DNA from: a virus
Taxonomy: Duplodnaviria > Heunggongvirae > Uroviricota > Caudoviricetes
Reading direction: 5' to 3' (one strand)
IMG/VR virus record: IMGVR_UViG_3300033993_002218
Span: 64,001 to 122,581 of that record
Length of the DNA stretch: 58,581 bases
Shown: positions 1-58,581 of the stretch, piece by piece
How positions within the stretch are numbered: position 1 is the stretch's first letter
How the letters are laid out: each line of letters begins with the position of its first letter
Made by a program: the position numbers and the translations under genes
Notes under the pieces: generated by a model
The model's input: only the letters and a program-made list of their open reading frames with translations
Databases searched by the model: none
Told to the model about the DNA's origin: nothing

Positions 1-2141
1 GTTGCACTAATTGTTACCGTACCAGTATTCTGATCTACCGAAATACCAGATCCTGCGGCAATATAAGTTACTCCTACTCCAGTAATTGTTTCACCATTGA
101 TAGAGATTGATGTTGCACTGATAATTCCAGTATTTCCATCAATAGTTATTCCAGATCCAACTACAATAGTATTAGTAGAACCATCAAGAGTGATTGATGA
201 TGTTCCTATCGTCAATATTCCAGTAATTCTTGCATCTCCATTTACAATCAGAGAAGTTGTTGCTCCACCGACAGTAACATTATTAAAAGTAGAAACACCA
301 ACACTCATACCTTCTGATGAGGTATTTCCATATCCAAGTGTTTGATCTAATGTTTGTGATCCTCCTCCACCCGAAACAGTAACAGTTACAACACCAGAAG
401 AAACTGGAGATACTATTAAATTATTACCAAAATTAATTGTTGTAGCAGTTCCAACTAAAACTTCATCATCCCGTATACCAATACCAATACCAGAACCCGA
501 GGCAACAATACCAGTTAATTGAGAACCATCACCCCTGAAGGAATTGGCAGTAATAATACCAGTGCTGTTTATATTAGCAACTGTTGCATTTTGAGTGGTT
601 AAAGTTTGAGTAGTTAGAGTTTGTGATTGAATTAATCCAGAAGCTCTTATATCAGTTTTTGTAATTGCTACACCATCACCAAAAATAGGATCTCCACCTA
701 CAAAAAATTCATAAGAATTACTTAAAATTGTATCTGTGGCAATTCCTAATCTTGCTATAGTTGTAATTCCCAGATTACCTGTAATTGATCCATTAAATGT
801 AATATTTCCATTTACATTTAAATTATTTGAAACAGTTAAGTTACTTGCAATTGTTGTTACACCAGTAAAATAAGAAGAACCTACAACATAAAGTTTTGTT
901 GGTGGATTGGTTATACCTAAACCAAGTTTTCCATCATAAGTAAGAGACATCAATGGATTTGATGGATTCTGACCATAAATCCAATGGAAAGCGCCAGTTC
1001 CTAATCCAGCAGAACCATAGTCAAGGTAATAGTTGACATTTCCAGTATTTGAGTTTATAATATCTAAAGAAGTTGGAGTACTATACAAATAAAATGTATT
1101 TGTGTTTCCAGTTCTTATCTCTGCACTTCTTCCAATTCCAATCGTAGAAACATTATTATCACTTATTACACTGATAGATGAAATTCCTGACTTGCGAACT
1201 TCTATATCTGCTTGAGGTGCTGTATTAGTTCCTACTCCAATTTTTGCAGGAAATCCGACAACATAAAGAGTATCAGTTACTGTAGCAACACCAGTTGAAC
1301 TGAATTGACTATTTACAGAATTAACAGAAATACTTCCACCAGAAGAAAGACTATTAGCAGTTGATGCAGTTCCTGTTAAGTTACCAACAAAACCAGATGC
1401 AGTTACAATGCCAGATACTATAATGTTTGATGGTAGTCTGGATGTACTTAATGTTCCTGAAGTAATATTAGATGCATTCAAGGAAGTAAGAGAAGCACCA
1501 GATCCAACAAATGATGATGCGGTAATAATTCCCGATAGAGTAATATTGGATGGAAATCTGGATGTACTTATTGTACCAGAAGTAATGTTGGATGCATTTA
1601 ATGATGTTAGATTACTTCCATTTCCAGAAAAAGATACTGCAGTTACGATTCCATTTGAATATACATCACCAGTAGAATTAATTCCAATACCAGTAGAATA
1701 AACAAGTGGATTTGCTCCAACTTGAAAGGTAAATGATGGACTTGTAGTAGCTATTCCAACATTTCCTACTGCATAAATGCTACTGACACCTATTCCAGTA
1801 TTTACATCAACCCATTGAGATGTTGGAAGATTAGAAAGTTTTGATCCATCCCCATAGTAAGTAACAACTCCAGAACTTGCAGTTACAATTCCAGAAGTAA
1901 TTGAAGTGACACCAACATTTAGGGTTGTAAATGAAGAAATTCCTGATAGATTAAGATTTCCAGTGTTTATTTCTGAGACACTTAAAATTCCAACTATTCT
2001 AACATCCCCAAAAACATTCAAAATATAATCTTTCAGTATAGTTGTTCCAATTCCAACCAAACCATTTTGATTAACTATGAAATTATCAGTATCTACCTGA
2101 ACACCATTTCTAAAATTAAATGATTTGTTATAATTTGCCAT
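1..2141 (-). CDS. Tail fibre / virion structural protein (runs off the window edge, 3' end missing)
   Basis: Not in the ORF track because it has no stop in the window. Manual translation from ATG at 2141: MANYNKSFNFRNGVQVDTDNFIVNQNGLVGIGTT..., G/S/T/I-rich with recurring GIGT motifs. Late-promoter-like ATAAATA lies just upstream (~2158-2164). Confidence 0.8.
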   Translation of the reverse strand, partial: MANYNKSFNFRNGVQVDTDNFIVNQNGLVGIGTTILKDYILNVFGDVRIVGILSVSEINTGNLNLSGISSFTTLNVGVTSITSGIVTASSGVVTYYGDGSKLSNLPTSQWVDVNTGIGVSSIYAVGNVGIATTSPSFTFQVGANPLVYSTGIGINSTGDVYSNGIVTAVSFSGNGSNLTSLNASNITSGTISTSRFPSNITLSGIITASSFVGSGASLTSLNASNITSGTLSTSRLPSNIIVSGIVTASGFVGNLTGTASTANSLSSGGSISVNSVNSQFSSTGVATVTDTLYVVGFPAKIGVGTNTAPQADIEVRKSGISSISVISDNNVSTIGIGRSAEIRTGNTNTFYLYSTPTSLDIINSNTGNVNYYLDYGSAGLGTGAFHWIYGQNPSNPLMSLTYDGKLGLGITNPPTKLYVVGSSYFTGVTTIASNLTVSNNLNVNGNITFNGSITGNLGITTIARLGIATDTILSNSYEFFVGGDPIFGDGVAITKTDIRASGLIQSQTLTTQTLTTQNATVANINSTGIITANSFRGDGSQLTGIVASGSGIGIGIRDDEVLVGTATTINFGNNLIVSPVSSGVVTVTVSGGGGSQTLDQTLGYGNTSSEGMSVGVSTFNNVTVGGATTSLIVNGDARITGILTIGTSSITLDGSTNTIVVGSGITIDGNTGIISATSISINGETITGVGVTYIAAGSGISVDQNTGTVTISA

Positions 2142-2161
2142 CTTGGAGACTTTTTAAGTAT

Positions 2162-2725
2162 TTATGAAACTCTCATAATGAATGCCAGTGCATAGTATGG
2201 AGGAAGGTTTTTGTTTGTTCCAGATTCACCATACGGATTAATTGTAACTGTGTGAGTATGATCTCCAGCAGCATTTATAATAGGACCATTAGATGGATTA
2301 TCTCCAGCCCAAGTAGTAGTAACATTAGTTGAACCCCCATCCCCATCACCATTTCTAAATGTTAAATCACTTACATAAGCTGTTCCAGTATCCTCTACCC
2401 GCTTTGTTTGATGATTAATAGAGTGAATGTGACCACCCGGATCACTTGTTGTTCCAGTGTGAGAGTGAGAAACTACAACAGCATCAGCACTACCACCACT
2501 ATCATCTGTTTGATAAGCACCACCAGAACATACAATAAATTTATCTACTAAGTTTGGAGTAAATTGCCCAGCAAGTGAACCTGATGTAATTAATGAATTA
2601 TTACACAATTGCCATCCTGTTGGAATCTCAGTTCCAGACCACATAATAATTCCACCAACTGGAATAGTTCCTGATGCTTTATTTCCTAATGTATCTCCCA
2701 ATAAACTTGCTTTTGTAACTGACAT
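2162..2725 (-). CDS. Tail-collar domain short fibre protein
   Basis: IPVGGIIMWSGTEIPTGWQLCN start and NLPPYYALAFIMR end are tail-collar/short-fibre signatures. Confidence 0.8.
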   Translation of the reverse strand: MSVTKASLLGDTLGNKASGTIPVGGIIMWSGTEIPTGWQLCNNSLITSGSLAGQFTPNLVDKFIVCSGGAYQTDDSGGSADAVVVSHSHTGTTSDPGGHIHSINHQTKRVEDTGTAYVSDLTFRNGDGDGGSTNVTTTWAGDNPSNGPIINAAGDHTHTVTINPYGESGTNKNLPPYYALAFIMRVS

Positions 2726-2744
2726 AATCGTTTATCTCCTTATA

Positions 2745-5700
2745 TTAGTATTTAATCACTGGAAGCATTCCAACATATGGTGGAAGGTTTGCGTTGGTTA
2801 TGTTACCTGGAGTTCCTGCGTAATTTACTGTTGTTGAAACAGTAATCCCGGTAGTATTAGGATTCATTGTAATTTGGTTTCCGCCAAGACCTCCACCGCC
2901 GGAACCACTACCATATCCACCAGTATTTCTAGCAATATCACTATTAACTGATGTGTGATCGTGTCCAGGATCGCCAACAGAGGAAGTTGCAGTATGATTA
3001 TGATAAGGAATTATTGCATCAGCAGTACCACTAGCATCTCCAGGAATTGCGGAGTATCCTACAAAATTATTAATTAGATTTGGAAGAGTTCCAGTGGCAC
3101 CATAAGTAGTTCCTAAGAAAGATCTTAGACTTTGTAATATTGAAGCATTTACTCCTTGGAAAGTTCCACTAGTTGGAATTACTCCACCATTACAAATCAA
3201 ATAACCCTCTGGCGCATCATATTGTGTTGCTCCAATAATTGCAGAACCACCTGTTGTAGTGTCTAAAGAAGATGCTGCCATATAAAATACTGAACCAACA
3301 GGAATTCCCGGTGCCCATTTAACTCCAGAAGATTGTGTGTTATCTGCAGTTAAAACATGTCCATTTGAACCAACTTGTAGTCTTGCAGCAGCATTATTTC
3401 CAGTTGCAACAAGAATTTCTCCTTTATTCTCCCAGTCAATATTTGAAATAAGAGAACCTTGACCACCCAGAGCAATAATAAAACATGAAACACCAGATGC
3501 AGGAGCAGTTGTGAATCTTATGGTACTAGTATTCTGACCACCAGATTGAACAACTATAAAGTCTGCACCAGGTCTTTGAATGACACCTCCAATGGATACA
3601 ATTAGATTTGCTGAACTTCCCGCAGGAATAAATGCAGTTCCATTAATTCTAAGAGTAAAGTCAGTCGTTGATCCATTAAAGGATCCGGAAATATCATCAC
3701 AAATTAATGAATTTCCAAGTGGAAAATCTCCAGAGATTGATGCACTATCTGCAGGAGTATATCCAAGAGCATTGGTAACTTCACGGAAACTAATGAAATC
3801 TTGGTTTCCATCAGCACGAAGCATCTTATAAGTGAGAATTCCATTTAAAACCGAAGATTGTGGAGTTGTTGCCTTAAACTTTGGTGATGTAACTCCTTCA
3901 GCACCTGTAACTGTAAGAATATCTCCAATTGTAGCGGAATTAACAATTCCTAAGGATGCTGCATTTAACTTTTTAGCAACTCCAATTCCACCAAGAACAC
4001 GAAGAGCACCAATTGAAGTTGATGTAGATTCTGTGATGTTTGAAATTTGAACACTTCCAGTAAATGTGGAATTTCCTCCAACATTCAGATTTTCACCAAC
4101 TCCAACTCCACCTTTAACAGTTAGAGCACCCTTTCCAATTGAATCTGATGATGTTGTATTAGTAACTCTAATTTGACCACTGAAGTTTGCAGTATTTTTA
4201 AATCTAGTTTGTTGGTTAAACGTAACTGGACCGTCAAACTGAGAAAGAACCGTTCCAGAATCACCACCCTCTACAAGAAGTCTTTCTTTTACTGTAACTT
4301 CATCATAAACAACACTTGATTTTGAAGCATCCTCTCCGGTAATTGTTGGAGTTGGAATATCATAAGAAGTGATCTCTCCAGAAGATGAAGATGTTTTAGT
4401 GTTTCCACTAAAGAAATCTCCATTATTATTCATACCAGTATAAACAACTACACCACCAGATCTTTCTTGAGACTGAACTAAGAAATCTTCTCTTTCTGAA
4501 AGTGATTTAACCTGAACTTGAGGTAATCCAGTTGAATAGTTCCCTGGTCCATATCCAAGATATTCAAATGTATGACCCGAAGCACGAAGAATTGATGGTC
4601 TGCGGAATTCAATTGGAACTGGTTTGACTTTACGAATTAAAGAATCAGTAGCATGAGATTCTTGACGAGTTCCAAAAGCACCACGAATAACATTAAATTG
4701 AGAATCATTACCTGAAGAAGTAATTCTCATAATTTCATTATCAATCTGAATATAAGATCCTAATGAAAATCTTTTCGCAATGGCAATTCCTGAATTAATA
4801 GTTTCTACATTTATGGTAGATTCAGTTGTAATTGCATTTGAAAGTTTAACAACTTCATTATCATAAAGTATAGTATGGCGAGATCCAATATTTTCTTGCC
4901 CAATATCAGAAATTGCATCATTGGCAGAAAATCCATGCTTCAGAATATGACCATTTGTAACACTTAAGGATTGTGAAGTAATGGCAGTAAATGAAGTTAC
5001 ATTTATTTTTTCTTCAACAACATAATCCCCAACGTTATTGTTACTTGAGTCAATGACTCTGAATTTATTACCTTTCAATAATCCATGAGGAGTTTGAGTT
5101 ACGAAAGTAGTAATTTGTGAAGTAGAATTATAAGAACTTGAAGTAATTTTAAAGGATGGTCCAGTAATAAACACATACTGACCAGAGATTGGTGTTGGAT
5201 CACTTCCTGTTTTTGCAATTGAAATTTGAGTATCAGATACAATATTACTAATTCTATAATACCCATCCGTTACTGTTCCAATACCAGTAATTTGAACTAC
5301 ATCCCCAATACTTGTAGAAATACCAGCAGTTGTAACTGTATATCCTCTACCATTACCAGCAACTCTGGACGAATCTAGATAAAGAACTTCACCATTTGCA
5401 TAACCAGATCCAGATGAAAGAATTGTAACTGAATCTACAGAACCACCAGATACAACTACCTTTGTAGTTGCACCCTTCCATGTTCCAACTGATGGATTTG
5501 GATCTCCATTTAGAAGTTTTACATCATAATGAGTTCCTGAAATGTAAGCAGCATCACCAACAGTATCAAAAGTTCCTTCTATAATTCCACCTAATCCATG
5601 TCTCCTTCCAAATGATAATGTTGCACTTGTGGAAGATGATGTGACTGATGTTATTGGTTTTCCGATTCCTAGAGAAGTTACTAACTTATCAATTGTTTCT

Positions 5701-8700
5701 CTAGTAATACTTTTTTTCAAATCACTTGTATTTGTATCGCCAATTGGAGAACGAAGCGCAAAAGTTTTTGCTGAAGGTGGATTAAATTCAATATTGTCTC
5801 TATCTAATTGTGGATAAAGATCAACTGGACTTTGAGAATATTCAAGATTTGTAAATTCTTCAGTAATTGCATTACTTGCATTTAAAACATATAAATGATA
5901 GATTCCATCTTGAGATCCTTCAACATAAGGTGAAATGACCTCGTTTCTATAAACATAAAGATTTGATTGACAATCATTTTTTTCAAAGCGAGGAAGATCT
6001 CTAACTTGTTCAGCAGTTGTTCTTAAGTTAATATTGTTTGTGCTTGTTGCTGCAGGTGTATGTATTTTCTCATTTACGTCAGTAGTTTCATATGTAAATG
6101 ACATATCATTTACAATTGTTTTAACTTCAAATTTACCATTGTAACCACGATCATATAAACCACTAGGATTATTATCATCAGTTACATTTCGAATGATAAC
6201 TAAATCACCAACATTCAAATCATGAGGAAGAGATGTTAATACCGTAACTGTATTTGTTGCTAGAGTACAAGTAGTAATGAATCTTGGATTTTTATCATAT
6301 TCATAATCTACCCCCGAAATGACGGTTTGAGTGAAATAATTTGTTCCTACACCAGTTGTACTAGATTCTTGAATAATAAATCCATCCTCTGGATTTTTTG
6401 ATCCAGGAAGTTCCTTTGGAATTACAACTCGGATTTTATAAATTTTTTCGTCTAAACTACGATCATCAACGATTCTCTTAATATAAGTTAAATCTGTAGT
6501 CTCACTTAATACAGAAACACCCAAGGCATTCAATTGATTATAAATTGCATTTGATGAATTTACTTGAATATACCAGTTTCCTGCAGTTTCATCAAATTGA
6601 ATTGGAGAACCAATTTCTCCCGCATTCTTATCAGAAACTCTACTGTAAATCTTGAGTTGTGCTCCTTTATAAATTTGAAGATCTTCTCCATTTAGAGCAT
6701 TTGTATATGAAGTTGCTAATTTGATTTGATCGGCGTTGAGATCAATACCAGAAACAATTGCATAGAAAATAACATGTGGAGTTACGTTTTCTGGAAGATC
6801 TCCAGTTTCACTATTGATAATAATTTTTTCACCATCTGAAAGATTGTGATTTGTGGTTAAAGTGAGAATAGAATTGGTAACACTTGCAACATCATACACT
6901 TTATACGAACTGGTGAATCCATCCTGCATGTAAATGTTTGCAGAATATTCAGTATTGTTAATCGGAAGATATAATTTATCATTTACTCTTGCACCAATTC
7001 TATATCCTTGTGTTATATTAACTGGAAGACTATCTCTTGCCGCCAATCCATAAAGATATATCTTATCTCCTAATGGATTATAAGTTGAGTTAGTTGTTAA
7101 TCCAACGTCAATTGACAACCATTCAATGTCCTCTTCCGCATTAACAATGTGCTTTGGTGGAATAATGGAAGTAATAAAGGCATTATTATCTTTATCAAAT
7201 GCTTCTGCTTTAAATCCATCGGAGTTTAAAGATATTTGTCCAAAGTTTGAATTTGAGTTTGTAATGGATGCATCTCCACCAGATTCAATATCAAAGTGTT
7301 TATTAAATCCAATCGCAAAAACAGAAACAATTTGAATAAACGAATCATTAGAAATTTTAATATGACTTGATTCCCAACCTTTTCTATAAATTGCGTTAGG
7401 ATCTAGATGATATACCTTTTGCGTATTTGTTTGCGATGCTCCGGTAGGTAATGCTGAACCATAAACTGCATTATCTACAGGGGTAACACCATTATAAGAC
7501 CTTGTTACTGGATCATATTTTACAAATGCACGATCATCTTTCTGCAATGAAACCGCAGTAAATTGTGCAACAACCATTGAACGGAAACCTGATGCTTTAG
7601 CACCATCTGCGTGCATTCCATTCATTCCCCATACCGATCTTAAAGAGCAGTTAAAGATATATGGAGAAGCACCAGATACTGTATCGGTTTCAACTGTTAC
7701 AGTTGCTCCCGTAGCAACTGGAGCAGGATCCAATGTAATTGGAAATGATTCCAATAAGTATGTGAATTGATTCTGATTTATAACATTTTGAACTTTTGTT
7801 GAAATATTATATTCAGGTACTGACACTCCTTTAATTTTAATTGGAGTTCCAGCATTCAAATTATGATCACTATTTGTGGTAACTGTAACTTGAGTGCTTG
7901 CTGTAGTTCCATTACCAGAAATAATTGTTTGAATTTCAATTGGATCGGTAGCAAATGCACCTACAATTTCCCATTCAGGATCTCTTTTCGCAAAGTTTTC
8001 TTCACCACTCGGAAACTTTGAACTTGCTGGAATTTGACGATATGTATTGAAAGCATTGGATAATTTGCTATAATACATATCAAGGTCGGTAAGACCATAT
8101 GTTCCAACTTCATTTACACCATCAGCATACTCAAAGCAAGTGAGTTTGTGGTGAGAAAATCTTGGAACAGATTGGTAATTAGTATTAAAAAGAGATGGAT
8201 GAGTATAAACTAATCCACTTTCATCACCATCAAAAAATGAAAACTGCCAGAAATAACAAGCACCAGTTACTCTGAAAATTGAAGACTTTTTAACTGCATT
8301 ATCAGTTGGATTTGGAACATATTTTGGACGAACTTTTGTTTTTCTTAAATCTAATCCAACAATTGAAGTTCCTCTTGGAATTATAACTCCACCTCTGACA
8401 CTATTAAACTTATAGAGAATATTATCTTCTTGTGTAAGATCAAAATTAGAATCTAGTTCTAAAGATAATGTTGTAAGTGCTGGTGCTCCTACTCCTCCAG
8501 TTGGTGGAACCGCAAAAGCAGTTCCTATATTATCATAAATTGCATATCCAGGTCTATTATCAATTAAATGTTCTCCAGGAAAAACTAAGATTGTAGTCTT
8601 TTCTACAAGATCATTATCTCTTCCATTCACAAAAGAGAATCTTGCTGCTTCTAAGAGTGCCCTTTGAATGGTTTTAAAAGGTTGTGCAAGAGAATTTCCA

Positions 8701-8801
8701 GTATTTTCAATTGAATCTGTAGAATCAAGATCATAAGGATTTACATATAGTGTGCGTCCATCAGTATTCTTGATGAAATTAGATAATTTGTTGAGTGGCA
8801 A
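2745..8801 (-). CDS. Large virion structural protein (baseplate wedge/fibre) with C-terminal tail-collar domain; TTG start
   Basis: 2018 aa. MPLNKLSNFIKNTDGRTLYVNP start is typical of cyanomyophage giant structural proteins; C-terminal IPVGSVFYMAA...GYLICNG...NLPPY collar. Codon at 8801 is TTG, preceded by AGAGGA. Confidence 0.8.
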   Translation of the reverse strand: MPLNKLSNFIKNTDGRTLYVNPYDLDSTDSIENTGNSLAQPFKTIQRALLEAARFSFVNGRDNDLVEKTTILVFPGEHLIDNRPGYAIYDNIGTAFAVPPTGGVGAPALTTLSLELDSNFDLTQEDNILYKFNSVRGGVIIPRGTSIVGLDLRKTKVRPKYVPNPTDNAVKKSSIFRVTGACYFWQFSFFDGDESGLVYTHPSLFNTNYQSVPRFSHHKLTCFEYADGVNEVGTYGLTDLDMYYSKLSNAFNTYRQIPASSKFPSGEENFAKRDPEWEIVGAFATDPIEIQTIISGNGTTASTQVTVTTNSDHNLNAGTPIKIKGVSVPEYNISTKVQNVINQNQFTYLLESFPITLDPAPVATGATVTVETDTVSGASPYIFNCSLRSVWGMNGMHADGAKASGFRSMVVAQFTAVSLQKDDRAFVKYDPVTRSYNGVTPVDNAVYGSALPTGASQTNTQKVYHLDPNAIYRKGWESSHIKISNDSFIQIVSVFAIGFNKHFDIESGGDASITNSNSNFGQISLNSDGFKAEAFDKDNNAFITSIIPPKHIVNAEEDIEWLSIDVGLTTNSTYNPLGDKIYLYGLAARDSLPVNITQGYRIGARVNDKLYLPINNTEYSANIYMQDGFTSSYKVYDVASVTNSILTLTTNHNLSDGEKIIINSETGDLPENVTPHVIFYAIVSGIDLNADQIKLATSYTNALNGEDLQIYKGAQLKIYSRVSDKNAGEIGSPIQFDETAGNWYIQVNSSNAIYNQLNALGVSVLSETTDLTYIKRIVDDRSLDEKIYKIRVVIPKELPGSKNPEDGFIIQESSTTGVGTNYFTQTVISGVDYEYDKNPRFITTCTLATNTVTVLTSLPHDLNVGDLVIIRNVTDDNNPSGLYDRGYNGKFEVKTIVNDMSFTYETTDVNEKIHTPAATSTNNINLRTTAEQVRDLPRFEKNDCQSNLYVYRNEVISPYVEGSQDGIYHLYVLNASNAITEEFTNLEYSQSPVDLYPQLDRDNIEFNPPSAKTFALRSPIGDTNTSDLKKSITRETIDKLVTSLGIGKPITSVTSSSTSATLSFGRRHGLGGIIEGTFDTVGDAAYISGTHYDVKLLNGDPNPSVGTWKGATTKVVVSGGSVDSVTILSSGSGYANGEVLYLDSSRVAGNGRGYTVTTAGISTSIGDVVQITGIGTVTDGYYRISNIVSDTQISIAKTGSDPTPISGQYVFITGPSFKITSSSYNSTSQITTFVTQTPHGLLKGNKFRVIDSSNNNVGDYVVEEKINVTSFTAITSQSLSVTNGHILKHGFSANDAISDIGQENIGSRHTILYDNEVVKLSNAITTESTINVETINSGIAIAKRFSLGSYIQIDNEIMRITSSGNDSQFNVIRGAFGTRQESHATDSLIRKVKPVPIEFRRPSILRASGHTFEYLGYGPGNYSTGLPQVQVKSLSEREDFLVQSQERSGGVVVYTGMNNNGDFFSGNTKTSSSSGEITSYDIPTPTITGEDASKSSVVYDEVTVKERLLVEGGDSGTVLSQFDGPVTFNQQTRFKNTANFSGQIRVTNTTSSDSIGKGALTVKGGVGVGENLNVGGNSTFTGSVQISNITESTSTSIGALRVLGGIGVAKKLNAASLGIVNSATIGDILTVTGAEGVTSPKFKATTPQSSVLNGILTYKMLRADGNQDFISFREVTNALGYTPADSASISGDFPLGNSLICDDISGSFNGSTTDFTLRINGTAFIPAGSSANLIVSIGGVIQRPGADFIVVQSGGQNTSTIRFTTAPASGVSCFIIALGGQGSLISNIDWENKGEILVATGNNAAARLQVGSNGHVLTADNTQSSGVKWAPGIPVGSVFYMAASSLDTTTGGSAIIGATQYDAPEGYLICNGGVIPTSGTFQGVNASILQSLRSFLGTTYGATGTLPNLINNFVGYSAIPGDASGTADAIIPYHNHTATSSVGDPGHDHTSVNSDIARNTGGYGSGSGGGGLGGNQITMNPNTTGITVSTTVNYAGTPGNITNANLPPYVGMLPVIKY

Positions 8802-8846
8802 AATTCTGTCCTCTTTTTACTCTCTTCTATCCTTTATTTATTAATC

Positions 8847-9140
8847 TTAAGCATAGAGTGGTTCTATATCATCAGGCATATCTTCAGGGTTTTCTAACTC
8901 AACTGGAAAGAAGCATGGATGGACTTCTTCATCTATCAGATAGAAAGAGTTTTTATATAAGTCTTCTGGTTCAAATGCACGATACTTATCTGCCAATTTA
9001 CAGAGTTCTTGGTCGTATAAGTGCCCATCTGGTAATTCATCAAAGGTAAAAGGAATCTCGTTGATGAAGTACATTTTCACTATCATACTACCTTCATTAT
9101 ACCAGCAATATGCGTGAGTGATTTTATACTTTAAAGACAT
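8847..9140 (-). CDS. Conserved cyanophage hypothetical protein
   Basis: MSLKYKITHAYCWY...KMYFINEIPFTFDEL resembles a recurrent cyanomyophage ORF. Start placed at the Met at 9140, downstream of ATAAATA (~9162-9168). Confidence 0.6.
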   Translation of the reverse strand: MSLKYKITHAYCWYNEGSMIVKMYFINEIPFTFDELPDGHLYDQELCKLADKYRAFEPEDLYKNSFYLIDEEVHPCFFPVELENPEDMPDDIEPLYA

Positions 9141-9164
9141 AGGAGTTGTTCCCATATCTTATAT

Positions 9165-9878
9165 TTATTTTAACCATTTGCGAATAGTATTGTCACTAAC
9201 ACCATATTTTTTCCCAACGGCAACATAAGAACTTTCTTGTAACTCTATAAGTAATTGTTCTATCGGTGGTCTTTCAACTCTTCTTTGAGATTTTGAATGA
9301 CATAAAAAGCAAAGACCAGTTTTGGATTTTGTTTTTAACTCAACTTCACAAGAAGAGCAATTATAAACTTTTTTAATTTTTTCTATTTGATTTTTATTTT
9401 TTAATGTTTGTGAATTTTTACTTCTTTTATTTTTACCACGATATGTTGGTGTTTTAGCGTGACAATTTGGGCATAAGATTTTTAAATTTTCTAATATATT
9501 GTTATAATGGTCTCCGTCAATATGATCTAGTTCTAATGGTATTGGTTCACCTAACCACTCACTTAGACCACAACATTCACATTTATATTCCTTTATTCCT
9601 TCACTTATTAATCTTTTTCTCAGTTTATTTGAACTATACCCATAATCTTTAACCAATATCTCATCTAATGGAATAGTGTTAAAGTTATGTGTTTTTCCCT
9701 TTAAATGACCTTGACCAGTAAAGTGGGAAGTATCTATTGCATATAGTTTTTCAAATTTTTTAAATACTCTATAATTGCCTCCTCTTGGGGAGACGCCAAG
9801 TTTAGTAAGTGCCTGAGCAATAGAATAACTTCCTTGAACAGCGTTTTTAAATTCTTCTATTGTATATGAATGTTTCAT
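9165..9878 (-). CDS. Free-standing HNH (homing) endonuclease
   Basis: CECC...ELDHIDGDHYNN..ENLKILCPNCH HNH/Zn motif, a second Cys cluster (CSSC...CFLC) and a C-terminal HTH (VAVGKKYGVSDNTIRKWL). Confidence 0.88.
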   Translation of the reverse strand: MKHSYTIEEFKNAVQGSYSIAQALTKLGVSPRGGNYRVFKKFEKLYAIDTSHFTGQGHLKGKTHNFNTIPLDEILVKDYGYSSNKLRKRLISEGIKEYKCECCGLSEWLGEPIPLELDHIDGDHYNNILENLKILCPNCHAKTPTYRGKNKRSKNSQTLKNKNQIEKIKKVYNCSSCEVELKTKSKTGLCFLCHSKSQRRVERPPIEQLLIELQESSYVAVGKKYGVSDNTIRKWLK

Positions 9879-9900
9879 ACTGATAAACGCATTATATAGT

Positions 9901-9908
9901 TATTTATA
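9901..9908 (-). promoter_or_regulatory. T4-type late promoter TATAAATA for the HNH gene
   Basis: Exact TATAAATA on the minus strand, 22 nt before the ATG, embedded in a hairpin (9882-9918). Confidence 0.75.
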
Positions 9909-9924
9909 TAAGTTTATCGGTTCA

Positions 9925-10196
9925 TACCCGTGAGTGGATTCGAACCACCGCTTGAGAGATTTTCTTACCACTACAACTTTCGTTGCCTTTTCAGTTTGTG
10001 GTCTGGACTATACCTTCACCATACCTTTCGGTTTAGGTGTTCCCCGTCTAGTCTCTACACCTTCATCTTGCGATGCTTGGCTCGGTATTGCCATTTTACA
10101 GGTTTCACCGAATTTGAGGAATTACACTCATAAGGTTTCCCAAATGAGGCTCAATTTTACATAAGTCTCTTGCCTCTTCCGCTGGGCTACACGGGC
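9925..10196 (-). tRNA. trnL(UAA): tRNA-Leu(UAA), intron-containing (exons 10196-10163 and 9963-9925; CCA not encoded)
   Basis: Joined exons give a 73-nt cloverleaf: acceptor GCCCGTG/CACGGGT, anticodon arm AGAGA-CT-TAA-AA-TCTCT, T arm GGTGG-TTCGAAT-CCACT, discriminator A. Confidence 0.92.
9964..10162 (-). ncRNA. Group I self-splicing intron (199 nt, probably IC3) in the tRNA-Leu anticodon
   Basis: Inserted after U34 and ends in G. P1 CUU/GAG; P AAATTCGGTGAAA; Q AATACCGAGC; R GTGTAGAGACTAGA; S AAGGTATAGTCC; P7 GACTA/TAGTC. Same site and motif layout as the cyanobacterial/plastid trnL(UAA) intron. Confidence 0.92.
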
Positions 10197-10208
10197 GTGT
10201 ATAAGACC

Positions 10209-10237
10209 ATTATAACTCAGAAAGTCATAGTGGTCAA
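10209..10237 (-). promoter_or_regulatory. Sigma70-type promoter for tRNA-Leu
   Basis: TTGACC-17 nt-TATAAT, immediately after the 3' end of the CAU tRNA. Confidence 0.7.
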
Positions 10238-10238
10238 G

Positions 10239-10312
10239 TGCAGGTTGTGGGGATCGAACCCACCTTAGCCGAATTATGAGTTCGGTGCTTTCGACCAGAG
10301 AGCTAAACCTGC
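10239..10312 (-). tRNA. tRNA with CAU anticodon (elongator Met or lysidine-modified Ile2)
   Basis: Acceptor GCAGGTT/AACCTGC, anticodon arm CCGAA-CT-CAT-AA-TTCGG, T arm GTGGG-TTCGATC-CCCAC. G1-C72 is paired, so it is not an initiator tRNA. Confidence 0.9.
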
Positions 10313-10314
10313 AT

Positions 10315-10341
10315 TTGCTATTCGCAAATAACGAATAGCAA
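10315..10341. repeat. Inverted repeat filling the inter-tRNA spacer
   Basis: TTGCTATTCG-7 nt-CGAATAGCAA, a perfect 10-bp stem. Confidence 0.8.
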
Positions 10342-10429
10342 TACCAGCCGAGGGTATCGAACCCTCCCAAAGGCCCTAATCTGGGGCAAATCGCTTATAA
10401 GGCGACTCTGAACACCTGTTCTGACTGGC
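10342..10429 (-). tRNA. Non-canonical tRNA with UAU (Ile) anticodon, long variable arm and minimal D arm
   Basis: Acceptor GCCAGTC/GGCTGGT, anticodon arm GTCGC-CT-TAT-AA-GCGAT, extra arm GCCC-CAGATTA-GGGC, T arm GAGGG-TTCGATA-CCCTC, D arm GAAC-AGGT-GTTC; 88 nt. Confidence 0.75.
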
Positions 10430-10444
10430 GTAAAATCCAGATCA

Positions 10445-10473
10445 ATTATAGAGGATCTGGAACTCTCTGTCAA
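10445..10473 (-). promoter_or_regulatory. Consensus sigma70 promoter for the tRNA cluster
   Basis: TTGACA-17 nt-TATAAT. The -10 sits in the loop of TCCAGATC/GATCTGGA (10436-10461). Confidence 0.8.
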
Positions 10474-10640
10474 CAACCTTCTTCGTGGTCTGTATATATT
10501 CGAACAAGGTCATCATCGGCAGGCATCATCACTGCTGCATTTCCATTTTCACCAACAATTCCGATGTGCTCTCCATTTTCGACTCGTTCGATAAGTTCGT
10601 CAAAGCGTTCTTGAAATTCTTCCACGGTAAAAACTTCCAT
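10470..10640 (-). CDS. Small Phd/YefM-like (antitoxin-fold) protein, 56 aa
   Basis: Manual translation: MEVFTVEEFQERFDELIERVENGEHIGIVGENGNAAVMMPADDDLVRIYTDHEEGC. The N-terminus fits the Phd/YefM pattern (F.ELI.RV..GE.I.I...G..A.M.P). Confidence 0.6.
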   Translation of the reverse strand: MEVFTVEEFQERFDELIERVENGEHIGIVGENGNAAVMMPADDDLVRIYTDHEEGC

Positions 10641-10661
10641 TTTTGTTTTTTATTTAGTTTG

Positions 10662-10853
10662 TCAGAATGGATTAGAATAAACTAGATTATCTTCATTTAC
10701 TTGATCACGAACAACTTCAAGAACATTCATAAACTGTTCAATATTTTCACATTCTACCACCTTTTCATTTCCTTCACTAGAGTAGAGATAAAACTTACGA
10801 GCAAGTGTATCAACTACACATTTAGTTAGGAACTCTTCCGTCTTATGGGACAT
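10662..10853 (-). CDS. Conserved cyanophage hypothetical protein
   Basis: 63-aa ORF behind its own consensus promoter. Confidence 0.6.
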   Translation of the reverse strand: MSHKTEEFLTKCVVDTLARKFYLYSSEGNEKVVECENIEQFMNVLEVVRDQVNEDNLVYSNPF

Positions 10854-10878
10854 TTGGGCATTTCTTCGTTACTCAAGC

Positions 10879-10907
10879 ATTATAGGGCATCTGGAGCAGG
10901 GTGTCAA
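10879..10907 (-). promoter_or_regulatory. Consensus sigma70 promoter
   Basis: TTGACA-17 nt-TATAAT; its spacer shares TCCAGAT with the 10445-10473 promoter. Confidence 0.8.
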
Positions 10908-11443
10908 GCAATTCGATTATTTATATTTTTTGTGTACCAAGTTGCCATAGTATATCTTTTTCCACTCAATATTTCCGTTACACCATGAATATGTTTTGCT
11001 CCTGATGTAAAAATCACTAATTTTCCAGGTTTGGGAATGATACTATAATTATAATCTCGGAAATAAGTTTCTCCACCAGTAAAATCATCATTCAAATATA
11101 ATACAGAAGAATAATCACGATTTGAAGAATAATGTGGTTTTTGTGGGTCATCAATCCAAAAATTGTCAGCATGTGCTTCTAGTTTCATTCCAACTCCCCA
11201 ATAAACTAGATTTGTAAATTCGAGGTATATATTTTCTTCCTCATAAAATTTCATACAAATATTAATTATTCTTTGATGAATGATATTTGTTAAATCTTTG
11301 ATACTTTCGCCGTAGGAAGTGACAATTCTACTATCCCAAAATCCTTTAGATGCATCGTTAGGTGAATGACTTTCTTGATAGTTTATCAAGGTTTTACATT
11401 CATCAAGGGTTATAAAATTATCTTGTTCGAATATTTGTTCCAT
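10904..11443 (-). CDS. 2OG-Fe(II) oxygenase (prolyl-4-hydroxylase-like)
   Basis: HAD motif, SSVLYLNDDFTGGET, HGV..ILSGKRY. Confidence 0.85.
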   Translation of the reverse strand: MEQIFEQDNFITLDECKTLINYQESHSPNDASKGFWDSRIVTSYGESIKDLTNIIHQRIINICMKFYEEENIYLEFTNLVYWGVGMKLEAHADNFWIDDPQKPHYSSNRDYSSVLYLNDDFTGGETYFRDYNYSIIPKPGKLVIFTSGAKHIHGVTEILSGKRYTMATWYTKNINNRIA

Positions 11444-11449
11444 AAAAAA

Positions 11450-12046
11450 TTAAGCACTAGTATCGTTCACATAATACCAAGTAACAGCGACTCGTTTTTT
11501 GCCAGATAAAACCTTTTGTCCTGAATGTGGGAAGCACCAATTAGATGGAAAAATTAATCCGTATCCTGGAGAAGGTTTATAAGTCTTATGTGGGAATTCT
11601 GTTCCACCACCTTCAAAATCATCATTTAAATATAAAACAATACTTATGATTCTATGATATTCCTTTGAATTTGGATCATTTGAAGTATCATGATGAAACT
11701 TATATTCTTGATTTGGAGAATATTCTAAGACTTGAATTGATTCTCTATAACAAGTAGTACTATATCCTATAGGGACAGGATAATACTGAAACATAGAATT
11801 AATTGGAATAACTCTTTCTTTATAAACTAAGAGAGATTCATTTATTCTACTGTGCAAAAGTTTAGTTGCTTGATGATCCTCATTCATGGAAGAACCAAAA
11901 CTAGACCTTACTGAAGTATCTGTTCTTAATTTTCCATCAGAATTAAATACTGTATTTTGTTGAAATGGCAATTCATCAACATATGAGTTAACAATTTTCA
12001 GTTCATGTTCATCAAGAACTTTAATAACTTGAATTAAATTATTCAT
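11450..12046 (-). CDS. 2OG-Fe(II) oxygenase (prolyl-4-hydroxylase-like)
   Basis: HHD motif, SIVLYLNDDFEGGGTEF, FPSNWCFPH..VLSGKKR. Confidence 0.85.
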   Translation of the reverse strand: MNNLIQVIKVLDEHELKIVNSYVDELPFQQNTVFNSDGKLRTDTSVRSSFGSSMNEDHQATKLLHSRINESLLVYKERVIPINSMFQYYPVPIGYSTTCYRESIQVLEYSPNQEYKFHHDTSNDPNSKEYHRIISIVLYLNDDFEGGGTEFPHKTYKPSPGYGLIFPSNWCFPHSGQKVLSGKKRVAVTWYYVNDTSA

Positions 12047-12050
12047 TTAA

Positions 12051-12212
12051 TTACCATTTATCAACAGGGCATTTTTGATTAGGAATTCTTACTTTAGCAG
12101 GCATAAAACATCCACATTTTTTACATTGTCTGGTGGGTTTGAAAAAATGCTCACATTGTAGACAGATTTTCATTTTATCAATTGCTTGACGATTTTCAGG
12201 ATTGTTCTGCAT
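12051..12212 (-). CDS. Small Cys-rich protein, 53 aa
   Basis: Manual translation: MQNNPENRQAIDKMKICLQCEHFFKPTRQCKKCGCFMPAKVRIPNQKCPVDKW (CxxC...CxxCxC...CP). Confidence 0.7.
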   Translation of the reverse strand: MQNNPENRQAIDKMKICLQCEHFFKPTRQCKKCGCFMPAKVRIPNQKCPVDKW

Positions 12213-12696
12213 TCAATTCTGCCTCCGCTTGTGCCATTATATCTTCTGGAGTATACATTTCAGACATATTAGATATGTTAGTTATTAATAGATCTGCTGA
12301 AATTTGCGAAGATGAAATATATTCTGAAATTTTTGTATCTAATAAATCTCTAAGTCTAGAATCTCCATGTCTATGAAAATATTCTGATAATGCTAGATTA
12401 ATTGGTGATATAATATTTAATAATAAGGAATTATCTTGAGTATTACTTTGTGGTGTAGACTGATTTTCTACTGGTTGAATATTATCTACTTTCTTAGATT
12501 CTCTTTGATCACCAATTGAAATATCTGGATTTATAATACTTTCTGGTTTTAAGATAAAATCAGGATCATATTTAGATACTGCATCATCAATTTCATCCAA
12601 TGTAGCATTAGGTTTAACTGGAACTATTGCCCAAGAGTTATCTTCAAACTCAACACGAATTTGTCCAGGAAGAATCTCTAAAATTGTATATTTCAT
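12196..12696 (-). CDS. Hypothetical protein
   Basis: 166-aa ORF in the operon with the oxygenases. Confidence 0.55.
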   Translation of the reverse strand: MKYTILEILPGQIRVEFEDNSWAIVPVKPNATLDEIDDAVSKYDPDFILKPESIINPDISIGDQRESKKVDNIQPVENQSTPQSNTQDNSLLLNIISPINLALSEYFHRHGDSRLRDLLDTKISEYISSSQISADLLITNISNMSEMYTPEDIMAQAEAELNAEQS

Positions 12697-12769
12697 AAAA
12701 TTTTATAAAACTTAAATTGTATAGTATATATTATATCACCCTAACAGCATTTTCATTATATTATTTGTT

Positions 12770-13759
12770 CTAAATTGCAAATCCTGCTACTGCTCCTAGA
12801 TTAGTCCAAGTTACAAGTCCACTATTTACAATATAATAACCAGGAAGACCACCAGAACCACCACCACTACCTACAGTATAGTTTCCATTAGATCCGGGAA
12901 ATCCATTACCACCAACTTCTCCCCAATTACCACCTGTTCCACCAGTTCCTCCAGTACCAGCATTAATACCACCACCACCTCCACCAGAACCACCTGTTAA
13001 ATTTTGATTAAATCCTTGTCCTAGACCACCAGCACCACCAGCACCTCCACCAGTGTAACATAATTGGGAAATAAACCTATAACAATTATTACATTTATAA
13101 TACAGAAAGATGGGCTGGATAATGCACAAAGTAGTAGCATTTGGAAACCCAATTGTACAATAACTTCCAGAACCAAATTGTCTACTACAGGATAAATCTG
13201 CACTTCCTTGTGCGCCAGGCCAGACGTTTCCATTTTCGTCAAACAAAATATTAACACAAACATTAGATGCACCTAAATATGCTGTATAGGAGCAATCATA
13301 AACTCCCAGTCCTCCAGTTCCACCAAGCCCACCGGCACCACCACCAGCATAAATGGTTCCTTGATTATCGAAAGTGACTGGAGAACCGGCAAATATAGCA
13401 TTTCCACCATTTCCACCATTTGGAAGACCTCCAGCACCTTGAATGGAACCATAATTCTCAACTCTTAAAGTCCCACCTAATCCAGTTGGTATAGTTAATG
13501 CATAATTAAAAGGAGAAGCACTTGATGATCCGACAATAACTCCAGGATTAATGATAACTCTTTTTTTTATTGATGAAGTCCATGCAGTTATACCAAAGGC
13601 ATTATTGAAGGCAGTTTGTAGATTTAGATCAACAGTTGTGATGGAGATAATTAATAAAAGTTCACTTGCATCTCTTATAAAATTAACATATTTCCATTGT
13701 CCACCTTCACGAATATAAGTATCTACATTAGCCCAAACACCACCTTGCCTTAGTTTCAT
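12770..13759 (-). CDS. gp38-like glycine-rich adhesin (putative receptor-binding tip)
   Basis: N-terminal Trp motifs (RQGGVW, REGGQW), then N.GSIQGAGG, IYAGGGAGG.GG.GG and long glycine-rich segments, as in T2/T6 gp38. Confidence 0.7.
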   Translation of the reverse strand: MKLRQGGVWANVDTYIREGGQWKYVNFIRDASELLLIISITTVDLNLQTAFNNAFGITAWTSSIKKRVIINPGVIVGSSSASPFNYALTIPTGLGGTLRVENYGSIQGAGGLPNGGNGGNAIFAGSPVTFDNQGTIYAGGGAGGLGGTGGLGVYDCSYTAYLGASNVCVNILFDENGNVWPGAQGSADLSCSRQFGSGSYCTIGFPNATTLCIIQPIFLYYKCNNCYRFISQLCYTGGGAGGAGGLGQGFNQNLTGGSGGGGGGINAGTGGTGGTGGNWGEVGGNGFPGSNGNYTVGSGGGSGGLPGYYIVNSGLVTWTNLGAVAGFAI

Positions 13760-13779
13760 AATTTACACCATTTTTCCTA

Positions 13780-14094
13780 CTAAGGTTTTGGATATTTTAT
13801 TTTTACATCATCACATTTTTCAAGATATTCATTCATTTTAGTATTATCACCTCTCTGTGACCAATAATAAGCATCAATAAAATCTTCTTTTGGTGGATAT
13901 TCTGGAGCCCTTAATCTTTGATATTCTTTTAAATCATAATCCACCTTTAATCTTTCTAGTTCAGTAGAAATCTCTTTTTTGGTCGGTTTAGTTTGATTTT
14001 CATCTAACCATTGTATATCCTCATATGTATCTCCAAGTACACTCCAGATTGCACCCGGTCTTAGTGAATTTAATGCAGAAATTATAGTAATCAT
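13780..14094 (-). CDS. Tail-fibre assembly/chaperone-like protein (XkdW-like)
   Basis: ALNSLRPGAIWSV...W.DENQTKPT...YQRLRAPEYP...KIKYPK. Start overlaps the stop of the fibre gene (TAATG). Confidence 0.65.
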   Translation of the reverse strand: MITIISALNSLRPGAIWSVLGDTYEDIQWLDENQTKPTKKEISTELERLKVDYDLKEYQRLRAPEYPPKEDFIDAYYWSQRGDNTKMNEYLEKCDDVKIKYPKP

Positions 14095-17000
14095 TATAGA
14101 ATCTCTATTAATTGAAAAGCTCCCCATCTAAGATATGCAGTACCAGTATTGTAGGTAGCATGATAATATGTATAAGTTATTGGAGAAGTTGTTCCAGGTG
14201 AATCCATATAATTAATAGATAAACCACATATATTATTTCCCCCCGCACTAAATTGGTGTAATGTTGAACCAGGCCAGATTGAAACACCACCTCTAAAAAT
14301 ACTAGTAACGACACCACCATTAACGGCGTCATTTTGAATCCCTCCACTTAATAGAATTAATATTTTACTATTAGCATTAGTGGGAGTAATCGTGGCACTA
14401 AATCCACTAGAAACAAAATTAACCGAAGTAGTTCCTACTAGTGTCTGCGTCTGTGATTGAACAACTTGTACTAGTTTAGTAGTAATCTGAGTATCATACC
14501 AAATATCACCTTCGCAAGCACTTAATGGTGCAGTTGATTGTATATATCTTGCGCCATAAGCATTGCTATTTGAAGCAACCGTAATGGTTGATCCACTTGC
14601 AGATATTGGTGGTGGGCAAGAATATCCAGTTTGTGTTACAGTTATATTGGTAACACCAGGAGGACCAGGAGGACCAGGAACACTTGAAGGATCACCAGGA
14701 GGACCAGGAGGACCAGCAACACTTGAAGGATCACCAGGAGGACCAGGAGGACCAGCAACACTTGAAGGATCACCAGGAGGACCAGGAGGACCAGTAACAC
14801 TAGGACCAGGAGGACCAGGAGGACCTGTTTGTTGGACAAAAGTTAGTGTTGCTTCATTACCAGAAGCTGTGGCAGTAACACCATCGCCAATAAAATTAAT
14901 CGTATTGATTGCCCCTGCGGTTCCTTGAAGATTTCCCTCATCTCTAATAGTAATACCACCAATAGTTCCTGGAACAGCAGATGTTCCTGCTGACAGTGTT
15001 CCACGATTTGGGAAATAATACTTTCCATCGTCACCATTACGAACGCAAATTAATACCCAATTGTAAGGAATATCTACATTAGATGTAAAATCAGAAATTC
15101 TAAAATTATCTGCTAATGAAACATTTCCAGATCCAAGTGGAAGAATGTAATAAAGTGCCTGCCAGTTTGATAATGGAATTCCATCAGTTGTTGCAGTTGC
15201 ATTTGCAGCACCACCAACTCCAGTGATGGTTCCAGACAATGGGCAGGAAATATTAAAATGTCCTTCAGTTGAAAAATTATTTCCTCTACCATTTGAAATA
15301 ACAATAAATCTAGTATCCCATTTAACAAATCCAGATGCGTTTACAGTAATATTTCCACCACCATTAATGTTTACATTTGATCGCAGTGATTCTGATAAAG
15401 TAACAGAATTATCAGAAATATTTCCACTGGTTCCGGAACCATACCAAATACTCAATCTATTTGAAGCATTACCTTTGTAGAGATCTCCTCCGGGATTTAA
15501 GTATAAAGATGATGCTGGTTCCAGTGCCATATTATCACTATTTAAACCTTCACCATCATTTTGAGTTCCTATTCGGAGACATCCATTTTCAGTACTGCTG
15601 GGTGTTATTGCATAAGTATTATTATCATTATCCCAAGTAATATATCCATAATCTCCCCCACCAGTATCTGTACCACCAAAAGATTCTTCACGACCAAAAT
15701 ACATAATTTTGGTCGCATCAAGTTCTATGTCTGCTTTGAATCTAACGGTATTTTCAAATGTTGCTATTCCAGTAACATTTAAATTTGAAGTAAAAGGTCC
15801 ATTAAATGCTGCTGCATAAACAGTTCCTGGAAATCTTGTATCACCAGAACCATCAAGAAGAGATGCTGTTCTTTGTAGAGTTGAGAAAACACCGGTATAT
15901 TGTCTTACATAAATTGGTTCATTTCCATTATCAGAAGTGGCAAGTTCAACATAACCAACATCATCTGCAGTTCCTCCAACAAGAATTCTAAAGTAATCAT
16001 TATTTGCCATCTGACCACGAATCAATTCAGTGGTATTTGTTCCAGTCAGCATTGTATTGGTTAAACGACCAATAAAATCACCAGTAGGAGTTACATTCCC
16101 AATAGCATCTACTCTAAGTGTTGTAGTAAGACCAACAGTTCCTCCATTAACGTTAGATGCACTTAATGTAGAATCTGCAAAGTAAAATCCACCAGCACCA
16201 GCACCTCTTTGATTTATTAACCAAGTTGCTCCATCACCATTAGCCCTATTCCAATGAATATAAGAACCTTGTGTATCAATAGTGGTATATGGTGAAGTAG
16301 TTCTTGGACTCAATATAGTTGCCTTATCAGACTGAGCAACTGTGGCAGCACCAAAATTAATATCAATATTAGAAGCAGCAGTAATTCTACCTTTAGAATC
16401 TACAGTTACAATACCGACTTGAGTAGAAGATCCATAAGTTCCTGCTGTCACACCAGTGGTTGTTAAAATTCCTGCTGCAGTTACATTTGTACTTCCATCA
16501 AAGTTAACATTCCAAGATAAGTCTCCAGTAATTGCTATGTTTCTAGCATTTGCTAATTTGGTTGCCGTATCAGCATTTCCTATAAATTGTCCATTAAAAG
16601 TATTGGAATATACATCTTTCCACCTTAATGAAGGACTACCTAAATCAGTAACGCCATTAGTTGCTGGAGTGATTCCACTACCAACTCTACCATTAAATGT
16701 TATAGTATCTGCTGAAGCATCACCTAAAATTACATTACTATTAAAAGTAGCAATATCTGTTACTACTAACCTATCATCAATAGTAGTGGTTCCTCCAGCA
16801 GAATCAATTGTTAAATTGCCCGTTGTAGTATCAATTTCATTATCACCAGTAATTCCTATTTGAATATTATCAATATAAGCACCACCATTAGCATCAATAT
16901 AGTTAGTGAATGTACTAATACCAGTTACTAGAAGATTTCCTAATGATAATAAATTCGCTGATGGATTATAAGAAATTCCAGCATCAGTATAAACTGATTC

Positions 17001-19445
17001 ATATGCTGCAGATCCATTATCACTATCAACGAATGTTGGATAGAATGTTGCATTAGTTGAATTCGTTACTGTTCTGACAGTATCTGAACTTGAAGCGGTT
17101 CCAACAAAAGATCCATTAAAAGTATTGGAATATACATCTTTCCACCTTAATGAAGGACTACCTAAATCATATGCATTATTAACAGAAGGTGTTACATTTC
17201 CTGCAACTTGTAATTTAGAAGTTGGATTTGTGGTTCCAATACCCAGATTTCCAGTGTTATTAGATACTCGTATGAATTCAACATCATTAGATTGAATAGT
17301 AAGAGCACCATTACTTCCTGTAGGATTTCCTACTAAGCTCCACTTTATTCCAGTACTAGAAGATAAATCTAATCTAGTTGTACTGCTAGAAAATCCAGAA
17401 ATTCTTAATGTTGGGGAATTTCCAGAAACCTCCAAATTTGCAACTGGATTTGTGGTTCCAATACCAAGATTACCAGAAACATAAGCACCACTTTGAACTT
17501 GAAGTTGCTGATTTGAAGTTCCTGTTGATGTTAGATAAACATTAATAGGTGCATTTCCAATTATAACTTCACCAACAGTAGTAATTCCAAGATATGTTGA
17601 TCCATTAAGACCAGTCTGCTCATCTTCTCTAAAAATTCTAAACTGATTTTTAATACTACCCGAAATACTTGTATGATTATCAATATTCCAACGACTACTA
17701 GTTCCAGGTTGCCCTCTCAATACTAAGTTACCACCTTCATTGGCACCATCATTAAGTGATTCTATCACACCATATACGGATAATTTTTGTGTTGGATTTG
17801 TGGTTCCAATACCAAGATTACCAGTAGAAGGATTATAAACTAGACCACCACTAGTATAAACTGACTCATAAGCGGCAGGGGAATTATTACTGTCAACGAA
17901 TGTTGGATAATATAAAGCATTATTTGAAATCCCTAAGGTTCTGATGGTGTTTGAACTTGTAGCAGTTCCAACAATAATTCCATTACCATATATGTCGCCA
18001 CCAACGTATAGATTTTTCTCAATACCGACACCACCTTCTACTATAAGGGCTCCGGTATCTTTACTAGTAGAATTTGTAGTATTATTTAAATAAATTGTGT
18101 CATTGATTTGAGTTGTTCCACCCAATGATTGAATAATTAAATTCCCACTGATAGCACTTATTGTATTTGAATCTAATTTAATATTATCAAAAGTTCCTAC
18201 ACCAGTAACATTCAAATTATTGATATTAACTTGAGAAGTATATGTTGAAACTCCAGAAACATTTAAACGATTTAATGTCGTAGATTGATAGACCTGAAGA
18301 TCTCTTGTTGTTGTAAAACCAGTAACTCCAAGATCACTATCAATATTAACTTTCTGTTTAAAGGTTGATATTCCACTTACAAATAAATTAGTAACATCAA
18401 TTGATCCAATAAATTTTGTTGCTGTTACAATTCCCGTAAAAAATGCACTAGTTCCTGTTAAAAATCCAAGTGTAGTAACTCCAGTAACTACAAGATTGCG
18501 CGTAGTGGAAGTTCCAGAAACTGCAAGAGTTGAGGTTGTTGTAATACCAGTTACTGTAAGATTATCAACAAAAGATCCGCCCCTAAAACTAGATATTCCC
18601 AAAACATCTAATGTTGTTTTTGGTGCTGTACTTCCAATACCAATTCTACCATTAACTTCATCATACACAAAATTTGGAGATCCATCAACTAATCCAGAAC
18701 TATTGTGAAACTGAACATTCTGATAGGTTCCGCCCGCACCCGCTCTTATTGTACTTTGATTAACCCAAAGAACACCACCTAAATTATTTTTGATTAAAAC
18801 TTGTGTGTTTGTTCCAGGACTATTCGTATAATCGTAAATGGTTCCTCTTAATCTCAAATCTCCGTTCAAATCTAACTTTTGTGTTGGATTTGAAGTTCCA
18901 ATTCCTACAGATCCAATTCCTGTCGTAGCAATTACAGTGCCACCAAAACCAACATTAATTCTATCTCCTGCAGTTAATAATCCATTAGATGTATCAAATT
19001 TTAACTTTGAAGATGTTGAAAATTCATTCGCGGTGTTGAATAAAATTTCTTGGTCATTTCCTGGAGAAAATACAGTAATAGTAACTCCAACGCCATAAGG
19101 ATTTGATGGACTTCCATTTCCAGATCCCGTTGCGGTTATTGCAGCACCTTTAAATATTAATTGAGTTGTACTACTGGGTCCTCCAACAAGATTAGTAAAA
19201 TTTTCATCATAAACACTAATAGAACCAGGAATTACTCCTCCACCAACAGGTCTCCAAAATCTTTGCCCAGGAAATCCTTCTACAGAAACAATCTGATATT
19301 GTTGCCCAAAAGGTGGAGTATCTCCAGGTGCAATGGGATCTCTTAAGTTTGGTTCTGCATCACCAACTGACAAATATCTGTCTATATCAGTTTTTAATGC
19401 AGATTGTGGTGTTCTTTTAGATCTTCCGCTTAAATACTTAGGCAT
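14094..19445 (-). CDS. Long tail fibre protein with collagen-like segment
   Basis: 1783 aa; repeated [10 protein letters not shown] modules, GPPGPP repeats and a GDIWY motif near the C-terminus. Confidence 0.85.
14655..14826 (-). repeat. Collagen-like tandem repeat, 39-bp unit ([13 protein letters not shown])
   Basis: CACTTGAAGG recurs at 14681, 14720 and 14759. Confidence 0.9.
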
Positions 19446-19447
19446 AA

Positions 19448-20125
19448 TTACGCAATACCAGATACATTAGTTTCAAGAATGCTACAAATAAATTCCATAT
19501 GAAGTGGTCCAACAAGACCTCCACTCATATAAGTATGAGCAATACCAGTAACTCTACCAGAATTAGTTATAAAAGTTTTTGAAGTTCCAACACTACCAAT
19601 AATAGAATCAACTACAAAAGACTGTTGAGGTGATGGAAAAATTGAAGTGGTGATTGCAATATTACTTGGGCAAGTGAAGGCAAGTCCACTCATTGTAACT
19701 TCATCACCAGCAACAAAATTATGAGCACTAAAAGTTGTAACTGTGGTAATTCCAGTATTATTGTCATACTGACAATCAGTTACAGAAATAATACCAGATT
19801 GTGTTCCGGTGAGAACAACTGAATCGGTAATAATTGCACTTTTTTCCAATACCAAACGACCATCAATTAAAATAACTGCATCATTCGGAGGAATTTCTAC
19901 ATTCTTAGCAATTCTTATATTTCTTACATTTCCAGCAGTTCTTTGAGAACTACTTCTTCTTCTATGAGTTAAAGTAACAGTTGGATATGTATTAACTCCA
20001 ACATTCGCAACTTGAGCATATAGTAAAATGGCAGATTGCCCTGTCGGAACAGTATAAACTGTCTGTTCTCCGGGAGCAACAGGAACTGCAATTGTCAAAT
20101 ATTTATTAAGTGGTGCGACTGCCAT
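19448..20125 (-). CDS. Virion structural protein
   Basis: MAVAPLNKY... 225 aa within the structural operon. Confidence 0.6.
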   Translation of the reverse strand: MAVAPLNKYLTIAVPVAPGEQTVYTVPTGQSAILLYAQVANVGVNTYPTVTLTHRRRSSSQRTAGNVRNIRIAKNVEIPPNDAVILIDGRLVLEKSAIITDSVVLTGTQSGIISVTDCQYDNNTGITTVTTFSAHNFVAGDEVTMSGLAFTCPSNIAITTSIFPSPQQSFVVDSIIGSVGTSKTFITNSGRVTGIAHTYMSGGLVGPLHMEFICSILETNVSGIA

Positions 20126-20129
20126 ATTC

Positions 20130-22571
20130 TTATCTTAATGCTAAAATTAATGGTGTAACTTCTGCCTGAATTGCTCTACTGAAATCTCTTCCTCTAATCG
20201 TTCTTGTTGGTTGATTAATTTGAAGACCCTCTCCAATATCAAAATTACCTTTTTGATCGGTACTTGTGAACGGAACTTGTGCCCCATCTAATGCAACAAT
20301 TTCATTTTCTTTTATCGGAACTGCACCCTGAAAGGGTGTTGATGTATTTATACTTGTTCCCGTACCAATATATTCAAACGAATGAGAACTGGTAAGAATT
20401 CTACTGATTCTCTTTAATGAAATTTGTTCATTCCCAAAAAGTTCATATGGAATTCTCTCATTAAATGTTACGGTTGTTAATCCAGATGTTGTTGGACTTG
20501 TCGCAACATCTACAGTATAATAAATTGGTTGAGTAACTACAGTTGCTGCTGCACCACCACTACCATCAATTTCAACTCTCAAATCTTGTGATGGAAGATA
20601 ATTTCTTCCGCTACTTATAACATCAATTCCAATAATTGCTCCAGAATCATCAACTGTTGGACTTAATTCTGCAACAATTCCTTGAGGACCTTTTGGTTCG
20701 CGTGTATTATCATTGTAATCGTAAATATACACATTTGGTGGAGATGCTGCACTATATCCAGATCCACCATTTGTTATCTTAATTTCTTGAACTCTAATCA
20801 TAGGTTCAGTTAATGTTGAAAATGCTGGAACATCTGCATATCTTCCATCTAAATTACTAATTTCAAAAAATAATGCTTGCCCATCATAAGGTCTTCTCAC
20901 GTTACCATAAGCAACATCTCTTACATCCATAAGAGTAACTTTATCACTATCAGCATTTACTCCATTTTCAACTCTTGTAATGACTGGACCAAAATTCTGT
21001 GGAGAAGGATCCACATATCCAGTAAATTCGGTTGCACCCAATCCAACTGCATAAAGACCATAATTACCAAATGATGAGTTTGAGTTTGTAAGGTCACAAG
21101 CACCACCAGTAGCAGCATAAACTCCAATATCGCAGTTAATTGTAAAAATAGAAACTAATTGTGCATATCCATTATTTGTAATTGAAACTCCTATACCATT
21201 TTCATTATATTGAGTAAATGAATCACAAACCATACATTTAAGATCATTTCCAATATTATTTTCAGGATCTGAAACACTTGCATGATTTCCATCAATTTTC
21301 ATACCAATACTTTTAGTCATAAAATTGGTACAGTTTCTCACATATGGACTTCTCCATCTCCCAGATGGACCCTCTAGTGCTGGTCCTGCTGAAATATATC
21401 CAGTATTTGCATAATTTGTTGGATTTGTTGGAGGAAACGCAACTGCACCACAACCAGTATGAGCAACTCCAATACTTGAACCAGCAAAGTTTAAGTTTTC
21501 AATTAAGCAACCTCTTCTTACATGAAAAACATCCTTTGTTGGATTATTTGGTATAATTGTAACAAGTCTCAAATCTTGCCCAGAGACAGTTACATCAGTA
21601 CGAAGACCGATTGGATTGTTTTCATAATAAACACCAGGACGAACATAAATTGTATCCCCATCTTGTGCTATTGATGCGGCGGCACCCACAGTTGCTTTTG
21701 CATCACCTTCAAGCAATCCGCTGTTCGTATCATCACCATCTTTTGTAACATAAATGATGTTTTGAGTTTGAACGCCAGGAGGTCTCCAAGAAACTCCTGT
21801 TCCAACAGACGATAAGCGATAATCAAATTTTCCAGTTGCTGTACTATTATTAATATCAATTAGAGAAGAATTAAGTTCTACGGTATCATTAAGAGTCGTA
21901 GCACCATCAACATCTAAAGTATCATTAAGAGTCGTAGCACCATCAACATCTAGAGTAGCATTAAGAGTTGTATCGCCATCAACATCTAGAGTAGCATTAA
22001 GAGTTGTATCGCCATCAACATCTAAAGTATCATTAAGAGTCGTAGCACCATCAACATCTAGAGTAGCATTAAGAGTTGTATCGCCATCAACATCTAGAGT
22101 AGCATTAAGAGTCGTAGCACCATCAACATCTAAAGTATCATTAAGAGTCGTAGCACCATCAACATCTAAAGTTGCATCAAATTCAACTCTTTGCGTAGCA
22201 TGAAGATCTCCAGTAATATCTAATTTATACGCTGGATTTGTCAATCCAAGACCAGTCAATCCGACAGGTGTAACAACTAAATCTTGTCCAGTAAGACCTA
22301 CTTGAAATCTATTGAATAGATTTGTAGTTCCAATACCGACATTAGTGAGTCTATAAATTGGAGCAGATGATCCAAATCCAACATATCCCCATAAATCTTG
22401 TGTTTGAATATCTGCAATCCAGTTTGGATTACTTGGATTAACGACAGGAATTAAAGTATCCGTTCCTACGCCAAGACTATTGATTTGTTTAAAATTTAAA
22501 GCAGCAAACGCTTGTGCTAAGTCATCTGTTGGAATAAATACTCCCTGATCTTGAACGTAAAATCTTGTCAT
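20130..22571 (-). CDS. Virion structural protein with 12-aa repeats and a beta-helix-like domain
   Basis: YVTKDGDDTNSG...GDTIYVRPGVY motif; RWRSPYVRNCT; late promoter TATAAATA at 22592-22599. Confidence 0.7.
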   Translation of the reverse strand: MTRFYVQDQGVFIPTDDLAQAFAALNFKQINSLGVGTDTLIPVVNPSNPNWIADIQTQDLWGYVGFGSSAPIYRLTNVGIGTTNLFNRFQVGLTGQDLVVTPVGLTGLGLTNPAYKLDITGDLHATQRVEFDATLDVDGATTLNDTLDVDGATTLNATLDVDGDTTLNATLDVDGATTLNDTLDVDGDTTLNATLDVDGDTTLNATLDVDGATTLNDTLDVDGATTLNDTVELNSSLIDINNSTATGKFDYRLSSVGTGVSWRPPGVQTQNIIYVTKDGDDTNSGLLEGDAKATVGAAASIAQDGDTIYVRPGVYYENNPIGLRTDVTVSGQDLRLVTIIPNNPTKDVFHVRRGCLIENLNFAGSSIGVAHTGCGAVAFPPTNPTNYANTGYISAGPALEGPSGRWRSPYVRNCTNFMTKSIGMKIDGNHASVSDPENNIGNDLKCMVCDSFTQYNENGIGVSITNNGYAQLVSIFTINCDIGVYAATGGACDLTNSNSSFGNYGLYAVGLGATEFTGYVDPSPQNFGPVITRVENGVNADSDKVTLMDVRDVAYGNVRRPYDGQALFFEISNLDGRYADVPAFSTLTEPMIRVQEIKITNGGSGYSAASPPNVYIYDYNDNTREPKGPQGIVAELSPTVDDSGAIIGIDVISSGRNYLPSQDLRVEIDGSGGAAATVVTQPIYYTVDVATSPTTSGLTTVTFNERIPYELFGNEQISLKRISRILTSSHSFEYIGTGTSINTSTPFQGAVPIKENEIVALDGAQVPFTSTDQKGNFDIGEGLQINQPTRTIRGRDFSRAIQAEVTPLILALR
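21882..22169 (-). repeat. 8 x 36-bp coding tandem repeat, LDVDG(A/D)TTLN(D/A)T
   Basis: Counted directly from the translation and sequence. Confidence 0.92.
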
Positions 22572-22591
22572 TCTACTTCTTTATAATGAAA

Positions 22592-22599
22592 TATTTATA
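22592..22599 (-). promoter_or_regulatory. T4-type late promoter TATAAATA
   Basis: Exact consensus 20 nt upstream of the 22571 start. Confidence 0.7.
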
Positions 22600-23280
22600 T
22601 TATGATGGGTAAAGAGGGACTCCTTCATCGAGAACAAAAATTCCATCTGTGGATATTCCAGGAACTCCAGGAATAGCCTCCGCGATTAGAGGTATCCATC
22701 TAACTCCAGTATCATCTCTAACCAAATAATATCCATTTCTTCCTGGAGCATTCGCAGAATCATAGATTGTCTCATCTATTTTTACGCTTCCCGCAATATC
22801 TAATCTCTGTTGTGGTTGAGTGCTTCCAATTCCAACTCTTTCACTAACAATTGTTGTTCCAATAACATCAAGTCTTTCTCTAGGAGTTGTTGTTCCAATT
22901 CCAACACGACTAGTTGATGCATCAGCTCTTAATGTTGTTCCACCACAACCAACATCTAGTCTTTTTCTTGCAGTAACAATTCCAGCATTTAAATTTTTAT
23001 CAATATATACATCACCATAAAAATCAGAATCTTCTAGAACATTTATTTTTTTAAATGTTATTTTTTTCGATAAAAAATTAGCGTTATTAAACTTTAATTC
23101 ACCATGAATTCTAACATTTTTATAAAAAACTACAGTTTCATTAAAATGTGATTCTAATCCATAAAACTTACTATTCTCTGAGGGTTCTTCATAAAAAGAT
23201 TGATTTTGTTCTTCTATACTACTTTCAATTTCTTCTTCAATAATCTTTCTTGGTTTTTCGCAATTATTTTGATCTGCCAT
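22600..23280 (-). CDS. Tail/baseplate-associated protein
   Basis: Repeated RVGIGTTTP..RLD modules; lies downstream of gp5. Confidence 0.6.
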   Translation of the reverse strand: MADQNNCEKPRKIIEEEIESSIEEQNQSFYEEPSENSKFYGLESHFNETVVFYKNVRIHGELKFNNANFLSKKITFKKINVLEDSDFYGDVYIDKNLNAGIVTARKRLDVGCGGTTLRADASTSRVGIGTTTPRERLDVIGTTIVSERVGIGSTQPQQRLDIAGSVKIDETIYDSANAPGRNGYYLVRDDTGVRWIPLIAEAIPGVPGISTDGIFVLDEGVPLYPS

Positions 23281-23281
23281 A

Positions 23282-23857
23282 CTATATTACCGAGTCAATT
23301 ACAGTATCTATAACCTTACTAACAATTCCACTAACTGCACCATTAATAAAATCAACTCCAACAAAACTACCCTCAAAAACTCTACTTGTAAAATCTATAT
23401 TTAATAAGGATGGAATGTTTCCACTAGTTCCTTTTAAATCAACTCTTTGACCCTTAACCATGACTCGACCATCACCACCCATCATTGTAATATTTCTTCC
23501 TGCTTTAAAATGAATGTCCTCTTCAGCCTCAATCATAATGTTCGTTGCATATAAGCGAATCATTCCATTTGCAGAAATAGAAACATTACCATTGTTTCCA
23601 ATAATAACTATATCTTCTCTTCCTTCCTGATTTTTAGTGCCACCAGAAATTTGAATTGTGTGGTCGTTATAAATCGAAAACAATCCGCTACTACTTAAAC
23701 TAATCGAAGACTGATTATCGCCACTATCAGTTACTCCATAAATTTTATAAACATCGGTTCCAGATCCCCCCATTTGGGGATTGGCAGTATCAATTCTAAA
23801 ATTAGGGTTGAAACTGATTAGTTGTCTTTTAAATATATTTTTATTTCTTTCTGTCAT
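23282..23857 (-). CDS. gp5 C-terminal-like (beta-helix spike) protein
   Basis: I.LYATNIMIEAEEDIHFKAGRNITM repeats; follows gp5. Confidence 0.55.
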   Translation of the reverse strand: MTERNKNIFKRQLISFNPNFRIDTANPQMGGSGTDVYKIYGVTDSGDNQSSISLSSSGLFSIYNDHTIQISGGTKNQEGREDIVIIGNNGNVSISANGMIRLYATNIMIEAEEDIHFKAGRNITMMGGDGRVMVKGQRVDLKGTSGNIPSLLNIDFTSRVFEGSFVGVDFINGAVSGIVSKVIDTVIDSVI

Positions 23858-23858
23858 T

Positions 23859-25859
23859 TTATATTGGACAATCTATGGATGTTTGAACTTGTTGTGTGAA
23901 TAGATTTGTAGAATTTGAATTTGCATCTGGAGAAGCAGGAACATTTCCAGAACCTTTTAGAGCACCAATTACGGGGCGTAAAATTGCACCAAATCCTTCA
24001 TCAGATTCAATACTGAGAGTAGGCAAACTATCAACAATATTATTTAGAGGTGTGACTTGATAGATTCTTCCATCAATAATTTGATAATTATATTCGTTTC
24101 CAAGATTATCAGTTATAACAGTTGTTAAATCATCATACCCACTTCCACCATTCTCAACCAACACTTTCAAGACAGAGAATTCTGCAATATCTCCAACTGA
24201 ATAATTTTCACCCTCAGAAACCATATAGACAGATTCAATTTCATTATTCTGATTGATAATCGCCCTTGCTACAGCACCATATCCCTGTTCATTATCATCT
24301 ACAATTTCAATAAATGGTGGGAAAGCATATCCAGATCCTGGATTTGTTAATTGCACTCCAATTACACTTGCTGTTATATTTCCATCTGGATTTGTTACAA
24401 GATTGCCAAAAATTGGAATTGCTGTTGCACCAGATCCTCTTCCACCAAAAATATTAATAATTGGTGGACTTGCAAACTCCAAAGCTTTAGTAAAACATTC
24501 CTGCACAGAAGTAATATCTACACCAGAACTAATAATATTTGTTATGTCACGAACATTAGTATAAGTGTCAACCAGAGAATTTGTTAGTGCCGAAACAGAT
24601 CCAGAAGGTCCAACACCTACCGTCCATTCATTTACAAGACCTTTGTAATTATCTAAACTCTGATCACATCCAAATCCTGCTCCCATTTCTGACAGCATCC
24701 CAATTCCTTCGCGGAGTATATTACCAAGATTAAAATCGGAAAAGAATTGAAGAAGATTTGCCACTCCTGCTAAAGGTTTTTCGAATAAAGGTTCCACAAC
24801 ACCAATAATTGTATTGAGAAGTGTACCAGCAAATTGATCTGCAACACAACTTACAAAACGATCTACTTCCTCTATTGCCGTATTTAAAATACCAAAAACT
24901 AAACCCTTCATCTTTTCAATTACTTTGCCAGCAATGCATGAAAATTCCTCTTCAAGTGCTTTTACAGGTATTAGCATTGCCTGTTGTGCAGCAACACCAG
25001 CAGCATGTGCTGCAACAGGAGATCCTGTTGCAGCAAGAACTAGTGCAAAAATTAATTTATAAAGTAACTTTAACCCTTCATTTAAAAGTTTTATTAACTG
25101 TTTAATTAGAAAATCAAACATACCACCAATCAAATCATTACATAAAGTTACAATTTTATCTGCTGCTTGACGAATTGTTTGTCCTATAGCCGCAATATTT
25201 CCCTGAAGAGTTTTTAATTTTCTTAAAAGATTTTTGACAATTGATCTTATCTTATCAATTCTTGTATTTTTAACAGTATTTGCTAATGGAACCTGATATC
25301 CAATTGCAGAATTTTCAGAAAAAACTTGATACCCAACTTTTTGAGATATTGCATCTGCCTGTGCTGTAGTAACACTTGGCGGCGATGGATTTGAATTATC
25401 CTTTACTTCATTAGATTCTATTGATGAAGTTAATTTACTATTTTTTTTCACCGGATCAGAGAATCCTGTAAATCCTTCAAATGGAGATCTATAATTTAAT
25501 GATGGGACTGAATCAGTTCTACCGAAGGTTGCTAAAATTACAGGAATTTGAGCATTATCACCATCTAAGAAAAATCCGAGAACTACATCACCTTGTTGTA
25601 ATTGAACACCAGTAACAACATTTGCTGCTCCACTTCCTGCTGTGGTTGGAATCAAACACTGTGCCCAAGGAAGATCTTCATTTGGCAATTCTTCTTCACT
25701 ATAAGGATGATATCCAATAATTCTAACCTTAAAGCGATTTCCCCAACCACCTCCAGATATTTGTTTTCCCATAGAAGAAAGTGGAGGAATCTGACCGATC
25801 CACCAACGAAATCCATCTCTACCGATAAAATGACTCTGAAGTAATGATTGATCTAACAT
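23859..25859 (-). CDS. gp5: Baseplate hub subunit gp5 (N-terminal OB domain)
   Basis: GRDGFRWWIGQI...RFKVRIIGYHP...LPWA...GDVVLGFFLDGDNAQIPVI. Confidence 0.85.
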   Translation of the reverse strand: MLDQSLLQSHFIGRDGFRWWIGQIPPLSSMGKQISGGGWGNRFKVRIIGYHPYSEEELPNEDLPWAQCLIPTTAGSGAANVVTGVQLQQGDVVLGFFLDGDNAQIPVILATFGRTDSVPSLNYRSPFEGFTGFSDPVKKNSKLTSSIESNEVKDNSNPSPPSVTTAQADAISQKVGYQVFSENSAIGYQVPLANTVKNTRIDKIRSIVKNLLRKLKTLQGNIAAIGQTIRQAADKIVTLCNDLIGGMFDFLIKQLIKLLNEGLKLLYKLIFALVLAATGSPVAAHAAGVAAQQAMLIPVKALEEEFSCIAGKVIEKMKGLVFGILNTAIEEVDRFVSCVADQFAGTLLNTIIGVVEPLFEKPLAGVANLLQFFSDFNLGNILREGIGMLSEMGAGFGCDQSLDNYKGLVNEWTVGVGPSGSVSALTNSLVDTYTNVRDITNIISSGVDITSVQECFTKALEFASPPIINIFGGRGSGATAIPIFGNLVTNPDGNITASVIGVQLTNPGSGYAFPPFIEIVDDNEQGYGAVARAIINQNNEIESVYMVSEGENYSVGDIAEFSVLKVLVENGGSGYDDLTTVITDNLGNEYNYQIIDGRIYQVTPLNNIVDSLPTLSIESDEGFGAILRPVIGALKGSGNVPASPDANSNSTNLFTQQVQTSIDCPI

Positions 25860-27203
25860 TTATGTTTTTCTTGCCTCTACATTGACGCCAAAAGTATCAC
25901 GGATGAGTTTCATAGAAGTATATGAATTTTCAACATCAAAGTGATGACATACTTCTTTAATCATATATAGTCCACTTTGTTCCTTATCAAATTCTTTGGC
26001 ATTTGAATTTGTAATTTTTGGAAAATTACACTCAATAATATCTCCCGCCTTTAAATTAGTATTTGATGGAACCACAATATTCACAGACTGGGTAAACATA
26101 GTATTATATCTCATAAGAGATTGAGCTTGGTGCAAAGAAGGATCCGAATTTGCACTAGTAGATGCATCCTTTTCCATTGTTCCAATATCAAGAACAGCAG
26201 TTATAATTCTTGTGGGAACATCACCTAATGTTTTATCAGATCCTGGAGATAATGGTGGGAGTTTAAGACGATCACCAAGATTTTTTGCCTTATCTACATA
26301 ATCACTTTGCTTAAATATTCCTTCTTCAGGTTTTGAAAAAGAAAAATTTAGTGGATTGAAAAACATTCTATGACTTGCATAAGTTCCTAAACGAAGTTTT
26401 TCAATTAAGTTTTGATTTTTATCAGTGTAATAATTTAGAATCTTAAAATCATTATTAACTTTTTTCTCATCTCCATCATAAGATTCTTGCGCTTCAGTAT
26501 AAGTATAAATTGCTTTGGGTTTTTGTAATAATAAATCATCAAGAGATCTAAACTGAAATCCATCTTGCGTTTGATAGAATAAAAATCCAGCAGTAGCATT
26601 TCCCGAACTTTCTGGAACTGCTTTTGATGCTAACCAAACTAATACTGTGAATGGTTTTCTTAAGTTACCAATAAAACCATACTTATTTGAAGATTTATCT
26701 ATGGTTCCAATTTTAGTTGTCTTTAAATAATCTTTTAAGATATTTTGAACTGAATCACTTATTCTAAGAGATGTTGGAAATTTTTTAGATACTCTTGATG
26801 TTTCATTGGTAATTGCTTCTCTTGATGTTAAATGTAATGTAAAAGTTTCTCTATTAGTTTCGGAAATAACATCAGTAATACTAGAAACATAAAAATAATC
26901 TTCTGATCTTTTTGAAAAGTCAAGACCAGGATTTGTTGAAGAATTTCCTGCAATTTTTAAAGAAAGTCGTTCACCACCTCTCAACGGCAATCCATTGTAA
27001 ATTGATTGACGATCTCCATCTGGATTATCTGCTGGAGCAATTACATTACCATTATCAATTATTTTAATTTTTGCAGTAATTGTTGGGGAAAAAATATCTT
27101 CATAATATTCAAAAAGAATTGCACCTCCTATCAGATCAATCGTTCTAGATCCATCATTTGATTCTAAAATAAGTTCATTGTATAAAGACTTTTTAATTGA
27201 CAT
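25860..27203 (-). CDS. Baseplate hub / tail protein
   Basis: Synteny between the hub genes and gp5; ends SGLYMIKEVCHHF...S.KLIRD. Confidence 0.65.
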   Translation of the reverse strand: MSIKKSLYNELILESNDGSRTIDLIGGAILFEYYEDIFSPTITAKIKIIDNGNVIAPADNPDGDRQSIYNGLPLRGGERLSLKIAGNSSTNPGLDFSKRSEDYFYVSSITDVISETNRETFTLHLTSREAITNETSRVSKKFPTSLRISDSVQNILKDYLKTTKIGTIDKSSNKYGFIGNLRKPFTVLVWLASKAVPESSGNATAGFLFYQTQDGFQFRSLDDLLLQKPKAIYTYTEAQESYDGDEKKVNNDFKILNYYTDKNQNLIEKLRLGTYASHRMFFNPLNFSFSKPEEGIFKQSDYVDKAKNLGDRLKLPPLSPGSDKTLGDVPTRIITAVLDIGTMEKDASTSANSDPSLHQAQSLMRYNTMFTQSVNIVVPSNTNLKAGDIIECNFPKITNSNAKEFDKEQSGLYMIKEVCHHFDVENSYTSMKLIRDTFGVNVEARKT

Positions 27204-29077
27204 TATAGGTACGCAAGATCGAGTAGAAGTTTATTCTTGATAAAATTATTTAACAATTTAGATTCACTGATTGTTGGTGTTTGTGATTGTTGTGGAGAAG
27301 AATAAGATACTTGAGGCATTTGTGGTTGAATATCTTCAATGATTAAAAGTTGAGGCCCTTTTCTTTCGGGAGTCATTGCATCAGGTTGTGTTACTCTTGA
27401 AGGTGGTGTTGTAATTTGTGCAGGTGTTTCTTTACTTGCTTGAGTATTAAATGGTGCAAATTTGCTATATTTTGTAAGTGCATCAAATCTTCCGGATAAT
27501 TGATACTTATCCCATCCAGTTCCTGCTTCCCAATGAAGATGAGGTCCTGTTGCCCTTCCAGTCATACCAACTTTTCCTATTACCTCACCTTTCTTGACTG
27601 GACCTCCACGCTTATATCCAGATTGCATGTGCCCATATAAATGATAAATTCCAAGATTATCTTTCATTACTAAAAAGTTTCCCCATCCTTTTTCATAATC
27701 TGAATCGACAATTTGACCATCGGAAATTGCTCTTAATGGGGTTCCCGAAGGAACTAGCAAATCAACCCCACCATGATTTCTTCCAGCACCAAGACGATCA
27801 CCAACTTTTGGATTTATATTTCCCACAGGAACTTGTCGTATTTGTGGTTGTATTGAAGGAGTAGAAACTGTTTGTTGAGAAAATGTAGTAGGTGTTTTTC
27901 TTGCCTGTTGAATTATAGATTGTTCTCTTCCAGTAAATCTTGCCTTACTGGCAGCATCCCATCCCCAAGGTTGTATTCCTCTTGTTTTAATTAAATATAA
28001 TCCAGCTTTATCTTGTGTTTGTTGATCAAACCTATCAGAGACTTTAATTATTTTATTATCAACAATACCCTTTAAGGTGTCTGGAATAATTTGATATCTT
28101 CCAGCAGCAAATATACCAACTTTATTTGGACCAGAATACTGATTATTTTTTCTTTGCCTTTCCATAACTTCACCTACTGTCATATCAGTTAATTTTTTAC
28201 TAAGTAATAGGGGTGATGTTGAACTTCCAGATCCATAAATTCCACTCATTCCATTACCACCTTGATTCATGGCATTATATCCATCACCAGTTCTATCACT
28301 ACTAACAGATTCATATTTTGCAATAATATCAAGTGCTTCTTTATGAATACCAGTTACTGTTCTCATTTCTCCTTGAGATGTAGGAGGAAACATCGTATCA
28401 GGTCTATCTTCATCAAGTGCTGGTGCTTCTTCACCAGTTTCTAAAGACTTATTCAGTGGTGTTGTAAACAATTTGAATGTTTCTGTAAGGTCATCACCTA
28501 ATCCTTGAACTGCAAGATTTAATTCATTAAAAGATTTTGCCACACTTCCGTCACTAAACTCATTCAGATCAAGATTAATAATCGCACTAAAAGAATTTTT
28601 CAAAACAGATCCAAAAGATTGTAGTATCAATTCCATATTACCAACCATATTATACATTGATTTTCCAAACATTTGAATTCTGGAAATAAATTCCTTTCCC
28701 ATAAAAATCCATGTGGGTAAATTCTCTGCGATCCAACCAGCAAATGTAAATCCCAGAAATCCTAATAATCTACCAAAAGGCCCCTTATCACTTCTTCCAG
28801 CAAAAGCAAGTCCTAATGATGGTTTAGTTGATACTTTTGCAGACTCAATTTGATCTTCGAGTTCTTGCCTTTTAGATGCCTCTCTTCTTCGAGAACTAAT
28901 AATTTCAGAATTTGCAAATAATTCCTTTTTAATTCTTGTATTTGATGAAATAATTTTAGAAATATTGGATACAGAATCATTAACTGTAGAAACACTTCTT
29001 TTCGTCTCAGATAAAGACTTAGAAATATTGTTAATGTTAATAGTAGATTTTTTAAGAGAATCTGTTACTATTGTCAT
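27203..29077 (-). CDS. Baseplate hub/tape-measure-like protein with lysozyme-like and M23 peptidase domains
   Basis: IIAKYES...YNA...AAGRYQIIPDTL (lysozyme-like); HGGVDL...YGHM...TGPHLHWE (M23). Confidence 0.8.
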   Translation of the reverse strand: MTIVTDSLKKSTININNISKSLSETKRSVSTVNDSVSNISKIISSNTRIKKELFANSEIISSRRREASKRQELEDQIESAKVSTKPSLGLAFAGRSDKGPFGRLLGFLGFTFAGWIAENLPTWIFMGKEFISRIQMFGKSMYNMVGNMELILQSFGSVLKNSFSAIINLDLNEFSDGSVAKSFNELNLAVQGLGDDLTETFKLFTTPLNKSLETGEEAPALDEDRPDTMFPPTSQGEMRTVTGIHKEALDIIAKYESVSSDRTGDGYNAMNQGGNGMSGIYGSGSSTSPLLLSKKLTDMTVGEVMERQRKNNQYSGPNKVGIFAAGRYQIIPDTLKGIVDNKIIKVSDRFDQQTQDKAGLYLIKTRGIQPWGWDAASKARFTGREQSIIQQARKTPTTFSQQTVSTPSIQPQIRQVPVGNINPKVGDRLGAGRNHGGVDLLVPSGTPLRAISDGQIVDSDYEKGWGNFLVMKDNLGIYHLYGHMQSGYKRGGPVKKGEVIGKVGMTGRATGPHLHWEAGTGWDKYQLSGRFDALTKYSKFAPFNTQASKETPAQITTPPSRVTQPDAMTPERKGPQLLIIEDIQPQMPQVSYSSPQQSQTPTISESKLLNNFIKNKLLLDLAYL

Positions 29078-29078
29078 A

Positions 29079-30731
29079 TTACATCACCACATTATAACTT
29101 AACTGAGAATATAAAACATAAAAATTATCGGGGTTTGCAGAGTTGATTAAAGGAACATCAGATAATGCTCCATTTGTTAATGGAGCAATTGGTGGTTGAT
29201 TTGAATTATTTGATGTTTTGATCATTGTCAACGATGGTTTTGGTTCTGGCAATTGTCCAACTTGTTGAGGCATTTTAAGTGGTATTGATACTTGTGCTGG
29301 TGATGGAGTTGTTTCTGAAGTTTGAGTGTTTGGTTGTGGAGAAACCACCGCAGGAGATGGATCTTTCAGTTTCATTTCATTCCAATCATATCCTTTCGTT
29401 TTTGCCCAATCTTTTGCTTGTTGCTTTTCTTCCTGACTCATCTGATTCCATGCACTTTCAATTCTACCTCTTGCGAAAGAATTATTTCTATATTGCCATG
29501 CTTGCTCAAATTTTGAAACCATATCAGCACTCGGTTGTGCTGTTGCTGGAGCAGGAGCAGGAGCAGCAGAAGATTCTGGGCTCCCCATCATTGGTGTTTG
29601 TGGTGTTGCTACTGGTGTTGGTGTTATTGGTGCCGATGGTGCCGTTTTTGGTGAAGCATCGGGTGATTTTTTTGAAGATGTTGGTAGTTTATTATTTTGA
29701 TTACCACTTATAAAAATTTTTGCAATCTCATCAACCTTTTGATTTAATGCAGAATCAGTAAAAATGTTTTTACCAAATGCTTCAGCAATTTCATCAGCAG
29801 TAAAGGCAATACCAGCTACTGTTCCAATTGCTCCAAGTGGACCAGGTGCTTTAGCAGCAAAAGATAGGGCAGATAAAGTAGCATCAACAAATTCTTTATT
29901 GTTAAGATTCATTAATCCACTTAAAAAGGTAACAAATTTACCAACTCCCCCAAGCATCCCACCTGCTTTTGGGTTTCCTCCTGGTGAAGGAATTCTAGGT
30001 AATAATGCTGCAGCAATTGCTAGTGGTTTTGCAATTAGTAATCTTGTTAATCCAGAAGCAATTTTACCAATCGTATTCTTAACTAAAGAAAATCCAGTTC
30101 TAATCGCCAATAATCCACCACCAACTATTGCCAAATTCTTCAGAATATTAAACTTAATATCATTAAATAATTTTGTGTTATTTTCTTCAGATGCCCTCAT
30201 GGCATCTACAACTTGCTTAGTTAACCAACCACCAAATAAAATTGCAAGAGCATTTTTAATATTTACAAAAACATCATTTACTTTTGGAACTAATCTTTGA
30301 ACTGGGGCAGCAATTGCATTTTGTATATTCTGTTCAATCTCACTTTCTTTACCAATTCTAATTTTCCTTTCAGTTAATCTTCTTTCTCTTTCTTGTTCTT
30401 CTTTCGTTTTTGATATTTCTTGAGTATTATCTTGTTGAAGAAGTAGTGCAATACTTGCAAGACCAGTTCCTAATTTACCAATATCAGTTCTTAATGCCTG
30501 AATATTAGAACTAAATCCCAAAAGTGCTTGCTCTTGAGATTGAATAACTCTGGTATTTTGTGTGTCAACTTCTTTTTTTCTATTTTCAGATTCTAGTAAT
30601 TCATTTCTGAAAACAGATCTATCAATTGTAGATTTTTTTAAAAGAGTATTCCTAACTTCCTGAGACAAAGGAGAACCAGTAACTGGATCAAATCCTGTAG
30701 TACTAACTTTTTCCGGATCTAACTCAGCCAT
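29079..30731 (-). CDS. Baseplate hub / tape-measure-like protein
   Basis: Coiled-coil N-terminus and low-complexity P/A-rich linker; synteny after gp51. Confidence 0.55.
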   Translation of the reverse strand: MAELDPEKVSTTGFDPVTGSPLSQEVRNTLLKKSTIDRSVFRNELLESENRKKEVDTQNTRVIQSQEQALLGFSSNIQALRTDIGKLGTGLASIALLLQQDNTQEISKTKEEQERERRLTERKIRIGKESEIEQNIQNAIAAPVQRLVPKVNDVFVNIKNALAILFGGWLTKQVVDAMRASEENNTKLFNDIKFNILKNLAIVGGGLLAIRTGFSLVKNTIGKIASGLTRLLIAKPLAIAAALLPRIPSPGGNPKAGGMLGGVGKFVTFLSGLMNLNNKEFVDATLSALSFAAKAPGPLGAIGTVAGIAFTADEIAEAFGKNIFTDSALNQKVDEIAKIFISGNQNNKLPTSSKKSPDASPKTAPSAPITPTPVATPQTPMMGSPESSAAPAPAPATAQPSADMVSKFEQAWQYRNNSFARGRIESAWNQMSQEEKQQAKDWAKTKGYDWNEMKLKDPSPAVVSPQPNTQTSETTPSPAQVSIPLKMPQQVGQLPEPKPSLTMIKTSNNSNQPPIAPLTNGALSDVPLINSANPDNFYVLYSQLSYNVVM

Positions 30732-30897
30732 TTGTACTGTTTTTTAGGTTTTCTTCTTCAATATATTGTTTAATAAGGGCAATATAAATCTCTCTCTCCC
30801 AAGGCATCATGTTTTCAAGTTCAGTCAATGAATATTTATGATGCTGCAAGAGGGAAAAATTAGTTCTATAGTATGACTCAAGATTTTCATGAGCCAT
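30724..30897 (-). CDS. gp51: Baseplate hub assembly catalyst gp51
   Basis: Manual translation: MAHENLESYYRTNFSLLQHHKYSLTELENMMPWEREIYIALIKQYIEEEN... Confidence 0.85.
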   Translation of the reverse strand: MAHENLESYYRTNFSLLQHHKYSLTELENMMPWEREIYIALIKQYIEEENLKNSTNG

Positions 30898-30899
30898 TC

Positions 30900-31619
30900 C
30901 TAGGCGAAAAAACTTGTTAATCCTTCCAGAATCACTTCACTTTCAACTTGTGTATTTGGATTTTTAATTTTAAGTATATGAGAAAGTTTAGGCATAGTTG
31001 AAAAAAATCTTTCAATTTCTTTAAACTGATTAGATGTTAATTGTTCAATAAATTCCGAAAGTTCTTTTTTTGTACAATCAGATGCAGACCAAGATTCTTC
31101 TTCACTATAAACTTGCTCAATACAAGATAGGACTAGATCAAAGGTATCATCAACACTCATATTGAAATTGTTTCCAAAGTTTGTCTTAATAAATTCTTTC
31201 ATTGATGGATATTTCATTCTAAGAGTTAGATTATCATCTAGTTTAATATCTTTAGAATGATTTTCATCAATCGTTACTTTAATCTCATCAAGATTAATGC
31301 TAACTGGAACTTGAGTTTTTTCATCATCAGGACAAGTGATCAAAACATCTACACTTTCTCCAACAGATTTTCCTCGAATATTTAAAAACAAATATTCAAT
31401 ATCAAAAGTTGCAAGTTGATCAACTTTAATTCCTTTTGTCAAAATACAATTACTAATTACAGTTTTAACCGCATCAGCAATTTGCTTCGAATCTTCACTT
31501 TCCATTGCAATAATTAAAATCTTTTCTTCCTTTACCAGAAAGGGACGAAATTTAATTTCTTTTTTAATAGATGGAATTTCTAAAGTATACGAAGGAGTTG
31601 CAATTGTAGGTAATGGCAT
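30900..31619 (-). CDS. gp26: Baseplate hub subunit gp26
   Basis: MPLPTIATPSYTLEIPS...FRPFLVKEEKIL...FDIEYLFLNIRGKSVGE. Confidence 0.9.
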   Translation of the reverse strand: MPLPTIATPSYTLEIPSIKKEIKFRPFLVKEEKILIIAMESEDSKQIADAVKTVISNCILTKGIKVDQLATFDIEYLFLNIRGKSVGESVDVLITCPDDEKTQVPVSINLDEIKVTIDENHSKDIKLDDNLTLRMKYPSMKEFIKTNFGNNFNMSVDDTFDLVLSCIEQVYSEEESWSASDCTKKELSEFIEQLTSNQFKEIERFFSTMPKLSHILKIKNPNTQVESEVILEGLTSFFA

Positions 31620-31647
31620 AATAACCCATAAAATCAGATAAAATTAT

Positions 31648-32463
31648 TTATCTGTACTTTTGAAGTCCTTTACCATAGAGAGATTCGTATAATGTTTCTC
31701 CAGCAGGATATAATTCAACTCCATTTGAAGGTATTGATCCTGGAGATCTTGGAACCAATCTTGGAGTAGGTTGCCTTGGTGCTTCCTGTTTTGGTTGCTT
31801 CGGATCATTATTATTATTTTCTCCTCTAAAAATATTTAAACTATAAGATTTTCCAATTACATAACGATCAATCTTAAATGTTGCTTGCATTTTCATTATA
31901 TCAGACTGAGAGTATGAGACTGGAATTGATGCAATCGAATAAGGATATAGTCCTATAAAGGTATATTCAATTTCTTTATTATAATCACGATCAAATTTTA
32001 TAATACTAGTTCTATTTGACTTGTAGTATTCTGGATATTGCATTCTTATAAAATATCCACTATCCACATTATCACTAATTGGAGGATTTGTTCCATCTAT
32101 TGGATATGTAGAACCACTCGCCACAAATTCCATCCAATGCTCCAAAAATTTCAAAGTATTATAATTTTTATCAACATAAAATTCAAGACTTATATCTTGA
32201 TATTGTCTACGATGAGCAAATGTTTCGGTAATTCCTATATAATTTCCAGCAACATCTACTGTAGCAATTTGAGTTGTTGGAAGAACAGCATTATTACATA
32301 ATAAACCAGCATCTTCTGCAATAAATCTAGATGTAACTCCTCTCTGAAGAAGATATCCAGTTAGTTGACTAGGAAGACCTCCAAATTTAACTTGATAATG
32401 AGAAGTTTGAGCAAGATTAGTAAATAAAGGTCTTATATCTGATATTTTACGGGGCGTTGCCAC
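31648..32463 (-). CDS. Tail-tube-fold baseplate protein (gp54/gp19-like)
   Basis: ETFAHRRQYQDISLEFYVD...FLEHWMEF; synteny. Confidence 0.65.
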   Translation of the reverse strand: MATPRKISDIRPLFTNLAQTSHYQVKFGGLPSQLTGYLLQRGVTSRFIAEDAGLLCNNAVLPTTQIATVDVAGNYIGITETFAHRRQYQDISLEFYVDKNYNTLKFLEHWMEFVASGSTYPIDGTNPPISDNVDSGYFIRMQYPEYYKSNRTSIIKFDRDYNKEIEYTFIGLYPYSIASIPVSYSQSDIMKMQATFKIDRYVIGKSYSLNIFRGENNNNDPKQPKQEAPRQPTPRLVPRSPGSIPSNGVELYPAGETLYESLYGKGLQKYR

Positions 32464-32464
32464 T

Positions 32465-32503
32465 CTAAATACCTATTGTGAGTTTCTTATTGTAAGTATT
32501 TAG
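32465..32503. promoter_or_regulatory. Back-to-back late promoters (CTAAATA on each strand)
   Basis: CTAAATA at 32465-32471 (+) and at 32497-32503 (-), at the divergence point. Confidence 0.65.
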
Positions 32504-32941
32504 ATGTCATATAAGGGAAAATATCAACCATCCTTTCCTGAAAAATATAATGGTGATCCAACAAATATCATCTATAGGTCTTTATGGGAAAGAAAGTTTT
32601 GTGTCTATTGTGATACAAATCAAAACATCATATCTTGGGAATCTGAAGAAAAAGCAATTCCTTATCGCTCACCAATAGACGGAAAAATTCACAGATACTA
32701 CCCCGACTTTCTCATAAAAGTAAAAGAACCTAATGGTTCAATCAAAAAATATATGATTGAGGTTAAACCTAAAAAGCAAACTGCACCCCCTCCTAAACCT
32801 CAAAGACAAACAAAAAGATATATTAGTGAAGTTTATGAATATGCTAAGAATCAGGCAAAATGGGAGGCAGCAAAAGAATGGTGTGCTGATCGTGGTTATG
32901 AATTTAAAATCATCACAGAAGATAACCTAAACATCCGTTAA
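32504..32941 (+). CDS. gp4: Head completion protein gp4
   Basis: YKGKY.P..PEKY.GDP.NIIYRSLWERKF...YYPDF...IEVKP. Confidence 0.92.
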   Translation: MSYKGKYQPSFPEKYNGDPTNIIYRSLWERKFCVYCDTNQNIISWESEEKAIPYRSPIDGKIHRYYPDFLIKVKEPNGSIKKYMIEVKPKKQTAPPPKPQRQTKRYISEVYEYAKNQAKWEAAKEWCADRGYEFKIITEDNLNIR

Positions 32942-32945
32942 TTAA

Positions 32946-33527
32946 ATGGCACTCACAGGATACGAAAAACCATTAAAGGATTATACAAAGAAACAGTTGG
33001 TTGAGATAGCAAAATCATATACAGTTTATTATCAAACAGCGAGTGGGATAGGAAAACTTAGTGGATATGATAGATTAACTAAAGAAGTATTGATTAATAT
33101 TATCAAAACTGATCTTGATTATGTTGAAGCAAATCCACAATTACCAAGAAGAGTTGGTTCGAAGAAAAAAACAAATCAGCTTAAAAATTTAAAAGAATCT
33201 TTATTAGGAGGTGAAAGACCAGAAGAACTTATGAATGAAATATTAACAAGATTGAGTGGAAGTGAAGTCTCTTTTCCAACTCCAGGAAAATATTATACTT
33301 ACATCTATTATGCAAAAACACCAAGAATTCGTTATGATCGACATCCACTGATTCGTGCAGGTGATATTCTACCAAGAGGATTCAGAGGGTTTAATTTTCA
33401 TCTTGGAAAAATCAGACAATATAATACACAAGATGGTGATCGATTAGTGAGTGGATTATATGAATTAAGTAGAGAAGAATTTAAAACTCTATTAACAATT
33501 CCTTACGGAAAATTAGTTCAGAACTAA
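32946..33527 (+). CDS. gp2: DNA end protector gp2-like protein
   Basis: PGKYYTYIYYAKTP...YDRHPLI...GF.GFNFH; synteny after gp4. Confidence 0.7.
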   Translation: MALTGYEKPLKDYTKKQLVEIAKSYTVYYQTASGIGKLSGYDRLTKEVLINIIKTDLDYVEANPQLPRRVGSKKKTNQLKNLKESLLGGERPEELMNEILTRLSGSEVSFPTPGKYYTYIYYAKTPRIRYDRHPLIRAGDILPRGFRGFNFHLGKIRQYNTQDGDRLVSGLYELSREEFKTLLTIPYGKLVQN

Positions 33528-33549
33528 TAATAAATAGTTAAAAAAATAA

Positions 33550-34452
33550 ATGTCGGATCCAAAACCTTTTTTAAGATATCCAATAAAAAATATTGGCAAT
33601 CAAGACGATTATTTTAAAATTCAAATTATTAAATATGAACCACCTGGTCTCGGTTTAACCGGAGGTTTTGCATTACAGACAACAGAAAATGCACTAAAAG
33701 GTGTTAAAACTGCGATAGAAACTATTATACTTCCAATGCCAGCAAATATTCAAGATAATAATGCTGCGGATTGGACTTCTGGATCAATGAATCCTCTTCA
33801 AGGAGCAATTGTCAATGCTGCCTCTTCCGCTACTCTAAGTTCAAATCTATTTGGATCTCTTGCAGAGTCTTTTAAAAAATTTGGATCCAATCTTGACAGC
33901 GCAATACAAAGTGGAGAAGGGCAGCAAGCAATAGCAGCAGGAACTGCCGCTGCGGCATTGTCAGCAGCATTAGGTCAAGGAGATATAAATCAAATAATAT
34001 CAAGAGCAAGAGGAAATGTATTTAACCAGAATGTTGAACTACTCTTCAATGGTGTAACACTGCGTCCAGCATTTAATTTCACTTTTGATATGGTTCCAAG
34101 ATCTAAAAAAGAAAGTGACATGATTAAAAAGATAATTCGAAGTTTTAAGCAAAATATGACTCCAAGAAAAGGAACTCCCGAAAATTCAGGTGGAGGTCTT
34201 TTCGTTAAAGCACCAAATGTCTTTAAATTGCAGTACATGAGTGGAGGAATTCAACATCCATTCTTACATCGTTTTAAACCATGTGCTCTAACACAAATGA
34301 ATGTAAATTATAATGGTTCAGCACAATATTCAACATATCCTGATGCAACACCAGTACATATGCAACTGACATTACAATTTCAAGAGTTATCTCCAATTTA
34401 TGCGGAGGAATATGATAATACAGAAGAAGGTAGAACTGGAGTTGGTTACTAA
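33550..34452 (+). CDS. gp48: Baseplate tail-tube cap gp48
   Basis: NQNVELLFNGVTLR.F.F.F.M.PRS..ES..IK.IIR.FK. Confidence 0.85.
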   Translation: MSDPKPFLRYPIKNIGNQDDYFKIQIIKYEPPGLGLTGGFALQTTENALKGVKTAIETIILPMPANIQDNNAADWTSGSMNPLQGAIVNAASSATLSSNLFGSLAESFKKFGSNLDSAIQSGEGQQAIAAGTAAAALSAALGQGDINQIISRARGNVFNQNVELLFNGVTLRPAFNFTFDMVPRSKKESDMIKKIIRSFKQNMTPRKGTPENSGGGLFVKAPNVFKLQYMSGGIQHPFLHRFKPCALTQMNVNYNGSAQYSTYPDATPVHMQLTLQFQELSPIYAEEYDNTEEGRTGVGY

Positions 34453-35138
34453 TGTCTTACTTTAGAGAACTACCAAATTTAGAATATCAATCTTTCCTCT
34501 CAGATAAACAGTCTGTTGATAATTATTTGCTTGTAAAGAATTTATTTCGTCGCGTAAAACTTCGTGATGATCTTCAAAATGTTTTTACTATCTTTAACAA
34601 ATATCAAATTACAGATGGATCAAGACCAGATCTTGTGGCTGAAGAACTTTATGGAAGTAGTCAATATGATTGGGTAGTCTTAGTATGTGCGGAAATTACC
34701 AGAGTTAGAGATCAATGGCCACTTTCAAATTATCAACTTTACCAGTATGCTGAGGAACTTTATGGTAATGATTTAAATTCAATTCACCATTATGAAACAA
34801 TTGAAGTTAGAGATTCTCAAGGTTGTTTGATTCTTCCTGCAGGAAAAATAGTTGATTCAAACTTCAAAATATCTTATTACGATAAAGGAAAAATTTATAC
34901 AAATGATATTAGTTTAGGTGAAAACATTATAAGTATTCCAAATCCAATAGTAGGTATTAGCAATTATGAATATGAAGTAAGAAAAAATGATGAGAAAAGA
35001 ACAATCTATGTCCTAAAACCAACTTACTTGCAGCAAATAATTAATGATACAAGAAAAGCAATGACTTATGATAGGTCATCGCAATATATAAACAACAGAT
35101 TGATTAAAACCGAAAATACCAGAATATTAAATTCATAA
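34452..35138 (+). CDS. gp53: Baseplate wedge subunit gp53
   Basis: MSYFRELPNLEY...RPDLVAEELYGSSQYDWVVL...QWP. Confidence 0.88.
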   Translation: MSYFRELPNLEYQSFLSDKQSVDNYLLVKNLFRRVKLRDDLQNVFTIFNKYQITDGSRPDLVAEELYGSSQYDWVVLVCAEITRVRDQWPLSNYQLYQYAEELYGNDLNSIHHYETIEVRDSQGCLILPAGKIVDSNFKISYYDKGKIYTNDISLGENIISIPNPIVGISNYEYEVRKNDEKRTIYVLKPTYLQQIINDTRKAMTYDRSSQYINNRLIKTENTRILNS

Positions 35139-35163
35139 AAAAAGGGAGTCCCTTGAACTCCCC
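35137..35163 (-). terminator. Intrinsic terminator after gp32, at the convergence with gp53
   Basis: GGGAGT-TCAAGGG-ACTCCC followed by T7 on the minus strand. Confidence 0.75.
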
Positions 35164-35179
35164 AGATTATAGCAACTAA

Positions 35180-36106
35180 TCAATCATCAGATGCTAATTT
35201 TGCAAAATATGAAAGAGCATCGTCATCATCATCCTCCACAGGTGCAGAAACTGCACGGGTTGGTTTCAGATTATTCAGTTCGCTACGAAGATCATCATTG
35301 AGTTCCTTTGTGGAACCGCGATAATCATCTTCATCCTCAACTTCTTCATCAATACGATTCGAAGTTTTAGCACCCAGAACAGAATCAAGACGCTTCTTCA
35401 GTTCATCATAAGTCTTGTATTCGCTAGGAGAAGTGAATTCTGCAAGAGAATACTGCTTCTTCCAGATTGCTTCCATAGCATCATCATCGTCCAGAAGAGC
35501 ACCCTGAGCGGCAAATTCGCTGGAGTCATAGTTACGATAACCAGCAACGTTCTTTGCCTTCAGTTTGAAGTTAGCACCTTGCCAGAAATCAAATGGATCA
35601 ATAGGAGACTCATCTTCAAATTCAGGTTGCATTGCCTCAGTAAGTTTGTCAAAGATTTTCTTACCATACTTGAACAGGAAGACCTTACCTTCATTATCAG
35701 GATTTGCAGGATCCTTCACAACATAGATATTGCTTACATAAGTCAGTTTGCGCTTTTGCTTACGTGCAACTTCTTTACCAGCATCAGTGCCGTTGTTCCA
35801 CAGACTAGAATTATACTCACAAACAGGACACTTTTGCCCATTCAGAGTGGTCAGGCAGTTATCAATCAACCAACCACCAGGCCCCTGAAAGGCATGAGAA
35901 TAAACCTTCACAAAGGGAAGATCTTCTCCATCGGGAGCAGGAAGAAAACGGATTACGGCATAACCATTACCGCTTTTATCAACGTCTAACTTCCAAAGAC
36001 GGTCATCAGAAGAACCGCTAGTAGTATTCATTTTTTCGACTTCTTTCACCAGTTTGGCGGTGAGAGAACCAAGTTTGGATTGTTTCTTAAGATCGGCAAA
36101 GCCCAT
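35180..36106 (-). CDS. gp32: Single-stranded DNA-binding protein gp32
   Basis: GNGYAVIRFLPA...YSHAFQGPGGW.I.NC.TT...CPVC; acidic tail DDDDDALSYFAKLA. Confidence 0.95.
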   Translation of the reverse strand: MGFADLKKQSKLGSLTAKLVKEVEKMNTTSGSSDDRLWKLDVDKSGNGYAVIRFLPAPDGEDLPFVKVYSHAFQGPGGWLIDNCLTTLNGQKCPVCEYNSSLWNNGTDAGKEVARKQKRKLTYVSNIYVVKDPANPDNEGKVFLFKYGKKIFDKLTEAMQPEFEDESPIDPFDFWQGANFKLKAKNVAGYRNYDSSEFAAQGALLDDDDAMEAIWKKQYSLAEFTSPSEYKTYDELKKRLDSVLGAKTSNRIDEEVEDEDDYRGSTKELNDDLRSELNNLKPTRAVSAPVEDDDDDALSYFAKLASDD

Positions 36107-36148
36107 TTAGATACCTCGGATAAATTGGATTCGTTGGATTACTTGTAT

Positions 36149-36177
36149 AGTATAGCAAAGATTGCTAGATTAGTCAA
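36149..36177 (-). promoter_or_regulatory. Sigma70-type promoter for gp32
   Basis: TTGACT-17 nt-TATACT. Confidence 0.7.
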
Positions 36178-36499
36178 GATACTTCTTGAGAGATTCAATC
36201 GTTTTGTTCATACTTGTGAACAAAACCTGAATATCAGTTTCAGGAGGAAATCCCATTATAGCAACTGATTTTCTCAAATTCTCTTTCATTTCTAATGCTG
36301 CTGGGTCATCAGAAAGAGATAATCTAGTATACATTATACGTTGTTTATCAAGCAAAATTGTAAGTTTTTCAATATGTTCTAATTTTTCTTCACGATCCAT
36401 CATAGCAAAAGTAAGAATACTTCCGTAAAGTTCTTCTTGTAATTTGTTAATTTCTTTCAGTTCATCCTGAATAATTTCAGAATCAAAAAATTTACTCAT
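36170..36499 (-). CDS. Conserved cyanobacterial/cyanophage protein (DUF1825-like)
   Basis: FFDSEIIQDEL.EI..LQ...RLSLSDDP.A. Confidence 0.7.
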   Translation of the reverse strand: MSKFFDSEIIQDELKEINKLQEELYGSILTFAMMDREEKLEHIEKLTILLDKQRIMYTRLSLSDDPAALEMKENLRKSVAIMGFPPETDIQVLFTSMNKTIESLKKYLD

Positions 36500-37082
36500 C
36501 TATAATTTCCCGTAAGATTTTTTTGTATGAGAACACGTCAATATTTAGAAAGGGTTTGTATTTTGATATTTTTAAACTTACGGTTTCCCATACAGGATCC
36601 AAAAGTTTCTTATCAAAATCTTTTGAAAAGTGAAATATTTTGTCGTAGATTACGAAGTTTTCGATAAATAATCTCCCGCTTAGAAACCTTTTGAGAATTG
36701 GTGGATGACCTTTGGTGCAATTGAAGACATCGTTCAATTCGGTTTCCGAGAACAATTCTGTCGATTGCTCCTTGAACAAGTAACTCAAACTCTGCTGTCT
36801 TCGCATCCACTCTGCATATGTTCTTTCTCCAGAATTGATAATTTGTCCAATCCATAAATTCTGCGGGTTGTCTGTTGATATGAAATTTGCTACTAAAAAG
36901 TCTACGACTTCTTTATCATTATACTTTCTTGAAGTTTTCTCAAAAAAATATTTATCGCGCCGTTTGTTAAAAGAAGTGACTGATGCTCTAGTTTTTGCAC
37001 CATATTTGAAAAAATCATATTTAGAGTTAGTAAAGTGGTTTTTTAGTGAAAGATAATGTTGATAGCATTCAAAGGGACTCAT
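36492..37082 (-). CDS. gp59: Helicase loader gp59
   Basis: MSPFECYQHYLSLKNHFT...YDFFKY...FNKRRDKYFFEK; start reassigned to the Met overlapping the gp33 stop. Confidence 0.85.
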   Translation of the reverse strand: MSPFECYQHYLSLKNHFTNSKYDFFKYGAKTRASVTSFNKRRDKYFFEKTSRKYNDKEVVDFLVANFISTDNPQNLWIGQIINSGERTYAEWMRRQQSLSYLFKEQSTELFSETELNDVFNCTKGHPPILKRFLSGRLFIENFVIYDKIFHFSKDFDKKLLDPVWETVSLKISKYKPFLNIDVFSYKKILREIIDE

Positions 37083-37342
37083 TAGATAGGCAAACAAGCA
37101 CGGGAGGTCTTTTTCATAAAATTGAGACGAATTGCATCCCACTTCAGTCGTTCTTTAAGAGGTTTTGAAATAAGTTTCGTAACTGATTCTATTTCAAGAT
37201 TATTAATTTCACAATAATGGCATATTGCATCAATATAATTCATTTTTTCAAGTGCCACAATGCTTTCGATTTCCAGAGCAAATTTAGAAGGAGTTAAAAA
37301 CTTATTTTCTATTGCTTTTTCTAGTTCTTTATTTTGTTCCAT
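37082..37342 (-). CDS. gp33: Late transcription co-activator gp33
   Basis: FLTPSKFALEIE...NYIDAI.HYCE.N.LEIE.V.KLISKPLKE.LK.DA. Confidence 0.88.
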   Translation of the reverse strand: MEQNKELEKAIENKFLTPSKFALEIESIVALEKMNYIDAICHYCEINNLEIESVTKLISKPLKERLKWDAIRLNFMKKTSRACLPI

Positions 37343-38054
37343 ACTGTTCCAGTTTATCTCTAACAAACTCTCTAATGTATTCGGTGAGTAGTTTGATGTA
37401 CTTTGATTTGTCATATTCTTCATAGACGACGCATTCTCCATTTTCGCAAGCCATAATGATTACCAGTTTTTTAACAGAAATACCTGTTAGTTCATACAGC
37501 ATACAACCATATGCCATACATTGAACAAAATAATGTTCAATCCACTCGCGTGGTTTTGGTTTTTTAGAAGTTTTAAAGTCAATTATTGCCAGTTCGCCAT
37601 CAAACTCCCCTATACAGTCAACAGTACCTGCAATTCCAAGAACTTTGCTGTATAAAGACCCTTCAAGAGCATGAATATTATTTATACGATTCAGATCTTT
37701 CTTAGCAATATCAAATAAAAACTGAGATAAAGGTTGAACTTCTGGAAGATCATCATTCTTCAAATGATGCTCAACTAGCGTGTGCATATCTGTTCCACGA
37801 CTAGTTGCTTGTTGCGTGATCTTGTCTGCTTCTTTGTCGCCAACCTTTTTGCGCCATTTAACAAATACCTGGCGATTTTTATGACTGGTAACAGAAGTAA
37901 TCGAAACTAATCTTAAAAGTTGATCTAAATCTGGAACCTTATAATATCGAATGCCATCTATAGTCTCCCTTTCTAACTTAGGGAGTTCAATATCAACATG
38001 ATTAAATTTTTGACCATGAATTTCATTATATTTTTCAATCAAAGAGTTTGTCAT
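37329..38054 (-). CDS. PD-(D/E)XK exonuclease (Cas4-like fold)
   Basis: SITSVT...RGT.MH..VE...IAGTVDCIGEFDGELAIIDFKTS...YFVQC.AY. Confidence 0.85.
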   Translation of the reverse strand: MTNSLIEKYNEIHGQKFNHVDIELPKLERETIDGIRYYKVPDLDQLLRLVSITSVTSHKNRQVFVKWRKKVGDKEADKITQQATSRGTDMHTLVEHHLKNDDLPEVQPLSQFLFDIAKKDLNRINNIHALEGSLYSKVLGIAGTVDCIGEFDGELAIIDFKTSKKPKPREWIEHYFVQCMAYGCMLYELTGISVKKLVIIMACENGECVVYEEYDKSKYIKLLTEYIREFVRDKLEQYGTK

Positions 38055-38806
38055 TAAAATCCAGCATCTATTTTTGCAATAATGTATTCTTTAACAAGTC
38101 CAGAACGAACAATGTCTTCTACACCAAATTCAATTATATCAAAAGAAGGCATTTTACGCAAGACTGTCATAAAATCTACAATACCATTACGCTCATTTGT
38201 TTTTACAAGATCTGATTGAGTTCCGTCTCCACAAAAACAAATTTTTGTATTTTCACCAACACGAGTGATAATAGAATCCAATTCATGGAAATTAAGATTT
38301 TGAAACTCATCTACAATAATAATAGCATTGTCAAGAGTTGTTCCACGAAGAAATGAAGTGCTCCAGAACTTAATCGTTTCTTGTGATTTTAGATTGCCAT
38401 AGAGCATTTCAAAGTCAACATCGGAAGGCATCTGAAACATATACTTCACCATATTCTTATAAGGAATTTGGTAGATATCTGCCTTATCATCATGTGTTCC
38501 TGGAAGAAACCCGATCTCACGGGTTGCAACTAATGAACGAACAAGATAAATTTTTTCATAAGGAGTTCTTTCATCAAGAACATCTTTCAAAGCATTGAAT
38601 AGAGTAATAAAAGTTTTACCAGTTCCGGCACATCCATAAGCAACAACATGTTTACCTTCGGCATAAGAATCAAAAAGTCTTCTTTGATTATTAGTAAGAG
38701 GATCAATATCAATTAAATATTCACTACTTAATGGTTTTTTACGCTTTGATTGACGAGTGGTAAGACCAACACCGATTGGTTGATCTGCTCTTTTTCTTCT
38801 TGCCAT
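38054..38806 (-). CDS. phoH: PhoH-family ATPase
   Basis: Walker A GCAGTGKT; REIGFLPG; TSFLRGTTL; DEFQN; GD..QSDL. Confidence 0.93.
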   Translation of the reverse strand: MARRKRADQPIGVGLTTRQSKRKKPLSSEYLIDIDPLTNNQRRLFDSYAEGKHVVAYGCAGTGKTFITLFNALKDVLDERTPYEKIYLVRSLVATREIGFLPGTHDDKADIYQIPYKNMVKYMFQMPSDVDFEMLYGNLKSQETIKFWSTSFLRGTTLDNAIIIVDEFQNLNFHELDSIITRVGENTKICFCGDGTQSDLVKTNERNGIVDFMTVLRKMPSFDIIEFGVEDIVRSGLVKEYIIAKIDAGF

Positions 38807-39054
38807 TAGATTTTCTTTACAGTTGATTTTGGTGCTTTGCTTGCACGATCTAAAACTTCATTCCATCCTGGATTTCTTGCGATGAGTTTATCTTTCCATT
38901 CACCGACTTCTCCGGGAGAAGGGCAAGTAGAAGGATCAGACCAGTCACGAGTCCAGTCTGAATTATCTATTTTCCACTGATCCCAGGCGTGGACACTCAT
39001 TTCCACTTCTTTCTGTTCACCAGTTTTTGTATTCACTACAGGATATGTTGCCAT
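38806..39054 (-). CDS. Conserved T4-like small protein
   Basis: MATYPVVNTKTGE...; usual neighbour upstream of phoH in cyanophages. Confidence 0.65.
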   Translation of the reverse strand: MATYPVVNTKTGEQKEVEMSVHAWDQWKIDNSDWTRDWSDPSTCPSPGEVGEWKDKLIARNPGWNEVLDRASKAPKSTVKKI

Positions 39055-39082
39055 AAGTTACAAATTCAAGATAATTTATTTA

Positions 39083-39835
39083 TTATGGACTCAACCGTGC
39101 TTTATGAAGACGCTTTTCTTCATAATAACCCCAAACATTTGGTGCCCATTTTTGAATTTCGGGAGCAATTTGTTCACTTAATGCCTGAATTTCAAGTTGA
39201 GCATCCAACTTAGCACGAAGATCAAGAATATGAAGAATAGAACGAAGATTGCAAGAAACTACAAAGTTTTGACGAATTCCTTGTGCTAGACCATCACGAA
39301 TATGTTCTTCACACATTCCCTTTTCATACTTCACAGCATAACGCTTACATCCTTCTACATACCATTTCATCTCATCATCATAATCTTCTTGAGTCCATTC
39401 ATACTTCTTACCCTTACGATTGGTATAGAAACCAGGAGGACGAGAATAGAAAACTTCATCAGGTTTCAATTCTCCTTGTGCCACCTTCACAACTCTCTTA
39501 CCAGTGTATCGTTGAGATTGAACATCAAACGTCACACCTACCCTGTGAGTCCTTGCTTGCACCATAACGTTGTGGACATACCCAGACACCGAGAATGTAA
39601 TACCGGGGTGTTCTACAGGTCCCCAGTGCCCTCTCTCGTTGCTTAGAAGTTGCTCCACAATCCACTCACCACACTTCTGCGGTGTAGGAATTTGTTGATG
39701 ATGAATAGGAATTTCCGAATAGTCACACTTTCCTGCTTGGTAAATTACCTGCTCTGGAATTGGATATCCTTGAAGTTTTACTACTTCAAGTCTCTTATCA
39801 AGTTCAAGAAGATCTTTTGCTTTAATAGGTCTCAT
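39083..39835 (-). CDS. thyX: FAD-dependent thymidylate synthase ThyX
   Basis: GHWGPVEH; ARTHRVGVTFDVQSQRY; EH.RD.L.Q; NLRS.LH.LDLR. Confidence 0.9.
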   Translation of the reverse strand: MRPIKAKDLLELDKRLEVVKLQGYPIPEQVIYQAGKCDYSEIPIHHQQIPTPQKCGEWIVEQLLSNERGHWGPVEHPGITFSVSGYVHNVMVQARTHRVGVTFDVQSQRYTGKRVVKVAQGELKPDEVFYSRPPGFYTNRKGKKYEWTQEDYDDEMKWYVEGCKRYAVKYEKGMCEEHIRDGLAQGIRQNFVVSCNLRSILHILDLRAKLDAQLEIQALSEQIAPEIQKWAPNVWGYYEEKRLHKARLSP

Positions 39836-39999
39836 TTCTTTCCAAATCCTTTTGATGTTTTTGCTTCAAGTTCTGCAAGTTCTTGTTTTACAACTCGCAA
39901 TTGTTGTTTCATTTCTACCAGTTGCTCATCAGAATAAAGATGATCTTGTTTACTCAATCTTTCAAGCAACTTTACCAGTTCTTTTGCTCTATTCGTCAT
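39832..39999 (-). CDS. Small coiled-coil hypothetical protein, 55 aa
   Basis: Manual translation: MTNRAKELVKLLERLSKQDHLYSDEQLVEMKQQLRVVKQELAELEAKTSKGFGKK; ATGA overlap with thyX. Confidence 0.65.
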   Translation of the reverse strand: MTNRAKELVKLLERLSKQDHLYSDEQLVEMKQQLRVVKQELAELEAKTSKGFGKK

Positions 40000-40162
40000 C
40001 TAAATCACTATCCTCAAAAATTTCGTCATAATCTAAAACTGCCCGTTTTCTCATCGGTTCCATAGGAGTATAAGCAGAAACATCAGAATAGATTTCTGCC
40101 TTTAATGAATCCACAAGCAATTCCATATTACGAACAATAAGTTTTAATTTTTCTTTGTCCAT
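39989..40162 (-). CDS. Conserved cyanophage hypothetical protein
   Basis: MDKEKLKLIVRNMELLVDSLKAEIYSD... Confidence 0.65.
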   Translation of the reverse strand: MDKEKLKLIVRNMELLVDSLKAEIYSDVSAYTPMEPMRKRAVLDYDEIFEDSDLDDE

Positions 40163-40183
40163 ATCTTGTAATACTCTCATCTC

Positions 40184-40219
40184 ATTTTACATAAAAAAAG
40201 GGAGGATGTCAATCCTCCC
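40184..40219 (-). terminator. Intrinsic terminator overlapping a sigma70 promoter
   Basis: GGGAGGA-TTGACA-TCCTCCC-T7. The loop is the -35 of TTGACA-17 nt-TAAAAT. Confidence 0.8.
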
Positions 40220-40223
40220 AGTT

Positions 40224-40325
40224 TCAGGCAACTTGTGGTTTTTTTGCCATATTCAGTTGTGCTACTTGAAGGAGTTTTTCCTTCTTTGCTTTTGTTTTGA
40301 GATAGCGAACGAAATAAGTGTTCAT
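40224..40325 (-). CDS. Basic 33-aa peptide translationally coupled to the DUF4278 gene
   Basis: MNTYFVRYLKTKAKKEKLLQVAQLNMAKKPQVA; strong AAGGAGG Shine-Dalgarno and ATGA overlap. Confidence 0.65.
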   Translation of the reverse strand: MNTYFVRYLKTKAKKEKLLQVAQLNMAKKPQVA

Positions 40326-40459
40326 TTGTGCCCCTCCTTTACATACTTAATACCACGATAGGTTTCGTTGTATTGTTGGGGTTGCTGCATCATTTGCTGT
40401 TGGTATTCAATACGCTTTTGGGTATCATATTCAACACCACGATATACGACTTTGGACAT
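40322..40459 (-). CDS. DUF4278-family micro-protein, 45 aa
   Basis: MSKVVYRGVEYDTQKRIEYQQQMMQQPQQYNETYRGIKYVKEGHK, with two YRG(V/I)xY motifs; AAGGAG Shine-Dalgarno. Confidence 0.8.
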   Translation of the reverse strand: MSKVVYRGVEYDTQKRIEYQQQMMQQPQQYNETYRGIKYVKEGHK

Positions 40460-40488
40460 TAGGTTTGCTCCTTTACTTTTTAGGTATT

Positions 40489-40539
40489 GGTGCGTTGCTT
40501 CCCAAATGGTACTTCCGTCGCGTGTGCGATCAACGTACT
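40489..40539 (-). ncRNA. Glutamine riboswitch (glnA RNA motif)
   Basis: CGUUG(P1)-A-UCGC-ACAC-GCGA(P2)-C-GGAAGUA-CCA-UU-UGG(P3)-GAAG-CAACG(P1'): a three-way junction with E-loop matching the glnA motif, upstream of DUF4278. Confidence 0.82.
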
Positions 40540-40543
40540 GTAT

Positions 40544-40579
40544 ATATTAGCATAAAATCAAAAAAGTAGCAACTGATAC
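40544..40579 (-). promoter_or_regulatory. Sigma70-type promoter with overlapping NtcA box
   Basis: TTGCTA-17 nt-(TGC)TAATAT; GTA-GCAACTGA-TAC (GTA-N8-TAC) at 40566-40579 covers the -35. Confidence 0.6.
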
Positions 40580-40662
40580 CAAAACTGTATCATGCTGCTA
40601 CCTTTTTAAAAAACTATCGCGTGAGAAATTTTTGGGGGAAATTTTTTGCCCCCTCAGGGAAA

Positions 40663-41010
40663 TCACTTTCGCTTTTTAGTTTTGGAGGGTGAAGATTTAT
40701 ATCCCCAAAGTCTTGGATTAACTCTACCGTATCCCCAATCAATTTTTTTCACGGCGTTAGGGCCAAATTTATCATAATACAAATCAAAGATGCGAACTCT
40801 TGTTCCTCTACAAAGATCCATGCATCTATTTCCATCAACTTCGTAAACTACAATATAAGCATCAGTAGGAAAAGATGGATCCTTTATAGTTTCATTTGTA
40901 GCATTTTCTAGTAAAATTTCACATCCATATTTGGGAGGAATATCTTTTTTTTCTTCTGGTGTCCATTCCATTTTGAGTGTTTCCTCTTTTACACTACTAA
41001 CTGTGCTCAC
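40663..41010 (-). CDS. Conserved cyanophage hypothetical protein
   Basis: DLCRGTRVRIFDLYYDK...WGYGRVNPRLWG; probable GTG start overlapping the upstream stop. Confidence 0.6.
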   Translation of the reverse strand: MSTVSSVKEETLKMEWTPEEKKDIPPKYGCEILLENATNETIKDPSFPTDAYIVVYEVDGNRCMDLCRGTRVRIFDLYYDKFGPNAVKKIDWGYGRVNPRLWGYKSSPSKTKKRK

Positions 41011-41621
41011 GAACGACCCCCCCATTGAATGTCGGGATATGCTTCAGAAATAATTTCCTTGGTAATTTTATACTTAGTTTGAAGTTTCTTATCCTTACAA
41101 AGACACAAAATTTCTGCTTCCAAAGGATGAAGACCTTCTAAAATATTAATGAACATCGTTTCTCTACGAAGAGAACTCAATGAATCATTTCCTCCCTTTA
41201 CAAAATTATATAATTTTGTATATTCTTTACGAATTGTAGATCTTCCTTGATCCTGAGATCCAAGTGAATTACTTCCAATTTCTTGCATTTTTACTACAGC
41301 ATCATCAATTTTTTCAGAAAGAGTTCCACTGAAAGAATTTTGCTCACCAACACTAGAATATGGAACTTCCCCTGGAGGAAGCAATGATACTATGGTTTCA
41401 TCAAAATTCCAAATAAAAATTGCCTTTAAAGAACTATCTTCGTATTTCTTTAAAATTTCTACTTTCTTAGAATTTGTTCTTTGCTTAGAAACAAAATTTA
41501 GTACTTCAAAAATAAAAGGATTTTTTGGTAATTCTAAATTTTCAGAATTTACTACTTTCAACTGATTTGTTTTTGGTTTAGTAGTAGTTTTTTTTGTTAC
41601 TGTCATACTCATAAAAATCAA
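41007..41621 (-). CDS. Conserved T4-like hypothetical protein
   Basis: LYNFVKGGND.LS.LRRETMFINILEGLHP.EAE...YP. Confidence 0.7.
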   Translation of the reverse strand: MIFMSMTVTKKTTTKPKTNQLKVVNSENLELPKNPFIFEVLNFVSKQRTNSKKVEILKKYEDSSLKAIFIWNFDETIVSLLPPGEVPYSSVGEQNSFSGTLSEKIDDAVVKMQEIGSNSLGSQDQGRSTIRKEYTKLYNFVKGGNDSLSSLRRETMFINILEGLHPLEAEILCLCKDKKLQTKYKITKEIISEAYPDIQWGGRS

Positions 41622-41644
41622 AGTTTATATTAATTTAAAAATAT

Positions 41645-41875
41645 TTAGTCTTCTTCATCATCAAGTTCTTCATCATCAAAAAAGTCTGGATTGAAACTTA
41701 TTGCAAGAACCTCATCAGGAATAACATTTCCATTATCATCAAAAAATTCTGGATGAAGTTTTGGTCTATCTTGATAATTCATCATATATTCTCTCGCAAC
41801 CCAACCACCAATAAGTCCGACTATGAGAAACATTACAATTAAAAAAGAACCGAGAACTAAACTAACTGCTAACAT
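41645..41875 (-). CDS. Small membrane protein
   Basis: N-terminal hydrophobic helix followed by HPEFFD.NGN. Confidence 0.65.
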   Translation of the reverse strand: MLAVSLVLGSFLIVMFLIVGLIGGWVAREYMMNYQDRPKLHPEFFDDNGNVIPDEVLAISFNPDFFDDEELDDEED

Positions 41876-41892
41876 TTCTTTTCTCCGGGAAA

Positions 41893-42120
41893 TTACTTTT
41901 TCTTGTTCCTAGACTTTAAGGAAAATTCAAAATAGATAGTTACTTCCCGATTTAGAAAGCAAAATATCTTTTCAAAAATAATATGAAATGGTTGAATTTG
42001 CTTTCTTTTTCCTCCATGGAGTAAAACTTCAACACCACGATTTCTGTGGTCATTATTATTTAGGTTTGTATTAGACAATTTTTTGTTCTTTAAGATATTC
42101 AATAGTATCTGTACAACCAC
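41893..42120 (-). CDS. Hypothetical protein (start uncertain)
   Basis: NRGVEVLL...FEFSL resembles a recurrent cyanophage ORF; the true start is probably downstream (TTG). Confidence 0.45.
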   Translation of the reverse strand: MVVQILLNILKNKKLSNTNLNNNDHRNRGVEVLLHGGKRKQIQPFHIIFEKIFCFLNREVTIYFEFSLKSRNKKK

Positions 42121-42307
42121 CTAGTTTCTTATCATCACAAAGCACTTGAGGAAATGTTGATCCTTCACCAAATTCAGAATAAAATTCTTCTCTGGTGAAG
42201 TCTTCATTTAGATTATAAACCACAAAGTTACTTCCTGTCAACTCCAAAACTTGTTTAATCTTATAGCAGTATGGGCAATTATCTTTGGTATATACGGTAA
42301 AATTCAT
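42071..42307 (-). CDS. grx: Glutaredoxin
   Basis: YTKDNCPYC...STFPQV...LGGC.D. Confidence 0.92.
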   Translation of the reverse strand: MNFTVYTKDNCPYCYKIKQVLELTGSNFVVYNLNEDFTREEFYSEFGEGSTFPQVLCDDKKLGGCTDTIEYLKEQKIV

Positions 42308-42376
42308 ATTTCGGCAAAATTTTTATGGTTAATATTATACCACATTTTAATGCAGTATGCAATAAATTAGAGAATT

Positions 42377-42844
42377 TTATAAACCTCTTGGGAATACTTG
42401 TCCAACACTTGGTCTCACTACCACTCCACCTCCAGTAGTTCCTACTCCAACAAAAATACTATTTTTCCAAATTGGAAGCATGGTGCTACGATCAATTTCG
42501 GTTGATCCATAAGATACAGTAGACAATATTCCACTGATTTGTATAGTTTCAGTAACTCCACTATTCAATATAAATGGTGCAGAATAGGCAGTAGTAGAAT
42601 TGGCAATTGAAATTGAAGCATTAGTATTCAGACCAACAATACCTATAGTTTGAGTGAATCCGGTTTCTGTAGATCCTACGGAAACCATCATCATCGTTGC
42701 TCCTATTGCAGAAACAGTTTGAGTGAATCCGGTTTCTGTAGATCCTACAGAAACCATCATCATCGTTGCTCCTATTGCAACAGTTTGAGTAAATCCAGTT
42801 TCTGTAGAACCAACTGAAATAGTTCCTATTCCCAAATATGCCAT
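42377..42844 (-). CDS. Hypothetical protein with 22-23-aa internal repeats
   Basis: VGSTETGFTQT occurs three times, separated by AIGATMMMVS. Confidence 0.6.
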   Translation of the reverse strand: MAYLGIGTISVGSTETGFTQTVAIGATMMMVSVGSTETGFTQTVSAIGATMMMVSVGSTETGFTQTIGIVGLNTNASISIANSTTAYSAPFILNSGVTETIQISGILSTVSYGSTEIDRSTMLPIWKNSIFVGVGTTGGGVVVRPSVGQVFPRGL

Positions 42845-43767
42845 CAGTTAGATGTCCTAATCCAAAGATCAATAGGTCTATTGGTATTATAGTTTGACAA
42901 GCAAGTATAAGTTATACCATTAAGTTCTACAGTATCACCCCAAACACCAGTATAACTATTAGATATCAGAAGACTTTGTGAGATTTTTCCCAAATAATGA
43001 ACATCACCATATTGAGAATATGGTCTAAAGAAATATCCAGAAGTATTTGCACCATCAAACGGCGATGGATAATCTAAACTACGTGTTCCACTTAAAAATA
43101 ATCCTTTTTGAGGAATTCCAACATCTTTAATGGGAACTTTAAAATTAGCATAGTTAGAACCAAGAGAAATACTAATCCACTTCGAAATTCCAGAAGACGG
43201 ATAATAAGATCCTGATTCTAAATCATCCGTATCAAGTCTAAAAATTCCACGAACAATATTTCCATTTGGACTACTAAAAGCATAAATGAACCATGGAAGA
43301 TTGCCAGATGCTTCATATGCGACAAAAGATTCTGAACCATTTGTACCAAATTCTTCTGCGCCAGTTCCTTCTCCACCACCCGGAGTATATGAATATGAAC
43401 CATACCCATTAATTTCACTTCCAGGAGTTCTCCCATAATAACTGAGTCCTGAAGGTCTTAAAGGGGTTGATTGAGATGTAGTACCACTAGTAGAATCCGC
43501 TCTTCTTGGATGAAACAGTATTCCCCAATCAGATCCAGTATCCCCATCACGAGTTTGCAAAACCCAAGCAACTCCAGAAGCACCAGATTTAGATGTAGCA
43601 TCATTTGGAGTTGCTTGAATATTAATAATACTTGAATCACCTATAGCAGTTACCCAAGCATCTAATTCTTGATGTAGTTTATATGAGGGATCAGATGAAA
43701 CCCATCCGGTGCTAGTGATCCAGTTTGCATCTGCAGCGGTGGTCCAAGTTGTAGTTGCGATTGCCAT
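42844..43767 (-). CDS. Hypothetical (virion-like) protein, paralog A
   Basis: Homologous over its full length to 43812-44741. Confidence 0.7.
   Translation of the reverse strand: MAIATTTWTTAADANWITSTGWVSSDPSYKLHQELDAWVTAIGDSSIINIQATPNDATSKSGASGVAWVLQTRDGDTGSDWGILFHPRRADSTSGTTSQSTPLRPSGLSYYGRTPGSEINGYGSYSYTPGGGEGTGAEEFGTNGSESFVAYEASGNLPWFIYAFSSPNGNIVRGIFRLDTDDLESGSYYPSSGISKWISISLGSNYANFKVPIKDVGIPQKGLFLSGTRSLDYPSPFDGANTSGYFFRPYSQYGDVHYLGKISQSLLISNSYTGVWGDTVELNGITYTCLSNYNTNRPIDLWIRTSN
43491..43683. repeat. 193-bp direct repeat, copy 1 (identical to 44465-44657)
   Basis: Manual base-by-base comparison. Confidence 0.85.
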
Positions 43768-43811
43768 TTTGCTATCCTTAGTTTGTATTTTAATTTATAT
43801 AGATGAATTTT

Positions 43812-44741
43812 TCAATTTACTTTAATCCATAATTGTGAAACTACACCAGAAACAGTATAATTACCTAAGCAAATATAATCTGAAGATTCAATATTAATTG
43901 AATCTCCCCAAACACCAGTAGATGAATTTGAAACTAAAAGATCTTGAGTTATCTTACCAATATAATGAACATCTCCATATTGAGGTAATGTTCTAAAGAA
44001 AAATCCAGCAGTATTTGCATTATTTACAGGACCTTTTGACACAAAATTCAAATATCCTGATAGATATAATCCTTTAAAAGGAAGTCCTAGATTTTTTATT
44101 GGAGACCAATAATATGAAATTGCACCACTATTATCAGCATAGAAATATATCCATTTTGAAATACCAGATGGTGGATAATACGAATTTGGAGTTAAATCAT
44201 CAGTATTTAATCTAAACATTCCATATATTCTTCTATCAGTTTTAGCAGAATTTTCATAAGAATATAAAAACCAAGGAGTATCTCCAGTTGCATCATATGC
44301 AGTAAAAAAGTTTGCGGCAGATCCAAGTGTTTCAGCACTTAATGCAGCATATCCAAATACTGAGAATGATCCATAACCATTATTTGAACTTCCAGATGTT
44401 CTTCCATAATAATTGTGCCCAGTACCACCTAAATTAGGCCATTGATCTGTATAATAAGAAGGATTAGAATCCGCTCTTCTTGGATGAAACAGTATTCCCC
44501 AATCAGATCCAGTATCCCCATCACGAGTTTGCAAAACCCAAGCAACTCCAGAAGCACCAGATTTAGATGTAGCATCATTTGGAGTTGCTTGAATATTAAT
44601 AATACTTGAATCACCTATAGCAGTTACCCAAGCATCTAATTCTTGATGTAGTTTATACGCAGGGTCAGATGAAACCCATCCGGTGCTAGTGATCCAGTTT
44701 GTATCTACAGTGGTGTTCCAAGTTTGTGTTACAACAGCCAT
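43812..44741 (-). CDS. Hypothetical (virion-like) protein, paralog B
   Basis: Shares YKLHQELDAW...HPRRADS identically with paralog A. Confidence 0.7.
   Translation of the reverse strand: MAVVTQTWNTTVDTNWITSTGWVSSDPAYKLHQELDAWVTAIGDSSIINIQATPNDATSKSGASGVAWVLQTRDGDTGSDWGILFHPRRADSNPSYYTDQWPNLGGTGHNYYGRTSGSSNNGYGSFSVFGYAALSAETLGSAANFFTAYDATGDTPWFLYSYENSAKTDRRIYGMFRLNTDDLTPNSYYPPSGISKWIYFYADNSGAISYYWSPIKNLGLPFKGLYLSGYLNFVSKGPVNNANTAGFFFRTLPQYGDVHYIGKITQDLLVSNSSTGVWGDSINIESSDYICLGNYTVSGVVSQLWIKVN
44465..44657. repeat. 193-bp direct repeat, copy 2
   Basis: Identical to 43491-43683. Confidence 0.85.
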
Positions 44742-44744
44742 TTA

Positions 44745-47672
44745 CTATTCCTCCATTTTTAAAATTGTGAGATTAACTTCTATTGAAGTTGAAATTCCAG
44801 ATAAATTATTTACCGACATATAAATTATATTTTCTTCCGGATCATCGTCATTATATCCTATAGGAACTGGACCAGTTTTAATGGTTGTTGCACCAGCAGA
44901 AACAAATTCTGCTACAATTCCGCTTCCAGAAGTTGGATCTATGTTTATTGGTCTAGAAGCATCGTTACTTCGTGAATCACTATCAGTATATATGCGAATC
45001 CATGCGGCAGTAGAAATACCAACCTTCAAAATACTATAAGTTTTAAATCCAAAAATATCAGTATTTCCTATTCCACTAGAAGAAATTATCTCAGTAATTC
45101 CAGTTACAGTTATTCTTGATGGAGTTGGAAGATTTGTCAATCCAGAACCATCACCAACAAATGAAGTTGCGGTTACTACACCAGAAACTAAAACATCTCC
45201 AGTAACAGTTAATTTAGATGTTGGACTTGTGGCTCCTATACCAACATTAAAGTTCTCATCTCCTACTAACCAATACTTAGAGTCATTAGCATCAGTTCTT
45301 ATACCAACGGCAAATTGAGTATCTTTTGTGGCGTCTGGTGAGTCAAAAAGATTATTAGCATCAACTCCAGAACCAAAAATAATCTTATTAGATGCTGATG
45401 TAGAAATACCAGAATAATTACCCAAGAAAGTGTTATTATTTCCAGTGGTGTTGTTGCATCCTACATTTCTACCAAAGAAGTTATTATAACATCCAGTGGT
45501 GTTACAGAATCCTGCACAAATACCAAAGAAGTTATTATAACATCCAGTGGTATTATTAGATCCAGCATTACGACCAAAGAAGTTATTAGAAGATCCAGTA
45601 GTGTTGGCAATTCCAGATTGATAACCAAAGAAGTTATTATAAGATCCAGTGGTGTTGTAAGATCCTGCAAAAGCACCAAAGAAATTATTATAACATCCAG
45701 TAGTGTTACAGAATCCTGCACAATTACCTAAGAAGTTATTACCACATCCAGTGGTGTTGTATTTTCCTGCACAAGAACCAAAGAAGTTATTATCAAATCC
45801 AGTGGTGTTTTCTCTTCCTGCACTAGAACCTAAGAAGTTATTACAAGATCCAGTGCTTCCTTCAACTGTATTAATAGTAATTACAATATCATCAGTTACT
45901 GAAGAACCACCAACAGTAAAACCATCAATCGTAAGTGTATTTCCTTCATTATAATTTTGTCCTTCTATTACAATATCAACTATAGTAACATCACCATTAC
46001 CATCTCTGATGACACTAAAAGTTGCATCAAAACCATCGCCACCAGTTCCAAATACATTGAGATAAGAGTTATTTGCTTCTCCTACTAATGTGGTGAAACT
46101 TGTGATACCTATAGATGTTATTCTACCTTTTCTTCCTCTTCCTGCATTAGTACCTAAGAAGTTATTTCTACTTCCAGTGGTGTTATATCTTCCTGCACTA
46201 CATCCAAAAAAGTTATTGCAACTTCCTGTGGTACTATAATATCCTGCATAAAGACCAAAGAAGTTATTACAAGATCCAGTGGTGTTGGAAGATCCTGCAC
46301 CAACACCAATAAAGTTATTATTATTGCCAGTAGTAATAGAAGAACCAGTAAATATATCACCAATTCTTACATTTCTATCACTAAATCCTAAGACACCACC
46401 AATCTCAAGTTTTGTTTGTGGATTTGTGGTTCCGATACCAACATTAAAGTTCTCATCACCATTAATCCAAGAAGTATTACTTACACCAATTGCTAATTGA
46501 TTATTGCCAGATACATTAGGAAGTTGAACATTATCTCCAATTGCTATGTTATAAGATCCAGTGGTATTATTAGATCCAGCACCAAATCCAAAAAAGTTAT
46601 TATTACTTCCAGTAGTGTTCGCTGCTCCACTAAGATTTCCAAAGAAGTTATTATTGCATCCAGTGGTGTTTAGAATACCTGACTGTGAACCGAAGAAGTT
46701 ATTATAACATCCAGAATTATATTCTCCCTCACTCAAAAAAGGAAGAAATGAAGAACCCGCAAAAATACCAAAGAAGTTATTGCTACATCCAGATGCAGCA
46801 ACACCGGCACCAAAACCAAAGAAGTTATTATAAGATCCAGTGCTGTTAGCAACTCCTGCCAAATAACCCATATAGGTATTTGCACATCCAGTGGTGTTAC
46901 CAAGACCTGCACCAGCACCAATATAGTTATTACCATATCCAGTGGTGTTACAATAACCAGAATACTTACCAAAGAAGTTATTACCACATCCAGTGGTGTT
47001 GTCTTTTCCTGCACCCTCACCAAAGAAATTATTATAAGATCCAGTGGTGTTATTAAGTCCCGCACATCTACCAAAGAAGTTATTATCAGATCCAGTGCTT
47101 CCTTCAACAGTATCAATAGTAAATGTAATATCATCAGTTCCGGAAGAACCACCAACATCAGCACCATCAATCGTAAGTGTATTTCCTACATTATAATTTT
47201 GACCTCCTATTACAATATCAACTGTAAAAACATCACCATTACCATCTCTTTCAACAGAGAAAGTTGCATTAGAACCATCACCACCAGTTCCAGATACATC
47301 AGAATAAGTATTGTTTGCTTCTCCTATTAATGTGGTGGAACTTGTGATACCTATAGATGTTATACCTTTTCTTCCTCTTCCCGCATTAAAACCAAAGAAG
47401 TTATTACAAGATCCAGATGTAATGCCATTACCAGCATTAAATCCTACAAAGAAATTATTCTCCGCACTTGTAATGGAAGGTAATGATGTATTACATGAAA
47501 TAAAGTTTGATGTGCAGCAGGCAATGATTGCACCAGAACTACCACCCACCCCAGTTAATCCAGAACCATCACCAAAAAATGAAGTTGCGCTAACGATGCC
47601 AGATGCGGCATCTATAACAACATCTCCTACCTGAAGTCCATGTTCTACTCTAAAATTTTGAGTGCTAATCAA
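44745..47672 (-). CDS. Fibre-like protein with Cys/Asn-rich 14-aa repeats; TTG start
   Basis: Many G..AG..NTTG(C/S).NNFF units, a duplicated ~100-aa module and GIGTTNP motifs; ATAAATA at ~47699-47705. Confidence 0.8.
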   Translation of the reverse strand: MISTQNFRVEHGLQVGDVVIDAASGIVSATSFFGDGSGLTGVGGSSGAIIACCTSNFISCNTSLPSITSAENNFFVGFNAGNGITSGSCNNFFGFNAGRGRKGITSIGITSSTTLIGEANNTYSDVSGTGGDGSNATFSVERDGNGDVFTVDIVIGGQNYNVGNTLTIDGADVGGSSGTDDITFTIDTVEGSTGSDNNFFGRCAGLNNTTGSYNNFFGEGAGKDNTTGCGNNFFGKYSGYCNTTGYGNNYIGAGAGLGNTTGCANTYMGYLAGVANSTGSYNNFFGFGAGVAASGCSNNFFGIFAGSSFLPFLSEGEYNSGCYNNFFGSQSGILNTTGCNNNFFGNLSGAANTTGSNNNFFGFGAGSNNTTGSYNIAIGDNVQLPNVSGNNQLAIGVSNTSWINGDENFNVGIGTTNPQTKLEIGGVLGFSDRNVRIGDIFTGSSITTGNNNNFIGVGAGSSNTTGSCNNFFGLYAGYYSTTGSCNNFFGCSAGRYNTTGSRNNFLGTNAGRGRKGRITSIGITSFTTLVGEANNSYLNVFGTGGDGFDATFSVIRDGNGDVTIVDIVIEGQNYNEGNTLTIDGFTVGGSSVTDDIVITINTVEGSTGSCNNFLGSSAGRENTTGFDNNFFGSCAGKYNTTGCGNNFLGNCAGFCNTTGCYNNFFGAFAGSYNTTGSYNNFFGYQSGIANTTGSSNNFFGRNAGSNNTTGCYNNFFGICAGFCNTTGCYNNFFGRNVGCNNTTGNNNTFLGNYSGISTSASNKIIFGSGVDANNLFDSPDATKDTQFAVGIRTDANDSKYWLVGDENFNVGIGATSPTSKLTVTGDVLVSGVVTATSFVGDGSGLTNLPTPSRITVTGITEIISSSGIGNTDIFGFKTYSILKVGISTAAWIRIYTDSDSRSNDASRPINIDPTSGSGIVAEFVSAGATTIKTGPVPIGYNDDDPEENIIYMSVNNLSGISTSIEVNLTILKMEE

Positions 47673-47701
47673 AATCTTTCCCTCTTATTCTATAAGAGTA
47701 T

Positions 47702-48607
47702 TTATTCTTTTTCTATCGCTTCAAAAATTTTATCAATATTATACAAGTCTTCATTCTCATTAAATGGATATTCATGTTCTACTCCATTAAAATCAAAGTC
47801 AAACAAATAACTTTTAGGAAGTTTAAAATTATGAGGTTTGATAGTTTCAATATTAGTATGCATATCATATCCAAATACTTTGGGACTTGTGCCGTTCCAA
47901 AGAACTACAGAAGGAATTTTAAGTGCTGCTGCAGCATGTTGAAGACAACTATCAATTAATATTCTCTTATCACTCTGAAGAATGATACTTAAAAATTCTA
48001 ATGTGCTCAATTGCATTTCATTATTATATTCAATAATATTTGCATTGACACACTTAGAAGAATTTATTTTTGTGCATTGATAAATTGTATATTTCTTATG
48101 ATACTTATCTACAATTTGTTGAGCAATATCATAGGGCATATCTCTTGCCCACATATAAGGTTTTGCATCAGAAGAGATCAATCCACCATTTGTATGAATT
48201 ACCATAACAGGTTTTTTATTCTTTTTCCAAATTTTCTCTGAAATTTGTTTCTGTAACGGATTGAATACAATTTCTGGCATTTCACCCTTGTATTCTAATC
48301 CATACATCTTACACCAATTTTGAATGAGTGGAAGTTTTTTGTGAATATGATCCGTTGTAAAATAAGGTTCGTTATGAAAAATCAATGAGTCTTGATTTTC
48401 AATATAATTCTGATAGAAATAATTTGTGTTATTTAATTGATAAACTCTATCCACAAAGGGAAGATTCATAAACACATCAGTATAAACACACACAACAATA
48501 AGTTTTCTGTGTGGATGATTATTTTTTATACATTTGGCAACTGCTGTTGCAGCAATGTGTTTTCCTAATCCGCCTTGAACGTGAAAAATACTATACTTGT
48601 CTTTCAT
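47702..48607 (-). CDS. Glycosyltransferase-like protein (GT9/heptosyltransferase-like)
   Basis: QGGLGK.IA.TA...; LIDSCLQHAAAAL.IP.VVLW..T.P.VFGY. Confidence 0.65.
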   Translation of the reverse strand: MKDKYSIFHVQGGLGKHIAATAVAKCIKNNHPHRKLIVVCVYTDVFMNLPFVDRVYQLNNTNYFYQNYIENQDSLIFHNEPYFTTDHIHKKLPLIQNWCKMYGLEYKGEMPEIVFNPLQKQISEKIWKKNKKPVMVIHTNGGLISSDAKPYMWARDMPYDIAQQIVDKYHKKYTIYQCTKINSSKCVNANIIEYNNEMQLSTLEFLSIILQSDKRILIDSCLQHAAAALKIPSVVLWNGTSPKVFGYDMHTNIETIKPHNFKLPKSYLFDFDFNGVEHEYPFNENEDLYNIDKIFEAIEKE

Positions 48608-48623
48608 TATAAAATCTCAATAA

Positions 48624-48944
48624 TTACCAAGGAAGTTCTTTTGAAATTGTTTTAGGTGCTGGTGGATTTTCAATAGAATTAATCCAGGAAGCATTATTAA
48701 CTTCATGATTTCCAAGATTTTCACCAAGTCTTTGTCTTACCCAACCGAGAACAATTTCCTCAGTTAAATCTTCATAAGAAATAAAATTCTCAATATTTTC
48801 TGTTTTTAATTCAACAGTATCACCAGATTGAGTAGAAATATTTCCATTGGTACTATGTACACTATAACTTACTTCGGAAACAATTCCCAAATCGTTATTC
48901 AATTCTCCCATTCTATCAATTTTCCAAGTATGTGTGATTGTCAT
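48624..48944 (-). CDS. Fibre-associated small protein
   Basis: TWKID...V.YSV...FISYEDLTEE.VLGWV, typical of proteins flanking phage fibres. Confidence 0.55.
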   Translation of the reverse strand: MTITHTWKIDRMGELNNDLGIVSEVSYSVHSTNGNISTQSGDTVELKTENIENFISYEDLTEEIVLGWVRQRLGENLGNHEVNNASWINSIENPPAPKTISKELPW

Positions 48945-48945
48945 T

Positions 48946-49854
48946 TTATTTTACTATTTGAATTTGATTTTTTCTTGTCTTGACATATTTAGGAAGTGTT
49001 TGAATATATGGATTAGTTCTCCAAAAATTCATTCCATTACATTTTTCCAATACATATGATGAAAGAATATCTATTGGTTTTGGTGCAGTATTTTGAAGTT
49101 CCTTGCGAACTTCATGCATATCAGAAAGACCATAAGTTTTCATATCTTCTTCCCTATTATGATTTTGCAAATCATTAAATTCATGCTCATAATATTCTTC
49201 ATCAAGAAAATCATAAAGTTTTTTTAATGTCTGTTGTGGTTTTTTAACAAGGTCTTGATATTCAACAAGATGTAATCTATCACCAAATCCTTGATTTACA
49301 CCTTCCATTATTGAACTTAATGATTGTCCAAGAATTCCACGATCTCCAGCAATATACTCACAACGATTATCATCACTGATAGGAATATTCAGTTTTACTA
49401 ATTGTTCATCAATAAAATTAATTCTAGGATTACCTTCTTCATAAGGATTACGACGAATCATCATAATCATTGAAGTTAGAATTTCCTCAACATCTCTGAC
49501 TGGACAAATAATCTTTGCTTTCTGACCAATGTAACCTTCAATATAAGATACTCTTGCAGTCCATGCACGATTTTTATCAATGACTACTGGACGATCAATA
49601 TCACTATAAAATTGATTGATAATATTAGAAATAATTAAATGTGCCTGATCTGGTTTTGGATAACCATGAAAAAGTTCATCATTTGTTAAATGATTTTCCA
49701 CAGCAAACATTGTAGAAAGTACTGGACTTGAAGGGCCAGAATAAAATCTTGGATTTTGATTAAGTATTGATGATAGCAATGTACTTCCTGCTCTGGGAAG
49801 ACCTGCCATAAAATAATATGTTTTTCTTTCAGGAAATATTAACTGTGATTTCAT
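48946..49854 (-). CDS. Sulfotransferase
   Basis: 5'-PSB motif GLPRAGSTLL; IDKNRAW; 3'-PB motif VRD...IL.S; VEYQDLV..P...L..LY.FL. Confidence 0.85.
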   Translation of the reverse strand: MKSQLIFPERKTYYFMAGLPRAGSTLLSSILNQNPRFYSGPSSPVLSTMFAVENHLTNDELFHGYPKPDQAHLIISNIINQFYSDIDRPVVIDKNRAWTARVSYIEGYIGQKAKIICPVRDVEEILTSMIMMIRRNPYEEGNPRINFIDEQLVKLNIPISDDNRCEYIAGDRGILGQSLSSIMEGVNQGFGDRLHLVEYQDLVKKPQQTLKKLYDFLDEEYYEHEFNDLQNHNREEDMKTYGLSDMHEVRKELQNTAPKPIDILSSYVLEKCNGMNFWRTNPYIQTLPKYVKTRKNQIQIVK

Positions 49855-49910
49855 AGAGTGAATATACTTTCAATATATTATACGATACTTATTGAATAAA
49901 ATCAAATTTT

Positions 49911-50183
49911 TTATATTTTTACTGGGATTCCTTCACCCTCTGGAAGTTTTTCTCTGTATGTATTTAACATTGATATATTTCCTGAAGGAAGACCAAGTTG
50001 CCCAGGTAATTGCTTATCTGTAGTAGAAGAAATATCAATTACCTGATCCATAATAAATTTTTGCTTTCTATAAGTTCTTTTGTGCGAATCAAAGGATACC
50101 ATCATTATTGCATCAGTTTCCTCACCACAATGAGAAATTACCCTTCCTGTAGAAGTTTCAATCACCACCCAATAGTCATTCAT
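49911..50183 (-). CDS. Conserved cyanophage hypothetical protein
   Basis: Y.KQKFIMDQVIDISS. Confidence 0.55.
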   Translation of the reverse strand: MNDYWVVIETSTGRVISHCGEETDAIMMVSFDSHKRTYRKQKFIMDQVIDISSTTDKQLPGQLGLPSGNISMLNTYREKLPEGEGIPVKI

Positions 50184-50295
50184 TCTTTTTTAAGGTATTT
50201 GTCTTATTATAGATTATTTTTGGCGATCTGTAAAGTTGTGGCCAAGTATCACGAATTATTTCTGCAAGTTTATAAGGAGTTGTTGTAGAAATCAT
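50176..50295 (-). CDS. Micro-ORF, 39 aa
   Basis: Manual translation: MISTTTPYKLAEIIRDTWPQLYRSPKIIYNKTNTLKKNE; fills the gap and overlaps the next start. Confidence 0.5.
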   Translation of the reverse strand: MISTTTPYKLAEIIRDTWPQLYRSPKIIYNKTNTLKKNE

Positions 50296-50300
50296 AATAA

Positions 50301-50672
50301 TTAAAATAATGGAGGAACTTTTCTTGGACGATAAACCACCAATTCATTTTCGGCAATTTGATTCTGCCATTTTATGATTGCTGATAATCTTTCGGTTGTA
50401 AAGAAGTCTTGGTTCATATACCACTCATTCCACTTTTGATGACCTTTTGAATTGTTGCAATCTTTACAGGCACAAACTAAATTTGTAATTCTATCAGTTC
50501 CACCATTTGCTCTTGGTGTAATGTGATCTAAAGTAAGATTTTCTTCACTTTCACAATATGCACATTTGAAATTCCATTGTTCTTTAATTGATTGTCTCCA
50601 TTTTCTTTTTGCCTCCGAACTTGATGTTGCTTCTAGATTATAAAGCAATTCTTCTGAGGTTGAATAGAGCAT
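50301..50672 (-). CDS. Small HNH endonuclease (McrA-like)
   Basis: CAYC...LTLDHITPRANGG....NLVCAC..CN..KG; late-promoter-like CTAAATA upstream. Confidence 0.85.
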   Translation of the reverse strand: MLYSTSEELLYNLEATSSSEAKRKWRQSIKEQWNFKCAYCESEENLTLDHITPRANGGTDRITNLVCACKDCNNSKGHQKWNEWYMNQDFFTTERLSAIIKWQNQIAENELVVYRPRKVPPLF

Positions 50673-50719
50673 TCGTAATGTGCGAATCTTAAGTATTTAG
50701 ATTCTCAAGTCACTACAAT

Positions 50720-50926
50720 TTAATTCTCCCAGTTTTTATAAATGTTTCTAAAATACAAATCAACTTCATCTAAATCATCCAGATGAACATCACAAGTGTA
50801 GTTATGATCATCACACCATTCTAATGCAATTTCATGAAATTTTTGCTCACGCATAGTTCTTTCAACTCCATAAGTTCTCGCAAATGAGGACATTATGAAA
50901 TTCCAGCACTGATCTTCGCGTTTCAT
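50720..50926 (-). CDS. Conserved cyanophage hypothetical protein
   Basis: 68 aa, ATGA-coupled to talC. Confidence 0.55.
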   Translation of the reverse strand: MKREDQCWNFIMSSFARTYGVERTMREQKFHEIALEWCDDHNYTCDVHLDDLDEVDLYFRNIYKNWEN

Positions 50927-51582
50927 TCTTTTCCTTTCAGAACTTCCTCCCAGTCCTTCTGGAATAACTCCAGTCCTTTATCCGTTAAAATATTTTTATA
51001 CATTCCCCAGAATACAACTGGAGGAATTGTAACAACATCAGCACCATAAAGTGCAGATTGTTCTACTTGTCTTACATCACGAAGAGATGCGGCAAGAATC
51101 TGTGTGCTGGTTCCTGAGTAATCAAATGCCTTACGGATATTCTTGATAAGTTCAATACCATCTACAGAATTATCCATCCAACGACCCACGAATGGTGAAA
51201 TATAAGTTGCTCCTGCCTTTGATGCAAGTATTGCCTGTGCTACCGAGAACACAAGAGTTACATTTGTTTTGATACCAAGTGAGGAAAGATGCTTACATGC
51301 TTTCAATCCTTCTACGGTACAAGGAACTTTAATTGTAACTGCTGGTGAGATTGTATAATAATTTTTTGCTTCTGTAAGCATTTCCTCTGCCGTATCTGCA
51401 ACGACTTCTGCCGAAATGCTTTCTAACTCTGGGAATGTTTTTCCAATTTCACTAATAACTTCTTGAAGTTGTCTACCACTTTTAAGAATCAAAGTGGGAT
51501 TTGTAGTAACTCCATCCAGTAGTCCAGTATCATATGCTGAACTAATCATTGAAACGTCTGCTGTGTCTAAAAAGATCTTCAT
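50923..51582 (-). CDS. talC: Transaldolase TalC
   Basis: MKIFLDTAD...GVTTNPTLI...TIKVP...NVTLVFS..QA...YISPFVGR...LAASLR. Confidence 0.95.
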   Translation of the reverse strand: MKIFLDTADVSMISSAYDTGLLDGVTTNPTLILKSGRQLQEVISEIGKTFPELESISAEVVADTAEEMLTEAKNYYTISPAVTIKVPCTVEGLKACKHLSSLGIKTNVTLVFSVAQAILASKAGATYISPFVGRWMDNSVDGIELIKNIRKAFDYSGTSTQILAASLRDVRQVEQSALYGADVVTIPPVVFWGMYKNILTDKGLELFQKDWEEVLKGKE

Positions 51583-51587
51583 AAAAG

Positions 51588-51634
51588 AAAAAGAACTCCT
51601 TAGTAATTATAAGAAGTTCTTTTTAGAGTGTCTA
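51588..51634 (-). promoter_or_regulatory. talC sigma70 promoter inside a hairpin covering the RBS
   Basis: TAGACA-17 nt-TATAAT; inverted repeat AAAAAGAACTTCT/AGGAGTTCTTTTT with the -10 in the loop. Confidence 0.65.
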
Positions 51635-51661
51635 TGAATTGTTGGGATTTGAAGATATTAT

Positions 51662-52363
51662 TCAATACTTTTCCAAGCAATAGATTCCATTCTTTTCCAC
51701 AATTGCAGAACATGTATCGCACCAATCTCCACAGCACATATAAGTAATTTTATTAAACTTACGAATATTTCCAGAATGTATGTGACCACAAATTACTCCG
51801 TCATATTTCTTATCTCTCTGAACACAAAATGATGCAATATCAGTCTCATATTGATTGATATAGTTCTTACCCCGAACACTATTCTTCAGTGCATAAACCA
51901 AAGAGAATCTGAAGAATCTTTCCAGTAACAAACTGATCGGTGTAATCAATTCATATCCTTTATTAAACATTAATTGTTTCCAGGAACCGGATGAATACTC
52001 GGAATACTTATCTCCATGAACACAAAGAAACTTATTTCCCTTTGAATCTTTATGCGTATATTCATCTACCATTCGGAAGTTCTTATGTTCAAAATCACAG
52101 TAGCGACGAATTTGCCCTTCGTGATTTCCAAGAATATAAATGACCTCTGTTCCCCTTTTAGCAAGATTTAATATTTGATGAACACACTCAGTATGTTCTT
52201 TTGTCCAACGAGTATTATATTTTTCCATACAGTAGATGTCTATTATATCACCTACCATTACTAACTTTTTAGTTTTGAGTTCTTTCAAAAACTTTAAGAA
52301 CTTTTCAGTATTACATCTAGGTGTTCCTAAATGAACATCACTGATAAAAGTTGTATCGTACAT
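51662..52363 (-). CDS. Metallophosphoesterase, UDP-2,3-diacylglucosamine hydrolase (LpxH/YbbF)-like
   Basis: SDVHLG, GDIID, GNHE, HGD, GHIH and GDW motifs. Confidence 0.85.
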   Translation of the reverse strand: MYDTTFISDVHLGTPRCNTEKFLKFLKELKTKKLVMVGDIIDIYCMEKYNTRWTKEHTECVHQILNLAKRGTEVIYILGNHEGQIRRYCDFEHKNFRMVDEYTHKDSKGNKFLCVHGDKYSEYSSGSWKQLMFNKGYELITPISLLLERFFRFSLVYALKNSVRGKNYINQYETDIASFCVQRDKKYDGVICGHIHSGNIRKFNKITYMCCGDWCDTCSAIVEKNGIYCLEKY

Positions 52364-52383
52364 AAAAAAGTATTTTTAAATAT

Positions 52384-53103
52384 TTATGATATGACTTGCA
52401 ATAAATTTCCAAAATAATAAAGTATGTCATACTCATGCATTTTCTTTCTTGTGGGAAAATTATGATGATCCTTATGCATTTCTGCTCCCCACATTAGAGG
52501 AAATAATAATCTCAAATTAATTGCACTATAAGGATTTTGTTTTCCCAAATGAGAGATAATAAACAGAAGATTAATCATCCAAAAACTAATTACGGGTATG
52601 AACGGAAATAAGATTGTAGAAATAACAGAATACTGCATATGATTATAATGTTGTTTTTTTATAACATCATCTCTCATAAATTTTAAAGTCAATTTAGGAC
52701 TTGGTGGATGTTCATCATTCCAATTTTTAAAAATGGTATTAAGAACACCAACATATCTAAAATTATGTGGATCTTTATTTGTATCAATAAATCTATGATG
52801 ATTGATATGAATCGCAGAATTTGCAGCAACACTTCCAAAATTACACATGGAAAATAATATACAAAAAAGTTCATTTATTCTTTTTGAAAATTTAAACTGC
52901 TGATGTGCAATTGTTCTGTGCATAAACAATTCCGCAGACAAATTAAAAATAGTCAATCCAATTAAAAATGAAATAATTAGATACCAAATTCCAAAAAAAT
53001 AACAATAGGCAAAGAAAAATAAATGACTGATTGCAAAAAAAGTCAAGTATGTTTTCTTAGTTCTTGGTAATTTAATTGTCAAAGTTTTTAAAAAAGATTG
53101 CAT
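52384..53103 (-). CDS. Fatty-acid desaturase
   Basis: His boxes HRTIAH, HINHH and HKDHH; D..KDPH; hydrophobic helices. Confidence 0.8.
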   Translation of the reverse strand: MQSFLKTLTIKLPRTKKTYLTFFAISHLFFFAYCYFFGIWYLIISFLIGLTIFNLSAELFMHRTIAHQQFKFSKRINELFCILFSMCNFGSVAANSAIHINHHRFIDTNKDPHNFRYVGVLNTIFKNWNDEHPPSPKLTLKFMRDDVIKKQHYNHMQYSVISTILFPFIPVISFWMINLLFIISHLGKQNPYSAINLRLLFPLMWGAEMHKDHHNFPTRKKMHEYDILYYFGNLLQVIS

Positions 53104-53518
53104 TTTCTATTTCGTCGCAGTTAAATTTTGTCCAACCGTATCTATCAAAAAGTTTATGTGGTATTTTGCTATTTTCCAAAAAGGCAGCAAGACCCTTTAT
53201 ATTTTTTATCTTTCTCTGAGTATTTAATACATCATATGTTTTTTTCAATAACCAAGGTCTTTCTCCTCTATGATTTTTATCAATAAACATTCCATAAAAA
53301 TAATACAATTCTTGAGTATTTGGAAGATAATTTAATTTTGCTGTACTTACTCCAATAATTTGCTGAGTATCAATATCTCTAATCACATAAATTACATGAT
53401 TTACTCTTTCCAATGCTTGCTGGTAATTCAATGCTCCATTTCTTACCCATAAATCAACAATCTTTTCTCTGATTAAAAAATAAGGTTGATTATAAACTCG
53501 AATCAATTCATAGTTCAT
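53072..53518 (-). CDS. GNAT-like protein
   Basis: IIGV...FYGMFIDKNHRG motif-A-like segment; ATGA-coupled to the upstream fibre gene. Confidence 0.5.
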   Translation of the reverse strand: MNYELIRVYNQPYFLIREKIVDLWVRNGALNYQQALERVNHVIYVIRDIDTQQIIGVSTAKLNYLPNTQELYYFYGMFIDKNHRGERPWLLKKTYDVLNTQRKIKNIKGLAAFLENSKIPHKLFDRYGWTKFNCDEIENAIFFKNFDN

Positions 53519-54786
53519 ACTATAGTAGTAAAAGCAGCAGTACAAAAAATTGCTAATAATCCAGAAATAGCAACATAATTTGGTATTTTAGTTGCAACAT
53601 AATTTACAATATGAGACATGAGAGAACTAGTAGATGCAATTGCCACCAATCTAATATTACCACCAGAAATATCAACAGCAAATGTTGCAATTCCAGAATT
53701 TACTTCCGAATATACTTCACTATAAACATTATTAGAACTAGTACAAATTGTAGAAATTTTAACAACTTGTTCTGCATTGCTAATAATAGTATAATCAACT
53801 GAGCGATATTCTCCTATTGAAAATCTTGAATGAATGCCAACGGGATCGGTTGTTTGAGTAACTATATCAATTTCAGATCCATATAGAACTCCACCACCAT
53901 AAGGATACAGTTGAGGATATTGTGTCAATCCATTATCCTTTATGAAGACATTACCACCAACTACAAGTTTTTCTGTTGGGGAAGGTATGTTTATTATACT
54001 GTTTATACCTGTACCTAGACCTACACCTAAATTACCCGGAAAAGTAGCACTGGAATTTGGATTAAACCTCCACTCAGATCTTGGTTGATAACTGAATATT
54101 AAATCATCACCGATTGAATAAGATGCAGCAGCATCCAATGTAACTTCAACTAAATTGCCAAAAGTACCAGAAATATAAGTATTGACAATATTGTAATTTA
54201 TGACTTCAGATCCAGGTGCTGAGACAGCTACAGTGTCTCCTACTGTAAGATACCGTGCCCAAGGATAAATAAAAGCATCAATAGTAATAAAATCGGTAGT
54301 ACTATTACTATCTGCAATAATCGTTGATGTAGTAGTCGAATCTGGAACACCTATTACAACTGGCCCAGTATGGTCAATTTTAACAAATCTATCATCATCA
54401 CCAATAACCAGATCTGCGGTATTAACATTACCAGACTCAATGTGAATATGAGACTGATCCGAAGGAGTCACTGCTGTTGGACGAATTCTTAAATATTGAC
54501 CCTGACCCAGTAAAGATTCGTTTGGTATTAATTCAATATCACCTAGATTATTATATCCAGCAGTGCCGTTACCTATGATTTGAGTTCCAGTTATTTTAAG
54601 ATCACTTATTTTTGCATCACCATTAACATCGAGTATGTATTGAGGATCTGTGGTTCCTATACCAACATTAGAAGTTGTATGAATACCTGATGATGTAGTA
54701 ACCCATTGACATGATTCACCCACAGATACTTCAGAACTACCGGCAGTATCTATCCATTCCCCATCCTGTCTCACAAAAACTGGCAT
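53515..54786 (-). CDS. Tail-fibre-like protein
   Basis: MPVFVRQDGEW start; SQWVTTSSGIHTTSNVGIGTTDP-like segment; C-terminal YRSVDYTI...GIATF.VDISGGNIRL domain. Confidence 0.65.
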   Translation of the reverse strand: MPVFVRQDGEWIDTAGSSEVSVGESCQWVTTSSGIHTTSNVGIGTTDPQYILDVNGDAKISDLKITGTQIIGNGTAGYNNLGDIELIPNESLLGQGQYLRIRPTAVTPSDQSHIHIESGNVNTADLVIGDDDRFVKIDHTGPVVIGVPDSTTTSTIIADSNSTTDFITIDAFIYPWARYLTVGDTVAVSAPGSEVINYNIVNTYISGTFGNLVEVTLDAAASYSIGDDLIFSYQPRSEWRFNPNSSATFPGNLGVGLGTGINSIINIPSPTEKLVVGGNVFIKDNGLTQYPQLYPYGGGVLYGSEIDIVTQTTDPVGIHSRFSIGEYRSVDYTIISNAEQVVKISTICTSSNNVYSEVYSEVNSGIATFAVDISGGNIRLVAIASTSSLMSHIVNYVATKIPNYVAISGLLAIFCTAAFTTIV

Positions 54787-54817
54787 TTCTATTACCTCCT
54801 ATTTTTGATATTTATGA

Positions 54818-56452
54818 TTAGTCATAAGCAATATAAGTATATTTCTTAAATGCAACAAAAGAAATAATGTAATTTATAAATTCAGAATTTGTTGGTGTAG
54901 AAATAAGAACAAATTTATTATCAATAGAATCTACAGAATATGATGTTAATGGAGTATTTGTAGAAACATAAGTTGTACCATATTGATTATGAGATACAGT
55001 AATGCCATATCCAACAGCAATCACCTTTGCAGTTTGAATAACATTTTGTTGATTTCTTGCTCTAATGGTATACTCCACAGAATCATATTCATCTATAGAA
55101 AGAGTTGAATCTATTGTAACTGGACTTAAATCGCCATGACTAACAGCAGTATTAGAATTTCCATAAATGACAAAATTATTGATCGATATATTTCCATGAA
55201 CTTCAAGTCTTTCTGATGGATTATTAGTTCCTATACCAACATTAAAGTTCTCATTTCCAATAATCCAAGTACTATTTCCTACACCAATTGCTAATTGATT
55301 ATCACCAGATGAATTGTAGAGTTGAACATTATGTCCAATCGCTATATTGCAAGATCCATTAGATGATGATCCAGCACTATAACCAAAGAAGTTATTATAA
55401 GATCCATTAGATGATGATCCAGCATTATAACCAAAGAAGTTATTATAAGATCCATCTGTGTTGGCAAATCCTGCTTGAGAACCAAAGAAGTTATTATCAG
55501 TTCCAGTGGTGTTAAGATTACCAGAATTATATCCAAAGAAGTTATTAAAAGATCCAAGAGTATTATATCTACCAGAATACTTACCTAAAAAGTTGTTATG
55601 ATATCCAGCAATACTACAACATCCCGAACCTTTACCGAAGAAGTTATTATCAGATCCATCACTATTATTTAATCCCGAATCGATGCCAAAGAAGTTATTA
55701 CGAGATCCAGAAGTATTATTAAGTCCCGCACAAGCACCAAAGAAGTTATTGTTACTTCCAAATGTAGTACAATTACCAGCATTACATCCTACAAAGAAAT
55801 TATTTGCTGCACTTGTAATGGAAGGTAATGATGTATTACATGAAATAAAGTTTGAAGTGCAGCAGGCAATGATTGCACCAGAACCACCAACTACAGTGCT
55901 GATTCCCGGTTGATACCATATATCACCATCGCAAGGATCAACTGGTGCTTCTGTAGAAATATATCTTGCCCCATAAGCATTACTTGCCGAAGTAATGCCT
56001 ATTGTTGCTCCAATAGAAATAATTGGATTTGAGCAACCATATCCAATTTGAATTACAAAGACACTTCCGATTCCTGTATTACCACCAGATCCTCCATTAC
56101 TTGATCCATAATAAGTTGCTCTTTCTCTTACATGAACCATACCCTCATACACTCTTGTCACATTACCATTGACATCTTCTATCACGATGTCATAAATGTA
56201 TCTTCCAGGTTTTATGTTTGAAGTTTCTTCTGAAGTTAAAGAAATTTCAACCTGTCCAAGAGTTGGTGGATCTACTATTACAGTTGCGAAAGTTACTGAA
56301 GCGGCACTACCAGTCCACTTCCTCATCTGAGAAGCTACAATATAATTGGTTAAATCAATTGCAGAATTGGAATTGGAGTCCTTTAATGAAAAAATTTGGC
56401 TAAAGTCCGCGCCAGCATTAATGACTATATTATTTACATATACTGGTGCCAT
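54818..56452 (-). CDS. Fibre/baseplate-attachment protein with BppU-like N-terminus and 14-aa repeats
   Basis: N.VINAGADFSQIF...LT.EET..IKPGRYIYDI N-domain; GDIWY motif; NNFFG repeats; late promoter TATAAATA at 56476-56483. Confidence 0.75.
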   Translation of the reverse strand: MAPVYVNNIVINAGADFSQIFSLKDSNSNSAIDLTNYIVASQMRKWTGSAASVTFATVIVDPPTLGQVEISLTSEETSNIKPGRYIYDIVIEDVNGNVTRVYEGMVHVRERATYYGSSNGGSGGNTGIGSVFVIQIGYGCSNPIISIGATIGITSASNAYGARYISTEAPVDPCDGDIWYQPGISTVVGGSGAIIACCTSNFISCNTSLPSITSAANNFFVGCNAGNCTTFGSNNNFFGACAGLNNTSGSRNNFFGIDSGLNNSDGSDNNFFGKGSGCCSIAGYHNNFLGKYSGRYNTLGSFNNFFGYNSGNLNTTGTDNNFFGSQAGFANTDGSYNNFFGYNAGSSSNGSYNNFFGYSAGSSSNGSCNIAIGHNVQLYNSSGDNQLAIGVGNSTWIIGNENFNVGIGTNNPSERLEVHGNISINNFVIYGNSNTAVSHGDLSPVTIDSTLSIDEYDSVEYTIRARNQQNVIQTAKVIAVGYGITVSHNQYGTTYVSTNTPLTSYSVDSIDNKFVLISTPTNSEFINYIISFVAFKKYTYIAYD

Positions 56453-56475
56453 TTTTTAAATGTTCCCCTACTCTT

Positions 56476-56483
56476 TATTTATA
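56476..56483 (-). promoter_or_regulatory. T4-type late promoter TATAAATA
   Basis: Exact consensus upstream of the 56452 start. Confidence 0.7.
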
Positions 56484-56496
56484 ATTGTATTAAAAA

Positions 56497-56571
56497 TCAA
56501 AGATCTTGTGTGAGGGACATTATAAACATAAAGATTCCGAAGAGTATGAAAACTGTGAGAATGAAAAACAT
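56497..56571 (-). CDS. Hydrophobic micro-peptide, 24 aa
   Basis: Manual translation: MFFILTVFILFGIFMFIMSLTQDL. Confidence 0.4.
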   Translation of the reverse strand: MFFILTVFILFGIFMFIMSLTQDL

Positions 56572-56575
56572 ATTC

Positions 56576-56695
56576 TTAAAAATACATTACTGAAAGAGTA
56601 AATATGACGAATATGATAACTGTGAACATCATAATTCCTACTCCTGCCCAGATTATCCAAGGTTCCATAGGTTCGTGTTGAGGATTGTGAGACAT
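56576..56695 (-). CDS. Single-TM micro-protein, 39 aa
   Basis: MSHNPQHEPMEPWIIWAGVGIMMFTVIIFVIFTLSVMYF. Confidence 0.55.
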   Translation of the reverse strand: MSHNPQHEPMEPWIIWAGVGIMMFTVIIFVIFTLSVMYF

Positions 56696-56708
56696 ATTAT
56701 TGGTGCTT

Positions 56709-56969
56709 TTAATTATTGGGTTTATCATTAGTATCTCGTTCCTGAATTCCGACTTCCATTGCATTCATTGTAAAATTATATGCATTGACTTTTTGATTTT
56801 TACTAACTTTACTAATATAGTAAATACGTCCTATATCATCTTTAAGTTGATTCAGTTGTGTTTGAATTCCTTCCATTGATGCATAATTAGAAGTTGTTGA
56901 AAAGTCCTCTGGATAACTTACAAAAGCATCTTCCAGTGTTTTGATTTGTTCTGTTGTTAGTTGTTTCAT
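56709..56969 (-). CDS. Hypothetical protein
   Basis: 86-aa ORF; TTGACA-18 nt-TAAGAT upstream. Confidence 0.5.
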   Translation of the reverse strand: MKQLTTEQIKTLEDAFVSYPEDFSTTSNYASMEGIQTQLNQLKDDIGRIYYISKVSKNQKVNAYNFTMNAMEVGIQERDTNDKPNN

Positions 56970-57015
56970 ATGTTTTGGGGTTTATGAGCATCTTAGCAGA
57001 GTTGGGAGTCTTATG

Positions 57016-57165
57016 TCAATAAAAAGCATCTTTATTTAATTTATAAGTCTTTCCATTTACTGTAATTTTACCATCACCTTCTCCTGTCAATGCTTTTCGT
57101 AATTGTTTACTTGCAACAGGGTCTCTGAGTATCTCTTCTAGTTTTTTACTTATAGGTAATTTCAT
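57016..57165 (-). CDS. Small hypothetical protein, 49 aa
   Basis: MKLPISKKLEEILRDPVASKQLRKALTGEGDGKITVNGKTYKLNKDAFY (C-terminal part of the tracked ORF). Confidence 0.5.
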   Translation of the reverse strand: MKLPISKKLEEILRDPVASKQLRKALTGEGDGKITVNGKTYKLNKDAFY

Positions 57166-57169
57166 AGTC

Positions 57170-57325
57170 TTATTGGTGCTTTTGTAAATATGCAACCAAA
57201 TCTTTAAGGTAGTCAGATGCCTTATCCCAATCCCCATTAAACCTATCATTAAGTTCTTGATAAATTTTTTCTGCATTTTCAGGTGCTAGATTGGTTGCCT
57301 CAATAAATCCTTCTTTAGTAATCAT
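57170..57325 (-). CDS. Small hypothetical protein, 51 aa
   Basis: Manual translation: MITKEGFIEATNLAPENAEKIYQELNDRFNGDWDKASDYLKDLVAYLQKHQ. Confidence 0.5.
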   Translation of the reverse strand: MITKEGFIEATNLAPENAEKIYQELNDRFNGDWDKASDYLKDLVAYLQKHQ

Positions 57326-57944
57326 AATGTTTTAATGTTTTTTCTGTAAGGTTAATAATTTCTACTATGGGCAATTCTATCACATAACACTCCGTATATC
57401 CACTATCCGTGGTCTCAAAATCAATTTTATAATTTTGATATTTTTGGTGGATGAATTTTTCAAGATGATGGACTTGATAGTGAATTCCTTTCCATATCTT
57501 AATAACACTATGCAATTTATTTTTGGTGTGGTTTGCTAATTTATTGAAACTTCTACCAACCTTATAAACCAATTTACCTTCAAGATAGACAATAACCAAA
57601 TACAAATAATCAGTATCAAAATATCTTTCTTTCCAAGGATTTTGGTAGTTATTTCCTTGTAGTTTTTCGCCATATTTTTTGACTCTTTCATCAGTTTCTT
57701 TGGTTAATCCTTTATTCCAAACTTTTTGACCTGTTTTCTTTCCTTTATTCCAAGGTTCTTTACCAACCTGCCATTCAGAAAAGTTTCTTGTTACACCAAT
57801 TGTTTTAAGATACTTATATACGGAAACTCTTGGTATGTTTAGTTGTCTTCCAATTTCGTGGGAGGATAAACCAGACAAATACATTTGTTTCCAAATCTCC
57901 CTATCCTTATCAGTATATTTTATATTCATTTGTGGTCTGCTCAC
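57315..57944 (-). CDS. Putative free-standing homing endonuclease (HTH + NUMOD-like repeats + GIY-YIG/T5orf172-like domain)
   Basis: HTH GLSSHEIGRQLNIPRVSVYKYL; PWNKGKK and VWNKGLTK repeats; YLYLV...YKVGRS...LEKFIH...GYTECY; GTG start. Confidence 0.65.
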   Translation of the reverse strand: MSRPQMNIKYTDKDREIWKQMYLSGLSSHEIGRQLNIPRVSVYKYLKTIGVTRNFSEWQVGKEPWNKGKKTGQKVWNKGLTKETDERVKKYGEKLQGNNYQNPWKERYFDTDYLYLVIVYLEGKLVYKVGRSFNKLANHTKNKLHSVIKIWKGIHYQVHHLEKFIHQKYQNYKIDFETTDSGYTECYVIELPIVEIINLTEKTLKHYDY

Positions 57945-57953
57945 GGATATTAT

Positions 57954-57961
57954 TATTTATA
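57954..57961 (-). promoter_or_regulatory. T4-type late promoter TATAAATA
   Basis: Exact consensus overlapping the U-tract of the psbA terminator. Confidence 0.7.
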
Positions 57962-57986
57962 AAAAAGAGACCTTTACAGGTCTCTT
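57961..57986 (-). terminator. Intrinsic terminator after psbA
   Basis: AAGAGACCT-GTAA-AGGTCTCTT followed by a T-tract. Confidence 0.85.
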
Positions 57987-58012
57987 CATTATATCACAAT
58001 TTAGTGATTATA

Positions 58013-58581
58013 TCAACCGATAGAAGGAGCAGTTAGAGCAACCGAAGTTGTTTCTGCTGCAGCCAAATCTAAAGGAAAATTATGTGCATTTCTCTCGTGC
58101 ATAACTTCCATACCCAACCCAGATTTGTTCAATATGTCCGCCCAAGTAGGAATTACCCGGTTTTGACTATCCAGAATACTCTGATTGAAATTTAGTCCGT
58201 TGAGGTTGAATGCCATAGTGCTTACGCCTAGAGCAGTAAACCAGATGCCCACAACGGGCCAAGCGGCGAGGAAGAAGTGAAGTGAACGAGAATTATTGAA
58301 CGAAGCATATTGGAAAATGAGTCGTCCAAAGTAACCGTGAGCCAATTGTCCAAAAGTTTCCTTAAGGGTTGGACTATATCTTCACCTATTAAAGGTGCTG
58401 GGCGCTCTTGCCTGTTATTAAGGGAACTGTATCCCTCAGGTAGTCTCTGAACCTTTCCTAGATGTATCTAGGACTTGGATGCTGATTGCCATATCCATAA
58501 AGGACTTAGGTTTCCAGCAGTTCACCCAGTTTAACGTGACCCGCTCTGTCAAGCCACGATGTTATAAGTCTCTTCTTCTTG
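58013..58581 (-). CDS. psbA: Photosystem II D1 protein, 3' part, split by an intron (exons >58581-58552 and 58342-58013)
   Basis: [10 protein letters not shown] | [29 protein letters not shown]...[23 protein letters not shown]. The tracked ORF's TTG 'Met' is actually the intron 3' end. Confidence 0.97.
58343..58551 (-). ncRNA. Group I self-splicing intron (209 nt) in psbA between Ala250 and Ala251
   Basis: 5' exon ends in U and the intron ends in G. P1 CGUGGCU/GGUCACG with U-G at the splice site; P10 GAGC/GCUC; P AACTGCTGGAAA; Q AATCAGC; R GTTCAGAGACTA; S AAGATATAGTCC. Removal restores the D1 frame. Confidence 0.95.

Follow-up and report, generated by a model that had tools for sequence, protein, structure and literature searches.

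An ORF-less group I intron and an adjacent HegA-like HNH gene at a cyanophage tRNA-Leu(UAA) locus: a candidate collaborative homing system

Among the closest described counterparts of the locus analysed here is the psbA intron of S-PM2 with its partner endonuclease F-CphI, for which both cleavage and immunity have been shown (Zeng, Bonocora and Shub 2009, as summarised in PMC6083498). S-PM2 shares with our locus a T4-like cyanophage background, a conserved gene interrupted by a group I intron that is ORF-less and a free-standing endonuclease gene immediately downstream on the same strand; the logic by which the enzyme cuts intronless alleles and the intron blocks the cut is the one that we propose for the window, the whole stretch of 58,581 nucleotides that was analysed, where cleavage and immunity would operate in the same way. 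The two systems differ in that (i) the S-PM2 intron interrupts a protein gene and ours a tRNA gene; and (ii) F-CphI is an Endo VII-motif enzyme, whereas ours is a HegA-like HNH protein. Moreover, (iii) the window system, unlike that of S-PM2, has intron-encoded sister enzymes at the same site.

Free-standing homing endonucleases also reside in phage tRNA clusters, as exemplified by T5/BF23 HegA (F-TflIV) and T4 SegB. Like HegA, the window HNH gene lies just downstream of a tRNA; SegB, which targets tRNA genes and recognises the T-loop (PMC2330249), is a GIY-YIG enzyme, unlike the window HNH, and the T5, BF23 and T4 systems involve no intron. In T4 MobE/nrdB (PMC2790892), a free-standing HNH enzyme mobilises a neighbouring intron unable to move alone, as we propose here, although that intron carries a dead endonuclease gene (the defunct I-TevIII) and its host gene is protein-coding.

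With the classic tRNA-Leu intron the window intron shares the insertion point (CUU/AAAA), U-1 and the terminal G, a small ORF-less ribozyme and the retained anticodon stem. It departs from the classic intron, which is regarded as largely immobile, in being hosted by a phage tRNA of an unusual 73-nt short-arm form. I-Ssp6803I is a PD-(D/E)XK enzyme. According to PMC3984707 (citing Bonocora and Shub 2001), it comes from a cyanobacterial tRNA-fMet intron, and so differs from the window enzyme in being intron-encoded, bacterial and associated with another tRNA. A 2014 review placed all phage introns then known in protein-coding genes, despite the many phage tRNA genes (PMC3984707), and a 2018 preprint on Lak phages called phage tRNA introns 'enigmatic' and previously unreported (10.1101/356790). 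The author of an earlier note on this DNA did not know of a collaborative intron/HNH arrangement described for a tRNA intron, and we likewise found no published description of one.

Anatomy of the tRNA-Leu(UAA) locus

All the features of the tRNA-Leu and HNH locus lie on the minus strand:

10342-10429, minus: tRNA-like gene of 88 nt with anticodon UAU and a long extra arm; it has its own consensus sigma-70-like promoter at 10473-10445
10238-10312, minus: tRNA-Met(CAU), the upstream neighbour in a conserved tRNA trio (default ARAGORN, Rfam scan)
10209-10237, minus: sigma-70-type promoter-like site, TTGACC-17-TATAAT, 11/12 matches; 12 nt separate its end from the 5' end of tRNA-Leu (consensus match only)
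10163-10196, minus: tRNA-Leu(UAA) exon 1, 34 nt, ending in GACUU (ARAGORN -i, direct reading)
9964-10162, minus: group I intron of 199 nt, ORF-less; P1 contains a U-1.G pair, and the last base, ahead of AAAAUC, is G (Rfam RF00028, ARAGORN -i, covariation)
9925-9963, minus: tRNA-Leu(UAA) exon 2, 39 nt, with a 5-nt variable loop and A73 (ARAGORN -i)
9882-9918, minus: RNA hairpin GAUAAAC.../...GUUUAUC, enclosing TATAAATA and ending 4 nt before the HNH AUG (fold and comparison)
9901-9908, minus: T4-type late-promoter-like motif TATAAATA (motif match only)
9171-9920, minus: HNH cassette, about 750 bp that empty alleles lack, inserted 5 nt past the tRNA (junction comparison with L118, L097, L110, L223 and L135)
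9165-9878, minus: intact free-standing HNH homing-endonuclease gene, 237 aa (phrog_10822, HegA identity, AF2 model, dN/dS)
8847-9155, minus: downstream gene, 102 aa, phrog_4134; the 3' end of the HNH cassette restores its AAATAAATA promoter-like motif

The earlier note had read from the letters an intron-split anticodon loop and, after a 46-nt gap, an HNH gene on the same strand; ARAGORN with intron search and Rfam confirm this anatomy to the base, with the tRNA gene at 10196-9925 and the HNH ATG exactly 46 nt past its 3' end. The intron is inserted between nucleotides 34 and 35 (CUU/AAAA) of the UAA-anticodon tRNA, the position that defines the 'Leu.3Ug' type. The CUU end of exon 1 pairs with an intron GAG in P1 and the intron finishes in GGUAAG, followed by AAAAUC, as in group I introns. 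Searched alone, the region matches Intron_gpI RF00028 over the full model (1-253) at 10172-9982 with 62.6 bits against a gathering score of 50 (E 1.8e-15), and no minus-strand ORF of at least 40 aa was found within the intron. Across 40 related loci, 38 of the 70 consensus pairs have changed on both sides, which supports the intron-split architecture, and covariation across exon backgrounds extends to the acceptor and anticodon stems. On these criteria the cyanophage tRNA-Leu gene contains a genuine group I intron, and the pre-tRNA would be expected to splice. The 73-nt spliced product folds as a cloverleaf in ARAGORN; instead of the long variable arm of bacterial type II tRNA-Leu it has a 5-nt variable loop, and its leucine identity is assigned from the anticodon and A73, the sole basis for it. 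Long-arm tRNA-Leu(UAA) genes elsewhere host the same intron.

Both the whole-window Rfam gathering scan and default ARAGORN missed the split gene. The intron is common in uncultured phages and is missed by default annotation tools, so that genes of this kind will escape any phage tRNA count or codon-usage analysis built on default tRNA finders. The exact intron core pattern was found in 81 IMG/VR contigs but, among about 185,000 species genomes, in just 3, all of them metagenome-assembled (2 Saccharibacteria and 1 Omnitrophota). Since that scan of species genomes returned no cyanobacterium, an origin of the intron in the cyanobacterial host finds no support. A contig different from that of the window, L105, matches it in the intron alone.

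The tRNA-Leu is probably transcribed from its own sigma-70-like promoter. On read-through RNA, HNH translation would probably be blocked by the hairpin, whose predicted fold (-14.5 kcal/mol, z -3.1) is conserved in 8 loci, with a compensatory change in L014 (GGTAAAC/GTTTACC). A late promoter at the TATAAATA inside the hairpin would in turn yield late RNA from which the HNH can be translated, as for T4 I-TevI, SegB and Aeh1 MobE, and the layout as a whole is that of the T4 paradigm (PMC2988022). Of the 'own late promoter' that the earlier note gave the HNH gene, the motif stands, its promoter status being a motif match: copies of TATAAATA in the window are not above chance in number, 7 of 7 lie on the coding strand and the four that were checked precede an ORF start by 10 to 65 nt. 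We did not retain an I-TevI-style operator, that is, a likeness of the HNH promoter region to the spliced anticodon arm, as the AT-rich resemblance seen by eye is weak and was not counted.

The HNH enzyme and its cassette

Judged from its alignments, the HNH protein is a homing endonuclease of the T5/BF23 HegA (F-TflIV) kind. It matches phrog_10822 (E 5.5e-58) and is 38% identical to BF23 HegA over the full length, with the HNH, zinc-ribbon and helix-turn-helix parts in the same order; the predicted modules are an N-terminal helical module, an HNH core with 4 Cys, a linker, a zinc ribbon and a C-terminal helix-turn-helix (AF2 model, pLDDT 83). H119, N131, N138, C100, C103, C136 and C139 are invariant in 31 homologues, as expected of the catalytic residues and Cys4 zinc site in the beta-beta-alpha-metal core of an HNH (His-Me finger) enzyme, and H140 is invariant in a three-sequence alignment of the window HNH, L004 and BF23 HegA. 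The Pfam HNH model scores 15.1 bits on the window enzyme, below its cut-off of 21.4. Foldseek with the AF2 model found no significant full-length structural match in the PDB, only weak HNH-core matches to McrA, Cap5 and I-HmuI, and by sequence the PDB yielded I-HmuI, at E 0.39. The dN/dS values of 0.07-0.27, over dS of 0.3-1.2, indicate an intact gene under purifying selection. In L052, the HNH gene has in-frame stops under table 11.

The family extends well beyond tRNA-Leu. Its genes sit 13-134 nt downstream of many different tRNAs, and for most of them the tRNA is not Leu but Asp, Gln, His, Trp or another, which makes a SegB-like, generic tRNA-flank specificity possible. Intron-encoded members have arisen at least three separate times, and one of them, the L004 ORF, is found in the huge phage LR756511, in loop L6 of this intron at the identical insertion site; it is sister to the window HNH clade (58% identity, support 92/94). 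A sister enzyme encoded there suggests that the family's target is the anticodon region of intronless alleles. Behind intron-bearing tRNA-Leu(UAA) alleles, two HNH lineages, one long (237 aa) and one short (about 154 aa), are found at the same position, even within one exon class (L147 versus L106).

Comparison of the junctions delimits the cassette. The empty site reads ...TATGAA/AATAAATATAAG and the occupied site, found in the window, L007, L012 and L014, reads ...TATGAA/C...GGTTA/AAATAAATATAAG. The nearest relative, L118, as well as L097 and L110, share the tRNA and the intron but are empty at the cassette site; L223, an allele with neither intron nor HNH, is empty too, and L135 has a 7-nt deletion scar at the cassette site. 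Among these collinear relatives the cassette is, to judge by the junctions, a presence/absence polymorphism at a single intergenic site, as befits a free-standing homing endonuclease gene.

Distribution of intron and HNH among relatives

Among the de-duplicated IMG/VR tRNA-Leu(UAA) loci that we gathered by sequence patterns, intron and HNH gene are not independently distributed, in keeping with what the earlier note's reading called for. An HNH gene follows 12 of 35 intron-bearing alleles versus 1 of 129 intronless ones (intron+/HNH+ 12, intron+/HNH- 23, intron-/HNH+ 1, intron-/HNH- 128; odds ratio 67; Fisher p 1.8e-8, a value that overstates independence because the loci were gathered by pattern and are phylogenetically related). 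Such co-occurrence of an ORF-less intron with an adjacent free-standing nuclease gene is one of the traits expected of collaborative homing of the S-PM2 psbA/F-CphI type. The HNH-positive alleles comprise 11 distinct mature-tRNA sequences, from short-arm and long-arm tRNAs, and one identical mature tRNA is found in three states, intron-/HNH-, intron+/HNH- and intron+/HNH+. The second of these is the commonest intron-bearing state, and intron-/HNH- alleles such as L223 match it in exon 2 and almost entirely in the downstream flank. The identity of the HNHs to the window enzyme is flat, at 81-87%, whereas that of the neighbouring gene runs from 49 to 83%, so the history of the HNH appears uncoupled from that of its flanks. 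That the HNH gene sits almost exclusively behind intron-bearing alleles suggests that intron and HNH spread as partners.

The mosaic distribution of the intron over exon backgrounds shows that it moves between them: a single exon sequence carries three intron variants, and a single variant is shared by tRNA-Leu genes of the short-arm and the long-arm form. In the comparison of the window with L097, tRNA and intron form an island of about 100% identity within flanks of 32-90%. Most intron-bearing alleles are without the HNH, so the intron must persist and recombine also in its absence. In some pairs the 39-nt exon 2 between intron and HNH is only 72% similar, against 94% for the intron and 81-89% for the HNH, a pattern that does not sit well with one simple co-conversion event. 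Furthermore, the closely related HNHs of the window and L007 adjoin different intron variants, so that the tree of the HNHs and that of the introns disagree.

No uninterrupted RGACTTAAAATCY occurs in the 122.6 kb assembled from the genome to which the window belongs. L029 and L030 encode an identical HNH protein; intronless L029 has an altered anticodon arm (GAATTTAAAATTC), and intron-bearing L030 keeps GACTT/AAAATC. There are exceptions: in three cases a related HNH is found together with an intronless tRNA-Leu(UAA) whose GACTTAAAATC is the canonical one, namely in L269 (a short form of 46% identity, directly behind the intronless canonical allele), L016 (65% identity to the window's enzyme, with the intronless canonical allele 124 nt downstream) and L024. 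A syntenic HNH in S-SRM01, considered as a case of HNH without intron, was rejected, since it belongs to phrog_2255, has no significant similarity and occupies a different site.

Explanations of the association

The explanation that we prefer, to which we give about even chances, is a two-part selfish system at the tRNA-Leu(UAA) gene of a T4-like cyanophage: the ORF-less intron at the classic U34/A35 site would protect its own copy, and the HegA-like HNH, on its own cassette of about 750 bp, would cut intronless alleles. In a mixed infection, the HNH would nick or cut the intronless tRNA-Leu(UAA) in or near the anticodon-loop DNA (the conserved GACTT/AAAATC), and repair would then copy the donor intron; a conversion tract extended by about 85 nt more would carry the HNH cassette as well. 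The intron, by splitting the target, would protect its own genome. The expected products are intron+/HNH+ and intron+/HNH-, and no intron-/HNH+. Of the earlier note's collaborative-homing reading, the intron/HNH association, the discrete cassette and the mobile intron hold up, but the coexistence of HNH relatives with intronless canonical alleles in L269, L016 and L024 goes against it.

Those three loci fit better with the main rival, which we consider rather unlikely: a trans homing without immunity, in which the HNH would cut HNH-less alleles near its own insertion point (in the downstream promoter, in the T-arm or at the 3' end of the acceptor), the inserted gene would destroy the site, and the intron, about 85 nt away, would be dragged along by co-conversion, with intron-/HNH+ recombinants rare owing to tight linkage. 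The placement of the family 13-134 nt downstream of many different tRNAs, the recognition of a tRNA-gene T-loop motif by T4 SegB (PMC2330249) and the mobilisation in trans of the adjacent nrdB intron by T4 MobE (PMC2790892) would all agree with it, as does the identity of the window's tRNA and intron to those of HNH-less L097, which leaves no protective polymorphism inside them. However, if the enzyme worked in this way, the intron-/HNH- alleles of the L223 type and the intron+/HNH- alleles, whose flanks are alike, should both be invaded, yet the HNH is found behind 1 of 129 intronless and 12 of 35 intron-bearing alleles; conversion should deplete the intron+/HNH- alleles, which would be susceptible, but no intron-bearing state is commoner; and the intron-encoded sister enzyme must target the intron insertion region.

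The association might also reflect no functional link at all. The intron would then have resided for longer in some cyanophage tRNA-Leu(UAA) genes, the HNH cassette would have landed later next to an intron-bearing allele, and common descent and recombination of a linked block would account for the association. A nested history (intron-/HNH- to intron+/HNH- to intron+/HNH+) likewise leaves the intron-/HNH+ class empty, the HNH dS of 0.3-1.2 bespeaks long residence, and the loci are not independent samples. We nevertheless judge this improbable, given the 11 mature-tRNA backgrounds with both arm types, the pairing of each of two separate HNH lineages with intron-bearing alleles, the flat HNH identity next to a variable neighbouring gene, and the intron-encoded relatives at the same site. 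Very improbable, in our opinion, is that the HNH is kept for the benefit of the phage, through marker exclusion of competitor genomes in mixed infections or regulatory DNA binding, its place beside the intron being incidental. The strong purifying selection that the HNH shows across deep synonymous divergence speaks for it, and the promoter that the cassette rebuilds for its neighbour would favour retention (compare the embedded promoters of PMC2988022); but the nearest relatives do without the HNH gene, which is therefore dispensable, and marker exclusion by cleavage of the rival's tRNA-Leu is mechanistically the same act as homing.

The genomic pattern offers a concrete, testable horizontal route for an ORF-less tRNA intron. 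We put forward, more tentatively and with some doubt, that the tRNA-Leu(UAA) loci of phages preserve all the stages of the Bonocora-Shub route, and that the HNH/intron partnership actively carries the tRNA-Leu intron, supposed to be ancient and immobile, from one phage tRNA gene to others that differ widely in sequence, and perhaps to bacteria too. The stages would be represented by HegA-like HNH genes behind an intronless tRNA, behind an ORF-less intron, as in the window, and inside the intron loop L6, as in LR756511 and others; a natural series of this sort, in which the nuclease gene first adjoins a gene that has no intron, then adjoins the intron and finally lies within it, bears on the assembly of mobile introns.

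The split tRNA-Leu(UAA) gene and its surroundings

A 199-nt group I intron interrupts the tRNA-Leu(UAA) gene of the window, and a gene for a free-standing HNH endonuclease follows on the same strand. The minus-strand gene order runs from a Phd-like ORF through an 88-nt tRNA-like gene (UAU), tRNA-Met, the split tRNA-Leu, the HNH gene and a 102-aa gene to a tail-fibre gene.

Features around the split tRNA gene
10342-10429 (-): tRNA-like gene, 88 nt, anticodon UAU, 6-bp anticodon stem, long extra arm (ARAGORN, Rfam)
10196-10163 (-): tRNA-Leu(taa) exon 1 (ARAGORN with intron search)
10162-9964 (-): group I intron, 199 nt, between nucleotides 34 and 35 (CUU/AAAA) (ARAGORN with intron search)
9963-9925 (-): tRNA-Leu(taa) exon 2 (ARAGORN with intron search)
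9908-9901 (-): late-promoter-like motif TATAAATA (motif match)
9878-9165 (-): HNH ORF, 237 aa, starting 46 nt past tRNA-Leu

Neither ARAGORN with default settings nor an Rfam scan of the whole window detected the split gene. In a local Rfam search, Intron_gpI scored 62.6 bits (gathering score 50) at 10172-9982 (-). Once spliced, the exons give a 73-nt sequence that folds into a cloverleaf, and no minus-strand ORF of at least 40 aa lies within the 199-nt intron; ARAGORN intron search, Rfam and ORF scan thus agree with the earlier note that an ORF-less group I intron splits the anticodon loop. A near-consensus sigma-70-type promoter-like site (11/12 matches) ends 12 nt before the tRNA. While bacterial leucine tRNAs have a long arm, the cyanophage 'tRNA-Leu(UAA)' of the window (9925-10196, -) and of loci L168-L273 measures 73-75 nt and has a 5-nt variable loop instead; this short-arm form is carried by more than 100 IMG/VR contigs.

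The window makes up the final 58.6 kb of an IMG/VR virus record of 122.6 kb, and its best matches are T4-like Synechococcus phages. S-SKS1 has the same local gene order without intron and HNH, and S-SRM01 has it without the intron and this HNH, an unrelated HNH sitting elsewhere. The 88-nt gene, called tRNA-Ile(tat) by ARAGORN and scored best by Rfam as tRNA-Sec (31 bits, under the cut-off), is preceded by a perfect TTGACA-17-TATAAT promoter-like site (12/12 matches) and kept at the same position in both phages and in several IMG/VR cyanophage contigs. Elsewhere, the window holds a glutamine riboswitch of the glnA-leader type (40489-40537, -; 43.1 bits, exceeding the gathering score).

The HNH gene and its cassette

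The distance of 46 nt between the tRNA end (9925) and the HNH ORF (9878-9165) is as had been noted earlier. The protein aligns with phrog_10822 from one end to the other (E 5.5e-58) and shares 38% identity, over its full length, with BF23 HegA (F-TflIV), the free-standing HNH encoded in the tRNA region of T5/BF23. The homologue alignments show no variation at four Cys or at the catalytic His, Asn and His, and in all of ten close relatives the ORF is intact (dN/dS 0.07-0.27, dS up to 0.3-1.2). The AlphaFold2 model (mean pLDDT 83) comprises four modules (N-terminal helical module, HNH core, zinc ribbon and C-terminal three-helix module) with two low-confidence linkers between them, a predicted beads-on-a-string layout as expected of a nuclease reading a long asymmetric site.

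The nearest relative, L118, and also L097 and L110, carry the same tRNA and intron without the HNH. Comparison of their empty junction (...TATGAA/AATAAATATAAG) with the occupied junction of the window (...TATGAA/C...HNH...GGTTA/AAATAAATATAAG) delimits a cassette of ~750 bp (9920-9171), whose final codons restore the AAATAAATA motif 5' of the next gene. L135, which has the intron and lacks the HNH, retains a 7-nt remnant, CTGGTTA, in which the outermost bases of the cassette from either end are joined; the cassette can therefore be lost through deletion.

As to the late promoter that the earlier note had assigned to the HNH, the TATAAATA motif is indeed present and lies within a hairpin, while its role as a promoter in the window stays putative. 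The 3' end of the hairpin (9918-9882, -; -14.5 kcal/mol, z -3.1) lies 4 nt ahead of the HNH AUG. Eight loci keep the structure, and L014 shows a compensatory change in it. The arrangement is that of T4 I-TevI, I-TevII, I-TevIII and SegB and of Aeh1 MobE, in which read-through RNA is untranslatable and late RNA, starting inside the hairpin, is translated (PMC2988022). By analogy, the hairpin would silence read-through RNA of the window HNH, and late RNA from within it would be translated.

Distribution and movement of the two elements

IMG/VR was searched with the HNH protein (172 loci, of which 80 were kept), with a pattern for the intron core (81 loci) and with exon patterns for intronless short-arm (106 loci) and long-arm (at least 120 loci) alleles.

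Allele states of tRNA-Leu(UAA), de-duplicated loci
Intron present, HNH present: 12 loci
Intron present, HNH absent: 23 loci
Intron absent, HNH present: 1 locus
Intron absent, HNH absent: 128 loci

The survey of relatives proposed in the earlier note found that intron and HNH are not independent: 12 of the 35 intron-containing loci carry the HNH as against 1 of 129 intronless ones (odds ratio 67; p 1.8e-8, an optimistic value, given that sequence patterns were used to collect the loci and that these share ancestry). HNH-bearing alleles comprise 11 distinct mature-tRNA sequences, both short-arm (73-75 nt) and canonical long-arm (83-85 nt). The exact mature tRNA of the window is found empty (L223, L228), with the intron only (L097, L110, L118) and with intron and HNH (the window, L122); the intronless, HNH-bearing state of this sequence is missing among the de-duplicated loci. 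The long (237-aa) and short (~154-aa) HNH lineages each lie at the same position behind intron-containing alleles, and both are found within one exon class (L147 vs L106). Members or fragments of the HNH family also stand behind cyanophage Thr(UGU), Leu(GAG) and Met tRNAs (L150, L252, L016, L314), so the family uses several tRNA-flank sites within cyanophages.

Judged by sequence comparison, the intron is mobile between exon backgrounds. The exon sequence of the window occurs with three intron variants, differing mainly in P9, each of which is also present in other exon backgrounds, long-arm tRNAs included. Between the window and L097, tRNA and intron form a ~100% identical island in flanks of 32-90% identity, and comparison with L008, L009 and L010 gives 92-94% identity for the intron but only 72% for exon 2. 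The same ribozyme core, with an identical P3-P6 pattern, splits capsid-like protein genes in other viral contigs (L092, L100, L126, L141, L166), and the intron lineage is therefore not limited to tRNA genes. Across ~185,000 prokaryote species genomes, the core occurs in 3 metagenome-assembled genomes only, none cyanobacterial.

The huge phage LR756511 has a longer form of the intron, 700 nt, at the same site of a long-arm tRNA-Leu(UAA); the L6 loop of this form encodes a 154-aa HNH (58% identical to that of the window) with its stop codon overlapping the P6/P7 junction; the related LR756501 has an ORF-less form, 79% identical to the window intron. In a maximum-likelihood tree, the LR756511 enzyme is sister to the window HNH clade (support 92/94), and the intron-encoded state has at least three origins within the family. 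Five loci of metagenome 3300045988 (L076, L079, L081, L083, L085) have anticodon-UUA tRNAs, which would read stop UAA, split by a 736-nt intron encoding a short family HNH; in-frame stops under table 11 in HNH genes of this metagenome (e.g. L052) suggest phages with a recoded stop codon.

Proposed collaborative homing and its alternatives

Collaborative homing of intron and HNH is the reading that covers most of the data, and we regard it as evenly balanced between right and wrong. The HNH would attack intronless tRNA-Leu(UAA) DNA around GACTT/AAAATC, the sole sequence common to all exon backgrounds; repair would copy the intron every time and the cassette, 85 nt beyond, only sometimes, and the intron would shield the donor allele. 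The three states seen, along with a surplus of intron-only alleles, are exactly what this scheme predicts. In the assembled part of the genome that the window belongs to, RGACTTAAAATCY does not occur uninterrupted. Since an intron-encoded homing enzyme must target intronless alleles near the insertion site, the LR756511 sister is the best, if indirect, pointer to the target. The sister loci L029 and L030 are suggestive of homing with a conversion tract: their HNH proteins are identical and their DNA is 97.5% identical from the T-arm onward, but L030 has a 185-nt intron and a canonical anticodon arm, L029 is intronless with an altered one, and the segment from D-loop to variable arm differs, a mosaic within the tRNA.

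Other observations argue against collaborative homing. Intronless canonical alleles coexist with HNH relatives in L269, L016 (65% identical to the window enzyme) and L024, and the wider family is located behind many other tRNAs. SegB illustrates that nucleases of tRNA clusters may recognise the T-loop (PMC2330249), an alternative to the proposed anticodon-region target. Exon 2, between intron and HNH, is in some pairs less conserved than both, and closely related HNHs are paired with different intron variants, so that transfers are not always joint. The main rival, which we hold to be doubtful, is hitch-hiking without immunity, in which a cut close to the cassette leads to co-conversion, as in MobE trans-homing; it accounts for the linkage of intron and HNH, but not for the lack of the HNH at empty intronless alleles that share exon 2 and have almost the same flank. 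That the association is mere linkage by descent seems improbable, and a mainly host-beneficial role of the HNH more improbable still.

In line with the earlier note, which knew of no such homing for a tRNA intron, the searchable literature describes no collaborative homing at a tRNA, nor does it describe a cyanophage tRNA split by a group I intron. A 2014 review places all phage introns known at the time in protein genes (PMC3984707), the scope of the Williams preprint is bacterial genomes only, and a Lak-phage preprint reports unexplained tRNA introns (10.1101/356790). The closest precedent for collaborative homing here is the S-PM2 psbA intron with F-CphI, as summarised in PMC6083498, and the psbA end of the window (57315-58576, -) resembles that layout, with TATAAATA 10 nt upstream of the endonuclease-like ORF.

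Features at the psbA end
58350-58576 (-): psbA group I intron, the second of the window, 88.5 bits, at the contig end
58013-58345 (-): D1 C-terminal exon, after the psbA intron
57944-57315 (-): endonuclease-like ORF, 209 aa, just after psbA (phrog_681, E 9e-13)

Follow-up and report, generated by a model that had tools for sequence, protein, structure and literature searches.

Group I introns and adjoining free-standing nuclease genes at the tRNA-Leu and psbA loci of a freshwater cyanophage: two candidate collaborative-homing cassettes

A freshwater cyanophage carries two small group I introns of the self-splicing type, one in a tRNA-Leu gene and one in psbA, and a separate free-standing nuclease gene lies downstream of each interrupted gene. 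Are these merely neighbours, or does each intron form a working pair with the nuclease beside it? The window analysed here, a stretch of 58,581 nucleotides, forms the end of a cyanomyovirus contig from IMG/VR whose relatives include Synechococcus phage S-SRM01, and both loci lie on its minus strand. An initial annotation, made from the letters alone, had taken the repeated layout for a general strategy in which intron-bearing, self-immunised alleles are paired with late nucleases directed at the intact copies of competitors. Both loci are confirmed as first described, with small corrections, and comparison with related sequences partly supports the interpretation.

The split tRNA-Leu gene and the HNH gene beside it

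The tRNA-Leu(UAA) gene consists of a 34-nt 5' exon ending in U34 (positions 10,163 to 10,196, minus strand, as for all features below; ARAGORN, introns allowed) and a 39-nt 3' exon with a short variable arm and discriminator A (9,925 to 9,963; sequence reading and ARAGORN). [quoted passage not shown] Insertion between U34 and A35 of a UAA anticodon assigns it to type Leu.3Ug. Its borders (CUU|A…UGAG and …GGUAAG|AAAA, with U at -1, a terminal G and a U.G pair in P1) are consistent with intronless alleles. The S-SRM01 orthologue is intronless and is called as a tRNA-Leu(taa) of 73 nt, as also listed in the tRNAscan table for that phage (PMC8557907). Immediately 5' of the split gene is a putative sigma-70-like promoter (10,209 to 10,237; TTGACC, 17 nt, TATAAT), a consensus match at 11 of 12 positions.

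The nearest relatives of this intron are other viral copies (79-100% identity); it is 100% identical in contig L193 and 86-95% identical in other viral contigs. The best matches in a sample of 401 cyanobacterial genomes reach 71-75% identity over about 200 nt, with one shorter match of 124 nt at 80%; the five top-ranked matches whose exons were read all lie in tRNA-fMet genes, and in many other cyanobacterial genomes the match is limited to a 63-nt core.

The nuclease gene P0001 (9,165 to 9,878; 237 aa) starts 46 nt past the end of the tRNA. It matches PHROG 10822, 'HNH endonuclease', over its full length (E 5.5e-58), which bears out the HNH label given at the outset. The HNH core spans roughly residues 100-142 (DH…N…H, including CxxC pairs); further Cys pairs and a C-terminal helix-turn-helix come after it. 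The Pfam HNH profile scored 15.1 bits on P0001, below its cut-off of 21.4, and the match to I-HmuI (1u3e) is weak (E 0.39).

Between tRNA and nuclease gene lies a hairpin (9,880 to 9,920; fold -9.4 kcal/mol, z -3.4) that holds TATAAATA (9,908-9,901) in its loop and whose 3' arm stops 2 nt before the HNH ATG. Related tRNA/HNH loci have the same hairpin: 80% of cells are paired, against 26-48% in slid controls, and five of nine pairs have changed on both sides. In these aligned loci, compensatory changes have preserved the hairpin that encloses TATAAATA.

The intron and the HNH gene come apart when the same locus is followed among phages. At the syntenic position, where tRNA-Met and tRNA-Leu precede the same downstream ORF, S-SRM01 has neither element, L193 has the intron (196 of 196 positions identical) without the HNH gene, and both are present in the window, L008, L013 and L015. 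Every HNH copy that is 75% or more identical lies 46-48 nt past an intron-split tRNA, and two copies truncated by contig ends (L012 and L188) are likewise 3' of an intron. The exons of the tRNAs that carry them are very divergent, including short-arm and long-arm tRNA-Leu types, and the introns are 86-95% identical, a combination that indicates mobility. Among 55 evaluable loci, chosen by intron motif alone, 19 have an HNH relative inside the intron or within 300 nt; such relatives occur at 0.36 per kb at introns and 0.004 per kb elsewhere in the same loci, an enrichment of about 90-fold. About two-thirds of the intron-bearing loci have no HNH gene of the P0001 family nearby, so the intron evidently persists well alone.

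What P0001 might cut is suggested by its ancestry. In the HNH tree, the clade that includes the window is sister (SH-aLRT 96) to an HNH gene inside the tRNA-Leu(UAA) intron of the huge phage LR756511, and intron-encoded enzymes are established to cleave intronless alleles near the insertion site (PMC6083498). Since the nearest outgroup is intron-encoded and such enzymes act in this way, the likely target of P0001 is the intronless allele near the insertion site. Against collaborative homing counts the length of the conserved exon sequence around that site, only about 11 nt across all carriers, which is short for a specific target. Contig L017 is also an exception: its 65%-identical HNH gene adjoins a tRNA-Leu(GAG), and 124 nt downstream of the HNH gene lies a tRNA-Leu(UAA) that has no intron and shares the GACTT|AAAATC core. 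This is a counter-example to the intron protecting its carrier from the nuclease; either protection by the intron is unneeded in L017, or specificity has shifted there.

The psbA intron and the nuclease gene beyond it

The second intron lies at the contig end, so that psbA upstream of it is missing from the window except for the last 30 nt of the preceding exon (58,552 to 58,581; from comparison with intronless psbA). The ORF-less intron itself is 209 nt long (58,343 to 58,551), interrupts psbA at NIVA|AHGYF and scores 88.5 bits with RF00028 (gathering score 50); the last exon, stop codon included, occupies 58,013 to 58,342 by sequence comparison. Intronless psbA genes set the true borders at 58,551-58,343. 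The Rfam placement of P1, which fell on an exon 11-mer, was rejected, and P1 reads GUGGCU|…GGUCAC with a U.G pair; the 3' border is …CAAUUG|GCU, with a terminal G. It shares 98% identity with the second psbA intron of S-SRM01. In related contigs, psbA contains up to four or more introns.

Both introns are thus ORF-less and close to 200 nt, as first described. The P7 pairing said to be shared by them (GACTA/TAGTC) is real in both, as AGACUA/UAGUC; since the entire RF00028 family has this pairing as its Rfam consensus, it marks no special link between the two.

The 88-nt spacer between psbA and its nuclease gene folds at -23 kcal/mol (z -5.9) and contains a terminator-like hairpin (57,962 to 57,987; an 8-bp stem and T run) abutting TATAAATA (57,961-57,954). 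Hairpin and motif are arranged likewise in front of the nuclease genes in S-SRM01, S-PM2, L099 and L328; a simple terminator scan of the window did not list hairpin 57,987-57,962. An exact TATAAATA thus stands before each nuclease gene, as had been noted. In the window as a whole the motif occurs 7 times against 9 expected, which is not above chance, and all 7 copies are on the coding strand. The two structures had been called devices that block early expression: conserved they are, one through compensatory changes and the other as a terminator followed by TATAAATA, and we infer the blocking. The spacing of 50-70 nt claimed for both nuclease genes did not hold, as P0001 starts 46 nt past the tRNA and the conserved ATG at the psbA locus lies 83 nt past the stop codon; an alternative GTG, 68 nt past it, is out of frame in L099.

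The second nuclease gene, P0002 (57,315 to 57,929; 204 aa), was assigned from profile, alignment and structure-model comparisons. Its product has an N-terminal helix-turn-helix, NUMOD3-like repeats and a C-terminal domain of T5orf172/MUG113 type, families which belong to the GIY-YIG clan. P0002 alone scored 17.5 bits against the Pfam cut-off of 20; among 28 alignment members including P0002 (E up to 0.01), 20 matched T5orf172 and 12 MUG113. A Foldseek search with its AlphaFold model (pLDDT 88) returned no significant match, and in a VIA-align comparison three of the top four matches, all weak, were GIY-YIG nucleases (Z 4.7 for At-HIGLE, the best, and 4.4 and 4.1 for Slx1); UvrC scored Z 2.7. 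The GIY-YIG-like label is no more than moderately supported, and the fold assignment is weak. Assignment to the F-CphI/Endonuclease VII type was rejected for want of a PF02945 match, a profile that the S-SRM01 gene in the same post-psbA position matches at E 2.3e-26. The slot 3' of psbA varies from phage to phage, with three or more nuclease families occupying it.

All 13 P0002 relatives found lie directly 3' of psbA, 12 of them with the intron. Conversely, 23 contigs were collected by the intron's own P1 sequence, and in 17 of the 19 that could be evaluated the nuclease family follows psbA. The sole intronless carrier of the nuclease, L099, has three changed bases at the insertion site: it reads ATC TGT GCT|GCA, and every other phage or host copy compared has GTG or GTT followed by GCT in the same two codons, an indirect sign that the nuclease may act at this site. 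In S-SRM01 the intron occurs without a P0002-type nuclease, so intron and nuclease are separable here too.

Collaborative homing and its alternatives

These comparisons establish how the loci are built, that intron and nuclease can occur apart and yet strongly co-occur, and that the regulatory structures are conserved. At both loci an ORF-less intron interrupts a conserved gene next to a nuclease gene, in a pairing that is separable and non-random. The explanation that we favour, with moderate confidence, is that the window holds two independent collaborative-homing cassettes, for which we propose how the nucleases choose their targets, how the intron protects, and that splicing and late timing play a part. 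The introns sit in genes whose sequence is locally constrained, in the tRNA-Leu(UAA) anticodon loop and, within psbA, at the codons for NIVA|AHGYF. Each nuclease would cleave the intronless alleles of related phages infecting the same cell, where the intron inserts or close by, while in the carrier genome the intron would split the target and splicing would keep the gene working; recombinational repair of the cut would then copy intron and nuclease gene together into the recipient. Read-through from upstream early-type promoters would be kept from yielding nuclease, at the tRNA locus by the hairpin burying the HNH translation start and at psbA by the terminator stopping the transcript. The putative T4-type late promoter TATAAATA, in the hairpin loop or directly past the terminator, would then give a translatable late transcript.

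The same anatomy could arise, with a lesser though appreciable probability, if ordinary Seg/Mob-like nucleases cut near their own insertion points, where the tRNA or psbA gene ends or in the sequence just downstream, and the intron hitch-hiked without protecting anything; lying within a few hundred bases, it would be dragged along by co-conversion. The HNH cassette has inserted cleanly, precisely where the tRNA ends, so its own insertion disrupts a possible target too. In L014 a window-type HNH gene and the final 66 nt of the intron are joined to a 5' intron half of unrelated sequence, the pattern that a conversion tract starting at the nuclease gene would leave. The HNH gene of L017 beside an intronless tRNA-Leu(UAA) and the post-psbA slot with its three or more nuclease families fit this account as well. 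It explains less readily why HNH relatives are repeatedly encoded inside the same intron family, which ties the HNH family to the intron insertion site, why the unusual substitutions of L099 fall exactly at the intron site and not at the psbA end, and why a single nuclease family accompanies 17 of the 19 intron-bearing psbA genes.

That the adjacency is meaningless, tRNA clusters and the psbA 3' flank being landing pads for nucleases and conserved genes landing pads for introns, we regard as improbable. Most introns of the tRNA family do stand alone, related psbA genes accumulate up to four or more introns, and in S-SRM01 two other tRNAs of this cluster flank a different HNH-like ORF (a CHNCHH motif by eye; no Pfam HNH match). 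Coincidence sits poorly, however, with the finding that one HNH family is enriched about 90-fold around one intron family, with spacing and a regulatory hairpin conserved across divergent exons, and with intron and nuclease together in 12 of 13 and 17 of 19 psbA loci. Slimmer still is the chance that the nucleases mainly cut the host's intronless psbA and tRNA-Leu(UAA) late in infection, for shut-off or to favour the phage copies, with spread between phages secondary. Picocyanobacterial psbA is intronless, its 12 nt 5' of the site identical to the window and its 12 nt 3' differing once; no group I intron was present in five picocyanobacterial genomes, and an uninterrupted tRNA-Leu(UAA) bearing the GACTT|AAAATC core was recovered from four of the five. 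The host tRNA-Leu is otherwise quite different (long variable arm, other stems), the short-armed phage gene sharing with it only the 11-nt core; late cutting of a host gene offers little obvious gain, and the patchy, mobile distribution of the nucleases fits selfish elements better than a fixed phage function.

Collaborative homing thus remains the preferred account. The adjacency that the initial annotation proposed is indeed beyond chance, and the general strategy that it drew from it stands insofar as intron and nuclease are separable, co-occur far above chance and follow a published logic; L017 and L099 are exceptions to it.

Known systems and the spread of tRNA introns

Collaborative homing is experimentally established for F-CphI and the psbA intron of S-PM2 (Zeng, Bonocora & Shub 2009, as summarised in PMC6083498 and PMC3984707). 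As in the window, an ORF-less psbA intron is there combined with a free-standing nuclease gene directly downstream, with a terminator-like hairpin fused to TATAAATA between gene and nuclease, and the two intron cores share 86% identity across some 125 nt. The insertion sites differ: the S-PM2 intron lies at MHER|NAHNF, where window psbA is uninterrupted, and that of the window about 250 nt upstream. F-CphI is of Endonuclease VII type, whereas P0002 lacks that domain and has one of T5orf172 type; S-SRM01 has both psbA introns but only the Endonuclease VII-type gene. By these sequence comparisons the psbA cassette is a published kind in a different form, distinct from F-CphI in site and nuclease family.

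The T4 tRNA cluster contains free-standing Seg/Mob endonuclease genes such as segB, and T4 homing-endonuclease genes typically have late promoters and hairpins that mask the start of translation. SegB is also covered in PMC13096335, and mobE with the nrdB intron, whose I-TevIII is defunct, has been described as 'trans homing' (PMC2790892). Like mobE and segB, the window genes are free-standing HNH or GIY-YIG genes adjoining an intron or in a tRNA cluster, and by analogy they may promote inheritance of neighbouring DNA. In the window, however, the interrupted gene at the tRNA-Leu locus is itself a tRNA, its intron has no ORF remnant, and the nuclease is unrelated to MobE and SegB as far as tested. 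A 2014 review placed all phage introns then known in protein-coding genes (PMC3984707), and our literature search found no published description of an intron and nuclease arranged in this way for phage tRNA genes.

Cyanobacterial tRNA-Leu introns share with that of the window the insertion point (CUU/AAAA, U34/A35) and the small ORF-less ribozyme type, and its sequence is detectably similar to cyanobacterial tRNA introns; the window intron differs in lying in a phage gene and in having viral copies as its nearest kin, and the likely host group lacks such a tRNA intron. Small group I introns of tRNA anticodon loops have long been treated as ancient, vertically inherited relics of cyanobacteria and plastids. 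It is conceivable, though we think it rather unlikely, that phages and not cells are their main reservoir and vehicle, with nuclease families such as this HNH one carrying them from one phage tRNA gene to another and, at times, into tRNA genes of cells, and that the late nucleases might also cut the intronless psbA and tRNA-Leu of the host.

Two introns, two neighbouring nucleases

The window is the terminal 58.6 kb of an IMG/VR viral contig 122.6 kb long, and the minus strand carries nearly all of its long ORFs. The closest isolate to its phage is Synechococcus phage S-SRM01, a freshwater cyanomyovirus. The whole contig contains exactly two group I introns, one in tRNA-Leu and one in psbA, each followed by a nuclease gene. 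As the initial annotation had it, both introns are about 200 nt long (199 nt in tRNA-Leu, 209 nt in psbA), and an exact copy of the T4-type late-promoter motif TATAAATA precedes each nuclease. The shared GACTA/TAGTC P7 is likewise present in both, but as a family consensus it marks no special link between them; since BLAST found no cross-match either, the idea that the two introns are near copies of each other was rejected. The proposed distance of 50-70 nt from gene end to nuclease start fits neither locus, the actual values being 46 nt at tRNA-Leu and 83 nt at psbA. Elsewhere in the window, a glutamine riboswitch aptamer (RF01739) lies at 40489-40537 on the minus strand (43.1 bits; gathering score 35).

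At the tRNA locus, two sigma-70-like promoters precede, in minus-strand order, a cluster of three tRNA genes, the third of which is split. With introns allowed, ARAGORN reports this gene (9925-10196, minus strand) as tRNA-Leu(taa) with its intron at position 35, and Rfam identifies the insert as a group I intron (62.6 bits). The 5' exon finishes with CUU, whose U-1 pairs with the G of UGAG; G is the last intron base, and AAAA opens the 3' exon. Insertion between U34 and A35 is the classical site, type 'Leu.3Ug' (Williams 2020). The spliced tRNA is 73 nt long, and both ARAGORN and tRNAscan-SE label the intronless S-SRM01 orthologue tRNA-Leu(TAA). Its variable arm is short (5 nt), as in the comparison contigs L008-L016 and unlike that of bacterial tRNA-Leu; we infer its charging identity, Leu, from the anticodon alone. 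In other viral contigs the same intron occupies canonical long-arm tRNA-Leu genes. An 88-nt tRNA at 10342-10429 (minus strand) has a long variable arm and the anticodon UAU; ARAGORN calls it tRNA-Ile(tat), Rfam gives a weak tRNA-Sec match, and it is kept in S-SRM01 (L002:1384-1473) and in contig L017 (1456-1545). It is unusual to find an Ile-type anticodon on a class II scaffold.

The downstream gene (9165-9878, minus strand) encodes a 237-aa protein, P0001, that matches an HNH endonuclease PHROG over its full length (E 5.5e-58). A DH…N…H core is seen between Cys pairs, and a search against PDB sequences gave a weak match to I-HmuI. In the spacer, TATAAATA occupies the loop of a hairpin (-9.4 kcal/mol, z -3.4) whose 3' arm stops 2 nt before the ATG. 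A hairpin around the motif is present at every locus of this downstream type, with differing arm sequences; paired cells make up 80% of the alignment, compared with 26-48% in slid controls, and five of nine pairs are altered on both sides.

Natural alleles of the tRNA locus

At the same locus S-SRM01 has an intronless tRNA-Leu and no HNH gene, its sequence picking up exactly at the end of the window's HNH cassette. Contig L193 has the intron, identical to the window's at 196 of 196 positions, and no HNH gene, while intron and HNH gene occur together in the window, L008, L013 and L015. The intron and the nuclease gene were therefore inserted separately. Among isolate phages, a set in which the window's own genome may be masked, megablast found nothing closely related to the tRNA locus.

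All HNH copies of at least 75% identity lie 46-48 nt after an intron-split tRNA-Leu(UAA), and the intron also precedes the two copies truncated by contig ends (L012 and L188). The exons at these loci are diverse, from short-arm to canonical long-arm tRNA-Leu, and the introns are still 86-95% identical. Because alike introns in such divergent exons are a signature of horizontal movement, the intron appears to have moved between these genes.

A motif scan for intron loci, in which selection was independent of the nuclease, gave 120 loci among the matches listed, 106 of them with intron-like sequence, mostly in tRNA-Leu(UAA). Again among the matches listed, 19 of 55 evaluable loci have a relative of P0001 inside the intron or at most 300 nt away, and the density of such relatives at introns is about 90 times that elsewhere in the same loci. 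The adjacency proposed in the initial annotation thus exceeds chance. The HNH relatives take several positions: downstream in the same orientation, abutting in the opposite one, upstream, or inside the intron in either orientation; in L141 and L197 the gene sits within a tRNA-Leu intron on the opposite strand. A quick, unrooted maximum-likelihood tree, which gives no direction of change, places the window's HNH clade as sister (SH-aLRT 96) to the HNH inside the tRNA-Leu intron of the huge phage LR756511. In L017 the HNH gene adjoins an intronless tRNA-Leu(UAA), which together with the many solitary introns shows that the partnership is facultative.

Other arrangements were also seen. The ORF-containing intron of L006 and the chimeric intron of L014 received no Rfam call at the gathering threshold. 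The latter (L014:2101-2453) resembles the window's intron in its final 66 nt and comes with a window-like HNH cassette, but its 5' half is unrelated, and the insertion point has apparently moved one base (U33/U34); it may be a product of recombination (co-conversion). Related group I-like introns occur in other viral tRNA genes of contigs L101-L220, namely Arg(UCU) eight times, Met(CAU), Phe(GAA) and Asn(GUU), as called by ARAGORN with introns, some splice sites possibly being misplaced.

The psbA cassette

The psbA intron (58551-58343; Rfam group I, 88.5 bits) separates the NIVA and AHGYF codons, its borders being set by the intronless psbA of hosts and of contig L099. P1 is GUGGCU/GGUCAC and the final base is G. 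Rfam had put P1 on an 11-mer in the exon, AAGAGACTTAT, a placement that these borders overrule. The 11-mer occurs at 58562-58572, in the psbA exon 13 nt 5' of the splice site, and at 10161-10171, spanning the tRNA 5' splice site (minus strand), probably by coincidence. The psbA stop is followed by a strong terminator-like hairpin, and TATAAATA is fused to the hairpin's T run; for the 88-nt spacer the folding energy is -23 kcal/mol (z -5.9). The nuclease, P0002 (57315-57929, minus strand), has 204 aa; a GTG further upstream was discarded as the start, being out of frame in L099. That related contig has a PhotoRC-II RNA motif (RF01717, 81 bits) 5' of psbA, at 1206-1300, in a region whose counterpart in the window's phage falls past the contig end.

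P0002 consists of an N-terminal helix-turn-helix, a middle part common to many NUMOD3-bearing homing endonucleases, and a C-terminal domain with the conserved pattern LYL…YKIGR…E…G.TE. The initial annotation had called it GIY-YIG-like. Pfam matches among 28 aligned family sequences, query included, agree with this label (T5orf172 in 20, MUG113 in 12), and the top structural matches of the confidently predicted structure (pLDDT 88) are GIY-YIG nucleases. The label is reasonable but not proven, since these matches reach only Z 4.1-4.7 and Foldseek found no significant PDB match for the C-terminal domain. The PDB sequence search matched the helix-turn-helix alone.

Viral contigs yielded 13 relatives of P0002, every one immediately 3' of psbA, and in 12 of the 13 psbA has the intron. 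In a reciprocal sample, the P1 sequence of the intron retrieved 23 contigs, 19 of them evaluable; the P0002 family is present in 17 (15 at 78% identity or more, two at 34%), and the other two have a classical GIY-YIG gene in the slot after psbA. The association suspected here from the sequence is again beyond chance. L099 is the sole intronless carrier of the family; its site reads ATC TGT GCT|GCA, where all other psbA copies compared, phage and host, have GTG or GTT then GCT, and the altered site looks as a self-protecting target change would. S-SRM01 psbA has the window's intron at 98% identity, yet an Endonuclease VII-type gene lies downstream, one that fits its third psbA intron, at the S-PM2 site.

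Three introns interrupt that psbA gene (L001; MW015081, 206508-211995), of which one contains an HNH ORF and two have no ORF; the annotation divides the gene into two separate 'photosystem II D1 protein' CDS pieces and omits its later exons, and the published paper discusses a single intron. In L317, L331 and L324 psbA lies in at least five exon pieces, hence at least four introns, and the slot after it holds a classical GIY-YIG endonuclease. Across phages this slot is occupied by Endonuclease VII-type, T5orf172-type and GIY-YIG genes, all behind the same terminator and TATAAATA; in L328 an S-PM2-type terminator is joined to a P0002-like N-terminus.

Proposed collaborative homing and its alternatives

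The psbA genes closest to the phage's are those of freshwater picocyanobacteria (Cyanobium, Vulcanococcus, Synechococcus), which are intronless and near-identical to the phage exons around the insertion site. Five such genomes contained no group I introns. Their tRNA-Leu(UAA), located in four of the five, has no intron and a long variable arm, and in these four shares only the stretch GACTT|AAAATC with the phage gene. In a sample of 401 cyanobacterial genomes, the best matches to the window's tRNA intron are just 71-75% identical, apart from one 124-nt match at 80%; the five top-ranked matches with exons read all lie in initiator tRNA-fMet genes at a CU|CAUAA site (L332-L337) and not in tRNA-Leu.

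Collaborative homing takes its definition from the nuclease F-CphI with the psbA intron of cyanophage S-PM2 and from one further phage system (PMC6083498; PMC3984707); T4 mobE is the defining case of trans homing (PMC2790892). The logic of the window's psbA cassette is like that of F-CphI and S-PM2. The sites differ, the S-PM2 intron lying at MHER|NAHNF, where the window's psbA is uninterrupted, and so do the enzymes, F-CphI being of Endonuclease VII type and P0002 of another family. On these sequence comparisons, collaborative homing at both loci seems the probable explanation, though by no means a secure one. Ordinary intronless homing, with the intron hitch-hiking, is less likely; the HNH gene beside an intronless tRNA-Leu(UAA) in L017 speaks for this reading, and the presence of one nuclease family in 17 of 19 intron-bearing psbA contigs speaks against it. 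Chance adjacency, which the enrichment at both loci opposes, and host-directed roles together seem less probable still; an attack on host psbA is conceivable, given the intact host site, but speculative.

Phage introns known by 2014 were all in protein-coding genes, according to a review (PMC3984707), the tRNA intron survey of Williams (2020) covered cellular genomes only, and no description of group I introns in phage tRNA genes was found in the literature searched. The finding bears on annotation because tRNA finders without intron detection miss genes split in this way. Bare introns and free-standing nucleases are proposed to merge into mobile introns through collaborative homing, of which few cases have been published. 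The window supplies a probable second psbA case, in which site and nuclease family are both different, and a probable phage tRNA case. For the latter, almost all stages exist as natural alleles: neither element, the intron by itself, the intron beside a nuclease in either orientation, and a nuclease inside the intron. The pathway is therefore directly testable with the cultured relative S-SRM01.

Follow-up and report, generated by a model that had tools for sequence, protein, structure and literature searches.

Phage tRNA genes have stood apart from the known distribution of group I introns: according to a 2014 review, all phage group I introns then known lay in protein-coding genes, despite the many tRNA genes that phages carry (Hausner et al. 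2014, PMC3984707). A later survey mapped 5292 tRNA introns in bacterial genomes only and defined, among others, the class Leu.3Ug, in which the intron lies between positions 3 and 4 of the anticodon loop (U34/A35) (Williams 2020). Our own literature search, which covered papers outside subscription, returned no description of group I introns in phage tRNA genes. The closest described system is the trnL(UAA) intron of cyanobacteria and plastids. The 199-nt intron described here, which interrupts a phage tRNA(UAA) gene, shares with it the U34/A35 insertion site (CUU/a...g/AAAA), the U at position -1 in a U.G wobble, the terminal G, the IC3-type core and the lack of an ORF, but it belongs to a separate clade and has another P9 and 3′ end. 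Cyanobacterial trnL introns are 212-312 nt long and end in ...GAAUG or ...GGAUG, whereas the phage introns are about 200 nt long and end in ...GGUAAG; the former reside in a long-arm tRNA-Leu, the present one in a phage genome and in a class I body of 73 nt. Compact IC3 introns in tRNA-Ile(CAU) of Azoarcus, tRNA-Arg(CCU) of Agrobacterium and cyanobacterial tRNA-fMet are similar in size and have a near-identical P7/J6-7 core, the core being also our search pattern, which retrieved the tRNA(CAU), tRNA(CCU) and tRNA(UAA) introns together. These other IC3 introns differ in being inserted after position 33 or 36, in other tRNAs, and they fall elsewhere in our tree. We presume a likeness of our intron to that of Azoarcus.

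The stretch of DNA that we analysed (hereafter the window) is the final 58.6 kb of a 122.6-kb IMG/VR virus record and has a GC content of 34%. It comes from a T4-like freshwater cyanophage that is a relative of Synechococcus phage S-SRM01; the 2018-residue tail-fibre protein of the window is 74% identical to its S-SRM01 counterpart, and lake-water metagenomes contain DNA near-identical to the window. Elsewhere the window carries a glutamine riboswitch aptamer (40489-40537, minus strand; RF01739, 43.1 bits), an element typical of cyanobacteria and their phages. The features of the intron locus, in the direction of transcription, are as follows:

10342-10429, minus strand: tRNA(UAU) with an unusual long variable arm, first gene of the cluster (ARAGORN)
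10238-10312, minus strand: tRNA-Met(CAU), cluster neighbour (ARAGORN; Rfam tRNA, 54.6 bits)
10209-10237, minus strand: putative sigma-70-type promoter, TTGACC, 17 nt, TATAAT, just 5′ of the split tRNA (11 of 12 consensus matches)
10163-10196, minus strand: 5′ exon of tRNA(UAA), positions 1-34, 34 nt, ending ...GACUU at U34 (ARAGORN, introns allowed)
9964-10162, minus strand: group I (IC3-type) intron, 199 nt, no ORF (RF00028, covarying fold, RNA contigs)
10149-10153, minus strand: internal guide sequence UGAGC, P1 partner of the exon/intron sequence ACUUA at 10166-10162 (sequence)
10049-10053, minus strand: 5′ strand GACUA of P7, the guanosine-binding helix, with its partner UAGUC at 10010-10006 (alignment)
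9964, minus strand: terminal (omega) G of the intron (sequence; RNA contigs X15, X16 and X19 end at 9963/9964)
9925-9963, minus strand: 3′ exon of tRNA(UAA), 39 nt, starting AAAAUC (ARAGORN and sequence)
9165-9878, minus strand: free-standing HNH endonuclease gene, 46 nt downstream of the tRNA (PHROG 10822, E 5.5e-58)

Two antisense ORFs (9930-10133 and 9934-10164) were rejected as genes, being mechanical ORFs that overlap the conserved structured RNA. The first tRNA of the cluster, labelled tRNA-Ile(tat) by ARAGORN, has a short D region and falls below the Rfam tRNA threshold, its sole Rfam match being a weak one to tRNA-Sec (31 bits); a homologue is present in S-SRM01 (L001:1960-2049), and ATA makes up 22% of the isoleucine codons of the window. 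A second, near-perfect sigma-70 consensus promoter (12/12) precedes the cluster at 10445-10473 (minus strand), next to an ORF at 10470-10640 (minus strand) for a 56-residue Phd/YefM-like antitoxin (Pfam E 1.9e-6, PHROG 375).

When introns were allowed, ARAGORN reported a tRNA-Leu(taa) with a 199-nt intron after position 34. The 3′ exon supplies A35-A38, the 3′ strand of the anticodon stem, a 5-nt variable loop, the T arm, the acceptor strand and the discriminator A73, and removal of 10162-9964 leaves a 73-nt cloverleaf with the anticodon loop CUUAAAA. At the equivalent locus, S-SRM01 has an uninterrupted 73-nt tRNA(UAA) that reads ...GGACUU|AAAAUCC across the split point of the window, and its gene order (tRNA-UAU, tRNA-Met, tRNA-UAA, small ORF, tail-fibre gene) equals that of the window's cluster. 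The 5′ exon is homologous to L001:2621-2654 of S-SRM01, which also keeps the same promoter block 5′ of its intronless gene, and is 100% identical in the metagenomic relatives L056, L099 and L109. Judged by this comparison, the intron is a discrete insertion into the tRNA gene. The original prediction that a phage tRNA is split at U34^A35 by a compact group I intron was borne out by RF00028, ARAGORN and the intronless orthologue, and its coordinates (9964-10162, 199 nt) proved exact to the base according to ARAGORN, the sequence and the S-SRM01 junction. We also accept its statement that maturation of the tRNA requires removal of the intron, the gene being split between U34 and A35.

A whole-window Rfam scan with default filters and gathering threshold missed the tRNA(UAA) intron. 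A local search, by contrast, matched RF00028 to 9982-10172 (minus strand) with 62.6 bits against a gathering score of 50 (E 1.5e-15), so that the covariance-model check proposed with the prediction came out above the gathering score. We then aligned the intron with 17 phage relatives (18 rows) and drew the structure by hand as P1, P2, P3, P4, P5, P6/6a, P7, P8 and P9/9a/9b, P3 and P7 forming a pseudoknot. Standard pairs occupied 93.5% of the cells of this alignment, compared with 28-41% when the 3′ partners were slid by 1-3 columns. Compensatory changes on both sides were found in 31 of the 58 pairs, and the covariation score was reached by none of 500 shuffles. Helices P3, P4, P6, P7, P9, P9a and P9b were 100% paired and the others 79-99%; the conserved core that had been claimed is thus present, with all helices paired and covarying in the alignment with phage relatives. 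P7 has four invariant pairs and a fifth that covaries, changing from A-U to U-A in 8/18. The minimum free energy fold recovered most helices (z -2.68), and none of 200 shuffles folded as well. The predicted CUU/GAG P1 was found as well, ACUUA (10166-10162) pairing with UGAGC (10153-10149) with the U.G wobble at the splice site; this wobble, between U34 (10163) and the G at 10152, is invariant in 18/18 rows. With the UAA anticodon, the CUU|AAAA split, U at -1 and G at omega, the intron has the features of the tRNA intron class Leu.3Ug.

The tRNA encoded by the split gene has a body of class I, unlike a canonical long-arm tRNA-Leu. We compared it with intron-bearing loci retrieved by an exact 17-base P7 core pattern, with at most 120 loci listed per collection. 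All 66 bacterial tRNA(UAA) introns at U34/A35 among the matches listed lay in class II genes (82-89 nt) and none in a class I gene; the class I body, which the original prediction did not mention, sets this tRNA apart from the canonical class II setting of the cyanobacterial/plastid trnL lineage. Among the 120 loci listed from IMG/VR, 56 were intron-bearing tRNA(UAA) genes, 43 of class II and 13 of class I (73-75 nt). In relatives whose boundaries ARAGORN had misplaced, including 13 that it called 'tRNA-Tyr(ata)' with wrong boundaries and that are truly tRNA(UAA) genes split at the same site, we re-solved the boundaries by rule (U(-1), omega-G and anticodon stem). Intronless class I homologues of 71-73 nt occur in cultured phages of Synechococcus, Prochlorococcus, Pseudomonas, Rhodococcus and Bacillus, where they are annotated as tRNA-Leu by anticodon alone. 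The spliced tRNA has two features of bacterial-type tRNA-Leu, the anticodon UAA and A73, the latter an identity element for LeuRS, and we assume that class I tRNA(UAA) is charged with leucine. TTA is the commonest leucine codon (39%) in the long ORFs of the window, and the phage therefore needs a tRNA that reads UUA.

Introns at this site were also found in cultured and huge phages. The Agrobacterium jumbo phage Atu_ph07 (NC_042013) and the huge phages LR756501 and LR756511 carry phage-borne introns at the same position that are 79-84% identical to ours over most of the intron, but they interrupt class II tRNAs (84-87 nt) and measure 205, 278 and 700 nt, longer than the 199-nt intron in the class I gene of the window. 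The records of these three phages annotate neither the tRNA nor the intron; tRNA-Leu introns are found in the huge phages LR756503 and LR756508 as well as in LR756501 and LR756511. In Atu_ph07 (L246:1083-1444), the class II tRNA-Leu(UAA) has a 278-nt group I intron at U34/A35, and the 'hypothetical protein' gp154 is annotated over the 3′ end. In LR756508 (L248:660-1310), ARAGORN reported within 650 bases split genes for tRNA-Lys(UUU), with a 193-nt intron, and tRNA-Arg(UCU), with a 175-nt intron, with an intact tRNA-Glu between them. A protein-coding case was seen in Pelagibacter phage HTVC120P (L003, about 1464-1654), where a stretch between the capsid CDSs gp29 and gp30 is 75% identical over 120 nt to the window's intron core; a group I intron akin to ours probably splits the capsid gene.

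In a tree of 244 introns from the pattern-limited sample, the window intron fell into a phage-only clade of 22 rows (SH-aLRT 96), all from tRNA(UAA) genes, with class I and class II hosts mixed. Intron and exon identities to the window are decoupled within this clade. Introns and exons are both 100% identical in L056 and L099, where the flanks are about 75-78% identical; in L109 the intron is 94% and the exons 100% identical, in L084 the intron is 97% and the exons 77% identical, and in the class II members the introns are still 89-94% identical while the exons are down to 54-59%. The only exon context common to the clade is GACUU|AAAAUC. Near-identical introns in divergent tRNA bodies are a signature of recent lateral movement between tRNA genes, and these comparisons indicate that the intron is a member of a phage-borne lineage that moves laterally between phage tRNA(UAA) genes. 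We therefore favour, with fair confidence, the reading that the intron is an active, ORF-less IC3-type ribozyme of a laterally mobile phage lineage, residing in a class I tRNA(UAA) and not recently copied from a host.

The original prediction had instead taken the intron to be a copy, carried by the phage, of the ancient trnL(UAA) intron of cyanobacteria and plastids; on this view it would have been acquired from a cyanobacterial host with, or into, a tRNA-Leu gene. The shared insertion site, IC3-type core and logic of P1 speak for such a capture, and the pattern-limited tree unites the cyanobacterial and window clades in a 65-row group together with other phage introns (SH-aLRT 92). We enlarged the cyanobacterial sample by an Rfam search of 151 evenly drawn genomes, of which 40, mostly larger ones, matched, and added 22 trnL introns; most of the small genomes among the 151 had no group I match, which weighs against a host source. 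In the enlarged tree, 29 cyanobacterial trnL rows (22 from this unbiased search) are separated from the window by a branch with 100/100 support and a length of 0.75. On the window's side of this split are phage and other bacterial tRNA introns, among which the backbone is poorly supported. The cyanobacterial side also holds an unclassified bacterial row (L174) and, via a branch 4.48 long that is probably a misplacement, rows from tRNA-Asn(GUU). The latter come from cyanobacterial genes (L263, L269, L272, L274 and L275) with a 302-nt group I intron after position 35, inside the anticodon, which differs strongly from those of trnL (branch length 4.5). When the window clade and the cyanobacterial clade were forced into an exclusive sister grouping, the tree was not rejected (p-AU 0.71). 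The free 'careful' tree search was suboptimal, the constrained trees scoring higher, and our conclusions are therefore confined to the 100/100 split and the clade of near-identical phage introns.

The phylogeny that the original prediction had proposed as a check thus gave a divided answer: the relatives are indeed tRNA introns, but the intron does not group with those of cyanobacterial trnL, and an exclusive sister relation to them is compatible with the data. Identities of only 47-66% to the cyanobacterial introns, compared with 89-100% to the phage copies, together with the differing 3′ ends and lengths, also argue against a captured copy, as do the class I body, seen in 0/66 of the listed bacterial intron-bearing tRNA(UAA) genes, and the wide spread of intronless class I homologues in cultured phages. 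Lying outside that clade, the intron appears from its sequence to be no recent copy of a cyanobacterial host-type trnL intron; an old common origin with these introns is possible, and host capture as such we regard as improbable.

Evidence on the activity of the intron came from environmental RNA. Six lake or freshwater metatranscriptome runs contain about one sixth of the words sampled from 1 kb of sequence surrounding the locus, and we examined assembled contigs from four lake runs, one per study. Four contigs matched the intron, all with 100% identity, over 9964-10118, 9963-10140, 9984-10134 and 9963-10162; three of them terminate at the predicted 3′ boundary and one begins at the predicted first intron base. 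This is good evidence that the intron is precisely excised in nature, and, as L056 and L099 have identical introns, the excised RNA may derive from a close relative. None of the contigs of the four runs lay on the tRNA exons or the HNH gene, an absence that is no proof of silence, and a separate contig (10471-10600) covered the neighbouring small antitoxin ORF. One intron contig, X19, is 229 nt long and runs from 10162 down to 9964 and then over 10161-10133; its length equals 199 + 30, where 30 is k-1 if 31-letter words were used in the assembly. Because 9963 and 10162 are both A on the RNA strand, X19 reads as the terminal G joined to the first intron base, with the junction ...GGUAAG joined to AUGUAAAA..., and it suggests that the whole intron had closed into a circle.

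Group I introns have been documented to form full-length circles as an alternative product, without exon ligation (PMC6274462). Since this pathway leaves the exons unjoined, the RNA contigs prove excision, not productive splicing; the predicted ligated junction is GAGACUU-AAAAUCUCU, and a 73-nt mature tRNA cannot appear among contigs, so that ligated exons are invisible to these data. One might therefore suppose that the intron mostly circularises and is chiefly a selfish or regulatory RNA that limits the output of tRNA(UAA) and is not phenotypically neutral. It is true that the sole complete RNA form recovered is the full-length circle, and a role for circles in intron mobility has been proposed (PMC6274462). 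Circles are stable, however, and may be over-represented relative to the rate at which they form; mature tRNAs escape this type of assembly, and many phages that need tRNA(UAA) for their codon usage have kept the intron. We accordingly consider it rather unlikely that limiting the tRNA is its main role. Least credible of all, and in our judgement very nearly dismissed, is that the intron is a decaying inactive remnant in a tRNA pseudogene, for which one could cite an Rfam score moderately above threshold and the failure of the default scan, but against which stand the intact, covarying core helices, the 100% conservation of intron and exons in independent contigs with flanks only about 75-78% identical, the RNA contigs ending at both predicted boundaries with one precise circle, and the use of TTA as the phage's main leucine codon.

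Returning to the reading of a mobile phage lineage, the HNH endonuclease gene next to the tRNA offers a candidate agent of movement. With a short leader, the gene forms a clean 749-bp insertion (9172-9920), the flanks of which abut in L056, L099, L109 and S-SRM01. Three states of the locus were thus observed: neither element (S-SRM01), the intron only (L056, L099 and L109), and the intron with the HNH gene (the window and L084). In more than 20 loci, a homologue of the HNH protein is encoded no more than a few hundred bases from a tRNA-Leu intron, and one is found inside the 700-nt tRNA-Leu intron of LR756511. The HNH protein gp048 of S-SRM01 gave no match to that of the window at E 1e-5. The link to the endonuclease is circumstantial because close relatives retain the intron without the HNH gene; the arrangement of these loci fits HNH-assisted homing of the tRNA(UAA) intron. 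A T4-type late-promoter-like sequence, TATAAATA, lies between the end of the tRNA and the start codon of the HNH gene.

The arrangement recalls the collaborative homing of the psbA intron and F-CphI in S-PM2, where an ORF-less intron in a T4-like cyanophage is likewise accompanied by a free-standing endonuclease gene adjoining the split gene. It differs in that the interrupted gene encodes a tRNA, the endonuclease is an HNH protein from a different family, and close relatives keep the intron without it. The window has a psbA group I intron of its own at its contig end (58350-58576, minus strand; RF00028, 88.5 bits); the frame downstream of it (58013-58381, minus strand) encodes the C-terminal part of the photosystem II D1 protein (Pfam Photo_RC), and the upstream exon lies beyond the end of the contig. 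Directly 3′ of psbA is an ORF for 209 residues (57315-57944, minus strand) with a weak helix-turn-helix match (GcrA, E 0.004), a position that recalls that of F-CphI in S-PM2.

Based on these observations, we propose the following course of events. The precursor would probably be made from the consensus sigma-70 promoter just upstream. In it, the intron, whose fold and boundaries are set out above, would adopt helices P1 to P9, the last exon bases pairing with the internal guide UGAGC. By analogy with the family, free guanosine would attack at the U.G wobble, just 3′ of U34; the last intron base, G at 9964, would dock in P7, and the exons would be joined into the 73-nt tRNA with the loop CUUAAAA. 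The spliced tRNA would read UUA, the phage's commonest leucine codon. The excised intron persists in nature, and at least part of it apparently closes into the full-length circle. The lineage itself moves between phage tRNA(UAA) genes, needing little beyond the GACUU|AAAAUC context of the anticodon loop, probably with the aid of homing endonucleases of the HNH kind, one of which is encoded by the insertion immediately 3′ of the tRNA here.

Phage tRNA genes split by group I introns are common in sequence data, as the 56 cases among the 120 listed IMG/VR loci, Atu_ph07 and the huge phages attest, and the setting found here, a phage tRNA with a class I body, is undescribed in the literature that we searched. 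Along with its many relatives, the locus is a counter-example to the picture given in the 2014 review, and a clean one, with its intronless orthologue, its covarying fold and the evidence of excision in environmental RNA. Because standard annotation misses such genes, as in Atu_ph07 and the huge phages, current phage tRNA repertoires and the codon-usage analyses built on them are incomplete. The 199-nt ribozyme with its natural full-length circle also offers research on ribozymes or circular RNA a compact object of study. A phage-borne intron lineage that passes from one tRNA gene to another evidently shares the classical trnL insertion site. This bears, with no direct host link shown, on the scatter of tRNA-Leu introns across bacteria and on the debate over vertical versus lateral inheritance. 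We tentatively suggest, as a speculation that may well fail, that phages keep their own actively mobile pool of trnL-site introns, hopping between unrelated tRNA(UAA) genes of either class by means of HNH endonucleases, be these free-standing or encoded in the intron, and perhaps of full-length RNA circles, and that they act as vectors of the sporadic tRNA-Leu introns acquired laterally in various bacterial phyla. If this is true, part of the story of the 'ancient, vertically inherited' trnL intron would be recast.

Follow-up and report, generated by a model that had tools for sequence, protein, structure and literature searches.

A group I intron at psbA nucleotide 750 in a cyanophage contig, and a downstream putative homing endonuclease gene related to proteins encoded within plastid introns at the same site

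The DNA analysed here (the window) is the last 58.6 kb, bases 64001-122581, of a linear 122,581-base IMG/VR virus record. Its psbA gene is interrupted after nucleotide 750 by a 209-nt group I intron that has no ORF and is followed by a putative free-standing homing endonuclease gene, ORF209. The intron is already known in kind: it belongs to a cyanophage psbA intron family, it occupies a site published for chloroplasts, and it lies unrecognised in the GenBank genome of phage S-SRM01. What appears to be new is the homology of the phage free-standing gene with the protein encoded inside plastid introns at site 750, and this homology points to a second pair engaged in collaborative homing and to a path by which endonucleases may pass between the free-standing and the intron-borne state.

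The psbA gene of the window is encoded on the minus strand and is truncated by the end of the contig. What remains of exon 1 (58552..58581, minus strand, cut by the contig end) encodes D1 residues Gln241-Ala250 and ends in GCT; read on the minus strand from 58581 it is CAA GAA GAA GAG ACT TAT AAC ATC GTG GCT, followed immediately by TGA. The frame resumes at GCT CAC GGT TAC, from Ala251 on, in exon 2 (58013..58342, minus strand), which encodes D1 Ala251-Gly360 (AHGYFGRL ... SIG; Pfam Photo_RC, E 1.8e-8) and closes with the stop codon at 58015..58013. The insert between them (58343..58551, minus strand) starts with the in-frame TGA and ends ...CAATTG, its terminal G being position 58343, and psbA is split exactly at Ala250|Ala251, nt 750|751 (GCT|...G|GCT). 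The first-pass annotation had claimed that unspliced RNA meets a TGA directly after Ala250, and this can be read in the sequence; since the insert begins with this in-frame stop codon, only RNA that has been spliced can yield the whole of D1, with His252 and the remainder of the QB pocket. Exon 2 has no intron at the site used in phage S-PM2, where it reads GAG AGA|AAT GCA (alignment; tblastn against S-PM2 D1). As only 30 nt separate the intron from the contig end, the integrity of psbA here rests on near-identical contigs. Four of these (L014, L019, L025 and L026) carry the 209-nt intron of the window letter for letter and a fifth (L024) has a near-identical copy; all five have a full 360-codon psbA gene in which the 750 intron is the sole intron, and the joined exons give intact D1 in every carrier examined.

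Rfam RF00028 aligns over its full length (model positions 1-253) with 58576..58350 (minus strand), at 88.5 bits against a gathering score of 50 and with E 1.2e-22. A structure model was derived from the sequence and the Rfam alignment and was checked on 12 distinct site-750 copies over 64 pairs. In this model the last 7 nt of exon 1, CGUGGCU, form the 5' strand of P1 and pair with the guide GGUCACG (58541..58535), with a U.G pair at the 5' splice site; P10 consists of 4 bp between GAGC (58546..58543) and GCUC of exon 2, and P7 pairs GACUA (58445..58441) with UAGUC (58376..58372). The window intron has no P2; P3, P4, P5, P6, P7, P8 and P9 are present, one composite hairpin of the P7.1/7.2 type lies between P7 and P3', and a GAAA loop caps P9 at 58360..58357. 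P5 carries the motif CCUAAG/UAUGG (58510..58505 and 58493..58489), which we take to be the 11-nt GAAA-tetraloop receptor, and the intron is presumably of an IA-like subgroup.

Over the 12 copies 95.8% of cells form standard pairs, falling to 30-45% once the partners are slid by 1-3 columns, and P1 is paired in 100% of cells. Changes on both sides of a pair are found at 14 of the 64 pairs, against 5.0 +/- 1.6 in column shuffles; they are located in P3, P5, P6, the P7.1-type hairpin, P8, P9 and P10, and P7 is invariant. P1 covaries with the exon, at the synonymous base of the Val249 codon: phage GUG GCU is accompanied by GGUCACG or GGCCACG guides, and plastid-type GUA GCU (exon CGUAGCU) by GGUUACG or GGCUACG guides. 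The single-sequence minimum free energy is -70 kcal/mol (z = -3.2). The Rfam score and the 12-copy covariation bear out the earlier proposal of a 209-nt group I intron with P1, P7 and P10 pairings at 58343-58551. We conclude that the insert at site 750 is very probably a group I intron and a member of the S-PM2-type family of phage psbA introns, and we infer that it splices in vivo. Splicing would proceed by pairing of the guide with the exon end in P1, with the U.G wobble at the cut; P10 would form between GAGC and the first bases of exon 2, and the P3-P8 core with its P7 pseudoknot, together with the terminal G, would complete the ribozyme.

By megablast the intron plus exon 2 match Synechococcus phage S-SRM01, a freshwater Synechococcus phage from Singapore, at 93.9%, and the intron alone at 98.1%; outside psbA the window matches this phage only in patches of ~77% identity. 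The S-SRM01 psbA gene (1371-3776) has four exons and three introns, at nt 276 (910 nt), 750 (209 nt) and 1002 (207 nt). The GenBank record (MW015081) gives two partial D1 CDSs and no annotation for the 750 intron or for the last two exons, and the S-SRM01 paper reports psbA as 'partial' ORFs and describes only the ORF-bearing intron (PMC8557907). The nt 276 intron of S-SRM01 has an HNH-type ORF in its P5 loop; site 276 with an HNH ORF in L5 is also a classic chlorophycean psbA intron (PMC2442088, PMC2997540). We note that the last ~90 nt of the window psbA gene (58013-58100, minus strand) have many synonymous differences from S-SRM01, for example AGA for CGT at Arg334 and the stretch CAT AAT TTT CCT TTA, and that the preceding ~400 nt are ~94% identical to it; this could be a recombination boundary at the 3' end of the window psbA gene, near the target region of the S-PM2 endonuclease F-CphI.

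IMG/VR was scanned with an exon-anchored pattern, Glu-Thr-Tyr-Asn-Ile-Val-Ala followed by any base but G. Among the 45 loci found, 23 have a 208-209 nt intron and two a diverged variant of 248-251 nt at the same junction; the other 20 lie outside psbA and match by chance. The exon end required by the guide, (ATC or ATT) GTG GCT, is present in every carrier. The window element is an ordinary selfish RNA, recurrent and common in freshwater viral metagenomes. A scan of genome contigs with the exon-anchored pattern is uninformative on host psbA introns, none of the 80 matches listed (out of at least 120) being titled as a cyanobacterium. At the loci examined, psbA introns map to positions 179, 276, 317, 408, 548, 556, 645, 750, 890, 989, 1002, ~1003/1004 and 1011, 13 positions that represent 12 clear sites. 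Other carriers of the 750 intron hold up to six psbA introns (six in L049, at least five in L022; also L016, L035 and L066), and the sites 179, 276, 408, 548 and 645 of multi-intron phage psbA genes coincide with published green-algal plastid psbA sites.

Site 750 is also occupied in green-algal plastids. An ORF-less group I intron at psbA site 750 was reported, then as new, from Nephroselmis astigmatica (PMC4194372), and Ulva plastomes have a 'psbA-750' intron with an ORF that encodes a T5orf172 domain (PMC10151680); chloroplast catalogues list sites including 179, 276, 408, 548, 645 and 754, with 750 absent and 754 the nearest to it (PMC2442088, PMC2997540). Metagenome contigs were scanned with an exon pattern that allows Val249 codons other than GTG and so leaves out the phage lineage. 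Of the 21 loci obtained, 11 have at the exact 750 junction a group I intron that is complete and 691-1245 nt long (G+C 0.22-0.40), four show the beginning of the same intron cut by the contig end, and the last six are of other kinds. Among the 11, L198 is read as plastid DNA; ccsA, psaC and nine tRNA genes lie on the same contig. The other ten intron contigs are probably plastid DNA as well. In these plastid-type introns the ORF sits in the P5 loop, and the helix order and several sequence stretches match those of the phage intron. Two low-GC metagenome contigs (L201, L208) have a psbA-like sequence that continues from Ala250 with Ile or Thr for Ala251, and with Lys for Arg257; they are sequence variants and not intron carriers. 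In two further metagenome contigs (L205, L210) the psbA frame is broken after ...ATC GTA GCA by an insert starting TAAAATTTGCATGCG or AAAATTGCATGCG, and no exon 2 motif was found within 4 kb downstream of it; the insert is possibly an intron of a different type, located at site 750 or close to it.

The first-pass annotation had asked whether the site is shared with green-algal plastids, and it is, by N. astigmatica, Ulva and the plastid-type contigs, at the same junction. It had also placed the S-PM2 intron elsewhere in the gene, near codon 334, which agrees with our mapping of the S-PM2/S-RSM88 intron to Arg334 (CGT)|Asn335 (AAT), nt 1002. The element is less novel than the first-pass annotation had hoped, the same intron being present in S-SRM01 and, counting the two diverged variants, in 25 IMG/VR contigs; our literature search found no paper describing it in a cyanophage.

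The core of the window intron is 85.7% identical to the S-PM2 intron over 125 nt, and 158 of the 209 positions of the whole intron match. The sequence places the window intron as one lineage within the S-PM2-type family of phage psbA introns, here at the plastid psbA-750 site. Its guide-P3-P4 segment is 73-75% identical to other site-750 introns, phage and plastid alike, and 40-71% identical to introns at other sites, and phage introns at sites 548, 556 and 1002 are the nearest to its P4-P7.1 core (84-89%); this signal is weak because the segments compared are short (45-62 nt), and it is consistent with, rather than proof of, a mosaic origin in which a site-750 guide was combined with a core from phage introns at other sites.

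ORF209 (57315..57929, minus strand) begins ~70 nt past the psbA stop codon and encodes a putative free-standing homing endonuclease of 204 aa if the conserved ATG at 57929 is taken as the start; in the ORF list it begins at GTG 57944 and has 209 codons. Its N-terminal part is a helix-turn-helix region (PDB sequence match, E 4e-4; GcrA/Tc3-like fold, Z 6.9). The middle contains two WNKG repeats that are NUMOD3-like, and distant relatives with that stretch carry Pfam NUMOD3. The C-terminal domain matches phrog_681, 'endonuclease', with E 9e-13. The Pfam T5orf172 match of ORF209 itself is weak (14.8 bits against a cut-off of 20, E 0.043), and eight of 17 family members match at E <=0.1; plastid-type homologues score above the cut-offs (T5orf172, 25.1-25.7 bits; MUG113, 28.2 bits). 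The T5orf172 proteins form a subfamily of GIY-YIG enzymes; in ICP1 phages they serve as homing endonucleases, and one such gene lies there beside an intron (PMC10448857). The modelled C-terminal domain (pLDDT 84.4) has a beta-beta-alpha-beta-alpha order, and its top three VIA matches are all GIY-YIG nucleases, although weak ones: At-HIGLE (Z 4.9; rmsd 2.8 over 80 residues) and Slx1 twice (Z 4.7), the GIY-YIG matches of VIA as a whole ranging over Z 4.6-4.9. Foldseek against PDB gave nothing at E <= 0.001 for the whole of ORF209 or for its C-terminal domain.

Against the plastid intron proteins ORF209 gives a BLASTP match of 33% identity (E 5e-29) and an hhalign probability of 99.8% (E 8e-29) over the full length. 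Sequence comparison thus firmly indicates that ORF209 is homologous to the proteins encoded by plastid site-750 introns. The endonuclease tree splits plastid from phage copies (support 95/91); being unrooted, it gives no direction between the intron-borne and the free-standing state. Distant T5orf172-type relatives (29-48% identity) also lie downstream of psbA in three IMG/VR contigs, L333 and L345, in which the 750 site is wild type, and L258, which has Cys249; their N-terminal parts are unlike that of ORF209, and they may be family members with other target specificities. In three further IMG/VR contigs (L229, L230, L234) a T5orf172-type gene lies downstream of a divergent phage D1 gene, ~73% identical to S-PM2 D1, whose product reads Tyr-Ser-Ile-Val-Asn-Ala-His-Ala-Tyr-Phe-Gly-Arg-Leu-Phe-Trp in codons 243-261, with the changes Asn247Ser, Ala250Asn, Gly253Ala and Ile259Phe/Phe260Trp in the QB-binding stretch.

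Between psbA and ORF209 a hairpin, a T run and the motif TATAAATA were recognised by eye (57954..57986, minus strand; hairpin 57986..57965, TATAAATA 57961..57954). This intergenic cassette is probably the terminator of psbA joined to a motif for the next gene that resembles T4-type late promoters; a consensus terminator scan did not list the hairpin after psbA. The same layout of hairpin, T run and TATAAATA precedes the F-CphI gene in S-PM2 (L003, 2735-2790) and in S-SRM01. The window and the F-CphI cassettes diverge right after a shared TGATATAAT at the psbA stop codon, and it looks as if two alternative endonuclease cassettes occupy one slot 3' of psbA. Rfam matches to osmY and BSnc120 at 57952-58038 (plus strand) are far under their gathering scores, fall on the terminator hairpin and are taken as chance.

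Close ORF209 copies are kept just downstream of psbA in 24 IMG/VR contigs. Seventeen of these have the 750 intron, seven are intron-less, and none has a wild-type site. The seven intron-less genes are altered in an otherwise near-invariant stretch adjoining the junction, six by Asn247Ser and one by Val249Cys, and three ENA contigs with a readable psbA gene show the Ser247 state. As a control we sampled 91 wild-type intron-less psbA loci with enough downstream DNA: none has a close ORF209 copy, two have distant relatives (<50% identity) and 11 have F-CphI. The contrast of 0/91 with 7/19 has p = 1.6e-6 in Fisher's exact test, a value that overstates the support since the contigs are mutually related and the counts are not independent. 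Among the contigs sampled, close ORF209 copies never adjoin a wild-type 750 site. Ser247 and Cys249 were also considered as exclusive markers of the endonuclease and rejected, since four of ~10 assessable Ser247 contigs and most Cys249 contigs do not have the gene; those without ORF209 carry F-CphI-like or HNH-like genes, or nothing. A co-conversion tract around nt 750 was likewise discarded as evidence for homing: psbA of L042 is 89% identical to the window type in nt 691-840 and 66-71% elsewhere, and intron-less alleles rise alike (85-86%), so the flank is simply conserved.

We lean, on balance, towards ORF209 being the cognate homing endonuclease of psbA site 750 and the partner of the intron in collaborative homing, which would follow the style of F-CphI at another site and with another nuclease family; the window intron would then be moved between phages in trans by the T5orf172-type gene just 3' of psbA. 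A competing account, which we hold to be possible though rather unlikely, is that ORF209 has nothing to do with the intron and that the slot 3' of psbA receives free-standing homing endonucleases in general, in which case ORF209 would cut elsewhere, in the psbA 3' end or in intergenic DNA, and the intron would be inherited vertically or spread otherwise. It fits with this account that F-CphI occupies the same slot in S-PM2, in S-SRM01 and at 11 of the 91 wild-type loci, that S-SRM01 pairs its 750 intron with F-CphI and not with ORF209, and that four carriers of the intron (L016, L035, L038, L049) have no ORF209 match in the DNA examined. An ORF209 copy of 82% identity lies beside the intron-less psbA gene of L062, Ser247 and Cys249 alleles occur without an ORF209-type gene, and the intron of L042 is 93% identical to that of the window while the two endonucleases are 34% identical. 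This account is, however, hard to reconcile with a homologous protein encoded inside the intron at site 750 in plastid-type contigs, and the absence of an intact wild-type 750 site from all 24 close-copy contigs and the absence of a close copy from all 91 wild-type loci also count against it.

The route by which the intron came to site 750 can be separated from its later spread. Reverse splicing into psbA RNA or recombination that swaps intron cores, in place of endonuclease homing, could have brought it there; the guide segment that groups by site 750, the core that groups with introns at other sites, and the occurrence of the family at 13 mapped positions (12 clear sites) agree with such an origin. 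We nevertheless think this an improbable substitute for homing: the grouping comes from segments of only 45-62 nt, and such a route accounts for first occupancy, not for near-identical copies in divergent psbA backgrounds, and is compatible with later homing. That the insert should be a decayed, non-splicing intron and psbA a pseudogene seems to us scarcely credible. Two U.U mismatches in P9 of the window intron could be read as decay, but all core helices are kept with compensatory changes in the 12 distinct copies, the exons are intact in all copies, and one carrier, S-SRM01, is an isolated and propagated lytic phage (PMC8557907).

If ORF209 is indeed the partner of the site-750 intron, one T5orf172-type family would be seen in three states: inside the site-750 intron of green-algal plastids; free-standing beside a psbA gene with an ORF-less 750 intron, in freshwater cyanophages such as that of the window; and free-standing beside an intron-less psbA gene with an altered site (Asn247Ser or Val249Cys). 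This would be a second collaborative-homing pair in cyanophages, with a site and a nuclease family unlike those of S-PM2 and F-CphI, and a cross-kingdom snapshot of endonuclease genes and introns joining or parting. Two routes to collaborative homing have been left open, one in which a free-standing endonuclease invades an intron and one in which turnover empties the intron of its gene (PMC10448857); at site 750 homologous endonucleases are met with in both positions, intron-borne in plastids and free-standing in phages, and the site so bears on the origin of collaborative homing. For annotation, intron-bearing phage psbA genes have been deposited as 'partial' or fragmented D1, as in S-SRM01, and the exact junction given here would correct this. 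For the biology of infection, the supply of D1 would hinge on splicing within the QB-binding region. The S-PM2 psbA intron splices efficiently during infection with a spliced/unspliced ratio that responds to light (PMC5931967), and this invites the same question here.

The closest known system is that of S-PM2 and S-RSM88, for which collaborative homing of the intron with F-CphI was described (Zeng, Bonocora and Shub 2009, as summarised in PMC6083498 and PMC5931967). Like the window, these phages have an ORF-less intron of ~210 nt in psbA and a free-standing endonuclease gene after the psbA terminator and the TATAAATA motif. The window intron differs in its site (nt 750 as opposed to nt 1002), in its guide and in P9, and the window has neither an F-CphI gene nor an nt 1002 intron; its neighbouring gene has a helix-turn-helix, WNKG repeats and a T5orf172-like domain, whereas F-CphI of S-PM2 is Endo VII-like, and cleavage of the site is proven for F-CphI whereas ORF209 is known here from its sequence. 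S-SRM01 shares the 209-nt intron and its junction with the window, at the identity given above, but its psbA gene contains extra introns at nt 276 and 1002 and is followed by F-CphI. The plastid psbA-750 introns share the identical insertion site; those of the plastid-type metagenome contigs also show the 73-75% identity in the guide-P3-P4 segment and encode a T5orf172 protein that is homologous to ORF209 over its whole length. Their ORF lies inside the intron, whereas the phage intron is ORF-less and the gene lies ~400 bp away, outside psbA. The ORF-less state of the phage intron matches the Nephroselmis type, the comparison with Nephroselmis and Ulva being by published description and that of sequences by the metagenome contigs. 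Finally, T7-like and T3 phages (Bonocora and Shub 2009) and the ICP1 T5orf172 gene beside a terminase intron, both as far as PMC10448857 relates them, are cases in which an endonuclease family is seen both intron-borne and free-standing beside the interrupted gene; at psbA site 750 the two states are instead split between plastids and cyanophages.
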